Assembly (NCBI RefSeq): GCF_030684315.1
Contig: NC_081373.1
Span: forward strand, 48,932,066 to 48,996,065
From: Stegostoma tigrinum
Lineage: Eukaryota
DNA length: 64,000 nucleotides
Direction of reading: 5' to 3'
Positions 1 through 64,000 of the stretch are shown here, in pieces. Within the stretch, counting starts at the first letter, position 1, and every line of letters starts with the position of its first letter. Below the pieces are notes generated by a model, which saw only the letters and a list, made by a program, of their open reading frames with translations, did no database searches and had not been told where the DNA came from. The translations under genes were made by a program, and so were the position numbers.

Positions 1-649
1 AACTTACAGATTCACATTATGGCTGCCAGGCTTTGCTGTTTAGCACAGATACAAAGGCAGACTCTGCTCACGGTTGTGTTGCCTAATCGCATCATTATAC
101 ATAAATGTCACACCTACAGCACGTGCTAGCAGCTTACACGGCAAACATACTGTACGTGACTCATCTAGACAGCTAGGACGCAAAGTCCGTGGGGGTGTAA
201 TCCTTTGTTTGTCTTGATCTGACTGTCATCAATGGGGATTCCACCACAATCAAGAACAACCATCAGTCTACAAACAACAGGATATCATAATCGCTAAAAT
301 TGAAAAAGTTGAGAAAACAGTTTGTGGTTTGGACATTTGATTTACAGAATTAAGTTAGCACAGTATATTCTTTTTCCCACCTATAGTGTAAGTATTGTGC
401 TGTTGTTTTTTTTTCCTCTGGCTTAATTGTAATTCAATATATTTGAAGGTTTTGAAGAGGTACAGTTTAAGTTACGTAAAATAAGAAATCCTTTATATTC
501 GTTGCTTTTGTTGAAGTTTAGTGTTGTCTCATTGGGGCCTTCCATTGCTAATGCATTTACTTCGGGATAAGGTTCACACTACAAAAGATCCTTGTAGAGG
601 CATTCCATGTTCCTCCTTGTCAAGCTCCTCCATGTCCCACTGTATCAAG

Positions 650-735
650 GTCTAGAAACATTAACTGTTGTTTCTCTCTCCACAAGTGCTGCTAGACATG
701 CTGAATTTATCCAGCAATTTCTGCTTTCGTTTCTG
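650..735 (+). mobile_element. PLE terminal-repeat remnant, family 2 (GAAACGTTAAC type)
   Basis: gaaacattaactgttgtttctctctccacaagtgctgctagacatgctgaatttatccagcaatttctg matches other copies in the window (28770-28845, 50860-50960). Confidence 0.6.
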
Positions 736-925
736 GAATTAACTCCCTGAAAGGGGATGGTTGAGTCAGAAATTCAAACATTTAAGCAATATTTATATAT
801 TCGCTTCTGTTTCCATAGCCTCTGGAGCTATGGGCCAAAAGCTGGAAAATGGAATTCATGTGGTCAGATCTTTGTTGACTGGCATAGACACAATGGATCA
901 AATGACCTTCCTCCATGCTATAAAT
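735..925 (+). mobile_element. CR1 LINE 3' tail, degenerate
   Basis: tggaattaactccc...tatgggccaaaagctggaaaatgg...ccttcctccatgctata resembles the CR1 tails at 10905, 16655 and 47718. Confidence 0.6.
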
Positions 926-1965
926 AACTGAGACTGCCTGAAGTTGATATGTTACTGATTTTTTGTGAAAGCCTGCCCTTACTTTTGTATGTCAATTTCA
1001 ATGGTTATTTATATGTCATTAAATAGGGGTTGCTACTCAATTGATGTTCCACAATATTTAATTTGCTTATCAGCTACATGCATTTATTCTATTTATGCTG
1101 GCCATGTAGCTGACACTCTATTCTTTTTTCATATTTTCTAAACACCTTATATCCAAAAATATATAATTGCTAGCTCTGCTCTTTGTTAAGCCATGGTAAC
1201 CTCACTACAAACTGTTGCCTCCAACTCCCACATTTTATTTCAGATGCTGGGCACATTGCTGTACAACCTCAAGAATGAGTAAAATCAATTCTGGTAAATA
1301 TTTGACAGCTGATATCTCTGCTAAGCAACAGGATATGGATAATTTACAAAAAAGCAATTGACAGTAGTGGACACACAAGCTAATGTTGTTGAACTCACTG
1401 GGGAGTTTTCAAAATCCTGAAAGAAATCTGTCAAGAATTCTTTCTTTGGATGTCAACACAGTGAAAGGAAACAAAATTCATGGAACTGATCTGGGCAGCG
1501 ATGTGCAGACTTCAATATATTTGTGACAATACCAAGGGAGGATGCAGGAATTTATTAACAGTGTATTTCATGAAACAGCGATCTTTGCTACCACCCCCAA
1601 TCTTCTCAACTGAGAAATAAAAATGCTACCACTGAGCAAAAGGAACCTCAGAGGAGTGATCACAGCAACATTAATAGAACACAAAGACTCAAGTTAAAGT
1701 GTGTTGGAAACAAGATTGGGTGTATCCAAAAGAATGAAGTCACAGTCATCAAGAAGCTTTATAGTGCATCGTGTTCAGGGGAAGAGACTGTATACCAGAA
1801 AAGCTAAGGCACCATGGTCCCAACCTGAACCTACAGCATATTCAAATAAACCCAATCAGCTGCAGAGGTGGTGACAGGAAGGTAGAGTAAGTAGCAGAGA
1901 ACTTTGGGTGGAATAGCAGGTAGGTGACAATAAATACACTATAAAATGAGACTTTTAAGGATCCA

Positions 1966-2201
1966 GTGACGCAGTGGTAATATCCTGACCTCTAGGCTAG
2001 GAGTCTTGATTTCAAATCCCAACTGCTACAGAGGAGTGAGATAATATCTCTGAACCAGTTAATTCGAAATATCAAGGCGTTCAGAGGCTGTTTGGCACTG
2101 TGGCCGTCACTACCACTGTACTAGGAGACCTGGGTTCACATCCTCACCTGTTCCAGAAGCGTACAATAACATCTCAGAATGGGTTGATCAGAAATTTTCT
2201 A
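1966..2201 (+). mobile_element. Two tandem copies of a ~110-bp tRNA-derived short SINE
   Basis: Copies at 1966-2073 and 2093-2201 each have an A-box-like head, a B-box-like motif (ttcaaatccc / ggttcacatcc) and a shared body aataa(t/c)atctc..gaa..gtt.at..gaaat. A third copy lies on the minus strand at 38217-38322. Confidence 0.65.
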
Positions 2202-2964
2202 TGAGTAGAGTGCTGTTGTAATTGTCAGCTTGTTTGACTTTGGTTAATTCTGACTCTCCGACATCTTCTCTCACCAGGACCACTATTTTTCAGTCAATCT
2301 TTTCTTCCAAAAATAAACTATATGTTTTCAAAATCTGAAACCAATCAAAACACCACTTCAACGTGATGTTATTGTTGGATGTTTTTTCTCCTTCCAACAA
2401 ACTATGCCTAAAGCTGCGACTTGTCTTGTTGCTGGTCATCTATCCTGGGCCTAAATATATCCTCTAGCTGGTTCCCCTCTCACTGATGTAATGATGCTAA
2501 AATGCTGTGTCCATAATCCTGGGCCTTAATATATCCACTTGCTGCCTTCTCTCACTGCTTTTTTGAAGCTGAATTACTCTGAAGAACTGGTTAAGTATTT
2601 GAAGGTTAAATATTTGCAGCACTATGGAAAAAGAGAAGCACAATGAAACTCATTTGTTTGATCTTCAGAACAGCAGCATTAATATTATAAGCTGAAAGGC
2701 AACCTTCTATGCTGCATTATTCTCTGTTTATTAGATGGCTCTTCAAAGCAATCTTCCAAAGGAAATTCTACTTAATACGATTAATTATATAGCATTACCA
2801 CTGTAAGTGCTTTCTCGCACAAGATTCCTACTGTGGTGTCAGGAGATTGAACGACATACGAAAAATCTGGAGAAAGACTTGCACATTTTCCTGTACACAA
2901 TGTCTGTGCAGAGTAACAAATGTAACATTTATAGGAAAATAAACATAAAACAGTGGAAGAACAT

Positions 2965-3055
2965 TTTCTGAAGAAGGATCCAGGCCCAAAATGTCAGCTC
3001 TCCTGCTCCTGTTTGTCCTGTTGTGTTCATCCAGCTCTACGCCTTCTTATCTGAG
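2965..3055 (+). mobile_element. PLE-derived short element, family 1, single arm, decayed HHR
   Basis: ttttCTGAAGAaggatccaggcccaaaatgtc agctctcctgctcc...gtgttcatccagctctac; both core CpGs are mutated. Confidence 0.75.
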
Positions 3056-4687
3056 AAGCTCAGTAGATCAGGTAATGTCTATCTTAAAGAATATGTGAGC
3101 TGACACATAAGCATTGAACACTCAAAGAAGGTTCAGCCAGTCATGGAAAAAGGATGTACACAGTAGTGATCATTGGTCTCTGTGCCTCCAGGGGGACATA
3201 GTCTTTTTCTTTTGTGGGGAGGCACTGTCCCCTCTGACCAGTCAGAACAGGATTGTCTCCATACCTAAGAGAAACAGAATCAGTGACGAGCTGCTCCATC
3301 AAAATTTTTTTTCTCTCATATGCTGATCCATCACAAATTCTTCTTTTCTCACACTTGCCGCTGATTAGGTTTATTAATGAGCCTATCACCTTCAAACATG
3401 AGGAATAGTTAGCCTACAATGGGAGGAGCCATTTGGAAAGTAAATGTCTCTGGTGAGTAAGTCACTAGTGTTACTGCCAGTCAAGTCCAAGCTCATTATG
3501 TATTTAAATAAAAATAGTTTGCCGAATCTATAAAATAGTTCAACCCCACTGAAATTATGACATTGGCATCTGGATGCCAAAGTATGCTAATGCTTTGTAG
3601 AGACTTCAAAAGACATTTACTCCAACTTATCTATGATTGAGGGTTTGCAGATAAACTGGGACGTTCTCCTTAGAGCTAAGAAGCCTGAGGGGACTTGGGA
3701 TGTGTTAAAAACATGGATAGATTAATGTTTGTTCATCAGGTAGTCCAGATTTAACTGATCTATCAGAAGTATGGATAATTGTTGACAATTCCACAGTGTT
3801 CAGAACCATTCTGACTGTAAGTACTTCACTGTAGGTGAAGTGTTTTTGGATAGTCTGTGATGCTGACAAGTCCATTTTTTATTATTATTATTATTCGTTC
3901 TACCAGATATGAGTCATATCCATTAAAGTCCACCAAAGTTGGCAGTTATATTGGCCACTTTAAAGGAGTTTCAAAAATTTCTGCCTGATTTAATTGAATG
4001 ACTCATTGTTTCCTTCACAGGAAAAGTTAGAATAGCAAATTGGCTGAAGTAACTAACACCATTAAGTGGTGCTTAATTTGAAGTAAGTTGTTCATGCATT
4101 AGCATTAGAAATGGGGTTTGGCTTTAAATTTGTGAAATGAATCACTGATATCATAAATACAGTGACATTTGTCCTGTCATAACTTTCCATTTACCTCCAC
4201 TGATCTGTGCTTACTCAGCACATAGTCAAACCTCAAACTCCACAGTGCAACTATCAGCTAGTCTATATGCTGACTTAGTAGATCTCAGCTGGCATGAAAG
4301 AAGTAGTTTTTCAGTTTGCCATGTCATTGAGAAGTGAAAGTCAAACATAAGCCATTACCACTGGAAATATCTGAAAGACAGACAATCTGAGGTCTGTAGT
4401 GCTACCTCTAAGGTACAAATGACAACTGATAACAATTGTCAAGACTTGCACATGAACGGTGATCATTTGACGAGGAAATGGACAATGGTTATTGGGCTGC
4501 TCATTGAACTGTAAGGACTACACCCCAGCAATAAGCCAATCAGACTTCAGTCAGTTAAAAATGTCTGTTTTGCACACACAATGGCACTTCACATTTAAGA
4601 GATTAAAGCAGCTTGAGATCAAAATATGAATACAATAACATTTGCTTCGTGCATTGCCGTTTTCCTCAACCAGTTGCCACACAAATA

Positions 4688-4910
4688 TGATTCAGAGATA
4701 GTGGGCACTGCCGATGCTGGAGAATCTGAGATAACAAGGTGCAGAGCTGGATGAACACAGCAGGCCAGGCAGCATCAGAGGAGCAGGAAGGCTGATGTTT
4801 CGGGTCTGGACCCTTCTTTCTGAAGAAGGGTCCAGACCCGAAACGTCAGATTTCCTGCTCCTCTTGATGCTGCTTGGCCTGCTGTGTTCATCCAGCTCTA
4901 CACGTTGTTA
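4688..4910. mobile_element. PLE-derived fold-back element, family 1, with 13-bp TSD
   Basis: Inverted arms of ~88 bp (4731-4818 / 4823-4911) with a 4-nt spacer. Flanks tgccacacaaata (4675-4687) and tgccacaaaaata (4911-4923). Confidence 0.9.
4817..4850 (+). ncRNA. Minimal type-I hammerhead ribozyme motif, intact core
   Basis: ttt CTGAAGA a GGGT-ccag-ACCC GAAA C GTC aga: complete core, stem II, ACGT palindromic stem III and GUC cleavage triplet. Stem I is only about 3 bp. Confidence 0.75.
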
Positions 4911-5775
4911 TGCCACAAAAATAATGTTTCTTTTAAATAGTAACTGGGCAATAACAATCTGTAAATGTTGAAACTTCTGTGTTGCTGGAATTCATGTAAA
5001 CATAATTATATTGGCACTGTTACAACCTTTAAATGATTCTAATACAAAATACAATTTTTTTATTACTTCACACAAAGTGACAAGAAGTCAGCAAATTGAG
5101 AAAGCAATTGTGTGAGCCAACTTTGGCCTGATCAGGAGTGAATGGCTGAATACTAGTTATATTTATTGTGTAGAAAACAGAAAACTGTTAAAGTACTGCC
5201 ATTAGTTTGGCAAATACAGACTGGACATGCCTAAATGACAAGCATAGACTCACATTCTACTAACAGAACAATATATAGGCCATTCAGCCAAACAGGTAGT
5301 GTTTCTGCTCCATCAAAGTGTTCTTATATCCTTTTTTTTAAACCTTTCACATACATCATGGCTTACCTACACTTATGCCAGCATGGTCCACATTATAAAC
5401 AATCTGAGGAAAACAACTAAACTGATTTACAAACCTGCATGCTGGAAATGTAAGTTCTGATCACAATTTATTAAAGGCTTTCTGTAATTTCAATTAAAAA
5501 ATTACTAGCATCATATAATTTAATCACTTCCCCAGAAAAATGTTACTGAAAGAGTACCTCTGTTACTCTGAGTCAATTTTATTCTCAAAAACTAGCAATT
5601 TTAGGTCACATGAATCACAACCTCCATCACGTTTGGAAGCCAGTTCACCACAAATATGACATCAAATTATCTGGGTCACAACTTCGGCAGTCCGATTTCT
5701 TCTCTTCCTTAAAAATTAGTCCAGATTACTTCCCTTTCATCCACTGACATTGTCAAAGAGCTGTTAACTATATGA

Positions 5776-5991
5776 GATAACAAGATGTAGAGCTGGAGGA
5801 ACACAGCAGGCCAAGCAGCATCAGAGGAGCGGGAAGGCTGACGTTTCGGGTCTAGGCCCTTTTCTTTTCTGAAGGAGTGTCGAGGCCCAAAACGTCAGCC
5901 TTCCTGCTCCTCTGATGTTGCTTGGCCTGCGTGTTCATCCAGTTCGACACCTTGTTATCTCAGTTTCGCCAGCATCTGCAGTTCCTACTAT
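5776..5991. mobile_element. PLE-derived fold-back element, family 1, with 15-bp TSD
   Basis: Inverted arms meet at ~5862-5870. Flanks ctgttaactatatga (5761-5775) and ctgttaactttatga (5992-6006). Confidence 0.9.
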
Positions 5992-6180
5992 CTGTTAACT
6001 TTATGACACTTGTTTTCAGAATAGTCTTTAATTTTCTTTAGTAGTCTGGAGTAAATGAGATCAAGCTTTGCAACATAATGAACCTGGAATACAGTTCACA
6101 GAAAGTCCTGCAACTTTTAAAACAGTGGCATGCTGTCATGATGTGACATTCCAGTATAAAGGTGCCTGCCTCACTTTCAG

Positions 6181-6278
6181 CCCTTTTCTGATGAAGGGTG
6201 TAGGCCCAAAACGTCAGCTTTTGTGCTCCTAAGATGCTGCTTGGCGTGCTGTGTTCATCCAGCCCCACACTTTGTTTT
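6181..6278 (+). mobile_element. PLE-derived single-arm element, family 1, with perfect 11-bp TSD
   Basis: ttttCTGATGAagggtgtaggcccaaaacgtc... flanked by ctcactttcag at 6170-6180 and 6279-6289. Confidence 0.85.
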
Positions 6279-7264
6279 CTCACTTTCAGTCTCGCTGTCC
6301 ATGTAATGGAGTTAGTGTAGACTTGCAATTATGCATATCTGATATACAGTAACATAAGTACACACAGAATCCAGACTGTGTGATATTTTGGACACAAAGT
6401 GTTATAAACAATCTTCAAGACACATGTCTGAAGAAGAATCTGACTCTCTGTGGCACATGTTATTTGGGCTAACCACAAATTGCATCATGTTGGAAATACA
6501 TGGGTACTGAAGCTCGTGATGGCAGCTAGTTAGTGGTAGTATGTAGACAGAAAAAAAAGTGATAGCGAGGCAGATTTATACCATAATGTCATAAATCATG
6601 ATCATATTATAGGATACAGATATCTTAATATCCTCCACCATTCAATGACATCAAAACGTATCTAACAAACCTCAACTTTGCTTTAACTTTACACCATAAC
6701 CCTCAATTCCCATACCATCAAAGATCGGTCTGTCTCAACCTTGAATATACTTGCTGACACAACCTCGACAACACTCGGTGGTAAAGAATATCACAGATTC
6801 ACAATCCACAGAAGAAATTGTTTCGCAACTGGGTCTAAAATATGCAACCTATTATTCTGAGTTTGTGCATTTTGGTCCTAGGCTGTCCCACAAAGAGAAA
6901 TACCTTTTCACATGTAATGCTCGAAGAATCGTGTATGTTTCAATCAGATGCCTCTCATTCTTCTAGAATCCAATGAATAGAGCCACAATCTATTCAAGGC
7001 GTGATTGGCCTGCTCTCGTTCTTATGCACCTATAATACTCAACATCTCCTCATAAGACAGTTCTCCATACCTAGTATCAGCCAAATGAATCTTCTCTGCT
7101 CTGCCTCCAATGCCAGTACATCACTCCTTAGATAAGAGGTATAAAACAGTTCACATATTACTGCTGTTGTCTGATTAGTGCCTCGGATAGTTTTAGCAAA
7201 ACTTCCCTACCTTTCATATTTCATTCTCTATGAAATAAAGGTGAACATTTCATTTGCCTTTCCC

Positions 7265-7578
7265 CTATGAGGGGCATGGACAGGGTAGATGGGAAGAAAC
7301 ATTCCCCTCTGGTGGAGGGATCAATGAACTGGAGCATAGAATTTAGACACAGGGCAAGAGGTTTAAAGGGGATGTGAGGATTTTGTTTTCATCCAGAGGA
7401 TGGTGGGCATATCTAAAACCCTCGTAACATGCAAGAAATATTTAGATGTATATTTGCAATGCCAAAGCATTCAAGGCTATGGGCCAAGTGCTAGAAAATG
7501 GGATTAGGATAGTTGTGATGGTTTTTGATCGGTATGGCCAAAGGGATTTTTCCTGTACTGTAGACCTCTATAACTCTA
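7265..7578 (+). mobile_element. CR1 LINE 3' tail nested in older CR1
   Basis: atgaggggcatggacagggtagat...ctgtactgtagacctctataactctat terminal repeat. Confidence 0.75.
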
Positions 7579-7624
7579 TCCGCCAAGCTTTTGCTCACTC
7601 ACTTAACCTGTCTACACGTGTTTC

Positions 7625-7951
7625 ATTTATTCATGGGATTGTGGGAATCACTAGCCAGCCAGTATTTATTGCCCATTCCTAATTGCCCAGACAGCAGTTT
7701 AAAGTCAGCCACATTGCAGTGGTTCTGGAGTCACATGTCGGCCAGACTGGCTGAGGATGGCAATTTCCTTCCCTAAAAGGTCTTTCGTGAACCAGATTTT
7801 GTTTCTCCCACCACCAAGTGGCAATGGTTTCACAGGCATCATTAGACCAATAACGCCACATTTTTATAGATTTAAGTACCACCTGCCATGACATGACTTG
7901 AACTGTAGTCTCCGGTTAACAAGCTGGATATAATGCCACTAGGCCATCACC
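7625..7951 (-). mobile_element. tRNA-derived SINE with LINE-derived 3' tail
   Basis: Minus-strand head TGGCCTAGTGG (A box) and GTTCAAGTC (B box). Tail gggcaataaatactggctggc...cccatgaataa is shared with the LINE ends at 56765 and 60010-60066. Confidence 0.7.
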
Positions 7952-10027
7952 TGTCTATCATCCATCTTTGCGCCATCCTCTCCATTTGCCTTCCCACCTA
8001 TTTTTGTGTCATCTGCAAACCTGGCTGTAGCACAGTCATGCTCCTCACCTAAGTGTTATATAGTAGTTAAATTATACCTGCAGTCTTGTTCCCTACGACA
8101 CATCACAGACTGCCATCCTTTCCCCAATTCTGTTTTCTGTTAATTAGCCAATCCTCTATTCGTGTTAATCTACTGCCTCCAACACCATGGGCTCTTATCT
8201 GATTTAGTTACCTAATGTGTGACATCTTATGACATGCCCTTCAAAGTCAAATCTATTCATCCACTGATTCCCCTTTACCTATCCTGCTCGAATCCACCTC
8301 AAGGAATTTTAGTAAATTTGTCAGCTATGGTTTCCCCTTCATTAAGCCATTCTTTCTCAGGTTGACATATAATGTATTTCTAAATGCTCTATCACATCCT
8401 TTGTAATAAGATTTGCTAACATTTTCCCAAGATCAGAAGTTAAGCTAACCGGCCTGCAATAACCTTTCTTTGTCTCCTTCTCTTTTTAAGAAAGGATGTT
8501 ACACTGACAGATTCGATTTTCTGGGACATTTTCAAAATGTAAAGATTCCTGAAAGATTACCATCTACAGCATTCATTTTCTTTGCAGCTGCTTCCTCTAA
8601 TATCCTAAGATGTATCCTGACAAATCCAATGGATCTACTGGTCTTTTCCCCTATTAATCTCCCTCACACTTTTCACCCAGTGTAGTAATTGCATTCATTT
8701 AATCTCCTCCTGCTGTCCTTTTAATGGTTAGTAAGTTTGGAATCATGTGGCTGACAGGGCTGGATGGTCTTGAAATGATGCCACAATACAATCTGCCTTA
8801 ATTCTTGTCACAACTGTTTCTGCAGAATCAATTTTAAGAACAACACTATCAATACCATTAGAAACTGAATATTTTCAAACATGCAGAACATTCAATTAAC
8901 ATGTTACCCATATCTTGTTCAAAAAACTATACTGTCCTGTTTCACACCTTTCTCATCTTCTATATTCAGGTTTCATTGAGACCCAAGGCTCATTTCAATA
9001 TTGCAAGGAGCAGAATATTGACCTGGAACTGCTCTGAAAATTTTATTCTTTCTTGAGGGTTGGTGAAGGTGCACAACATGGTGGTGGAGGAGAGGAGATC
9101 TAGTTTAATGACACGGGCATCAGTTGACCAAGTTGCTCTAACGTTAAACATTTTACATTCAACTAGAAATTCTTGGCAGCCTGCATATGCATGATAGATA
9201 TGCTATGCTAGACATCTATGATGCAATCAAGGAAGCTGATGCCAATGAATGGCGATTGTCGTGCTTTCGTTCCTTCAAGTTCGAGATGATCTGGGTGTGG
9301 ATTAGGATATCTACATTACTAATTTAACTAGATGCCTCCTGGTGAGGAAGAAATATGAAGTTTATTGCATGACACCAACTATTTGCAGATTAAATGAATA
9401 TAACCCACATTACTGGAGAGATTGTAAGGAGTATGCTAGCCCCAGGTCTTTCTTTACACTCTGACTAAGTCCCTGTGATGTAACGATGGCAGGCGGTGAT
9501 TGTGGCACTTATTCAAGCATTAACCAGTTCAGACACTCTTATGGGTTCAGTCTTCTACGCAGATGTGTATTCTTCAGATGTGGCTTGTCATTCAGTTCAT
9601 CACAATAAATAATGTATAATGAACCCCTCCTACAGGGATCAGGTGGTTTCTTCATACAGTCCTGTTTACACTCTGGACAATGTGCAATCTCCAATGATAC
9701 ACATCTCTGTGGGCAATCATCCCTTTTCTGTTTACATTTCACCTGTTGCCCAGTTCCTTGCATCATATAATGTTTATTGTAATGCACAGCTTACTGTGTG
9801 CCACAGGATTTCTCCTTATTACATCGCACTTTCTAATAAGTGGAGTAAGTATGGGGTTAACTACTTATGCAGGATAGGAAACCAAATCTCCAGGTTTCTT
9901 CCCAGTAAATTTGTCTCATACCACATCAGACCTACGATCCCAGAGCTACATACAAGACAGTGGCGTCCTACTTCAAGGGTGATGCAATTGATCTGACCTC
10001 ATGTTTAGCTTTCGCATTAGACTGGTT

Positions 10028-10057
10028 GGGGGGCGGGGGGGGGGGGGGGGTGGTGGG
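10028..10057 (+). repeat. Poly-G / G-rich tract
   Basis: G6-C-G16 followed by tggtggg. Confidence 0.9.
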
Positions 10058-10904
10058 AAGGAGGTGGTAGTGGTGAGCCTGCTGAAAGCTGGCAAATAAA
10101 AGGCTACAAAGTTGCTGAAATATTCATTCACAAATTGTGGCCTAATATCCAAAAATGACCACATCAGTATTACTGTATTACAAATTTCATGTAAGACTCA
10201 AATAATTGCATCTATTATAGTCCTAAGCTACTTGTTAAACATAAACTCCTTGAACTCATTGGGAGAAATGACAATGAAATAAAAGAGTTCCTATTGAAAA
10301 CATTGAAGCCCATTCCCAAGGTCTGGAGGGGAATTTGTGAAGACTGAAGGTTAGTTTTATTTTCTTTCCGCACTAAGATTGGTACATACCTGAAAGACAG
10401 CACTTAGTTCCATGGTGTTCTGGAGATCCCAGTACACCATATGGACAATTAAGCCCTGATTTGGCTCTTGAAGAGTCCCCAATGTCCTCACTACAAATTT
10501 CCTGTGCATTCCATCAAAGTAAAGCTGGAATGATCAGTCATTCAACACACTTTAATACATCAACAATAGTGAAATGTTCCCTGTGTATAAAATCTGTTTT
10601 TGCAGCCACGTTGCTCTGCATTTGTTGTAGTCAACTCTTAGCACAATGCCAGCAAATTATTAGATATTCCTGGTCTCTGATTTGATTTTGTAGAATCGAG
10701 TTTAGCCAGATGTGTGACTTGCTGTCCATTGAGCCACTGCAGTCCAGATATATGGCTCAATTTCTTTGATATCTATATCACGACTAGTAAAACTTTCAGA
10801 AACACTCTGGAGGGTGCCATTATCGGCACTTGTCCTTGCAAGTAGAGGTTACTATGGCTTCAATATACAAGACGTTTGTTAGCAAAAGCCTCAAGATGAA
10901 GTAG

Positions 10905-11388
10905 AAAAAAGATTTACAAGGATGTTGCCAGGGTTGGAGGGTCTGAGCAAGAGGGAGAGGCTGAATACACTGAGGCTATCTTCCCTGGAGTATCAGAAGC
11001 TGAGGGGTGACCTTACAGATGTTTAAAAAATCATGAAGGACATGGATATGGTGAATAGTCAAGATCTTTTCCCCAGAGGAGGGGAGTCCAAAATGAGAGG
11101 GCATAGATTTAATTTGACAGGGAAAAGATTTAAAGGGGTCCTAAGGGGCAATCTTTTTTCACGCAGAGGGTAGAACATGTATGGAATGAAGTGCCAGAGG
11201 AAATGGTGGAGGCTGGTTCAATAAAAACACTTAAAAGGCATCTGGATGGGTATATGAATAGGATGGGTTTAGAGGGGCATAGGCCAAATGCTGGCAAATG
11301 GGACTAGATTCATTTAAGGCATTGGTCAGCATGGATGTTCTGGGCTGAAGGGTATGTTTCTTTGCTCTACATCTCTATTACTCTATAA
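10905..11388 (+). mobile_element. CR1 (HER1-like) LINE 3' end
   Basis: RFTRMLPGL...RLRGDL-like ORF2 C-terminus and ctctattactctat tail. Confidence 0.9.
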
Positions 11389-11829
11389 ATCTTTGCAAGA
11401 TTGGAGGGATTATTACAAGTTCCTTCTTATCCAGAAGATAAACTAATGGCTTGTGACATATTTCAAAGACCACTTTCAGACCAATGATGCAGTCTGAATA
11501 TCTGTAAATCACATGTAAGAGACATCTTCCTTCTCAATCACAGTATATTCTGTTTCTACATTAGATAGGTCTCCCGATGCATAATAGGTTTGTTTGCAAC
11601 ATCTGTCTGTGTGCTCTTGGAAGATTGCTGCTCAGAGGTCTGTCATATAAACATTGGCTATTATCACTGGAAATGAAGGATAATAATGCATTAGGGCAAC
11701 TGTAAAATGTCAACATTACATTGTTCTTCTGAAATTTGATTTTGATGCCTTGGTTCATGATTTCTCAGACATTTCATTCCCAGAGTACACAAGATTTCTC
11801 CTGTGGTCCCCAAAGTTAAACATGCAAAT

Positions 11830-12225
11830 TAGGAGCTTATTTGATACCTCAAGCCTGCTTCACCATTCAATAAGATCATGGTTGATCTGATTGTAACCTC
11901 AAAATCACAACAATGTCTACTCTCAATAATCTTTCATCCTCTTGTTTAACAAGGATTTGTCCATCTCTGCCAAAAAAATATTCAAACTCTGCTTCCAACA
12001 CCTTTCCATAAAAAAGTTACAATGGCTCACAACTCTCTGAAAGAAACAAAATTCAACTCACCTTTGTTTTAAATGGGTGACCTCTGATCTTTAAAAGCGG
12101 TGACCCTCAGATCTTGATTCAACTCTGAGAGGAAACATCCTCTCCATATCTACCCTATCAAGATAGCTCAGGATCTTACACATTTCAAACAAGATACTTC
12201 TTGCGTTAAACACCAGTGCATAAGG
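11830..12225 (-). mobile_element. CR1 LINE 3' end, degenerate
   Basis: ORF 12091-12357 contains YLDRVDMERMFPL..SRSEGH, typical of the CR1 ORF2 C-terminus. Confidence 0.75.
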
Positions 12226-14001
12226 ACAGGGTGTTGGCAGCGCAAGGCATGGCCACCAATGGTGGAAATTGAAGACATACACATAGGCAGAACTGGAAGG
12301 GTGCAAAGATTTCTGGGAGCAACAGGCTAGAGAAGCTGTCAGCGACGGCCAGGGCAAGGTTGAAGAATTTAAAAACTCACCAGGCAGTCCTGAAATGTTG
12401 ACCCAAAATGGAGAATTACAGTAGTGAAGTCCTGGAAATGCAGGTGGTGGCTAGTGTGTTAATTTCCGGATATCTCCCACATGATTCTGCATACATGGCT
12501 ATCAAGGATCCCAGTGACAAACCAGTGAGATACAATAATAGGGTGAGATTCCAAGACAAAGGAAATACCTTGAGTAGGGGTGTTCTCATTCATCTGAGTG
12601 CGCCCTGGGCATATGCACAGTGGCAATACAAGCAATGACACTTCCTAAATAGGATTACCGTTACGCTGGTCAGCAGACTTTTGAGGACGCATTGCTAGTG
12701 TCTAGGCAGATCAGGAGACACCCTCTAATGCTCTCTTACAAAGCTGTTGGTGATCTTATAAGTTTACCAAGCTCTCCATAACATTTTCTTTCAAACAGCG
12801 CGAACCTTGAGGACAGTGGGGCATTGGAAGGAGATAGCTCAAATGGAACAGTATTAGCAGCATGAGGCAAGACAGAAAATCATGTTGAAAGGACGTGGCA
12901 TAGAGCAGAGAACTGCCTCTGCTGCATGACCATGTGGCCTTTTCCTAGTACCCTCTGGGAAGAGGATCCACCTCCTCTCCATCCTCGCTCCAGATGCAGA
13001 TGCATAATTGCAATGAGATCAGGGCCTGTCCTGAACCACTCCTCTGAGGCACTTTGACAGCTCATTCCACATAGAGCAATGGAAGGCTTCAGAAAAACTA
13101 ATGCTCTATCACAAAAAAAAAGATCAGTCTCACTGAACGTTGGCATGGGGAGTCTAAATGAGTCAGACTTTCTTCCGTCTCTGTTCCCTTCACCTCTTCT
13201 TCCAAATGGTAGGAAACCCTCCTCCATATCATTTTAAGGGCTTAACTGTATGAAAATCTAAACCTGCTGGAGACAGGACAAAGTGTTGCAATGGCTTCCC
13301 AAAGTCTCCTCTGGGGAACTTACCTAGGAGTGATGTGGAAACCATCAGGCCATTCCAGAGAAATGCACATCCAATTTGACCAGTTACAGCCTCGTTTAAG
13401 GGCTATTTTCAGAAACCCACATCTGTTTCTTGCCATTGGAGCCCAGAGGCAGGGCTGCGTTAGATAGCTTTAATCAGGAGACACAAGGCCCATGGATGGG
13501 ATACAGAATGGCATCCACACTGACACCCCTCATGAGACTGTGCCAGTTCTTTCCTTATACTAGCCTATATAAGTACCTCCATTTCAAGATGTTGGCATGG
13601 TCCAACACAAGTCGTCACATGAGATAGGGATACTAACCAAACATGCTGCAGATCCTCCTACTGGAATTCACACTTGTCTGTTTCACTCACCATACTTAAA
13701 TGGCCACTGCCAAGAAGATCATGCCTCTCATCCTGCCATGGCCAGTGGCAGAACCAAGATCCACAAGTTAGGCCAAAATTAACGTCATAACCCACACAGG
13801 AAAAAAAAATCAGCTCAATGACTCTAAGGAGACCACACTTCCGGGTGTGATGACTTCAAAACGTGAAAACAAAAGGTATGCATTAGATTCAAGATGTTTA
13901 CTCAAACCTATGTGGCATTTAAACTAAAGGAACTGACAGCCTGTGATATAAGGCCCCTTGAATAGAAGTGGGGGGGGGCGGGGGGAAAGAGTGTTCGTGT
14001 G

Positions 14002-14129
14002 NNNNNNNNNNNNNNNNNNNNNNNNNNNNNNNNNNNNNNNNNNNNNNNNNNNNNNNNNNNNNNNNNNNNNNNNNNNNNNNNNNNNNNNNNNNNNNNNNNN
14101 NNNNNNNNNNNNNNNNNNNNNNNNNNNNN
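14002..14129. other. Assembly gap (128 N)
   Basis: Run of N. Confidence 1.
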
Positions 14130-14657
14130 CAAATCTAACTCTGATGCAAATTTTCCACAATGTGCAGTACCTGTTACTTTTAAAAAAGGGAAGCAGTCAT
14201 CATTTGTAACATTACACTAACTAGAGAAAGAAGTGATTAGCTTCCTTCTAGTGCATGTGCACGTGTGGAGAAAACCAAAAGGCAAGAAAATGATTGTGTT
14301 GGTTTGGAAATTCCAAGCAGTCAAAATTTGTGACAATTTCAACAAGACTCAAATCTCATCAATCTTACAAATATGCTTGCTTTATGTTTGTACAGAAATA
14401 AATCCCAATACTTTAAATGCATTGCTTAGTGAGTATAATGTTGTTAAGAAAGCTGAGTTTTGTCAGACACAGCTGCGCTATCACTGAAAATGTATTTTCT
14501 GTCAGAACATAGAAATGAAACAGTAGTTATATAAAATGAGATTGCATCATATAGTCAAGTATTACTAACTACCACCTATTGCTATTAAGAGCAAGTTAAT
14601 GCCACTAAAATGCATATTGTACTATAGGACGATATATCGAGTGCATTACCACGATAA

Positions 14658-14880
14658 ATAGAATCATAGAATCGTAGCACAGAAGCAGACTATTGGGTCT
14701 AGCATATCTGTGTCAGCTCTCAACATAAACAACTCATGTTTTCTCTGCGCCTTCTCCACCATTTACAATATTTTTCCTCTTCAGGTCATTATTTAGTTCT
14801 CATGTTAATGCTCTTCACCCACACTGCCAGGCAGTGCATTCCAGAGCCTATAAATATTTGCTGTGTAAAGATGTCCTTAA
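14658..14880 (-). mobile_element. CR1 3' tail, degenerate
   Basis: atagaatcatagaatc terminal repeat followed by gcacagaagcagactatt...ggcagtgcattccag. Confidence 0.55.
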
Positions 14881-16654
14881 TCAGTATTATTCTCTAGCTT
14901 CTCCAATCTCTTCACACAACTCATTGCAGGAACTATTCTCGTGGTCTTCTCCATATGCTAAAGCCTTTACCTTGATCCCAAAATGCAATGCCAGCTGTGT
15001 AAGGAAATGGTTCTGAATGGTTAACATTGCAGTCAATATTAAGTTCCAGTGAATCTGATGACATTATAGGGACTAATGGGAAAAGGCAATACAGCTAAGG
15101 ATCTTGAGTTGAAAAGCTGTGTCGTAGGTATCACAGCCTTGGTAGCAATGTACAAATCAATAAAAATATCTTGTACCTGATTCCTATGTTGCAATAAATT
15201 ATATCTTGTTTAACACGAGTAGTTCCTTCTTTAGACTTACTCGATGGCAGCAAATTCCATCAATCACATAATAGTGATTAGCATTGCAAAACATAGGAGT
15301 AGTGGTCATTGGTACATTAACACCTAAAGGTAACAGCTAGTGGACCAAAAAGAGCAGAATTCCAGTGGATCCAGAAACAGCACTGGACATTTATAGCGTT
15401 AAAGATTTTATGGCTTTAAAAATAATTGGACAGTCAGCAGCTGAGCTGCAAAACAGTCTGCAGGCAAACATCTTAGATCAAAGTAGAAACAGAAAGTCCT
15501 TTACTTCAGACCTGATCGGAAATGCAGAAGGAAACGTGGGTGGGAGGCTATACAACTGGATGCTACAGATTCTATCAGAAAATGAGAATTTTTAGCAGCA
15601 CTCCTGGTTGGAGGTTCCTAGAGTGAGTATGAACAGGTTTCAGAACTCCAATAGTAAAAGTGAAAATCCTGTTGGGCAAGGGGAAAGTTTTAAACTGATG
15701 CCTGCACAATCTGATGAGAAGGCTTAAAAATTTTAAAGGAGTGCTGACAGCAATGGCAAGCAGAGAACACAGGGTGCCAATAGCAAACAGACAGCATGAG
15801 GCATGCCCACAGTAAGGAAAATCAAGAACTAACTTAAACAGAGGCTGCATCAACAGTAGCTGCACAAAGCCAGAATCGACAAGACAAAGGAGCAATTCAA
15901 AAGCCTACAGTTAGAATTCACCACAAGACAAGAGTAAGGAGACTATTGGCACTGCTTTAAAACCAGGAGATCCATAACCTCAACCACAGATCAGGCAGGA
16001 GGAAATTTATAAAAGTTGCAGGCACCAGGTTTTATTTAGGAATTTCATGGAAAAGTATAGGCACTATTTATTAGGCCATGAAAGATTGGAATTTATCTAT
16101 CTTGTCTGTGCAGGACTCCAATTTTGCTGCAAGAATGGGGAAATCCCCACTAAGTAAAAGATGTGACATTTTTATACAACAGGATTTAAAGCTTTTAAAG
16201 AGAAATAAATCAGAATTGCTGTATTATGCAGTTTAAAAGCCTTGAAGACAAGAAAACTAAATCAGCATAGCTATAATGAAAATGCAAGTATCTACTTCAA
16301 GAGTGTTTAGTAACACCGATACTACAGAATTAAATTTCAACTAAGAATAATAAATAGTCATATCAGAAAAAAATGGCTGGAAAAATTATACTACCAGTCA
16401 GATTTAATTTAATAGATAGGTCAATAGCTTAGAAAAGCAGCTCTTAAGATACAATTATTTCCAAACTAGGCACTAAATCACAAGCTGAACAAGGAAATGC
16501 GTTACTGTATTCAATAGGACCTATAAAGCTGAGGATACTTTAGCTCAAAACTTAAAATAAGGCATAAACACTTTCAAAGAATATCCACAAGCTTTTCACA
16601 ATTACTTTTATCCAAAGCAGATAAATATTAGTGAAAGAACAGGATTTGACAGAG

Positions 16655-18048
16655 TCGCAGGCAAACAGGGTAGTGAAGGCAGCATTTGGTATGATTGCCT
16701 TTATTGGTCAGTGCGTTGAGTACAGGAGTTTAGTTCATGTTGTAGCTGCACAGGAAATTAGGCTGCTTTTGGAATACGGTGTTCAATTCTAAACTCTACT
16801 TTAGAAAAGATGTTATGAAACTTGAAAGGGTGCAGAAAAGTTTTCCCAGGATGTTGCCAGGGTTGGAAGCTTTGAGCTATAGGGAGAGGCTGAATAAGCT
16901 GAGGCTATCTTTCTTTCCCTGAAGAGTTGGAGGCTGAGGGGTGACCTTAAGAGTTTTATAAAATCATCAGGGGAATGGATAGGGTGAATAGTCAAGGTCT
17001 TTTCCCCAGGGCAGGAGAATTCAGAACTAGAGGGCATAGCTTTAAGGTGAGAGGGGAAAGATTTAAAATGGACCTAAAGGGCAAACTTTTCTTGCAGAAG
17101 GTGGTGCATGTATGGATCAAACTGCCACAGGAGGTGGAGGAGGCCAGTACAAATACAATATTTAAAAGGCACCTGGATCGGTATATGACTAGGAATGGTT
17201 TACAGGGATATGGGCCAAATGCTGGCAAATGGAATTAGATTAATTTAAGATATCTGGTCAGCATGGATGAGTTGGACCAAAGATTTTAAGACATAGGAGC
17301 AGAAATTAGGCTATTCGGCCCAATGGGTCTGCTCTGCCATTCAATCCTGGCTGGTAAGTTTCTCAACCCCATTCTCCTGCTTTCTCCCCGGAACCCTTGA
17401 TCCCCATGACAATCAAGAACCGATCAACCTCTGTCTTAAATGCATTCAGTGGTCTGACCCCCACAACCTGTGTGGGAGTGAATTCCATAGATTCACCACT
17501 CTCTTTCAAAAGAAGTTTCTCCTTATCTCCATTCTAAAAGGTCTTCCCTTTACTCTAAGGTTGTGTCCTCAGGTCCTTGTCTCCCCTACCAATGGAAATA
17601 TCTTCCCAACATCTACTGTTTCCAGGTCATTCAGTAATCTGTAAGTTTCAAATAGATTCCCTCTCATGATCCCCTCTCATCCTTCTAAACTCCATCGAGT
17701 ATCGACCTAGAGTTCTCAAAAATTCCTCATATGTTAATTCCTGGGACCATTCTCGTGAAGCTCCTGTGAACCCACTCCAGGGCCAGTACATCCTTCCTCA
17801 GATATGGGGCCCAAAACTGTGCACAATACTCCAAATGTGGCCTGGCCAGAGCCTTTTAATGCCTCACAAGTACATCCCTGCTTTTATATTCTTCAAAATG
17901 ATTGCCAACATTGCATTTGCCTTTCCAACTAGTGACTCAGCCTGCAAGTTTACCTGGGAAGAATCCTAGAACCCCCAAGTTTCTTTGCATTTCAGACTTC
18001 TGAATTTTCGTCTGTTTCCGTGCTATACGTGTCCATGACTCTGAGTCT
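16655..18048 (+). mobile_element. CR1 LINE 3' end split by a second CR1
   Basis: ORF 16975-17238 MDRVNSQGLFPR..TRGHSFKV..HVW..LP. The tail is broken between gagttggaccaaag (~17282) and gtctgtttccgtgct (18010). Confidence 0.9.
17287..18008 (-). mobile_element. CR1 LINE 3' end (second subfamily), antisense nested insertion
   Basis: taagacataggagcagaaattagg tail followed by reverse CR1 ORF2 motifs (cccaaaactgtgcacaatactcc = EYCAQFW). Confidence 0.9.
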
Positions 18049-18580
18049 GTGGCTAAGAGGTCAGGATTTAGCAGACTCCATTGATAATTTGTTATTAACC
18101 TCTACAAATTAGTGAAAAGCTGAGGTTATGGAGTTTTGAAACCAGAATTAATATGTGGCTGAATTACTATTGGGATGACTGAGGAGTTGTTACAGTCCAA
18201 AGAAGATTTTAATTTGAAGAAAGCTAATTCAGATAATGGAAGCAGAAACCAGTAAGAATCAGAGAAAGTCCTGGGAGGAGAGGGACAGCCACACCACAGG
18301 ACAGCAGAATACATTCAGTTTATAAGATATACAAAAACTCTGAAGACACACATGGCTAGTTAACACTTGAGCTCATTGAACAATCTTTAATCAAAATTGT
18401 TCACTCACCAACACAACCTGGTGAATAAATCACAACAGATTTAGATTTAATGTCAGGTGATAAAACAGCACAAATTTAAGGGCAACGCTTCTTTTTTTCC
18501 AACTTTCAAGTCCGAATTATCAGTGCCAGTAATAACATCAAGACAGTGGCAATCTCCAAATAACATAACAAAAGGTTGTT

Positions 18581-18630
18581 TACACCTTGTTATGTCAGAT
18601 TCTCCAGCATCAGCAGTTCCTACTATCTCT
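18581..18630 (+). mobile_element. 50-bp terminal fragment of PLE family 1
   Basis: tacaccttgttatgtcagattctccagcatcagcagttcctactatctct. Possible TSD aaaaggt (18570-18576 / 18631-18637). Confidence 0.8.
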
Positions 18631-18779
18631 AAAAGGTGTGAGCATATTGTGCATACGTTGAGACAATCATGAACATTAACGAAGGCACTCAACCTAAATT
18701 ACGCATTGAAGTCAAGAGTTTACATATTTTAACATGGAGGTATCAGCAGATGGAGAGTAAAGATACAAATTGAAAATGA

Positions 18780-19495
18780 GCTGTAAATGACACCAAGTGA
18801 GCTATGCTTGATGTGAGACGATCAATGTCCATAGATTCAGGACTCTATCAAGAAAACCAAACTTGCAAAGGGATCCAGGATACTGTCAAGATGAAATTGC
18901 CTGGCTCAGAAATCCAGGATAATGCCAAAACTAAATACCTGTTTCGACAGAGTTGTCATCTTATATGACAGGAATTCATGAGATTACAAATTCCCCTCAG
19001 ATTACATCAAGGGGCAAATGAAATTCAGGAGATTACAGGTGCTCCGGTTAAGGTAATGGAGACACTACCTGGTTTAGCAGAGCATCATCCTCAGCAAAGG
19101 ACATTCAACAGATAAGAAGTCCACTCGTGTAGAGAGGTTTTACAGACCATGCAAGGTCAAAACTGAATCAAGGTCAACAGTCCTCGAATCAAACACAGAC
19201 CAATTTTCCAAGTCCAAAAAGAACACATTCTGGAAGAAACCTCCAGACTACTTGAATTTGTGAAGTCAATGACTTGTGGGGAGATTGGGAAATGGTAAAT
19301 ATAAACATAGACATATGTCTGAAGATGTTGTCTGTGGTAATGATTAAAAAGAGTCAGTATTGGTCAATGATAAGTGCTATCTAATCTGATGATGTCATTC
19401 AGACCAAGAAGTGGAGAAAGCAGAACAGTTTAAGATTTTACAGTGAATACTTATATCCCAGACTTCTCATTTTCTGAAGAACAATGTCTATCACA
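18780..19495 (+). mobile_element. Possible Gypsy 3' end: pol C-terminus, purine tract, short LTR
   Basis: aagaaacctccagactacttgaatttgtga = KKPPDYLNL* resembles Gypsy pol termini. It is followed by ggggagattggga and a TG...CA segment (~19326-19494). Confidence 0.4.
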
Positions 19496-21829
19496 TAAAT
19501 GTATAATATTGCCATCATGCAATAAATTACATCTCGTTTAAGACGAGAGAACTCCCTCATTGAGGCTCAGTTAGTGACGACAAATTACCCCAATCACAAG
19601 CTGATAAGTTTGGCATCATAATAGATACAAGAGGTGCACTCAGAACTGAACACGATACCACAGTTAATGTTGAACTGTTGGTTTATACAACGCTACTGTA
19701 ATTTGCCTGCTTTTGTGCTCTTCCCCCTGTTTATAAAGACCAGGATTTGGCATTCTTTGAGAGTTACTTTCTCAATCTTTGATGATTCTAACCCAAGTAC
19801 ATACTTATGATTCACAAATCACAACATGGAACTTTTAAAGCAGGCCTATCCTGAATGGATCCTCCAAAAATCTTCTGAAAGGAGTGATGTCCGATTGAAA
19901 TACTGCTTGTGTTCCTCATTTATAATTTGCAAAGAATTCAACGCCAGTAGCAAAGTAAGCTCTTGGCTTTTACTCCCACTAGAATTAATTCAGCCAAAAC
20001 ATTCCCAACTTTCATTTCACTTCACAGAAGTGTTGAAAACAAAAAGCCAACTTTAATTCTTTGGAGTCAAAGCTGTTACAAACAGGTATCACTTTAGGAG
20101 TCTGATGGGTTATAGTTAAACAATAGACATTTTAGTTATCTGCTTTGAAACATACAAATTGTCAAATCCAAATAATCTACACCAAAAGTTTTAAGTGTGA
20201 GTGAAGCAAAGTCAGTGATTTAAACTTATTATTTTGCAAGGTTAAATGTAATTAATGGATTGGGAAGTGGGAACAGGCCCAGGTTTACTACGGGTCAGAC
20301 AGTTCTTATTCCAGTGTGAATAGAAATTGTTGATGGGATCCTAAGGAATTAGGCAGGATAACAGTCAAAAGTTACACAAACAATTGGGTATCTCTTCCAA
20401 AATCTGACATGTCAGTGCCACTGGCCTATAGCATTGCATAATTTGATACTTATTATTGAGTTTTCTAATGAGAAGCCAATGCTTTTCCTTACTTACGTCA
20501 CGTCAGGATGTTAAAGGTGTGACTGTTGAAGTATGAATCAAAAGCAAGTGGACGATTACCTTTTTCATTTTAGAGGTTTCACTGGTTGCTTCTGAAGTTA
20601 AAGCCAAAGTCAATATTATAAAATTATAGACATTCTCTCAACGAGTTTATCCAAAAACCCTCTCCTGTGACCATTATGCTAACTATCATGTTTAATGCAG
20701 AGAAGTGCCTTGATGATAAGCTAGTTTTGAAATATGTGACAAGAATTTTAAAATCTTCACTTATGCTTAAAGCAGCTTGCCTACGGTTTATTTTTCCAGC
20801 AGGCCCCACCAAGGTTCAAATAACCATACACAATGAACAGTCAACACCATTTAACCATATCAAACAGTTGAAAACTACACAGTCACTACTTCACTTATGT
20901 TTCTCTGCCCATTGCTGGTCCTAACAGTTGCTGCCTGTTTCAAAGGAAATTGGACCACAGAAATACAGTGCATCAAAGCATCAAACCAAATGTGGCCCCT
21001 TTTTCTTTACGCTGAGAATTTGTCTAGCAGTGCTCTACGACTGTGTGTCACAAGCCATCTTCACCATTCAATATACACATTGACTTCCTACAGTTACACA
21101 TAATATAGGCTTAGCCTGATCAGCAGCCTCAGATAGGACCTAATCTGACTATTCACTGTGCAAGTTTAAGGGCATATCAAAGCTATCCTGTAAGATAATG
21201 GCTCATTGTATATCATGCAAAGTGATGAATGGTCTCAAGGCCATCACTTCTGATTCTGAAAAGATGTCCAATCTATCTTCAATTACCCTGAAAGGCTAAA
21301 ATATCTGAACAATGTGAAGGTTTCAAACAGTTACTTTACAACAGCAACACACGTAGTGTTTGCCACTTACTGGATGCTGCCAGCAAACAAAAAGGATATC
21401 TACTCATACACAAATGAGTAATGTGCTTTATGAATTTCACTGCTGGTATAATGCCAGATATCTAGGTCATCCGTCAGAGTTTGTGATGGATCACATCAAA
21501 CAACATAGCCCTTTGCAACAAGCAAAAAACCATCCATAGCCATCCAGTGCACGTTTGTAAAACTTCAAGCACACTGTCCAATCTTGGATGAGATTCTGTA
21601 ATTTGACAACATTTGCTTAATAATCCCAGCTGTGTGCAGAATTGTGCTGACCATGAATTTAGAATTGCAAGTTGAATTCACAGCGTAGCGTACTGCATGG
21701 AATGGAAGTAACATATATCAATACACAGAGCCATGTTCTTTGCACAGACAGAAGTTGTACACACACTACACCTTTTTGAAATCAAAGTAGGCAATGTCCA
21801 TTTGTTGGTTCATTTATCAGTGCACTGAC

Positions 21830-22075
21830 TTGACCAGAGTCAGTCTGTCTGGTTTAAAATGTTAACAAGCCTGGTGGTCAGCTATTAATCATCATTAACA
21901 GGGCATTCTTCACAGCAATACTACAACCAATGACTTGCCAACCAATGAACACTCTCCTCTCACACAGTGCACATGATTGTTTTCTCTTAACTAGGTATTC
22001 TTGCAAATTGTTACAACAAATGAAAATTGAAAAGCTTCAACAAAATAATGTTTTCTTTTCTCAATAATACTTAAA
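21830..22075 (+). mobile_element. Old PLE terminal remnant, family 4, eroded HHR
   Basis: ttgtt...GAAAAGCTTC aacaa (22029-22038); homologous to the minus-strand copy at 58310-58430. Confidence 0.5.
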
Positions 22076-23554
22076 TTCAGGCCTATAAAATGACTACACG
22101 TATTTACATTAAATGTTCAGATCAGCAATACTCCAATTGCCCCAAGTAGTCTATTCCAGTGTACATGTTTCACACAAACCTCCTCCTATCCCTCAACATT
22201 TACTGCTATTAGTTTCTTCTCTCAAGCAAGTACTCAATTTATACAGGTGTTGCACTCTCCCAATGGCAATATGCTGGTCAATACTGCAAAATTGATGGCA
22301 GAAGTCCCACCTGAGGAGAGGCAAAAATGACCAAGTGGATTTTTATGGCAAACTAAATGTGCGTATCTCTAAAGAGAGGGAATTGAGGATTCTGGTGAAA
22401 AATTGGGTTATTTTCTCCAAAGTGATGACCTTGATAAACTAGTATGTTTTACTACTTCCTAAAAAATTGATACACTTTTATTGCTAATTGGATACTTGTT
22501 CCAAAGGGATAGCTGGTCAGATGTTTGAAATATAATCCAAAGTTGAAATGATGTCAAACTGTGAGGGTGATGTGCAGGCAATTTATAAACTCAATTGAAC
22601 CTGGTGGTTGTTTTTATAGTCTCAAGCACGTACTATCTGAAAGAGCTATTATTTTATGATGCAGTTCTCTCAGGGCAACCAGAGATTTATGACATAAATA
22701 CTCACACTGGGACATTACTTCATGATAACACTGTCTCATATGTATAATGGATTATTTCTGTGGCAAATAGTATCTCCTCATCACACACAAATACGCTAAA
22801 TTCTGGTAAACTAACTAGATTCTCAAAACTGCTCTCTGAATGTCATCATCTGAAGGACATAAAATGACTTGCTAAAAACTACCATATCAATTATAATGGA
22901 AAGCATTGTCTTAAAAAAATACAAGAGATAGAATATAGAGCTAATCCAATTCACAGACTCCGATAAATCATTCAGGCCTTTTTCCTGTTCTTCGTAGTGT
23001 TATGTTATCTGAATGATACAATTAGATTCAACTTAAGAATTTTCTCTCAGGCTAACTATACCTTCACATATTTTACAGCATCTTATTCTCAATACACAAA
23101 CTAACAATTGCATTTACTTCAAAGAAAGGCATTCAATCTTTGTTGATCCTCCGAATAATTTAGTGAGAATTATTTTCAGCACTAATATATTGGATTTGCA
23201 ATCCGCAGCAGAATGAAAATGATGCTGCTCTGAGGCATTTTTAGGCTGTTTGATATTCTCTATTGCTCAAAAGTAAAAGGGGAAGGAAAACATTTGTCCC
23301 TTTCTTTAAAAAGCAACACAGCCATTGGCTCCAATTTAGATCTCTCTCTAACTTATTTTTTCTCCCCCAACTTTCAAACTTTGTCTGCATCAGTCTGTTA
23401 TTCAGATCCTGGCAGCAAAACCTGTCTCAACAGGTGTGCTCCTTCAAATGATAATGCAGAAGTGTCAGACGTACTTTCAATAGTGGCATCGATGTTGGAG
23501 ACAGCATTTATAAGGGAACAAGTCAGGAAACAGTAAAAGCAAGCTATTGTGTAT

Positions 23555-23660
23555 ACTGGAATCTTGAAATAAGAAATGAAATTTCAGAAAACCCAACAGA
23601 TTTAGCAGCATCTCAGAGTTAATGAATGTTTTGAATCAAATCTAACTCTTCTTCAAAACT
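23555..23660 (-). mobile_element. PLE terminal remnant, family 2
   Basis: Reverse reads agttttgaagaagagttagatttgattcaaaacatt..taactctgagatgctgctaaatctg. Confidence 0.55.
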
Positions 23661-23691
23661 CCACTTATGACAATTTAGTTATCAATTAGAC

Positions 23692-23890
23692 AGATAACAA
23701 AGTGAAGAGCTGGATGAACACAGCTGGCCAAGCAGCATCAGAGGAGCAGGAAGGCTGACGTTTTCTGAAGAAGGGTCTCTGCTCAAAACATCAGCCTTCC
23801 TGCTCCTCTGACGTTGCTTGGCCTGCTGTGTTCATCTAGCTCTACACCTTGTTATCTCAGATTCTCCAGCAGTGGCAGTTCCTGCTATCT
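23692..23890. mobile_element. PLE-derived fold-back element, family 1
   Basis: Inverted arms joined at ctgacgttt|tctgaagaagg (~23763). Degenerate TSD ttagttatcaatta / ttggttacaaatta. Confidence 0.85.
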
Positions 23891-24992
23891 TGGTTACAAA
23901 TTACATGGTTTCATCATGATTTCTGATTATTGCTCGTCCAAATGTAGTATGGGAAACATTCACTGACTGAGCTTTGCAAAAACATTCATATTCACATCCA
24001 GAAAATACTGTGGCAGCTATTATTTTTGAACAATTACTATGTGACATTTAACTTTGAAACTGCCTGTTGCAGCACCACCCACAGCTACATGTTGGCACTT
24101 TCAAATTGCAATACTTTTGATTCAGGTATTTCAAATGCATATCAAATATATAATGTTGCAAACCATCCACTTGTTTTGACAGATGGTTAATTTCTCACTT
24201 CTGGCTTCATGAAAATATAGTAACAAACTGGATTTTTGACGAACCAGCAATTCAGTAGTATATCCTTGTTAGGTGCTTGGTTTTCGATGAGGAATGTGAC
24301 AATTGTATTGTTTTGATGTGCAAGGGACATCAATGGACGTCTAGATCTGTGAATGATGTCGACACAGCTTGGTCTATTTGATCAATTTACATTTATCTTA
24401 CTGAGACATGTAGCAATTTTGCCCTTCAACATTTAAAAAAAAACTACATTTAATGGAAAGAAATAGCTTTCATTTCTGCCTGTAACTCCTACGACAGCTG
24501 GATACAATTCACAACACAATCTGATATAAACAAAACGTGGAATTCAGGTTCAGCCTTTAATTTTATGGGCAAAACATAAAATGCCCTCCAGTTAATGGTG
24601 CAAGATGAAGCATTGCCTATCATTAATACCACATTCTAACACTACCCTTACCATTTTTGATCAAGTTGTACGAGCTAGTTGAAGTCTGGGTCACCATAGG
24701 GTAGACTTGCTAACATCAGCCACCTTTTTACTGAGATCTTAAGGAACTATCTTATATAACGTGGTGGAGGAAAATCATTAGACGGTCGAAAAAGAAGGGG
24801 CTCTTAATCAAACAAGATGTAGCAATTATAGGCCAGTTACAATGGTAGGATAGACATTATTACCCAAAAAAAAGGTCTATCTTCTTCATTAGTTCTCCTT
24901 GCCAAGTCCAAATGGCATTTTACTGGGCACTTCTTCATTCAGTGGAGCTGGATGAACACAGCAGGCCAAGCAGCATCTCAGGAGCACAAAAG

Positions 24993-25024
24993 CTGACGTT
25001 TCGGGCCTAGACCCTTCATCAGAG
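24993..25024 (-). ncRNA. Minimal hammerhead ribozyme motif, intact core
   Basis: Reverse strand: ct CTGATGA a GGG-tctagg-CCC GAAA C GTC ag. Confidence 0.8.
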
Positions 25025-25344
25025 AGGGGGATGGGGAAAGGGAACTGGAATAAATAGGGAGAGAGGGGGACGTGGACCAAAGATGGAGAGAAAAGAAGAT
25101 AGTTAGAGAGGAGAGTATAGGTGAGGAGGTAGGGAGGGGATAGGTCAGTCCAGGGAAGACAGACAGGTCAAGTAAGCGGGATGAGGTGGTAGGTAGGAAA
25201 TGGAGGTGCGGCTTGAGGTGGGAGGAAGGGATGGGTGAGAGGAAGAACAGGTTTGGGAAGCAGAGACAGGCTGGGCTGGTTTTGGATGCAGTGAGGGGAG
25301 GGGTCGAGCTGGGCTGGTTTTGTGATGCAGTGGGGGGAGGGGAG

Positions 25345-25675
25345 ATTTTGAAGCTTGTGAAGTCCACATTGATACCATTGGGCTGCAGGGTTCCCAAGCG
25401 GAATATGAGTCGCTGTTCTTGCAACCTTCGGGTGGCATCATCGTGGCACTGCAGGAGGCCCATGATGGACATGACGTCTGAGGAATGGGAGGGGGGAGGT
25501 AAAATTGTTCACGACTGGGAGGTGCAGTTGTTTGTTGCGAACCGAGCGGAGGTGTTCTGCAAAGCGGTCCCCAAGCCTCCGCTTGGTTTCCCCAATGTAG
25601 AGGAAGCCACACCGGGTACAATGGATACAATATACCACATTGGCAGATGTGCAGGTGAACATCCGCTTGATATGG
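25345..25675 (-). pseudogene. GIY-YIG endonuclease domain of PLE (frameshifted)
   Basis: VVY...YIG motif with CxxC in ORFs 25438-25695 and 24978-25472. Confidence 0.9.
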
Positions 25676-25963
25676 AAAATCTCCCCTCCCCCCACTGCAT
25701 CACAAAACCAGCCCAGCTTGTCTCCGCTTCCCTAACCTGTTCTTCCTCTCACCCATCCCTTCCTCCCACCTCAAGCCGCACCTCCATTTCCTACCTACCA
25801 CCTCATCCCACTTCCTTGACCTGTCCATCTTCCCTGGACTGATCTATCCCATCCCTACCTCCCCACCTATACTCTCCTCTCTACCTATCTTCTTTTGTCT
25901 CCTTCTTCGGTCTGCCTCCCCCCCCCCTCCCTAGTTATTCCAGTTCCCTCTCCCCATCCCCCT

Positions 25964-25995
25964 CTCTGATGAAGGGTCTAGGCCCGAAACATCAG
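25964..25995 (+). ncRNA. Hammerhead motif in inverted arm, GTC>ATC change
   Basis: CTGATGAagggtctaggcccGAAACATC; stem III palindrome is broken by a CpG-type transition. Confidence 0.6.
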
Positions 25996-27499
25996 CTTTT
26001 GTGCTCCTGAGATGCTGCTTGACCGGCTGGGTTCATCCAGCCTCACACTTTGTTATCTTGGATTCTATAGCATCTGCAGTTCCCATTATCACTCCTTCAT
26101 GCAGTCCTCATTAATCCTTCAAACCAAAACAGTTTGTCCAACAATGTCCAAAACTGAAAGAGCTAAAAATTAAAATACCCTTTCTGACTTTAAACAGTGG
26201 CAGCCTCAATTGTTGTTGAGGCTTATGGTCACCATCCAAAAGCAAAGGGTTCAACCTCAAGAATCCTTGAATATGTTTCACTGCCTTCATTACCATAAAA
26301 TGTCAGAGTCAGCAGTACCTTTTATCCACCTTCCAGTCTCTGTTTCCACCACAAATTCCTTTTCATACAATCTAGCCAGTAATGGAAAGCCATTTACAAT
26401 CAATACTGCAATCAACTTCACTTATAAATTAGCTATCTGTATGCTATCTGAATACAGATGTGCTTGTGCTTGTCTTTACAATTAGTTAATTAGCAACAGG
26501 TACCTGTACAATTTATTCAGCCTTGTTAGTATCCTAAAGCCAAATCACTTGGAAGTGCATAAGATGAATCTTAATATGTCCTTTGTCAGAGAGATGATGT
26601 TAACATAATGGTCACTTCAGTAGAGATCACCTTCAAAGTATTGTTCTCAGTCTACTAATTAGCACATGCAGAATCCTTTGTCGTGAACAGCATTACTTGC
26701 TACAACTGCAATACAATCTAAATAATTGACGAGGGCCAGTTTATTTTGGTGATTTCCATTAAAATAATTACAGATCAAGGCCACTGAAAGCGCAGGCATT
26801 CTGTCAAACCCAGCTTGTGTTTGCTGCTTATAAAGATAACTTTTTCCTATGCCTATAGATAGATAGATTTAATGATTCACTTTCATGGCATTAAAAAAAT
26901 GGTAGCTGCAAAAAAGCTGCTGATGGGCAATTCGAAATAATCCATAGTTTCTACGGGTCAAATTGAGAGAAGAAGTGAATGGTCTGCTGCAATGAGACAA
27001 TGATTATCTTGCCATTTTATTTTTAAAAACCTTCAAAGCCTGTAGTTTAGCTACATTTACCAGAATAAAAGAAGTGCTGAAGTTATATGTCGTCAAGTAT
27101 TGTTCAGCAGTTAAGATCAGATTCTGGAATTAAATACACTGAGTTATCAACCTCAGTTACACAGATGATATTTGAGAATGTTGGCAAATGGCATCATTTT
27201 CCTGTATTGAAAGACGTTTCTTGTTGTTTACAAATAATTGTTTGGGCATGGAATATTCTTCCGTTTGGGCACTTGAAGTTAAAGTACTTATTTCATGGTT
27301 GTAAGAATAAGCCATCAGTAAAGGTAAGCATCTCCATTCACTTGTGCGTATTATGCTTGGGTCTTTAGTTTCCAGTCTCTCCTCCACAACTGAACAAAAT
27401 TATAACACAAAATGTTTTGCTTTGGCCATTCAATCTTCATAAATCCTTTTCTCTGATCTTTAATCCACACTGACACTGGCACTTCAAAAAATCTGCTCG

Positions 27500-28063
27500 A
27501 GAGCTTTCTTTGGTAGTTTCATTCCAACCATCCCTCACTACCTTTGATCCTTGCAAATAAGAAGCCCATGGTCAGAGAAAAGGTGACATCTTTTATCTGA
27601 TGAAGGCAGGAGTTTAAGGAACACATGTTAAATAATGAGTGACTTGAATTAGCTTCTTGCTTAAGAGTCTCAGGAAGAACATTAAGCGAATAGCATCGTG
27701 TAAATGCACAGATCTCCAGCAAGAATGAAACAGCTTTAACACAACAACAGGTGTGGCCCTTTACTGAGGCTTGGGCATCAGTAACATTGTTGTGGGGATG
27801 AAAGAGCTGAATCTTTCTCTAATATTTACATTAAGAACTTTTCAAATAATTCTCATGTAGTAAAACTTAATGTGTGTTTTTATATTTTGCGTTATAAACT
27901 TTTATGTTCTTTTGTCAAAAACACCTCGGCAACATCTTGTGTGAATACGTTCAGCGACTTACCACCATGGTAAGCAAGAAAAAAAATGAAACTCTGAGAC
28001 CATCAAGCCAGGCCTCATTCTAGGATGTGATTTTCTCAGTACTACCAATAGCAGGGATCACAA
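27500..28063 (+). mobile_element. Probable solo LTR
   Basis: T-rich U3/R-like body with tataaa..., ending gggatcacaaca. 5' boundary unclear. Confidence 0.35.
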
Positions 28064-28214
28064 CACTCATTCTACTGGTCCATGATCTACTTCTGAAATC
28101 TTTCCCAAACCAGGACCTGATACTTTTAAACTAGTCATATTCTCTTGTAAAGTTACTTTGTCAAATCAACAGTTTATTTGCATCATGGCCATTCTCTCCA
28201 AGGTATTTTTTTTA

Positions 28215-28460
28215 AAAAAGAGCTGAGGATGAAATAGTTCTCTCAAACAGTTGTGAATCTGAGGAACTGATTGTCCCAGAGTGTGAAGGATGCCATGATA
28301 CCAAATAACTTTAAGCAAAGATAGGTTTTTAACTCATAATGGGTTGAAGGGTTATGGGTAGCGGGCAGGAAAGCAGAGTTGAGGCCGAGATGAAATAAAT
28401 TGATCACATAAAACGGCAGAGCAGGCTTGAGGGATTGAATTGTTTACTCCTGCTTCTCTT
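28215..28460 (+). mobile_element. CR1 3' tail, degenerate
   Basis: ttctctcaaacagttgtgaatctg...gcaggcttgagggattgaattgtttactcctgct. Confidence 0.65.
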
Positions 28461-28464
28461 TCTT

Positions 28465-29170
28465 GTTTTTTTTCTTTCCTCAAGAGGCAACTTTGTTGAG
28501 CAAAATGTCAAAACATGATCTAGCATGCCAGCTTCTTGTCTGGAATCTGACATGTCCAGTAATACTACCAGCTGTGATCATAGCAGTAAAGGCACTGAAC
28601 ATCAAAGGGCAATGGTTAGATTTTCCCTTGCTGGAAATGGTCACTGCCTGGCATTTCTGTGTGAGAAAGTTATTTGACACTTACCAGCTTTTCCCTGAAT
28701 GCTGGAGAAACTCAGTAAGTCTGGCAGCATCTGCCAAAAGAGAGCCACACTACACTTAAAAACCTACTTTTGTTTCTTTCTCCACAGATTCTGCCAGACC
28801 TATTGAGTTTCTCCAACACTTTGTTTTTATTTCAGATTTCCAGTAAGCACAATATAGCACTTTTACTGACCTGGACATTGTCCAGGTCCTGAGGAGCATG
28901 GGCAAATTTAGCTTTAGTATCTAAGAAGTTGTGAATTGTACTTAACACATTGCATGTCACAATCACATCCCCACTTTTGATCTTATGACAGAGATGTGAA
29001 GCTGAAGATAGTTGGGCCTAGGACACCATCTTGAGAAAGTACTGCAGTGATGGGCATGGGCTGAGATAAATGGCCTTCCACCATCTGATTTGTGAAAAAG
29101 TATAATCACTTGTTACTTTTCTCCCTGATTACCATTGTTAGATTTCAGCTCATTGCCACACTTGTGTAAT
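28465..29170 (-). mobile_element. L2/CR1-clade LINE RT fragment interrupted by a PLE fold-back
   Basis: gttgggcctaggacaccatcttgagaa (reverse SQDGVLGPT, GVPQGSVLGP-like) at ~29011-29037; related to the family at 59335-60066. Confidence 0.6.
28698..28860. mobile_element. PLE family 2 fold-back remnant
   Basis: tgctggagaaactcagtaagtctggcagcatctg is inverted with cagattctgccagacctattgagtttctccaaca. Confidence 0.7.
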
Positions 29171-29406
29171 GAACAGGGCTTAAATGATTAAATTGTATCA
29201 AAGATAAGCTTGATAATTGGAAGTCTTCAGGAGATAACCCAAGAATTTTAGCAAATGTAAGAGTTAGTCTTAAAATTGTCATCTCCATAAATGCTAAAAA
29301 CTTTGTGCTTTAAGAAAGAACACGTGGGTCCTTTTTGGCAGTGAATGGAAGTTACAGTTTGAACACATTTACATGTTTGGCCTCCAGCAAGTCTAGTTTA
29401 GCAGTA

Positions 29407-30118
29407 GTAAAATAGAATAGAATACCAACTTATTGTCACTTATGTTTTTGAAAATACAGTGAGATGTGTATAAGTCATCACATTTCAGCACCATTTTAAT
29501 GGCAGAAATTATAAAAAGAAATAACTGAGACAAAGACAGGACAAATTTCATCTTTTGTTCTCTCTGCAGCTCCTGGATTTCTGGAGTGGCCACAGGTATC
29601 GCCACCAAAACTGCCCCAAAGCAAGGATTTCTGGACCGGACCCACCACCCTGTCACCGCCAAATCCACTGCATCACCGCCATAGCAAGGATGCACAGACT
29701 GGGCCTGCCAAGTCATCGTCACTAAAGCTGTCACACATCAGTCACTGCCTGAAGCTGCACATTGTCACCCATATCCATGATGAATGAACCAGAACCAATT
29801 ATTGCCGGCACTAATGCCGCTACCAGGTGGAACGGACCAGACCCATCAATAATGAAGCCTTTGATAAAGCTGCAGTCACCATGGCCACAAGGAACAGACA
29901 TCTGGACCACTGTGCTGCCTCCAAAGGCCCTCACAATTGCCTTCCTCCACCACAGCCACAGGAAAGAATACAAGGTAAACTTTGATGTAAAAGAGAAATT
30001 AAGAAATGAAGACACAAATCCAAATATAAAATAAAGAATAAAGAAGAATGCAACCGACCACGTGAGCAGAAGCACAGAGCCCGTACACTTTTTATCCAGC
30101 TGCCGCCGTCATCTTGAA
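29407..30118 (-). mobile_element. Non-autonomous LINE-dependent element (CAAGATG(G/A)CG head, (TTCTA)n tail)
   Basis: Minus strand starts caagatgacggcggc, has a GC-rich low-complexity body, and ends cactgtatttt...gacaataa...ttctattctatt. No RT. Confidence 0.45.
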
Positions 30119-30719
30119 TAATTAATAAAAAGAAGCCAAATGTGCAAGGCTGATTGGGGCCTCTTGGGTGCCAAGGACTATATCTTCCAACATGTCCATG
30201 TTAAGCAATACAAATTAAGATTGGGTTATGGGGAGATGCTATAACGGCTCTTCCCATTGAAGAAGAAATACAAGTATTGCATTAGAAGTCATTAGTTGTG
30301 TGTATCCAGGTGCACGTGACTACGTTAAATACTGCAAAGTTATCTGAAGAAAAAGTATGAAAATAGGGTTGGTTCTTCATTCCAGCAGTTAGCATTTGAC
30401 ATGGAACACTCACTAGTTGCAGTTTTTTTTCTGGAGAGACAGTTAGGAATAGAATGCTTGCTAGGCAATTAACATTTTTTGAGGGAGTTATGTAAACTAC
30501 CGAGTATCAGGCTTATTTAGTTAACAAGAGTATCTGTCACAGGGCTGAGGACTGATAGAACAATCCAGTAGTTGTGATGAATGGATAGGTATGTAATGAG
30601 TGCCAGGGCTAATGTAATTGCTGTCAGAGACAGTGGGCAGAATAACAAGAAAATACAGGTTTACATATCTAGGGAAAGGTGCAGTGTTTGTTAGGAGGCC
30701 ATTTTCAACAATGAGAAAG

Positions 30720-31470
30720 TGCGACAGCAAGTACACGGGAGTGAGAATGAATGTAGATTGGACAAATCAAATTAGTAACAATTCCACTGATGAGGAATTC
30801 CTGGAGTGTGCACAAGATGTTTTCTGCATCAATATGTTGAGAAACCAACTCGAGATGAGGCGATACCAGAATGGGTATTGTGTAATGAAAAAGGAGTAAT
30901 TGACAATCTAGGTGTGCGAGCAGCTTTGTGGAAGCCCATAATGTGATAAAATGTTTCATTATGGTGGAGAGTGATGTAGTTGATTCTGAGACTATGGTCC
31001 TGAATCTAAATTAATAAAAATGCAATGGTATGAGGCACGAACTGACTTTGATGAATTGGGCAATATTATTTAAGGGGATAATAGTGGATAGTTAATTAAA
31101 TACTTAAAGTCTGCTTGGAGGAACTGCAGCAGTTGTTTATTTCTGTCTGACACTGAAACAAAAAAGGGAAAAGGTGGCCAACCATAGCTAACAAGTAAAA
31201 TTAGGGATAGTATTACACCTTAGGAAGGGGATTACAAATTGGCCAAAGAAAGCAGCAGACTTGAGGATTGGGAACAGTTTAAATTTTAGCAAAGGCAGTG
31301 AAAGGGTTCATTTAAAGCAGGGAAAACAGAGTATGAGAGTAGACTTGTGGTGAACATCCTGAAAACATGTTGTAAACATTTCTGTTGCTATGTAAAGAGA
31401 AAAAGAATAATTAAGGCAAATATTGGTCCCTTACAGTCAGAAACAAGGAAAATATAATAGGGAACATTAT
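30720..31470 (+). mobile_element. CR1 ORF2 internal fragment (APE C-terminus/linker)
   Basis: VDWTNQISNNSTDEEFLEC..D, degenerate, with stops and frameshifts. Confidence 0.75.
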
Positions 31471-31859
31471 AGGGTCATTTCCCTTTATGGGACAGATTGG
31501 AATGAATCAACACAAAATAAGAATAAGATGGAGATAAGGGGGAATTTATTTCTCTAAAAAAGTCAGTATCGCTTTCTCCCCAAGAGAGTGACAGAGGATG
31601 AGTTGTTAAGTACTTTTATTTTTCTAAATTCATTTATACATAAACCTAACGATCTGTTGAGATCCTCACATCCACCTAAATTACCTACAAGAGATTCCAT
31701 ATGCTCTCAGTTCTTTACTGTTGCTTTCTGTTAGTCTTGCACTAATGGCCCAGCACTCACCCTCACAAAGTTCTGCAAAACTATTGTTCTCATGTTTGCC
31801 CAGATTCAATAGTTATTTGGCTAACAGAATTCACTTCAAGATCCCGTATCAAAGGCCAG

Positions 31860-32090
31860 TTCTCACTGTTAGAAAAGAAGGGCTACCCATTTAAGACAGA
31901 GATGAGAAGACTTTACTATCCCTCTCACAAAACGATTATGGGCTCTCCATCTCAAAGACAGAGGATGATGAGACTTTTACGGTGGAGTTAAATCGATTCT
32001 AGGTAAACAAAAAGGATTAATTATTATCAGGAGTAGACAGAATGGTGGGACACATTTGAGGATCCTAGTGGGTCCTGTTCCTGACTCATG
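31860..32090 (+). mobile_element. CR1 3' tail, degenerate
   Basis: ccatttaagacagagatgagaag...gggtcctgttcctgactc. Confidence 0.55.
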
Positions 32091-32394
32091 TTTACATCCA
32101 CACTCTCAAGTGCCTCATATCCTTATTGCACCTGAATGTTTTGATAAACATTCCCAGACATACATTCCAGCCCATGGTTCCAATTGGATCGCCGCTCCTC
32201 ATCTATTTACTACTTTTGTAGGGATATGACTCAACCAATAAAATTTTGACTATAATGAGTTTTCAAATCTACTCTCTCCAGAAATCAAAATTGACTAGAA
32301 TTTATTCTCATGTTGTTGCAATGATGGTAGGCTACTACATAATAATTAAAAAACTGTGACAACACTGTATCATGTGCATGTATTGTATTGGACT

Positions 32395-32820
32395 GGGGAA
32401 GACATGGTCAGAAGTCATACGACACCAGGTTATAGTCCGACAGGTTTATTTGAAATCACAAACTTTCAGAGCCTTATTCCTTCTTGAGGTGTCAGTGAGA
32501 GAGGTAGTATAAGACATAGAATGTGGTGAGGATGCATTAAACAAACCAAAGATGCTGTTAAATCTTTAATAAGTTAGAAGGTTTTAATTGATTAATATGT
32601 ATATGTAAATCCCCGATTTCCTTTTAAGTCATTGTCCTGAGAAAATTAAAGGTTTTATCAGTGTAAAGAAGAGGTGACATTTTAGGTTAAACAATGCATG
32701 TTAGGTGTGAAGCCTTGTTTAGAATCTGTTTGTTAGTTTGGAGTCAGCCTGGTTTTATTTCTAATTAAAGTGTCACCTCTTCTTTATACTGATAACCTGG
32801 TGTCGTGTGATTTCTAATCT
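32395..32820 (-). mobile_element. PLE terminal remnant, family 3, with short inverted arm
   Basis: Reverse 32457-32491: CAC CTCAAGA aggaataaggctct GAAAG TTT GTG (decayed HHR). 32770-32820 is inverted relative to 32655-32680 and 32408-32433. Confidence 0.7.
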
Positions 32821-33312
32821 TATGTATGTAGTTTGACTTTGTTGTTTAAATTATGCTGTCAAGCTCTGAAAGGAGATATCTGTGTAACAAACACACTAAT
32901 TAGGAGATCAGATGTAGAAGACAATTTTCTAATTAACATGTAGAAAAGTACATAAACCATGATTCAGACACTCTGACCTCTGAACCCAAATTAAATGCGC
33001 ACACTCTTCCATGCACATCTTTCAAGTACCCAGAACTGGGAACCATAATTTCAAATGGGGTTGAACGGTTTTTCATAAGTTTAGCAAAAACTTATTGTGT
33101 TTTAGACGCTACACTTCTAGATTTGCTCAAGTTACATTTTTCAATTACGCACTCCTTGGTCATTTGTGTTATGCAACCAACTCTATTTTTTTGAACCTGA
33201 CCTTATGCAATATCTTCACAACAACATCCAAGAGACTTGAATCTCACAACCACCACAAATAATAATACCATGTACAAACAAGAATAGCTTAAAATAAAAA
33301 TGATAATTATAC

Positions 33313-33694
33313 AGCTTACTGAGGTGTATAAAATCGTGAGGAGCATAAAAAGGACGTATGCATATAGTCTTTTTCCCAGGGATGGGGAATTGAAAACTAG
33401 AGGGCATAGGTTTAAGGTGAGAGGGCAAAGATTAAAGAAGGACCTGCAGGACAACTTCTTCGTGCAGAGGGCGGTACATATATGGAATAGGCTGCTGGAC
33501 AAAGTGGTTGAGGCAGGCACATTAGCAACATTTAAAAAAATTTGGATAGGTACATGGGTGAGAAGGATTCAGAGGGGTATGGACCAAATGCAGGCAATTG
33601 GAAATAGCTGAGTGGGCACCACGGTCAACATGGACCAGTTTGGGCCAAAGGGCTCGTTTCCATGCTCTATTACTCTATGTCTAAATGACTCTAT
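33313..33694 (+). mobile_element. CR1 LINE 3' end
   Basis: LTEVYKIVR..LFPRDGELKTRGHRFKV..FFVQRAVHIWN. Confidence 0.9.
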
Positions 33695-34627
33695 AATTTT
33701 GTGGTCGTATGACACTTGGTTTCATTTCCAGGTTTAAAAATAGCAAAAACAAACTTTTCCGGTAAATTAACACCTTCCCATTTACCTGCAATGACGTTTT
33801 CTGCACGCAAATAGGCTTTGATACGTGAACAAAATTCACTTCGCAGCCGAATGATATATAATCTTGTTTGAACTGAATTGAAACATACTTACAAATAGCC
33901 AGCATGGAGCAAATTATGGGACAGCAATATCAGCAGATGCTAGAATAAAGTCGCAAGTTTTTTTTCTTTTCGGGGCTCCATTTTTTCTGTATCAGTAACT
34001 GATTCATTCGGCACAACAATGAGACAGTACCATTAATTTTTACAATTGTATTGATGTTTGTAGCATTTGAACACTCAGATGCAAATTAGAAGATTCAGTA
34101 TTATCCTAATTAATCCCTACCCCGCCGTTAAATTTAAACCACATGACACAAGAAAATCATCATTCATTTCCTACACTTCGCATTATTTACATTGACACAA
34201 GAAAGCACACATATATTAGTTAAAGTTTTTTTCTAATAATTGACACAAATTTTGACATACAAAGAAATCCACTATCCTAAACATAACTTTCACAAACTGG
34301 TGAGGCCACAGCTAACATGTCTACATCATGTATTCAGAAAAACTAGAAGATTTCAGCCTGGCAGTTCCTCACTTCTTATTACACCCCTGATCTCAGTCTC
34401 AGATTTAAATGTGACATTTTTTTGCAGTGTCCTCTATGATAGTATCCACTGCATTTTATCCAGATAGTAGCTCCTGAACATACACAGCCCTTAGCTAAAT
34501 ATTCCATATTCATTTACAAGTAATTGCTTTTCTCAGTAATTTCAAATATTCCTTGCTTTCAGTAACCTGAATATTAACTTTCTTTACAGATTTCAACTGT
34601 TCTTTTTTTTTGTATAATACCAAAGTA

Positions 34628-34805
34628 ATGCAGATGTTCTGTGATCTAACTTAAACACATTAAGTGCTGGCGAACTCGACACATCCACCAGTATCTGTGA
34701 ATAGAAATTATTTGAAGTCTGATATGACTTCCTTGGATCGACAATTCCAAAAAGAAATTGTATTGAACTCAAAAAGCTAAAGTTTTTTTTCTCTCCCCAA
34801 GCTCT
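34628..34805. mobile_element. PLE family 2 fold-back remnant, very degenerate
   Basis: tgcagatgtt...gtgctggcgaactc...atctgtgaatagaaa, followed by the inverted ..ttctctccccaagctctgc. Confidence 0.45.
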
Positions 34806-35059
34806 GCAGCCTCCTTCTCTCCACCCCTATTGTCACATACCTCCAGCTCTCTCTCCCACTTTCTTGCAGCTTCCAGTTCTTTCCTGCCCTTTTGAAGTCT
34901 CCGAATCTCTCACAGCTTCCTTGAAGCTTTCCTCTCTATCACATCCACCTTGCAGAGGGAAGTTGAGGAAAATTTATTTTGTGCAGAGGGTGCTGGGAGT
35001 CTAGGCCTCTATGCCTGAAAGAGAGGTGGAGTCTCTCAGTATCCGTCAAAGGAAAAGCG

Positions 35060-36640
35060 CTAAAAGGGTACTATTAAAGACAGTTGAGCAGGACAAACAG
35101 AAAAAATCAAGTTCATCAGGCAGAGTCAACCTGATTTTGTGACAAGGAAATTATGTTTAACCAATTTATTAGCGTTCTTTGAGGAAGTTACATGCATGAT
35201 GGATGTACTATACTTTGATTTCTAGAAATCATTTATACATTCTATTCAATTTGTCACAGAAAATAAGGACCCATAGTATAGGGAGAAACATATTAGCATG
35301 GATGGAAGATTAGCTAGCTAACAGGAAACAGAGTAGCTATTAATGGTTAAGTTTCTGGTTGGCAAAATGTAACAAATTATGTGCCAAAGGAATCAGTGTT
35401 AGGGCGTCAATATTTCACCATTCATATTAAGAACTTTAATAAAGGAACCCAAAGTATAGTTGCTAAACTGCTAATGGCACAAAGATAAGTAGGACATATG
35501 GAAAATACAAAGGGGGTGATAAAGATAGATTAGCTGACTGGGAAAATATCTGCAAATGGAGAATAACGTTTGTAAATATTAAACTGTCAACTGTGATAGG
35601 AGGAATAAAAATGAAACATATTATCTAAATGGTGAGACATTGTCAAACCCTGAGTTGCAGAAAGATCTGGATATACGAGTGCTTGAATCACTGAAGGTTA
35701 GTTTATATTTTTCCAAGTAATTCACAAAGTGAAGAGAATTGTATCATTTGTTGTAAAGGGGCTTAGACAGGAGATTGGTGAGCCCACAGTTAGACAACCA
35801 TTTATGATATTGGTCTCCTTATTTAAGGAAGAATGTTAATACTTTGGAAGTGGTTCAGAGAGGTTTAACTAGACAAATATGAACTTAAAAAATATGCAAA
35901 ATAAGAACAGAAGCAGATATTTTGGTCTCTTAAGCCTGCTGTGTCATTCAATAAGATTATGGTTGACCCATGATAGACTTGGATCAACTGCCTATCAATC
36001 ATCAATCCACATGTACCTTAAAAACATTCAATGTCCCCTCCCCTGCAGCTTTCTGAGGCACAGAGTTCCAAAGTCATACAATCTCTTAGAGAAAAAGGAC
36101 TCTTCTTGACTCTGTCCTGAAAGGCCAATGTTGAACTTTAAAACAGTGTTCCATAGCTCTGGACTGACTCACAGAAGAATACACATCCTACCAGCCACCT
36201 GAAATGTGTAATTATCTTAGGAGGAAAGGTTGAACAGACAAGGCTTTGATCTGCTCGAGCTTAGTAGAATAAAAGGTGACTTAATTGAAACATAATAGAT
36301 CCGGAGAGTTCTTCACAGGGTGCATGTGGAAATGATATTTCTCTTGTCAGAGAATCTACATCAAGGAATCTCTACATAAAAGTAAAGGGTTACTCATTTA
36401 ACATACAGGTAGGATGATTTTTCTTCCCCTATTTGGAACTCTCTTCACGAAAAGGTGTTGGAAGCACACCCCTTGAATTTTTTTTAAGGGACAGGTAGGT
36501 GTCTTCTTGATAAATAAGGAAGTGAAAGGTTATGTTGGGGGTGGGGTAAATGGAATGTAGAGTTATCAAAATCATCAAAGTTTTATTGAATGGTGGAGCA
36601 GGCTCAAGGGGCTGAGTGGCCTTCTCCTGTTCCTGATTTG
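35060..36640 (+). mobile_element. CR1 RT domain to 3' tail, degenerate, with antisense CR1 tail nested at ~35885-36200
   Basis: LTNLLAFFEEVT, VPKESVLG (GVPQGSVLGP-like) and AK.ANGTK (KFADDTK-like) remnants; tail gcaggctcaaggggctgagtggccttctcctgttcct. Confidence 0.8.
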
Positions 36641-37096
36641 TTACGTCATTTGTAGAATGGAATCCAAACAGTTTCTATTTGATCACCATTTCAAAAACAA
36701 AATCAGCGGGAGAAGTCTGTAAATTGATTTTGCTGACTGTCTCTCTTGGGAGCAGTAGCCAGTATCTCATTATTCCTGATTGACTGAGATGTATTCAGAA
36801 AGCCATTGATCTTGAAGGTTAAATTGCAGTTCTTTTATGAAGTATCTGCCATCTGGCAAGGCATCTCCAGCTGCCTGTTGCAGCCAATCATATGAAATCC
36901 TGAATCCCACTGACAGTAAACTAAATAATACTGAAATTTTCTAGTGGTAATAAGATGAAAATCTATATTGAAGCTACTCACCCTTCTGAAGGAGAAATCC
37001 CATGGAAATTATGTTGTGATTGAGGAGAAAACCTGGCTTGCCAAGAAAGTCACTTCCTGCTCTACTGTTGCCTTTGCAAGATTCTGGAGATGGACA

Positions 37097-37445
37097 ATGA
37101 GGGGCATGGATAGGGTGAAATAACCAAGGTCTTCACCCCAGGGTAGGGAAGTCCAAAGCTAGAGGCATAGGTATACGTTGAGAGGGTAAAGACATAAAAG
37201 GGGCCTAAGGGGCAACTTTTTCACATAGAAGGCGGTGCATGTATGGACTAAGTTACTATACAAAGTGGTGGAGGCGGGTACAACTACAACATTTAAAAGC
37301 ATCTAGATGAGTATATGAATAGGAATGTTTCAGAGTGATATGGGCCAAATGCTGGCAAATGGCAGTAGTTCACTTTGGGATATCATATTGGCATGGATGA
37401 GTTGGACCAAACAGTCTGTTTCCATGCTGTATGGCTATGACTCTA
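37097..37445 (+). mobile_element. CR1 LINE 3' end
   Basis: atgaggggcatggataggg...tctgtttccatgctgtatggctatgactct. Confidence 0.9.
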
Positions 37446-38216
37446 GGACAGATGAGGTTAGAGGTTTTTTTTGACTTATTATTATGATCTGACAATAGGT
37501 TCGGAAAATTCTGCTTTGAAAAGCTTTTAAATCAGATATGTTTTTATGCCCGACACATCTCAAAGCTGGAAAGCCACAGTGCCCTGTTCCAGGCCATTTA
37601 TATGGCCTAGTGACAAACTCAGTAATTGTGGAAGGTGCAGGAAACTCAAACACAGTCACAGGCTGCATTCTAGACTTGAGAGATTTGGGTTCCTCGCTGT
37701 CAATAAATACTTGCAGCCAGATGGTCCCAGTTTAAACTGAGTGCTCTTGGAGATTATTCTGAATTGTCGAAAATATGCTCACCTCTCTAACATCCCCAAG
37801 ACATCCCTGGTAACAGTCCAAAGTACTGTGTTTTTCTTGTACCATTTCATTGGGATATCTAGTTCACATTGGAACTTAAAATGAAACAGCTGGTCAAAAT
37901 TATAATATAATGGAATATGTAAATAAAAATGCTACTTTGATATCAGCAAAGCAAAAGAACACATCCGAGAGACAGCTGTAACTGAGCTTGAGTAAAATAT
38001 TAGCCGAGAGAGCTATATTAATTGACCTATATCTAACTGTGAATATAGTGTTACAGTATTGAAACGTGAAAGGAATGCTCCAGGCAGAACAGTGGCAGGG
38101 AGTAAAAAGAGTGCAGCTTTAAACAGTGTATGTGTGCACAGAGATATAATGCCTAGAGATATGAAAGAAGGTCCAGTGGGTTTGTAAAGCATGCTAACTG
38201 TGACGTTAGCATGTTA

Positions 38217-38322
38217 GATATTTTTAATTAACCCATTCAGACATGTTATGAGACTTCTCCACAGCAGGTGGGGACTGGAAACCCGGCCTTCTTGCTCAGT
38301 GGTGGGGACACTGCACATGTAT
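38217..38322 (-). mobile_element. Short tRNA-derived SINE (same family as 1966-2201)
   Basis: Homologous body; probable TSD gttagcatgtta (38205-38216) / gttagtatgtta (38323-38334). Confidence 0.7.
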
Positions 38323-38379
38323 GTTAGTATGTTATAATGGGTTTCATTAGTTGCAACTAAGGGCATCCTGGGGCATGTA

Positions 38380-39030
38380 AAATGAAGAAACATGACTGAA
38401 AAGTCAGGGTCATGTTAAAGACGCTACAAAGTGCCCTCACACTAAATGAAAAGTCCCAATTCTCTAGATTGACAATTTTGTCCCTAGGACACGTTATCCA
38501 AGAACATGACATTATGGTGAATCCAAGCATCAATTCTCAAGAGGTATCAGTGAATTTCTTGTAGATTACTCATTTCAAAAGAAGTCTCAAAATAATCTCT
38601 ACATTAAAGTAGGTTTCAGCCATAAGATTATGAAACACGACAAAAAAACCGATCATGTTCCAACAAGACACAAGTAATGGCAGATCCGCACCTGACGGCA
38701 GCAGTGGATTAAGCAGAAAAAGAGGAGCTTATTCGATTGTCATAACCAATGTTTCAGTAGTTACTGAAGGAAAATTCAAACAAATCTGTGTAGCTCAAAA
38801 ACCTGACAAATTGTTCAGAGGTCAAACAACTCTGTCTGCAACAGTGGTTGAAATATAGTCCAGCAGACCAAGTGTTGAAGAGGTACTATGAGCAGAAACA
38901 ACACTTGACAATATTGGAAGATTTACTGATGTACAAGGGTTACACCAATATTGATGCAAAGAGAAATCCTGTAAAAACTTCACAATATCCATTCAGGCAT
39001 TACAAAGTGCACAGCAAGAGCACAGAAATC
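38380..39030 (+). mobile_element. Gypsy/Ty3 pol relic (RT end and integrase zinc-binding region)
   Basis: LTLNEKSQFSRLTILSLGHVIQEHDIMVNP (~38436-38525), and YYEQKQHLTILEDLLMYKG..MQREIL*KLHNIHSGITKCTARAQ (~38885-39025). Confidence 0.75.
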
Positions 39031-39204
39031 GGAGAGGGGAACAGCAGCAATTAGTCATTTCAAAAGACCTCTGTTTGAGATTGCCACTACTCGGAAAATC
39101 TACTCCATGATTTTATATCTAAAATTTTAAATTGACACCATTTAATTGGTCAGCAGAAAATAAATTGTATATCCTCTTATTTTCATTTTATTTTTGGGTA
39201 GGTC

Positions 39205-39540
39205 AGCCGTTGGCACTGCTGCCTCACAGCGCCAGGAACCAGGGTTCAATTTCACCCTCAGGTAATTATGTGGAATTTATACATTCTCCCCATGTCTGCA
39301 TGGGTTTCCTCTGGGTGCTCCAGTTACTTCCTACAGTGCAAAGATATGCAGGTTAGGGGGAATTCCTCATGTTAAATTGCCCATAGTGTCCTGGGATTGC
39401 AGGCTAGGTGTACTGGCCATGGTCCATGCAACATTATGGGGATAGGGTGTGGGGCTGCATCTGAGTGGGATGTGTTTCAAAGAGCTGGTGCAGAATTGAT
39501 GGGTCAAGTGGCATCTTTCTGCTCTGCAGGGATTCTATTT
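39205..39540 (+). mobile_element. HE1-type V-SINE
   Basis: gcactgctgcctcacagcgccagg..gggttcaatt head, V-domain cattctccccatgtctgcatgggtttcctctgggtgctcc, CR1-like tail. Confidence 0.85.
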
Positions 39541-40496
39541 AAATATGATATCAAAGTGACAAAACTGCATTAGGTAAGTCATAAGCAATATATCATCTTT
39601 GATTATATTGCTCAATCCTGCTTCATCCAGCAGTGCTATTTTGCAGGTGTGGGTGCCAAGGTGTGGAACTACTAAAGTAGAGATATTTGGAAAAAGTTAG
39701 AAAACAATTTAACAGACAGTAAAAACTTTTTGAATGTTTACTCTAAAGTATTTTTTCTCCGCCTAATGCATTGCAGGTCCTCATGCATATTTGTCCTCCT
39801 GAAACAGGGGCAAGTTGTAAATGAATTGTAGCACAACCCACAATGGACTGTGGAAGATATAATAGAAAAAATCTGATCTTAATCAAACCAGTTACTTATA
39901 CTTAATGGCATGGTTTATTGTAAGGAAAAATGAAACTTGTTCTTACTCAAGTCATTTTTATTCGTAAATGCTTTGACATTGCTGTAGCACAGGAGCAGTG
40001 CAATATTCTATCGTACATCTTTCTTTTCTGAAAACTCATTTTTATTTTCAAACTAAAATGCATGAATCAGGTGTATGGTATGAAATAAATGGCAATTTTA
40101 ATACACTCAGTCTCTCAGCGACAGACCTGCACTTATGCATTCTGACAGTTTTTCTCCAAAAAGTGCACACTGTGGGAGTTGCTGGTAAAGAGTACTTGCA
40201 AGAAAATGCAATTATGGTGGTGAAGCTGTAGGAATATCAGCAAACATCACTGATTACGAACTCTCAGGGCTCTGGGCACAGAATACTGTGACCATCCCCA
40301 TCAACTCTTCAAAACACATGTATGTTGTCAAACACACTAAACTAAAAAGCTTGTAGAAAGTTTTAATTCTGCTTTGAAAATAAAACAAAACATGCAACTT
40401 ACTATTTTACTGAAACTAAGCAAATTTGTCACCATATGAATACTGCTGCATTTATTGAAATTTAATTTGACAAAAATGTCTTTGTCTCATGAGGCT

Positions 40497-40813
40497 TTAG
40501 AATAGATTAGATTCACCACAGTGTGGAAACAGGCCCTTTGGCCCAATAAATCCAAACCACCCCTTGGAGCATCCCACCGAGACCCATCCCCATAACCATC
40601 ACACCCCTAAATTGCCAATTTAGCAATTTAGCATGGTCGATCCACCTAGCCTGCACATCTTTTGGACTGTGGGAAGAAACCGGAGCACCCGGAGGAAACC
40701 CACGCAGACACGGGGAGAATGTGCAAACTCCACACAGACAGTTACCCGAGGCTGGAATCGAACCTGGGTCCCTGGTGCTGTAAGGCTGCAGTGCTAACCA
40801 CTGAGCCACCGTG
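40497..40813 (-). mobile_element. HE1-type V-SINE, well preserved
   Basis: A box TGGCTCAGTGG, B box GGTTCGATTCC, V-domain gtggagtttgcacattctccccgtgtctgcgtgggtttcctccgggtgctccggtttc, CR1/HER1-like tail. Confidence 0.92.
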
Positions 40814-40912
40814 AAAATCAGAGCACGTCATTGACCTCTCTTTCCATCTGAGCTGAAGAATAAGGGGACAACTGTGTCGTCATGTTGAAGCTGGATTTGG
40901 GGCAGTTAGTAC

Positions 40913-41052
40913 CCCTCTCCCTGCATGAAGGGTCTAGCCTGAAACGTCATCTTTTGTTCTCCTAAGATGCTGCTTGGCCTGCTGTGTTCATCCAGCTCCA
41001 CACCCTGTTATCTTGGATTCTCCAGCATCTGCAGTTCCCATTATCTCTGATC
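40913..41052 (+). mobile_element. PLE-derived single-arm element, family 1, decayed HHR
   Basis: ctgcatgaagggtctagcctGAAACGTC...cccattatctctga. Possible TSD cagttagtac / cagtgactac (40903-40912 / 41053-41062). Confidence 0.8.
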
Positions 41053-41139
41053 CAGTGACTACTTGAATATAAGCTGACAGGTGCCTGAATTCTGCCTGCC
41101 TCCCCAGTCTTTATCCTCAGTCGGGTGTCTCACTCCCAC

Positions 41140-42275
41140 ATTTACCGAGACACAGCAAAAAGTATTGTTGTTACACGCTGTCCAGATAAGTCATACCTTA
41201 CATCTGCACATCAGGGTAACAGAACAGAATGCCGAGTATAGTGTTTTGAAGAAGGTGCAGAGAAAGATCAACTCTGGTAACAGTGGGTAAAAGGCTGTTC
41301 TTAAATCTGTTCGTACATGTTCTCAAACTATTGTATCTTCTGGCCAATGGAAGAGGGTGGAAGAGTGTAATCGGGGAAGGGGAAAGGGTCTTTGATTATA
41401 TTGGTTGCTCTCACAAGCCAGCAGGAAGTGTAGACAGAGTCAACGGGTGAAAGGCTGGTTTTCGTGATGGACTGGGCTGTGTTTGCAACTCTGTAATTTA
41501 TTGTGGTCTTGGGCACAGTACTTGCCACACCACACTGTGACACATCTGGGCAGAATGCTTTCTACAGTGCATCTATAAAAGTTGGTAATTGCGGACATGA
41601 CAAATTTCCTCAGCTTTCTGAGAAAGGAGAGGCATTGGTGTGCTTTCTTGGCTGGAACATCGGTATGCATGGACCAGGACAAATCGTTGGTGACATTTAT
41701 TCCAAGTAATTTTATGGTCTTGACGTCCTCCACTTCGGCACCATTGATACAGACAGGGGTACATCCTTCACTCTGCTTTCAGCTCCTTCATTTTGCTGAA
41801 ATTGAGGGAGAGACTGTTGTCTTTACACCATGCCACTAAGCTGTCCATCTCCTCCCTGTACTCTGTCGTGTCATTGTTTGAGATCTGGACCCACTACAGT
41901 GGTGTCATCAGTAAATTTGCAAATGTAGTTAGAGCTGAATTTGGCCACATTGTCACGAGAGCAGAAGGAGAATAGTAAGGGGCTGAGTACGCAGACTTGT
42001 GGGGCACCGGTGTTGAAGATTATCGTGGAGGAGTTGGTGTTGCCTATCCTTACTGACTGTGATCTATGTGTCAGGAAGTCGAAGAACTGGTTGCAGAGGA
42101 AGGAGCAGAGTCCCAGATCTCTGAGTTTAGAGATGGGTTTGGCTGGAATTATGGTGTTGAAGGTGGGGCAAAAGTAAGTAAATATGAGTCTGATGTAAGT
42201 GCCGTTGTTATCCAGATGTTCTAGGAATGAGTGCATGGCTAAGGAAATGGTGTCTGCGGCGAACCTGATGTGATA
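41140..42275 (-). mobile_element. Rex1/Babar-like LINE, RT to 3' end
   Basis: LEHLD..GTYIRLIF..FNTIIP..GAPQVCVLSPLLFS..KFTDDTTVVG, then LGINVTNDLSW..KKAHQ..FLRKLRKF..NFYRCTVESIL. Confidence 0.88.
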
Positions 42276-42423
42276 GTAATCTGACAGTTTGAGTTCTAAT
42301 AGTCAAGCACGGATCCTTGGTCTCAGGCACAGGGGTCTATGAAGATTTATTGCTGAACTCTCCAACCCACAGAGGGGTCTGATTAGCTGCACAAATGGGG
42401 AAACAACTAGGATTCCCTTATGT

Positions 42424-42564
42424 CAGAGATAAAGGGAACTGCAGATGTTGGAGTATCCGAGATAACAGAGTGTGGAGCTGGATGAGCACAGCAGGCCAAG
42501 CAGCGTCTTAGGAGCACAAATGCTGCTTGGTCTGCTGTGTTCATCCAGCTCCACACTTTGTTAT
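42424..42564. mobile_element. PLE-derived fold-back element, family 1, HHR deleted, perfect 17-bp TSD
   Basis: ctaggattcccttatgt at 42407-42423 and 42565-42581. Arms join at ggagcacaaa|tgctgcttgg (~42520). Confidence 0.9.
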
Positions 42565-44547
42565 CTAGGATTCCCTTATGTGCCTTCTTTGGCAGGAATT
42601 TCTGGGCATGACCATGGTAAGCCTGTGTGTGAACACTGAATGGCATACAGGAAGTAAAATGTCAACTAAAAAACTCGGTATTTCGAAAAGATTGCAAAGG
42701 CCTCATGCAGAGATTCAAACAAAATTGAGAACGGATAAATTTATACTCACGTTTGCAAAATGTGTAGTTTTCTTAATGCATTTCAATTCTATCAATTATA
42801 ATGATTTAGCTTGTAGGTTACCAGGTAACCTGGAAAATAGCAGGGAAAACATTGCAGCAAAATAATACCTTTCGTTACCTGTTGTAAAGACAGATTGTGT
42901 ATATGACCGGTGTTACCATTTTATAGCACAATGTCCAATTACTGCACAGACACTTCCTTAAAGTCTAATTATTCTGATACAGAGCCTGAGATTGTTGAGG
43001 GCAATTATTTTTCTCTGTAGATTGGCAGATTTAAATTCCTCAGCTTTCACAAAAGGTCAGAAGGAACAATCAAGAAATAATTGGCTTCCTTTTACTTCTG
43101 TTATACTTCAAGTAAATTTGTAACAAAAACTTACAGGTGGTAATCTGAAAATCTGACAGAAACATCTTAGAATTTGCACAGCATTATTACAGTGAGTCAA
43201 AGGAAGGGAGTATTTTATCATGCTACATATTAAAACAAAAATTCCAAATCCTTTAAAGTGCAATATGAGACAATGACACATGGTTCCTTCACATTAAATA
43301 GTGCACTTGCCAATCAAATTTAAACAATTTAAATTAGGAAAAAAAAGCCAGGATTACTCATATTGTCTTAGATTTTGTTGAACTGCAAGGGAATTGGTGG
43401 GGGTTGAATTTCAATGATGGATTGGACATGAGTAACAAGCATCCATTCAACTGCAATGAGTTATGAGCGACGTTCGGGATCACGCCACTTCGTCGTGATT
43501 GGTTAGGTTTACTGGAGAGGTCGTCCAATATTTCTATTAAAATAATATGAATGGAAGTTGGCAATCAAAGTTTTAACCTATGGGTTATTCATTGCTTAGA
43601 CGCATTCACACAGAAGGGAGTTTGAATTCCCAATATGGAGGCAGTGACTCCATATCTTATCTTGTTCCATAAGGTGCATCTTGAGGCTTCAGCAAATGCT
43701 TACCCTCAGGCTGCACTCACATGTTTCCAGCATCATTCTATGAACTTGTCTTCCTACAGCTCTCGGTGGTGTCACTTTTGCTGACGTTTCCAAGAATATG
43801 CAAGTGGAGGAAGGATGATGCCAGGCTGAAGGGAAGAGTAAATACTCTTATGTCAACACTCATCATAGGTAAATTAAGAGAAATACCATAGAAATGTCTG
43901 TGAAAGTGCATAAAAGGTATATAAACTCACAAGAATTGTATAACCATTAACGACGCTGTTAAAGGCATTGCCAAAGTATTTAAAACTCCCGTCCTTTAAA
44001 CTTTGGACACAAAAACTGTCGGCAGTTTCGAAAAAAAAAGTATTGTTATTCAATCTGCGCATAAAGGTAAATTGGAAGGTTAATATTAAAGGATTTGCAC
44101 TGCATGATTGATTTCACAACCTATCGATATGACTGTGGAATGCCAATCAGCTCTCAGTTTGATTCAGAGCTCGAAGTGCTAATAAAGTCTTTGAATAGAA
44201 CATGAATACAAATGCTTGTATATAGGGGATCAAGTACTTGAAAGAAGTAAAATCTTACAAATGTTTCGGATAATCAACGTGTAACTTTTTAAAAAAGTAA
44301 TGAATACATCAACAGAATTTTATTTCATTTCATCATAGCATGTATCTGGAGGTCTGCCTGTGCTAAACACTGGATGATTGGCATGGAGAGTATTAAAGCA
44401 AAGGTAGATCAGTGAGCATGCTTGGCTTAACTGAGCTTGCATCAAATTGGCATGGAGCTATAAAAGGCTCATGGGATGAGGTGCATGAGGCCATGAAAAC
44501 CAGTGGCAACAATCAGCATGGAACGGCATAGGTGTATATGGTAAGGA

Positions 44548-44965
44548 TATAGAATCATAGAATCCCTGCAGCATTGAAATAGGCCATTTAGTCTATCAAG
44601 TCCACACTCACCCTCCAATCATCATCCCATCCAGAACCATCCTCCTGCTCCATTCTATCTAACCTATTCATGGCTGAAAGCAACTAATGCTGGAGATCAC
44701 AGTCGTCACACAGCACCCATGAAGAGAGAGCAAGTTAATGTTTCAAGTCTAGATAACTCTTCAACAGAGCTGATGTCTATGTATCCCTGGATGCTATGAG
44801 CAATTTAGCATGGTCAAATCACCAGACCAGTACATCTTTGGACTGTGGGAGGAAACCAGAGCACCTGGAAGAAACAAACCCAGACACTGACAGTCACCCG
44901 AGGCTGGAATCAAACCCAGATCCCTACCGCTGTGAATCCGCATTCCTAACCACTGTGTCGCCCAT
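44548..44965 (-). mobile_element. HE1-type V-SINE with nested PLE family-2-like fragment (44675-44772)
   Basis: atagaatcatagaatccc tail and catctttggactgtgggaggaaaccagagcacc V-domain. The insert reads reverse ctctgttgaagagttatctagacttgaaacattaacttgc. Confidence 0.8.
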
Positions 44966-46957
44966 GACATTTGCGGGATGAGGCCTGGAATATTGTATTT
45001 TTACAGCTATGGCAGGCCAACAGCACAGAGATAGGTGTTTTAAGCCATTTAACCTTAAAAGCACTATTGCTGCCTCTGAACTGTTTGCGGGGGCTCCAAT
45101 TAACACCAGCTAATGCCCACCACCCCTATTCCCCTTCCTCGTCAAACCCCGCCCCTCCAAAAAGACCAAGATGAAAATCTGACTGTCTGGGGGCACTTTG
45201 CCCAGATTCTGTGTTCATGACCGGACAGTATAATTCAGGTCAGAAAGTCCACTTGCTGAAGGGCACATGTCAGCTCTTTGTACAAACTTGTACATTCAGC
45301 AAGTCAGCTCCAGCCAGAGGTCAGCACAAACTAAGTCAAGATGCCAGTGAATAACAGGTAACGAGTGTCTAGAGTTTCAGCACAGACAAGGTGGCAAACA
45401 AGAGGGCAGAATGGCTTGTCATGAACTGTGTATCAACCCAAATAACAGAGGGAAAAAAATATACAGCCACTAAAGCCCAAGTCAATAATTCAAGTTGCAA
45501 GCAATCACTTCAAATCAGGCCCTAGGCAGTCAACGCAGGAGGAAGCCTCTGTGACTAAATGTTTTTCCTGAGAATTAAATAACGGCATAAGGAACAGCAT
45601 GAGTAGCCATCATTTCATTTAGAATTGTTCCATTTGTTGTAGGTGTTACTTAAATGGTTACAGTTTCAACGAGTTGAAAAATCCATAATGGTTGACTCAA
45701 TCAATTATTTGAACAAGTTCACAAGTGCTGGTCAGGTTAGAGTTAGCAGAATTCTTTTAAAAAAAAACTGAAGGTTTTATTGCTCAGTTTTCTGCTGCAT
45801 GCTCATTTATCATTGGCTCTTATGAAGTGAATGATGTTACTTTATTCACATTTACAATAAATATTTATTTAGTTAAGCCAGGCAGTGCCCTTTGTCTGAT
45901 GCATCAATACAGCCTCATGGTGTGACAATTAGAGAGGCAACACTCTTGAGATGTACTAGGTTTCAGATTGCACTTTAGTTGAAAGTTACTGTGGATGGAC
46001 CCAAGCCCAATCCAAGACTTGAAGAGTTAAACTGGACAATATCAAATGAACCCTTTCATACCAATATACGATCAACTAACAGAGAAAATGGCGGGACTTT
46101 TCTGAAAGTGAATATGTGCTGTGATAGTTTAAGGACTGGCTAAATCTGCAAGGCAGCGTGAACAATTGTTAATTGACAATGTACATGAGGTCAAAATATA
46201 TGTTTAATAGTGGAAATAAGGATCAAAGCCAACAGTGCTGGTCCAATAAAATGGGTGCAATTCAGGAAGAAGTTTAAGGGTCTAACAAATTTCAAGATGC
46301 ACAAATTCACCTTAAAACAAGCAGTAATCCTCTCTATTATTTAATTTATTACACTTACAGAATTCTCATGCTATAACTGGTATTCAAACATTGAAATCAT
46401 AAGCCTAACCTTACCCCCAGACATTTAGCATTTTGATAATTCTTACAGCTATAAATAATATGCACTAGTAGCTATTCAACCCTGACTGCTACATCACTCA
46501 AATGAATTACAGAACATTCAACGATGCACTCTCCTTGAACTATAGCCAGTCACACACAACAGGTGATAATAGCACCCAATGTATTTTAGTCACCTTGATC
46601 CTTTGCTTCAGTCATATTCAACATCTTTCAATCACATTACAATCCATTGTTCTGAATCTTTTATTTCCTGGCCAAGTCTCATTTTAATCTTCCTCTGACA
46701 CTTTCTATTCCAATTACGGGTCCAAAATAGTTTACATTTGAAAAAGGCTTGCTAATTTTACTGTATTTTGTGAAATCACTAGTTTTTGTTCTGCTATGAA
46801 AATATCCTTCCTCTTTAATTTACTAAAACTTGATGTTTCTCTGCAACATTTCTGGTTTTGGGAAGAAAATGTAAACCTCATATTTCTGACTTATAGGGTG
46901 CCAAAGCCTTTTTCTCATTAACATTGATCCACAAATGATCACTTTGCTGCTTTCACT

Positions 46958-47620
46958 TGATATGACCAGATGAGAAGTGTGAACCGGCTCCCCCTTTCCA
47001 ATAAACCAAGGAGGTTAAAGAGCAAAATGTCCCATTTTTCACAAGGTTAATTCTCTCTCCAATTAAAAATGAAATTAACTGTGTTTGGCCATGAGCAATA
47101 TGTCAGTCAACGAGGTTCTTGAGTCAAAGAGCAAATTAGTTCCCTGTTAAGCCAGGGAAAAATAAACAAAAACGGTGATGCTATGCTTATGGATTTGGTG
47201 CTGTCACTACAGCCCAGAGGCACAAAGTCAAAGGGGAATATCATCCAATACAAAAGAAGATAACACTAAACCTGGTTTGGAGTCCTTTGGCCCTCAGAGG
47301 TGTAAGGTCTTTTAACCTAAGGTTTACATTGCTCTGCAGGTTTTTTGACAGCAATCACTCATGACAAATGGAATAACTATTGAAAGGCTTTGGTTCATAG
47401 TTGGTTTCTCTTAGGGCAGATCAATTTTGACACATCCGAGTGTCACTTCCAGAAAAAGACAGAAAATGTCCTTATTCTTAAAGTTACAGCAAGTATCTCA
47501 ATGTTAATTTCTTTTTTTGATTGTCTTTTAGTAAAATTACGGACTTCTAAGCATAGCTTCTCATAAGGCTGGGACGGTGGTGGTATTTAGATGTGTCAAA
47601 ACTGGCTGTTGGTCACAATC
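46958..47620. mobile_element. Probable solo LTR
   Basis: Imperfect terminal inverted repeat tgatatgacca...tggtcacaat around ~660 bp of non-coding sequence. No clear TSD. Confidence 0.4.
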
Positions 47621-47717
47621 AAGATCATCCATGTTTACAGAAGTTCATCTGTGAACCATTGATATGGGGGATGGGGATTCATTCTTCCTTTTTGCCTAAC
47701 ATTTCAGTTTGAAATCT

Positions 47718-48320
47718 TGAGTATAGGAGATGGGATGTCATGTTGTGGCTGCACAGAACATTGTTAAGGCCACTTTTGGAGTACTGTGTTCAATTCTAGT
47801 CTCCCTGCTATGGGAAAGATGTTGTGAAACTTGAAAGGTTTCAGAAAAGAGATTATAAGGATCACCAGGGTTAGAGTCTTTGAGCTACAGGGAGAGGCTG
47901 AATAATCTATGGCCATTTTCCCTGGAGCATTGGAGGCTGAGGGGTGATCTTATAGAGGTTTATAAAATCATGAGGAGCATGGATAAGGTGAATAGTCAAG
48001 GTCTTTTTCCCCAATATAGGGGAGTCTGGAACAAGAAGGAATAGATTTAAGGTGAGAGAAGATAGATATTTGAAGGTCCTGAAGGGGCAACTTTTTCACA
48101 TAGAGGGTGGTGTGTGTGGAATGAGCTGCCAAAAGAAGTGTAGAGGCTGAAACAATTACAACATTTAAAAGTCACCTGGATGGGTACATGACTAGAAAGG
48201 GTTTAGAGGGTTAGGGGCCAAATGCTAACAAATGGGACTAGATTAATTTAGGATGTTTGGTTGACATCGGTAAGTTGAACCAAAGGGTCTGTTTCTGTGC
48301 TGTATATTTCTATAACTCTA
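47718..48320 (+). mobile_element. CR1 LINE 3' end
   Basis: RPLLEYCVQF..RLRGDLIEVYKIMR; tail gggtctgtttctgtgctgtatatttctataactcta. Confidence 0.9.
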
Positions 48321-48864
48321 AAATTCAACTGATTTCCAAGACCTTTTATGTCACTTCCATTCCTAACAATTTCCAGACACTTAATTACAACCTATAAAGC
48401 AATCGTATCTTGTTCAGGTCTGTAATAACTAAAGATTGAGAAGATTTGCCATTGCCCTAAAATCCAATTGTTTCTTTTACTCTTCTGACCATTCTATCTG
48501 TGCCAAAATGGTTAATGTGTTAAATCACATGGAACATTTCATAACCTTCATCCATGATTAGATTTAGTAATATATTTTGATTCAGTCATGCCGATTGCTC
48601 TTCTGTCTCATGATTATTCTGGCTGTTTTATCTAAAGCATCCAAAACCAACTTTACCCGTTTTCATAAATTCTCCAAAGCTACAGACAGTTACTAAATGC
48701 AACCTTTTTAATACTGTTACCCTGTTACAAAAAGGCATCAATAATATTCTGTTTCTCATATAGCAGTTGTTTCTTCTGAAACCAACGATGATGATGATGT
48801 TACTGGACTAATAAAGAGGAAACATTAGATAATTTAGACAATTAATAAAGTCTCTATTGAAGGA

Positions 48865-49290
48865 CTTGACTAATTTTGCCTGTACCAAGCTTTCAGGCAA
48901 TACATTCCAGATTCTAATTACACTCAGGCAAAACTAAACATTTTCCATTTGTTTCACTGTGTTTTGTTTTAAATTTACCAATCACCTTGAATCAGTATCC
49001 TTTAGTTGCAGATCCTTCTATCAACAGGAATACTTCCTCACCAACTGCTACATACAGACCTGTCATGAATTTGAACACCTCTACAAATCCCCTCTTAAAT
49101 TTTCTCCTCCAAGAAGAACAGTCCCAGTTTCCCCAAGGTATCCACACCAATGAAATTTCTCGTCTCTGGAAACACTTCCATGAGTCTTTTTCTCGCCCTC
49201 TCTTAAAGCAGTAGCATCTTTCCGAATGTTTCATGTCCAGAATTGGGCACTGCACTCCAGTTGCGGTTGAATCACTGGGCAGAATCTTAG
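48865..49290 (-). mobile_element. CR1 3' region, degenerate
   Basis: SSWRRKFKRGFVEVFKFMTG..EVFLL.EGSATKG in ORF 48992-49294. Confidence 0.7.
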
Positions 49291-49565
49291 CCAACTCCTG
49301 CGAAGAGTCGTTATTAATGAGTTTCTCTCCTTGAGTCGCAGCAAGTTTTCTCTCATGCTATCATCCCATACTCACCTCATCAGCTATGCACCAGGCCCCA
49401 TGGCACCCACTCATCAAACTCTATTGCTCGCCATAGGCAGAGGTACTCACCAATGTCAGATATCCCAAGATCCCTGATGCTAGCACCATACCTGAAAGAT
49501 GGTCATGCACATGGTCAAACACAGGTAGTCTGGAGTTGCCCTGCACAGTTTGTATATTTGCATTG

Positions 49566-49790
49566 GACATGACAGACAAGAGGAAATCGGTGCCTCATAT
49601 TGTGGACGTCCTGGTGTATGGGTGGTGTGGAGCTGGACTGTACTCCTGTCCCAAGCAGAACAGACCAGCATATCAGACCCTGCCAGCCTTGTCTGAGGTT
49701 GCCACCTGCATCAGTGAATTGTCAACAGACCCAAGAAACAGCAGCAATGCCACAAATTGATCAATGACCTCTTCTGCTCTGTCAGAGTAA
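49566..49790 (+). pseudogene. Relic of Myb/SANT-like DNA-binding ORF of a PIF/Harbinger transposon
   Basis: MTDKRKSVPH..DVLV.G..QTLPALSEVATCISELSTDPRN, then a frameshift to QQCHKLINDLFCSVR followed by gtaa. This resembles the W..VA..VS....R...QCRKK.NDL pattern of Harbinger Myb/SANT proteins. Confidence 0.55.
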
Positions 49791-49807
49791 TTACTTCTCT
49801 TCTATTA

Positions 49808-50965
49808 AATGCAAAATATTGCGGAAGTTGGAAATCTGAAACAGAGTGCCAAAGAAACTGCCAGTATTTGCAGAGAATGAAACAGAGTTAACATTTTGAT
49901 TGGCATGACTTCAGAAAAAAAAGTCATTGGAAAATGCCTTTTCTTAATATTTTGACAGAGGCAGAGAGGGGACAAAGAACTTGAATAGTGTCATCGCCCA
50001 AGATAAAACACAAAGGGGTTGTTAATTGTAGTGAAAAAGTAAAACAGATGCAAAATGAGTGTAAAGAACATATAACAGTACAGTACAGGCCCTTTGGCCC
50101 ACAATGTTGTGCCAACCTACTGTCCTACTAAGATCAATCTACCCTGCATACCTTACATTTAAGGATTATGTGAAAGGGAGTGAGATGGTCACTATGACAG
50201 TCAAGTGAAAGAAAAACTGAAGCTTGGGTGTGGAGGGGTGAGCGAGTGTGCAGTTGAATATGAGAAAATTGGAGAACAGGCAACACTGCATGATGTCATG
50301 GAAATAAATAGTGAGATTGTAAAGGCTATGAGGTGACTGGAGACTAGAGCATTGTTCTTCAAGTTCGCATTGTGTTTCATTGGAATATTTCAATTCCAAG
50401 ACAGAAAAGTTAGCATGACTGCAAGATGCTTTATTGAAATGGCAAGCAACCGGAAGGTCAAGGTAAAGTTTTTAAAAAGAGTGGTGGTGGTCCAAAAAGT
50501 GATTACCCAGACTTTGTTTGATTATGAAAGGAGTTCACATTGTGAGCCACGAATATAGTAGACTAGATTGAAAGAAATAAAAGCAAAATGCTGCTTCTGC
50601 TTATCCCACACTCTCTGCTGTACATAACATCTTTAACTCAATCACCACAATATTCACAATGTCACTTTTCCAGCTTGGCGTCTGCATTGCCTACTCACTC
50701 ACTCAAACTCTCACTCCTTTGACCATCCAACTGTTCTTCTGTCTCTTTGGGGTCTACTCACACCAATAATTTACTCCTAACCCTCTCCCACCACTCAATG
50801 TTCGACACAAAAAAAAACTTTTGCTAGCTACCATCAGTTCTGAAGAAGGGTCACTGGACCCAAAATGTTAACACTGATTTCTGTCCACAGGTGTTGCAAG
50901 ACCTGGTGAAATTTTCCAGCAATTTTTGTTTTTGTTTCTGATTTCCAGTATCTACAGTTCTTTTC
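49808..50965. mobile_element. Old PLE (family 2) 3' region with inverted terminal arm; CR1 tail nested at ~50065-50165
   Basis: Minus arm 49808-49915 mirrors plus arm 50835-50965. Minus ORF 50166-50399 has ETQCELEEQ (cf. RRLQEQ of the GIY-YIG C-terminus). Decayed HHR agttCTGAAGAagggtcactggacccaaaatgttaac at 50836-50872. Confidence 0.65.
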
Positions 50966-51660
50966 ATTAGAAAAAATTGTATCCAATTGACTAGCTCTCC
51001 CTGGATCCCATGTGATTTAATCTTACTAACCAGTCTATGCCGAACCTTGTTGAAAGCCTTGCTAAAGTCCATGTCTACTGCTCTGCCTTCATCTATTGTC
51101 TTGGTCACCTCTTTATTAAAAAAGTCAATCAAATTCTAGAGACACAATTTTTAATGCACAAAGTATGCTAACTATCCTGAATCAATCCTTGCCTTTCCAA
51201 ATGTGTGTTGATCCTGTCTCTCAGAATCCCCTCTAACAACTTTCCCACCACTGACATTATGCTCACTGGTCTGTAGTTCCCTGGCTGTTCCTTCCAGCCT
51301 TTCTTAAATAATGGCCCAACATTAGCCACGCTCCAATCTTCCAATACCTCACCTGTGGTGATAATACAAATATTCCTGCTAGGGGCCCTGCAAATTCTTC
51401 TCTAGCTTCCCACAATTTCCTCGGATACAATTGATTCAGCTTATAGGGATTTACCTACTTTTATGCATTTTAAGACCTTCAGCATCTCTTCTTCCATAAA
51501 GTAAACACTTTTCAAGACATCACTATTTATTTCCCTGAGCTCTCGAGTGTGTCTGCGTCTTTCTCCATGGTATATACCTACGTTAGCGAGTTTTGAGAAG
51601 ATTTGTAGCTCAGGTTGAGTTTCTGGATATGAGTTTGCTGCTGAGCTGGAAGGTTCGTTT

Positions 51661-51700
51661 TCAGACGTTTTGTCACCATTCTAGGTAACATCATCAGTGA
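51661..51700 (-). ncRNA. Hammerhead motif in Penelope terminal repeat (G12>A)
   Basis: TCA CTGATGA t GTTACC-tagaat-GGTGAC AAAA C GTC TGA. Confidence 0.75.
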
Positions 51701-53393
51701 GCCTCCGGTGAAGCGCTGGTGTTATGTTCCGCTTTCTATTTATCTGTTTAGGTTTCCTTGGATTGGTGATGTCATTTCCTGTGTTGGTGATGTCATTTCC
51801 TGTTCTTTTTCTCAGAGGATGGTAGATTGGCTCCAAATCAATGTGTTTGTTGACGGAGTTCCGGTTGGAATGCCATGCTTCTAGGAATTCTCGTGCGTGT
51901 CTCTGTTTGGCTTGTCCTAGGATGGATGTGTTGTCCCAATCAAAGTGGTGTCCTTCCTTATCTGTGTGTAAGGATACGAGTGATAGTGGGTCGTGTTGTT
52001 TTGTGGCTAGTTGATGTTCATGTATCCTGGTGGCTAGCTTTCTGCCTGTTTGTCCAATGTAGTGTTTGTCACAGTTCTTGCAAGGTATTTTGTAGATGAC
52101 GTTCGTTTTGCTTGTTGTCTGTATAGGGTCTTTTAAGTTCATTAGCTGCTGTTTTAGTGTGTTGGTGGGTTTGTGGGCTACCCTGATGCCAAGAGGTCTG
52201 AGTAATCTGGCAGTCATTTCGGAAATGTCTTTGATGTCGGGGAGAGTGGTTACGGTTTCTGGGCATGTTTTGTCTGTTTGTTTGGGTTTGTTGTTGAGAA
52301 ATCGGCGGACTGTGTTCATTGGGTACCCGTTCTTTTTGAATACGCTGTATAGGTGATTTTCTTCTGCTCTTTGTAGTCCCTCTGTGCTGTAGTGTGTGGT
52401 GGCTCATTGGAATAATGTTCTAATGCAGCTTCATTTGTGGGTGTTGGGATGGTTGCTCCTCTAGTTCAGTATTTGGTCCGTATGTGTTGTTTTCCTGTAG
52501 ACGCTGGTTTGAAGTTCCCCATTGGCTGTTCGCTCTACTGTGACATCTAGGAATGGCAGTTTGTTGTTGTTTTCTTCCTCTTTTGTGAATGTTATGCCAG
52601 TAAGAGTATTATTGACGGTCTTGAATGTTTCCTCTAATTTATTTTGTTTAGTGATTACAAAGGTGTCATCCACATAGCGGACCCAAAGTTTGGGTTGGAT
52701 GATTGGCAGAGCTGTTTGTTCGAGTCTCTGCATTACTGCCTCTGCTAAGAACCCTGATATCGGAGATCCCATGGGTGTACCGTTGGTTTGTCTGTAGGTT
52801 TTGTTATTGAAAGTGAAGTGGGTGGTGAGGCATAGGTCCACTAGCTTGATGATGTTGTCCTTGCTGATGAGGTTGGTGGTGTCAGGTGTATGTGTCTTCG
52901 GTTCTTCTAATAGTGTAGTCAGTGTTTCTTTGGCCAGGTTGATGTTGATGGATGTGAACAGGGCTGTTACGTCATAGGAGACCATTATTTCATCCTCTTC
53001 TATCTTGGTGTCTTTGGTGTTCAGGAATTCTTGGGTGAAGTGAATGGAGTGGCATGAGTCTTCTACTAGGTGTTTTAGTCTTTGGTGTAGTGCCTTGGCT
53101 AATCTGTAGGTTGGTGTTCTAGGTAGCGACGCTATGGGCCTGAGGGGGGCTCCTGGTTTGTGAATTTTTGGTAGTCCGTAGAAGCGTGGTGTGTTGGATC
53201 CATCAGGTTTCATTTTTGGGAAGTCTCTCTTGTTTAATTCTCCAGATTTTTGAAGTTTTTTGATTAAGGCTGTGATTCGGTTCTCTAGTTGTGGGGTCAG
53301 GTCTATCGCCACCTGTTGGTAAGTGTCGGTATCTGCAAGCAGTGTGTTCGCTTTCTCAATGTAGTCTGTTCGGTTTAAAATGACTGTCAAGCA
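51681..53393 (-). pseudogene. Penelope RT + GIY-YIG endonuclease ORF with three in-frame stops, no frameshift
   Basis: FYGLPKIHK, SYDVTALFT, GTPMGSPIS, RYVDD, FLDV; NVIYKIPCKNCDKHYIGQTGR..RIHEH. The linker 52320-52463 reads *RSNHPNTHK*SCIRTLFQ*ATTH..NGYP in frame. Confidence 0.95.
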
Positions 53394-53449
53394 TAAACCT
53401 AAACAGATAAACAGAAAGCGGGACATAACACCAGCGCTTCTTCGGAGGC

Positions 53450-53489
53450 TCACTAATGATGTTACCTGGAATGGTGACAAAACGTCTGA
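53450..53489 (+). ncRNA. Second hammerhead copy in inverted arm (G5>A, G12>A)
   Basis: TCA CTAATGA t GTTACC-tggaat-GGTGAC AAAA C GTC TGA. Confidence 0.65.
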
Positions 53490-55044
53490 AAACTAACCTT
53501 CCAACTCAGCAAGCAAACTCACATCCATATACCTATGTCTAATATTCGGTTAATATCTCAGCCATCTCCTGTGGTTCCACACAGAGAAAACCTTCACTGA
53601 TCTTTAAGGGGTCCTATTGTCTCCCTGGTTATTCTTTTGCCCTTAATATACTTGTAGAATCCCTTTGGATTCCCCTAACCTTAACTGTCAAAGCTCTCTT
53701 ATGTTCCCTTTTTTCCCTCCTGATTATGTTCAAGTTTACTCCTACAGTCTCTATATTCATCAAGAGACTTACTTGATCCGAGCTGTCTATACCCGACATC
53801 AGCCTCCTCCTTCTCTTGATCAGGCTGTCAATATTTCTAGTCATCCAGTGTTTGCTCCACCTGCTAACCTTGTCCTTCACAATAATAGCAAAACATTGGC
53901 CCTAAACTCTTGCTATCTTCCTTTTGAAGGCCTTCCACTTACCAGATGCCCCTTTACCTGAGAACAGCCTCCCCCAATCAACTTTTGAAGTTCCGGTTAA
54001 TATCATCAAGATTGGCCTTGCTCAAATTTAGAACTTTAACTTGTGGACCAGCTCTACCCTTTTCCATAATTATTTTAAATCTAATACCCAAAGTGCTCCT
54101 CCAATGACAACTCAGTCACCTGCTCTGCATTATTTCCCTAGATGTTGAGTTTTGCCCCTTCTCTTGTAGGTCATTTACATATTGATTGAAAGCTTTTTTT
54201 AAAAAACACATTTAAATTCCTCCCCATCCAAGCCTTTAACACTGTGGCAGTCTCAGTCTGTGCTTAGAGAATTAAAAACACCTGTTACAAACTGTTTTTC
54301 CTACAGCTATCTGTGATCTCTGTACATCATTGATTATTTGTAGGGTGCCTATAGTACAGGATTATTCTTATTTCTCAGATTCACCCATATAGCTTCACTG
54401 GACGATCCCTTAGGAAGTCTTGCTGTGATGCTTTCCTTAATCAAAAATGCCAGTCTGCTCCCTACCATTCCTCCCCTTTTATTCTTCCTATAGCATATGT
54501 AGCCTGATCATTGAGCTGCCAGTCCTGACCCTCCCTCAGCTATGTTCCTGTAATAGCTACGATATCCCAGTCCCATGTTCCCATTCATGTCCATGGTTCA
54601 TCTGCCTTCCCTGTCAAGCTTCTTGCACTGAAATAACTGGAGTTTAATTCATCATTCTTCCCTCATTCCCTGTCGCACTTTTGCCTGCCTTATCTATTTA
54701 ACTTGTTTTCTTTAACTTCTATATCAGCCTCAACCATTTCTCATCTTACTACCATTTAGGATACCCCATCACCACCCTGTCAGACTAGTTTGAAACCTCT
54801 CAATTAGCTCTAGCAAATCTCCCCACCAGGATATTGGTCCCCTACCAGTTCAGGTGCAACCCATCCCTTTTGTCCTGATCACTTTTGTCCCAGAAGAGAT
54901 TCCAATGATCCAAAAAAATCTGAATGCCTGATCCTTGCACCAGCTCCTGAGCCAGGCATTCATCTGTCCTATCCTCCTATTCCTACTCTCGTGACATGTG
55001 AGATTAGCGAACATTATGTCATGATCTATTAATGTATGCAAACA

Positions 55045-55610
55045 GTTTGAGTTTGATTTATTGTTGTCAGTTGCACTGAGATTCAGTAAAAAGTGCTATA
55101 CAGGTAGATTGTACCATACAAAGTGTATCAGGATAACAGAATAGAGAGCAGAATACAGTGTTACAGGAGCAGAGAAGGTCCAGAGAGAGACAGAGACAGA
55201 GAAAGAGAGAGAAAAAGAAAGAAAGAGTGAGAGAGATCAGAATTAACACTTGAGAAGTCTGTTCAAAAGTTTGACAACAGTAGGGAAGAAGCTGTTCTTG
55301 AATCTATTCGTCCATGTATTCAAAACATTATATCTTGTGCCTGACGGGAAGAGTGTGGAAGGGAGTATAACCAGGGTGGGAGGGGTCTTTGATTATGTTG
55401 TTTGCTTTTCAGAGGCAATGGGAAATATAGATGGAATCAATGCATGGAAGGCTGATTTGTGTGATGGACTAAGCAGTGCTCACAACTCTCTGTACTTCCT
55501 TGTGATCTTGGGAATAGCGGTTACTGTACCAAGCTGTGATGTATCCAGATACGATGCTTTCTATGGTGCATCTATAAAAATTGGTAAAAGTCCTTGAGGA
55601 CATGCCAAAA
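55045..55610 (-). mobile_element. Rex1/Babar-like LINE 3' end containing a (GA)n-rich tract at ~55181-55235
   Basis: Homologous to 41140-41620 (agctgttcttgaatct, ttctatggtgcatctataaaa). Confidence 0.85.
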
Positions 55611-55849
55611 TCCCAAAATAGGCATTTCACTACTGAGAATCTTGTTCAATACTATTCATACAAAAGGTTATTTTGCTCTCGATATTGACAGTCTCCTTGC
55701 TGGCCACCTCACACAATTCTCTCAACTTCCTCACCGATGCCTAAATTGTTCAGAGGCCTGAGAGATCTAGTGACCCTATTCTGACCCTCTTAACGAGGCT
55801 AATAATGCTTAAATTGACAGCTTTCTCAATCCTGTCCTATCACCTTCAA

Positions 55850-57160
55850 TAATTAGTGTACAGGTCTGCTCCTGCCCGTCTTTAGAATTAGTTTGTTAAA
55901 CTTAATCTGCTATTTGTTTGCCTATTCCACCATCCTCCCTACATCCTCTAAAAGTGCATCACTATCCTCCTTCTAATTCAAATTACTTCTAAGTTTTGTG
56001 CATTTGCAAATTTTAAAATTGTACTCTCATGCATCCATGTCAAGGTCATCAGTGTACATCAAGAAATGTTGTTGTGCTAACTCTATGGAACCATTCAGCA
56101 CTACTGTTTCTTATCATTCAGCCAATACTACATCCACACTGCTACCATCCCTTTTATTGCACGAGTGCTGACAAACCTAATGTAAGGCACTTTATCGAAT
56201 GTCTTTGGAAATTCATGTATGCCAGATCATCCACATCCTCCCCAGTTAATCGTTTGCGTTACCTCATAAAAAAAATTCAAACAGCTTAGTTAAATCCAAT
56301 TTGCCATAATCAAATCTATGCCAGCTTTCCTCAATCTACATTCGTCAAAGTGATATGCTTTTTTGGCAAATTATCATTTCTAAAAGCTTTCCCACCATTG
56401 AAGTTAATCTAACCACCTTATTATTGCTCCAACTGTCAATTATGCTTAAGCCCCTTTGATTGAACAAAGACATAGCATTTGCAGTTGTTCAGTTCTCTGG
56501 CACCACCTTGCATCAAAAGAAGATCAAAGGATTACTGCCAGTGTCTCCATAACTTCTATCCTTACTTTAGGATGCATGCCATCTGACTCTAATGATTAAT
56601 CAGAGTACAGCAAGTCAATTGACTACATCCTCTGTCAATATTTAGTTTATCTGACATCTCAATTTCTTCCTCTTTAACCATGACTCACTTATCGTCATCT
56701 TCTTCAGTAAAGACTGACACAAAGTACTCATTCAGCACCTCAGCAATGGTCCTTTCCGCCAGCATCATAAATCAAGGGCAACTAGGGACGGACAAGAAAT
56801 GCTGGCCAGATAGCGACACCCACATCCCACAAACGATTAGAAAAATAAAGCCTTTTTAAGGTCCTGGATCACTTCAACCTGCATCCTAAAAAATACTTCA
56901 GTTCTACTTATGTTAACTAAAAATTTGTGTGTATACTTTTTTTTCTTTGTTCCTTTTGCTTTTTTTCATTTCCCTTTTGAATAATCTATATGGAGCCTGG
57001 TTCTTAATTTTGTTTTCCACCTGACATTTATCACGTCCACTCCTTTCCTGTTTCACCTTGCTCTCTATCTCTTGTGTCGTCCAAGTAGGTCCAAATCTCT
57101 TTGTCCTACTTCTTCACCTTTACTGGGCATGAAATTTTCTTTAAAAGCCCCCACTGTTCA
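55850..57160 (-). mobile_element. CR1 RT fragment, degenerate, with a LINE tail (+) nested at ~56765-56848
   Basis: gtgcatttgcaaatttt (KFA..-like) and atcgaatgtctttggaaattcatgta (YMNFQRHS, cf. YLDFQKAFD). Confidence 0.6.
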
Positions 57161-57199
57161 TGATGGAAGACAATGAATCATTGTGAAATGAGGTAATTA

Positions 57200-57973
57200 T
57201 GTGGCTATGAGCCATAGCACACATGGATTCAATTACCCAAAAATGTGGTAGTGTTGACTTGCATTGGGTCCTTATTCAGGTTAGTTACAATGAAAAGGCT
57301 TGTTTACAAGTATGATGATGCTGTCGCTTTAAGAGGTTATTTTGTCCTTTTTTTTGATGGGAATTTTTATGACAGAGGTGGTAAGCTTTCTACTTGGCAA
57401 GCCAGTAAAGTCAGCAGCTTGTGAGACCTTGGGTGTGTTTTTTTTAAATTGCAACATTAGAAGTATCCTGGATGGGTGTGGCCAGCTCTCTCCGAACAGG
57501 ATTTCTAGTTTCTCTTTAGTGTTTAGCTAGTTTTGAACAATTGCTATTTGAGTCACAATAGGGCAGAAACTGCTTAGGTTTTGAAGAAATAGAAGCTATC
57601 TTTTCCCTCTGTTATTTACAGCTAGAAACTGGGATTTCTCTCTGCTGCTGGGTTATCTGTGAGACAAATCTATTTTTCTGAATGTGCCTTTTCGCCAAGG
57701 GTTTCTTTTTATGGAATATTACTATATTCGAACAGTTAATAAATAATAGCTACTGCATCTATTGTCTGGTTAAGTTTTCCAATAGAATAGTCCTTTCTTT
57801 CATTGTATTTTAATTGTAGTCAAAATAGATTGTGCTTTGCTTACCATCAAGTAGTTTTACCAGTCACATTGCATCTGGAACACAGTACATGACATGTGCC
57901 TTTAAATAAGAAAAAAGCAGGATCCAAGCTACTTGCTTAAAATACTTTCAATGGGTCTGGTCTGGTCCATAAC
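57200..57973 (+). mobile_element. Probable solo LTR
   Basis: T-rich non-coding body ending gggtctggtctggtccataaca. 5' boundary approximate. Confidence 0.45.
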
Positions 57974-58299
57974 ACAAGCCAAAGGCAAGTTGAAAGTGTG
58001 TTCGTCTTTATGAAATTCTGACTCACATAATTTATTTTTTGAAACCGGTGCAGGACAATTCCAAGTCTAGTGAGCAAGCATGATCCACCCTTTTCCCGTA
58101 CCACCCAGGCCACATCTGAAATACCCCACGCTTAGTGGGTTGACCTATCAATTGATTTCAGGTCAGCCAAGACAAGCAGAAATCATTAGGGCATATGGTT
58201 TTTGTTCAGCGCAATGACAAAAGTGGGCCGGGAGAAATAGTCCTATAATTATGACCATACCTCAGTGGAAGGTTGAAACAATTACTTAGCAGCAAAGAA

Positions 58300-58790
58300 G
58301 TTGAATATTCGAGAAAAGAAAGATATGTTGCTAAAGCTTTGCATCTCGTGCTCATTAGAATAAATGAAAGAATGCCAAATTTCAAATAAATTCAACAATT
58401 TATACCACAAGGCAAGGTTGGCCAAGGCCATAAGATGATTTGACATAGGAGCAGAAATTAGGCCATTTGGCCCATCATATCTGCTCTACCTTCCAACCAT
58501 GGCTGATGGGTTTCTCAACCCCATTCTTCCACATTCTCCCTGTAAGCTTTGATCCCTTTGACATTCAGGAACCTATCTATTTCTGCCTTAAATATATTCA
58601 ATGACCTGGCCTCCGTAGCTTCTGTGGCAATAAATTCCATAGATTCATAAATTCCATAGCTCTTTCATTGAAGAAGTTTCTCCTCATGGCAGTGCCATGA
58701 CGCAAGGAAATGGGAACTATAGCCTCCCAAATTTCCGGCTAATTAAACAAAAAATGCATGATTTGAACAATTTCCTTTCCTTTGCAAAGA
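58300..58790 (-). mobile_element. Old PLE family-4 remnant with nested CR1 tail (58430-58685)
   Basis: Reverse 58333-58358 CTAATGAgcacgagatGCAAAGCTTT (decayed HHR). The CR1 insert is homologous to 17287-17520. Confidence 0.55.
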
Positions 58791-59334
58791 AGAGGTTGCT
58801 GCGTGCAAATGCATCTAATTTCTAGCCAGTGTAAACAAGCCATATTATGAGCTTAACTTATCTTAAGATTGGTTATTAGTGTGCCTATTGGTGTATCCAG
58901 AAATGCTTAGCAAGTGCTGTCCAACATGAGAATCGCATATTAGATGGATTGTCGGATTTCTCCTTCTGTATTTTCTCAATAATGAAAAGAAATCTTATTT
59001 GGTTTCATCAGCCAATCATTGGGGCAAGTGGCTTATTTACCTGGGATTGTACCAGCACTGCAATGGATGCACAAAGTTTTCAACTGTATGGTAGGCACAG
59101 CTCTTTTTTGGACTGGCATTGTCATCTTGTTAGTGTAGGATGCCATTTGCATAACCTCTGAGCAGCAGGTGGATAAAATAGGTTGCTTTTTGAACATATG
59201 ACCTTCATATGAACTTCACTGTCAGTGCCTCAGTCTGTTTTTTAAAAAGGGCACAAGTGAACCACCAGTTAATGTTCACCATGCTCATTTGCTTAATGAC
59301 AATTAGTTACAGGTAACATTTACACAATACAAAT

Positions 59335-60066
59335 GCCCAGCTCTGACCATCACCAATAAGAGACAATCTAACTGCTGCCTCTTGTCAGTCAATGGTATTA
59401 CCATCACTGAATCCCTCACTATCACCATCCTGGGGGTTACCATTGACTTGAAACTCAACCGGACTCATCGCAAAAACACAGTGGCTACAACAGCAGGTCA
59501 GAAGCTAGGAATACTGCAATGAGTAACTCACCTCCTGACTCCCCAGACCCTGTTCGCTATCTACTTCATACTAGTCAGGAGAGTGATGGAATGCTCCCCA
59601 CTTACTTGGAGCTCAGGGAGCTTGACACCATCCAGGGCAAAGCAGCCCACTTGATTGGCACCACATCCACAAACAGCCACACTCTCCACCACCAGTGCTC
59701 AGTAGTAGCAGTGTGTACCTTCTACAAGATGCACTGCAGAAATTCACCAAAGATCCTCAGACAGCACCTTCCAAACCCACAAACATTTCCACCCAAAAGG
59801 ACAAGGACAACAGAGATATGGGAACACCACCATCTTCAAGTTCCCCTCCAAGCTATTCACCATCCTGACTTGGAAATACATCATCATTCCTTCACTGGCA
59901 CTGGGTCAAAATCCTGGAATTCTGTCCCTAATGGCATTGTGGGTCAACCCACGGCAGGTGGACTGCTGCGGTTCAAGAAGATAATTCACTAACACCTTCT
60001 CAAGAGCAGCCAGGGACCGGCAAGAAACGCTGGCCAGCCAGCGATGCCTACATCCCACCAATAAAT
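59335..60066 (+). mobile_element. L2/CR1-clade LINE 3' end
   Basis: ILGVTID.KL, LDTIQGKAAHLIG..LHHQCSVVAVCTFYKMHC, SFTGTGSKSWNSVP; tail gctggccagccagcgatgcctacatccc. Confidence 0.85.
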
Positions 60067-60839
60067 AATTAAAAGAAATTAGCAAGTTTGTTTTACTCTC
60101 AAAATACAAATTGAATATTGTACTTACAAGCAAAATTTCAAAACATATGAAATCAACCAGCTCCATGTTCTGCACAAAGCATTACATTTCATGATGTGAG
60201 TCTTCTATAACCATGCAAAAATATGGTCATGTTGCTTTTTATGCTTTTTCTTGCTCCAATAGTTGATGACTTGCATCCACTCATTTAATTTTCAAGATTA
60301 TCCTTCTCCCCAGCAGATGTGTCAAGTTAGCTAGGTCAATCTATAACCTATCCTCACTTACACCTTTTGAAACATGTGCATTATCCCACAAAGAACGATT
60401 ACCTACACAACATGTAAAAGGAACACTATTGTCAAGATGCTAATTATATAGGATGCTAGTAAAACTATACGCATGTTGAATACATATTCAATGCCTCCAC
60501 AAGGCTCTGTATTTTGGCAGCTGACATTCTTTCAACTATGGGTTTTAATTTTCTTAACTACTCAATTTGAACAACACTTCCAAATCTCATCTATCATTAT
60601 TATTATTAAGCTAACCGTACCTAGAATATGGATAAGATTACCATATTGTGTACAACTAAAGTAACCAGGCAGATCATGGAAGGACAGAAACCTAAGCATG
60701 TGTTTAAAAAGACTTAACTTTCTTACTGTTTTAACTAACCTTGAAATTTTCTCAAATTTAAGATAATTAATCAAAGGGTTTAAGGTGAAAATATCAGGAC
60801 CAGCATTTCAGGCAGGATTTTCAACAATTAGGTTTTGTT

Positions 60840-61145
60840 TTAATTCACTCATGGGATGTGTGTCACTGGATCGTCCAGGTGCAGTGATCTCCTTTCTTGT
60901 ACCCTTCATGGTTCCTGAACTGTAGTGATGCTAGAGAGTTCAAGGAGTTTGACTCTGCAACCATTGACAATATTATTCCAAGTCAGGATGGTGTATGGCT
61001 TGGAGGGAATTTTCAGGTGATGGCGTTCCTGTGTATTTACTGCATTTGTGCTTCTAGGTAGTAGAAAACATGGGTTTGGGAGGTCATGTCCAACAAACCT
61101 TGGTGAGATACTGCAAATGTGCCTTGTAGACAAAGCACACTGCTA
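60840..61145 (-). mobile_element. Same L2/CR1-clade LINE family, antisense fragment
   Basis: Reverse-homologous to 59700-60060. Confidence 0.75.
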
Positions 61146-61159
61146 ATGGGAAGGGTTAG

Positions 61160-63200
61160 AAAGAGAATTTCAAAGACCCCTGAGAGAAATCATTTTGTCT
61201 AGTCTCTGTTTTAAACAGGAAAGCCCAATTTTCTTTTTTCTTTAAACAGTGTCCTTTTGTTCAAAATTCCACAATAAGAAACTATATCTTCTTCACATTT
61301 ACCTTGTCGGCAGCCCTCAGGATCCTGTGTATTTCAATCAAGTCACGTCTTAAGCTTCAGCAGATGCAAACCCACCTGTCTAAGGATAGTGAAACTGTAG
61401 AATTCCTTACCACATAAGGCTGTCCAGGTTTGTTTGTTAGGTATATTCAAGGCCAAGAAAGTTAGATTTTTAATCAGTTAGGGAATCAACAGTTATAGAG
61501 AAATGGGGGGAAGTTGGCTTGAGAATTCACAGATCAGCCATGATCTCAATAGGCTAAATGACATACTTCTGCTCTTACAGCATTCCTTGGAAGACAACCA
61601 ACATATTCCAAGTATTGGGTTAGTAAACCTTCTCTGAACTGCCTCTGATGCAATGACATATTTTCTAAATAAGGTGACTAATAAATAAGGTGTGCAAAGA
61701 AGTCAAGTTGCAATCTCATCTGTACCCTGTAAAACTGAAGCATAACCTCCCAGTTTTGTATTCAATTCTCCTTACAATGAATGATAACACTCTTATTAGC
61801 TTTCCTAATTTTTTCATACTTCTGCGATTCATGCATGAGGACACCTGTATCTCAGCACTTTATAATGTCTTACCATTGAGATTTTCTTTGTTCTCCATAT
61901 CAAAATGGGCAATTTCTCATTTTGCCACAATGCACTTCATTTCCCACGCCTTTGCCTATTCATTTAACCTAACTGTACCTTTTTGTAACCTCATGTCCTC
62001 CTCACAACTTACTTTAACCAACATATTGTGTCGTCAATAGATTTTGCAAATACATTTGCAGTCCCTTAATCTAAGTTGTATTAGTTAATACTGGTGTAAA
62101 CAGCTGATGTCCCAGACACATTTCCTATGGCACACCACTCGTTACATTTTGTCAATCCCAAACAGACTCCTTGTGTGTCATCTCTGCTTCAAGTTAGCCA
62201 GCCAAATTTCTATCCATACCAATATACCATCTCAGACACCAGCTATTAGTTTCTGCAATAACCTTTGATATGGCACCTGATCAAACGCCTTCTGGAAATT
62301 TCATTTCAGTACATTCCCTTTATTTCTCTTGGTTCCTTCTATCTACAACATGTGTTATGTCCTCTAAGAACTCTAACAGATTAGTCAATCCTCTGGTGTG
62401 AAGGCCAATACACAATAATTGTTCAAGCCATCTGCCATTTTAATATATTCCATTATTAATTCTACAGTTTCACTTTCTTAGGACAAACATAAACTTTTAA
62501 TGTTTTATTTTTCTGGCTAGCTTTCTTTAATTATTCACTCCTTTATAAATTTTTGGTCATTCTGTCACCTGCCTTTACACAAATATATTTTTTAATTTAG
62601 GTTAGATGCAATCTTTAACATATCTTGTTAACTATACGTGGTGGGAGATGTGTTTCTTGGAAATTTTGCTCTATCAAATTATCTATTATGTGTGTTCTGA
62701 AATATATCAAATATCTGCCCATCCCATCTCAGTTGGTTTTTCCTTTAATGTAATTTTCCAAGTCACCTAACCAGCTCTGTTTTAGTGTCCCCATAATTGT
62801 CCTTTTCTTCCTTTACAAAGTCTCAGATCCATTCCTCTCTTCCTCAATCTTATTATGGTTGCTGCAATCTCAGGGTGCCTTCATAATGACATCATTAAAT
62901 AATTTCATCTTTGTGCACAACACCATCTCTACCATAGCTGATATGCTGGTTGGCTCCAGAACTCTGTGCAAGTAAACTGCCCTGAAAATGTTCTCTGAGC
63001 TCATCTGGGCTACCTTTGCCAATTTGACTTTTCCAGTTCATATGCAGTTTAAATCTCTCATGATTATCACTGTCTTTCTGGCAAGTTTGTATTATTTATT
63101 TCTTCACGCTCCACCATACCATGTAATTTCTGTTTCTACACCTTGGTTTCCTGAGCTTAGTTCATCCTTCTTGATTGAGTTAATATTTCCAATAGCCATC
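61160..63200 (-). mobile_element. Long degenerate CR1 (3' end to APE), with plus-strand CR1 tail nested at ~61390-61580
   Basis: tgtgtcgtcaata (DDT), tttcctatggcacaccact (SGVP*E) and tcaaacgccttctggaaat (FQKAFD) on the minus strand. Confidence 0.7.
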
Positions 63201-64000
63201 TGTAAGGCAGCCCATGTTTGAAATTCATAAAATGGCCAACAAGAGTTAAACAGACTGAAACAGCCTGCATTAAGCATTAAGCATCTAGCATTAAGACACA
63301 AAATGGCTGACAAGGAACAAATAGAATTAAACAGCCTACTCCTGCATTAAGTCAAATATAATGGTACCTTTCAACATGGCTACTTCAAGACGAACAAGAG
63401 GCCCATAAGACAACCATCCAAGACAGTTCGATAAGAGGATGCCTAAGGATAGACAAGTGATTCCAGCCTTATTAATGCAAGTATCTGTCCCATTAGGTGA
63501 ACACCAGCAGTTAGAACAAGGGGTGTAAATCACAGTCCATGAACCTGTCAACCTAAATTAAGCAGCTATGAAAACAACAGTTAAAGTTATTTTGTACCCA
63601 AAAAAATTAGTTATTCACAATATTAAGAAATAGCTTCTAGTTAAAGATTGTTCAGATAATCATGAAGATGGATTTCAACACAATTGTAGATATACATATA
63701 ATCAAATTACAATAGAAGCACTAGGGAAAAAACATTTAAGCTTAGATGTTAAATGCATTTAGTGTCAGGAAACACTTTCCTCATCTCTAAAAAGATGCCT
63801 GGTATGTCAGGAATGAAATAGATTCTTCATAACTTATTAGTTAAAAAAGTACAGCTAACTTTATAATGGGAAATTAGTACTACGATTCTTATTGAAGTCA
63901 GCTAAAACCAACTGTATCTTGTATTTTTTTATTTACATAACAGGGACAGTGGAAAAAAAAGCAATAACAGAATTTGATAGAGATAGCATATGGAACACAA

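Follow-up and report, generated by a model that had tools for sequence, protein, structure and literature searches.

The 64-kb window analysed here (the whole stretch of 64,000 nucleotides of Stegostoma tigrinum DNA, to which all coordinates refer) carries one short repeat unit at nine loci, one of which is a fragment of a Penelope-like element (PLE). The sharing of one unit by all nine loci, as claimed in the original prediction, was confirmed by BLASTN, in which the main arms matched the unit with E values of 1e-12 to 1e-40 and the locus at 18581 with 8e-15. The unit has two 3' ends, one at 95 nt (no-tail) and one at ~130 nt (tail), 33-38 nt apart, and its 14 arms cover 2304 bases, or 3.6% of the window. 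The loci previously counted as nine insertions are genuine, but five of the nine are head-to-head inverted pairs that had been overlooked. The two subfamilies described earlier, CTGAAGA and CTGATGA, were recovered: in a tree of 12 of the 14 arms (the two shortest excluded) a single branch with 98/98 support splits them, 13 diagnostic columns separate them, and identity is 87% and 89% within subfamilies and 81% between them. Both arms belong to one subfamily in all five head-to-head loci. All four CTGAAGA arms in the window that retain their 5' part begin at tttt-CTGA, 3-4 nt before CTGA, as had been predicted, but the CTGATGA copy at 6181 begins likewise, and the fixed start is therefore not CTGAAGA-specific. 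Pattern scans for the unit in metagenome, viral and genome contig collections gave no match, and a literature search on shark, Penelope, hammerhead, solo pseudo-LTR (pLTR) and twin priming, conducted mostly outside subscription papers and Repbase, found no description of the family.

Four loci consist of single plus-strand arms or fragments. The CTGAAGA arm at 2964..3052 starts at tttt-CTGA, has no tail and is decayed, with a 9-nt deletion and the core GAAA gone; the CTGATGA arm of locus 6181 (6183..6278) is also tailless and lies within a target-site duplication (TSD) at 6170-6182/6279-6291 (12/13, the first 11 exact). A tailed CTGATGA-type arm at 40913..41050 starts ~9 nt before a mutated core, and 18581..18630 is a tailed 3' fragment with CTGAAGA-type diagnostics, beside which lies a possible 16-nt inverted stub (18563-18579). 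Three CTGAAGA insertions are head-to-head pairs and as wholes have no strand. At 4688..4910 (TSD 4675-4687/4911-4923, 12/13), a tailed minus-strand arm lacking the first CTG (4688-4819) meets a tailless plus-strand arm with a complete start (4817-4910) at a 2-nt junction overlap, and the latter contains an intact minimal hammerhead core at 4820..4847 (+), composed of CTGAAGA, an extra A, stem II and GAAACGTC, following the motif in the available text of PMC4209133. At 5776..5991 (TSD 5761-5775/5992-6006, 14/15) the left, minus-strand arm is tailless and the right, plus-strand arm, from 5865, has a complete start and a tail. At 23692..23892 a tailless minus-strand arm (23692-23764) overlaps by 4 nt a plus-strand arm with a complete start and tail (23761-23892). 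A further strandless pair at 42424..42564 is CTGATGA-type, has no hammerhead core, and joins a tailed minus-strand arm to a tailless plus-strand arm within a perfect TSD (42407-42423/42565-42581, 17/17).

The fifth inverted pair is the PLE fragment itself, which occupies 24942-26093 within a TSD at 24928-24943/26090-26105 (14/16). Its minus-strand arm (24942..25692) is 5'-truncated and comprises a frameshifted GIY-YIG endonuclease remnant (25692-25296), a C/T-rich 3' UTR and, directly behind this C-terminal remnant, a tailless CTGATGA unit with an intact core at 25022; its shorter, inverted plus-strand arm (25676..26093) comprises the end of the endonuclease frame, the 3' UTR and a tailed CTGATGA unit. 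The unit thus does end a GIY-YIG PLE, as predicted, but what remains of this element is an endonuclease-only, frameshifted fragment with a second arm. The remnant shares 88-89% identity with PLE proteins of Rhincodon and Stegostoma, and homologues carry PF01541; it was identified by homology, its frame lying outside the set of seven long ORFs searched with Pfam, among which reverse transcriptase plus GIY-YIG occurred only in the other PLE of the window, along with a reverse transcriptase scrap. The window copy starts at residue 337 of P0001, just after the position of the CX2-5CxxC linker, and this motif, typical of Neptune/Nematis, is visible in P0001. The insertion at 24942-26093 is likely a fragment of a Neptune-type PLE that is parental to the unit. 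The CTGATGA subfamily has a coding parent (the window copy; P0002), and a full-length parent of either subfamily or a transcription start was not observed. No short solo copies of the unrelated Poseidon-type PLE occur in the window, indicating that such abundance is not generic to PLEs.

TSDs bore out the earlier claim of clear duplications at several loci. They vary from 13 to 17 bp at five of nine loci (4688, 5776, 6181, 42424 and 24942), all of which score at least 10, a value reached by 5 of 495 random position pairs; at 2965, 18581, 23692 and 40913 (scores 5-7) no TSD exceeded chance. In 5/5 palindromes exactly one arm carries the tail (p ~0.03 if arms are independent), which measures 33-38 nt, and the arms overlap at their junctions by 1-4 nt. 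Although the three palindromes of 200-220 bp look like MITEs, a palindromic cut-and-paste MITE has next to no chance of being correct: paired arms are not equal to each other, the junction is not the same from pair to pair, TSDs also flank single arms, and a GIY-YIG PLE terminates in this unit. This reading is refuted by TSDs that are long and vary in length and by a tail confined to one side, in agreement with the original prediction, which had named a fixed-TSD MITE as a refuting alternative. Simple fold-back copying is likewise excluded as the origin of the palindromes, since the arms are not nested in one another at two loci, 4688 and 24942.

Genome-wide, element ends were taken from a loose-end table, of which 24 of ~1800 rows were listed; a companion table of sites where molecules commonly start or stop had no entries. 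Among the listed rows of run X1, 869 contigs exit the element into unrelated sequence at 25023, the unit start (agreement 0.37), a pile that does not resolve the subfamilies; 1031 and 1157 contigs end at the no-tail site (23857/8) and 1490 at the tail site (23890). The piles at 25023 and 23890 recur in the listed rows of X11 (153 and 400) and X14 (21 and 19), the latter a run of unrecorded kind, and the 5' ends of CTGAAGA arms fall at 23760-23764 in 4/4 such pieces among those listed. The family's abundance is of the order of 10^5-10^6, very high in two species, with the proviso, raised by the tool itself, that run depth is not copy number. The pile of 869 contigs at one position in the listed X1 rows speaks against smooth, random PLE truncation. 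In an alternative with a stall hotspot, PLE copies primed at their 3' end would be truncated at the 5' end in the ordinary way, the enzyme falling off at the hammerhead or at the C/T-rich 3' UTR just upstream. Support for it comes from the strong 5' truncation of PLE insertions in the literature, from a depth upstream of the unit that in X1 persists at 18% of that in the neighbouring unit bin, and from individual loci (40913 begins in UTR-like sequence, 9 nt upstream, and 42424 and 18581 fall short of unit length). We nonetheless consider it improbable, as the solo start reads tttt where the parental 3' UTR reads ctct (6181 versus 24942), the 5' pile sits at a single position, and single arms have no stable fold, folding no better than shuffles (z -0.2 to 1.4, seven arms).

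The hammerhead core of the unit, of the minimal type, is intact in two of the eight arms that span it (4820 and 25022), near-intact in one (25966) and decayed in the remainder. A core scan found three candidates against a shuffle mean of 0.21 and maximum of 3; the third, at 25966, has a changed stem III. An Rfam search of the window returned no hammerhead family and only nine miRNA-hairpin matches, all sub-threshold, and a miRNA precursor reading was rejected. Helix I is only 2-3 bp by inspection, against a usual 4-5 bp and 2 bp in D. virilis in the available text of PMC4209133, and stem III is of the self-complementary ACGU type. The boundaries of the unit are fixed, with stem I on one side and either of the two tail sites on the other. 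The cut, predicted after 4847 in the intact copy at 4820, falls ~30 nt within the unit. The hammerhead cut does not bound the unit, which is very probably no retrozyme. The original prediction of a discrete, high-copy ribozyme element accordingly holds in part: the family is discrete, high-copy, non-coding, PLE-mobilised and non-random in its 5' end, but its retrozyme-like character is not supported, given ends off the hammerhead cut, an almost complete lack of tandem copies and a usually decayed core.

A true non-LTR retrozyme, in which tandem units cleave themselves as hammerhead dimers, form circles and give rise to dispersed monomers by reverse transcription, would gain from the self-complementary stem III and from head-to-tail joints, which in the listed X1 rows comprise 12 and 17 contigs running from the no-tail end into the unit start, with 12 more looping back. 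These 29 joined contigs compare with 2188 free no-tail ends in the same rows (~1.3%) and exceed a rough chance estimate ~60-fold. Moreover, Li et al. 2026 (10.64898/2026.07.22.740005), in its available part, reports tandem retrozymes derived from pLTRs in one chondrichthyan, and the rare shark dimers would meet its tandem definition if both cores were intact. Against this, 0/9 loci are tandem, ends match neither the cut site nor permuted points, helix I has only 2-3 bp, two of eight cores are intact, and tandem insertion is ordinary for PLEs, accounting for 30% of D. virilis copies (PMC2377424); we regard a retrozyme as very unlikely. With animal non-LTR retrozymes, as far as the available portions of PMC7229834 and Li, Clavereau and Pollet 2026 describe them, the shark unit shares a non-coding type I hammerhead, a relation to pLTRs, long TSDs and dispersed monomers; it differs in being rarely tandem, in pairing head-to-head rather than head-to-tail, in ends not set by cleavage, and in a minimal rather than canonical hammerhead (canonical helix I ~6 bp).

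We favour, with confidence somewhat above even, the reading that the loci are solo or head-to-head pLTR copies of a likely Neptune-type PLE, made by internal priming and 5' run-off. The insertions were likely made by the PLE's own reverse transcriptase rather than by hammerhead excision. Under this model, the endonuclease would nick the two target strands at positions 13-17 nt apart, and each nick would prime one cDNA, at the tail or the no-tail site. Because the tail is confined to one arm and arms are non-nested at two loci, the palindromes favour two cDNAs primed from two target strands, an inference that rests on five loci and to which self-priming on an antisense template (Arkhipova 2013) is an alternative for inverted copies. 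Both priming sites would be internal to the repeat with which the RNA begins, so that synthesis runs off after ~95 or 130 nt at the RNA 5' end, where transcription would have started 1-4 nt ahead of the hammerhead core; some T's of the tttt start may be non-templated. Two cDNAs joined by microhomology would yield a palindrome and one cDNA a single arm, and priming in the downstream repeat would account for the less frequent longer copies, which extend into the 3' UTR and endonuclease. Against this reading stand the missing full-length parents and transcription start, and the absence from the window of short solo copies of the Poseidon-type PLE.

Precedents exist for several of these steps. Transcription of PLEs is driven by an internal promoter and starts within the upstream pLTR (PMC2377424). 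The protein of the anole PLE, PAc, is predicted to form a dimer; in vitro it cuts and extends each of the two strands and primes internally on PAc RNA at a pair of sites that delimit the tail, even with a dead hammerhead (Frangieh 2024, PMC11167929). The shark family would share with this Poseidon PLE of Anolis its two tail-bounding priming sites, the extension of both strands and a hammerhead dispensable for insertion, which in the shark would be a passenger; PAc belongs to a different clade, and a solo-repeat family is not described in the text of PMC11167929. PAc also needs RNA downstream of its priming sites (PMC11167929), which inserted shark units would lack; this argues against self-propagation, and most inserted units would be dead ends.

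Self-propagating copies of a kind are central to the alternative that the CTGAAGA unit is SINE-like: a Penelope-dependent, 95/130-nt polymerase II mini-element without a coding parent, present in hundreds of thousands of twin-primed copies in carpet sharks, its short master copies transcribed from the internal promoter of the pLTR, with a related Neptune PLE supplying the copying machinery in trans by the same kind of priming. PLE sequence was present upstream of the CTGAAGA unit in 0/4 sense arms of the window and 0/11 shark gene models (12 distinct matches less P0039, a repeat protein at 38% identity). This weak 0/15 speaks for the SINE and against the solo-pLTR reading, with p ~0.02 if 22% is expected and 0.2 if 10% is expected, in a biased sample of gene models with no matched control, as none of the 14 candidates from a protein search with the CTGATGA arm as query scored; within the window, PLE-attached arms number 0/8 for CTGAAGA and 2/6 for CTGATGA (Fisher p = 0.16, not significant). 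The unit begins at F-L-K in 5/11 gene models, in five different contexts, and an antisense arm precedes the sense arm in 3/11. The 13 diagnostic changes, the very high abundance in two species, published non-autonomous PLE derivatives (PMC6685494; available text of PMC8557442) and the sufficiency of pLTRs for trans mobilisation (PMC3846280, in its available part) also speak for a SINE. A fixed 5' end does not test for an autonomous parent, because internal priming on a normal PLE mRNA would yield an identical unit from its 5' repeat. Solo fixed-start copies also occur in CTGATGA (6181), which has a coding parent, and this favours the solo-pLTR reading, as does the depth ratio of endonuclease end to unit, which is similar in organisms A (0.21) and B (0.25), and thus not lower in B, despite CTGAAGA depth shares of 0.23 and 0.59; other Neptune families may inflate the endonuclease bins. 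Units lack the RNA past the priming sites that the anole PLE requires, and the CTGAAGA tree is star-like with no inner structure (seven arms, a small sample). Overall, a SINE is possible but doubtful.

The claim that sets the family apart from a PLE terminal repeat was not sustained, since an inverted arm, a one-sided tail and variable TSDs are ordinary PLE anatomy in the available texts. PMC8557442 and PMC3846280 describe there an inverted 5'-truncated copy, a 30-40-bp tail often at one end, and 8-10-bp TSDs. With the solo and inverted pLTRs of EN+ Neptune PLEs, as covered in accessible parts of PMC8557442, PMC3846280 and PMC8969392, the shark family shares the GIY-YIG parent, the inverted 5'-truncated arm, the 30-40-bp one-end tail, variable TSDs and the minimal hammerhead; its copies differ in being mostly repeat-only, with one fixed 5' end, TSDs of 13-17 rather than 8-10 bp, and an abundance of 10^5-10^6. 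Adineta solo pLTRs, in the same partial texts, are ascribed to deletion or recombination, unlike our reading. The metazoan PLE hammerheads of Cervera and de la Pena 2014 (PMC4209133, available text) share the extra base between A9 and G10.1, the G10.1-C11.1 pair, the palindromic stem III, and a mostly single occurrence with some opposite-strand pairs, and dispersed minimal hammerheads are ascribed there to truncated PLEs; that text mentions no shark. The kind is thus known, from dispersed hammerhead-bearing PLE repeats in 2014 (PMC4209133) to the retrozyme tie in 2026 (Li et al.), within what is available of both. The origin of inverted and tailed PLE structures is termed undefined in the accessible text of PMC8557442, and 10^5-10^6 copies make two-strand priming testable from one assembly. 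In the available part of PMC5625713, palindromic repeats are named as major substrates of A-to-I editing, as is Penelope in lizards. Transcribed palindromic copies are predicted to fold into ~90-bp RNA hairpins, and, if the SINE reading were true, many copies would be ready-made 200-nt RNA hairpins; in folding against shuffles, 4688-4911 forms one hairpin with z = -21.

BLASTN searches and alignment within the window confirmed the original prediction that one unit is common to nine loci (2965, 4688, 5776, 6181, 18581, 23692, 24942, 40913 and 42424), where it occurs as 14 arms, or unit copies, that make up 3.6% of the window. The unit opens with a few T's ahead of CTGA(A/T)GA, followed by a minimal hammerhead core, and has two 3' ends, the first at ~95 nt and the second at ~130 nt by way of a 33-38-nt tail; both sit at a similar (T)ATCT(C) motif (23850-23858, 23884-23892 and other arms). 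The proposed CTGAAGA and CTGATGA subfamilies also held up, with 13 diagnostic columns and a single branch of 98/98 support in a tree of 12 of the 14 arms, the two shortest being omitted. Predicted target-site duplications were recovered in part: duplications of 13-17 bp flank five of the nine loci, with scores that 5 of 495 random pairs attained, whereas the search at the other four gave none better than chance. The unit family is thus a real feature, but its proposed likeness to retrozymes was not borne out. As far as the accessible text of two sources describes them (PMC7229834, 10.64898/2026.07.22.740005), retrozymes have tandem arrays, a canonical hammerhead and cleavage-defined ends, all three of which the unit lacks, making a true retrozyme very unlikely. 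The hammerhead core is intact in only two of the eight arms that span it, helix I measures 2-3 bp, and an Rfam search returned no hammerhead match. A MITE is hardly credible.

Five loci (4688, 5776, 23692, 24942 and 42424) are inverted head-to-head pairs, an arrangement the original prediction overlooked. In each pair both arms belong to the same subfamily, exactly one carries the tail, and the junction overlap is 1-4 nt. These pairs match the anatomy of Penelope-like element (PLE) insertions given in the available portions of published accounts, in which a 5'-truncated copy lies inverted and a tail of 30-40 bp is often confined to one end (PMC8557442, PMC3846280, PMC8969392). Simple fold-back is excluded at 4688 and 24942, where the tail is carried by the arm that is shorter at its 5' end, so that neither arm can have been copied from the other.

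The same structure, with longer arms, occupies 24942-26093 and contains a frameshifted remnant of a GIY-YIG endonuclease that shares 88-89% identity with proteins predicted for Rhincodon typus and Stegostoma tigrinum; one of these, P0001, has the cysteine linker of Neptune/Nematis. This makes a carpet shark the probable host. The unit behaves like PLE terminal repeats (pseudo-LTRs, pLTRs), with five of six PLE features tested present and the sixth being the cysteine linker, just after which the window copy is truncated. The left PLE arm holds a short internal duplication (25284-25349) that is absent from the right. In one 284-letter contig from organism B (run X11), the match to the flank stops at 24938 and the final 82 letters do not continue into the PLE; this is a possible empty site, in which case the 24942 insertion may postdate the split between organisms A and B. 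Organism A has a far greater CTGATGA-type depth than B.

One PLE protein has been shown to cut both strands and extend them, and to prime within its own RNA at two sites that bound the tail, with hammerhead cleavage dispensable and RNA past the priming sites required (Frangieh 2024, PMC11167929). PLE transcripts begin inside the upstream pLTR, according to the accessible part of PMC2377424. Priming in the front repeat of PLE RNA would give a cDNA running from a tail site to the transcription start, which would be a discrete solo repeat that has a single 5' end but either of two 3' ends, and two such cDNAs, one per nicked strand, could be joined via microhomology into palindromes. We lean towards the loci being solo or paired PLE terminal repeats produced by this internal priming.

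Contigs of four runs were placed on 23740-25400, which comprises a CTGAAGA arm, a unique spacer and a CTGATGA arm with upstream PLE sequence. Summed depth in run X1, which does not equal copy number, was ~20 across the spacer, as against 10-34 million for the units and 2-10 million for the sequence upstream; combined with the window's density of 14 arms per 64 kb, this suggests unit copies of the order of 10^5-10^6. Loose ends, counted for the best-supported positions only and undercounted in X1, so that all values are lower bounds, occur at the unit start in at least 869 contigs of X1, 153 of X11 and 21 of X14, with an agreement of 0.37-0.42 that indicates unrelated flanks, at the no-tail end in at least 1031+1157 contigs and at the tail end in at least 1490. 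All four listed pieces carrying the CTGAAGA arm 5' end begin at 23760-23764, and loose ends at 23762 occur in at least 10 contigs of X18. Because loose ends pile up at the unit start, its fixed 5' end is real, although the main pile is counted without regard to subfamily, and a minority of copies extend into the PLE (the first upstream bin is 18% of the adjoining unit bin in X1 and 5% in X11). A truncation hotspot as the source of these ends appears improbable. Head-to-tail joints are present in at least 12+17 contigs, or ~1.3% of no-tail ends, among those listed. Tail-to-tail joints, the reverse of the window's head-to-head form, connect 23857-23860 to 24942 in at least 49 X1 contigs at four listed positions, and may reflect arrays of palindromes or insertion into copies already present. 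The tail goes on as CTGAAA in three runs, which is similar to the unit's own start, and it may be a partial duplication.

The translated CTGAAGA arm matched 12 distinct predicted proteins, or 11 gene models once a repeat protein was set aside; the nine of these that were looked up are from whale shark. In five, each in a different context, the unit begins at F-L-K, the reading of tttCTGAAG, and in three an antisense arm lies immediately ahead. Both in the window and in P0002, a predicted shark PLE protein, the CTGATGA unit comes after an S/P-rich translation of the PLE 3' UTR, which was found ahead of the CTGAAGA unit in none of the 11. Across window and gene models, 0 of 15 CTGAAGA sense copies had upstream PLE sequence (p ~0.02 against an expectation of 22% and 0.2 against one of 10%), which supports the predicted discrete, non-autonomous CTGAAGA family weakly because the DNA was deduced from protein sequence, gene models may be spliced and the count lacks a matched control. 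This count favors a CTGAAGA master that is SINE-like and non-autonomous and relies on the same chemistry, but we consider that reading less likely than solo or paired PLE repeats: the CTGATGA copy at 6181 also starts with tttt, the two subfamilies do not differ significantly in upstream PLE sequence within the window (p = 0.16), and two species whose subfamily shares differ have a similar endonuclease-to-unit depth ratio, although other Neptune families could blur this ratio.

The available text of Cervera and de la Pena 2014 (PMC4209133) attributes to truncated PLEs thousands of minimal hammerheads that are dispersed and in some cases paired on opposite strands, and that of 10.1101/443036 notes Penelope expansion in whale-shark introns. 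Outside Repbase, Dfam and the supplements of 10.64898/2026.07.22.740005, our literature search found no account of the shark unit family. With its fixed 5' end and one-sided tails, it offers a large natural data set for studying how PLEs insert, and the CTGAAGA subfamily may moreover be a Penelope-dependent SINE.

A second, unrelated 5'-truncated PLE lies on the minus strand at 51624-53527 (RT PF00078, E 3e-12; weak GIY-YIG) and is putatively Poseidon-like, judging from its dissimilarity to the Neptune remnant. It carries an inverted arm of 133 nt (92%) and, near 51665-51700, a decayed hammerhead-like motif of its own, and its repeat has no short solo copies in the window. A highly decayed GIY-YIG-like remnant of a third PLE family (50352-50639, minus strand) is 32-39% identical to shark PLE proteins. 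The window also contains 128 N (14002-14129), RT scraps (41871-42302) and several copies of a common LINE-like 3' end, which we take to be CR1-type (10907-11383, 16796-17495, 33320-33685, 37081-37445 and 47805-48320).
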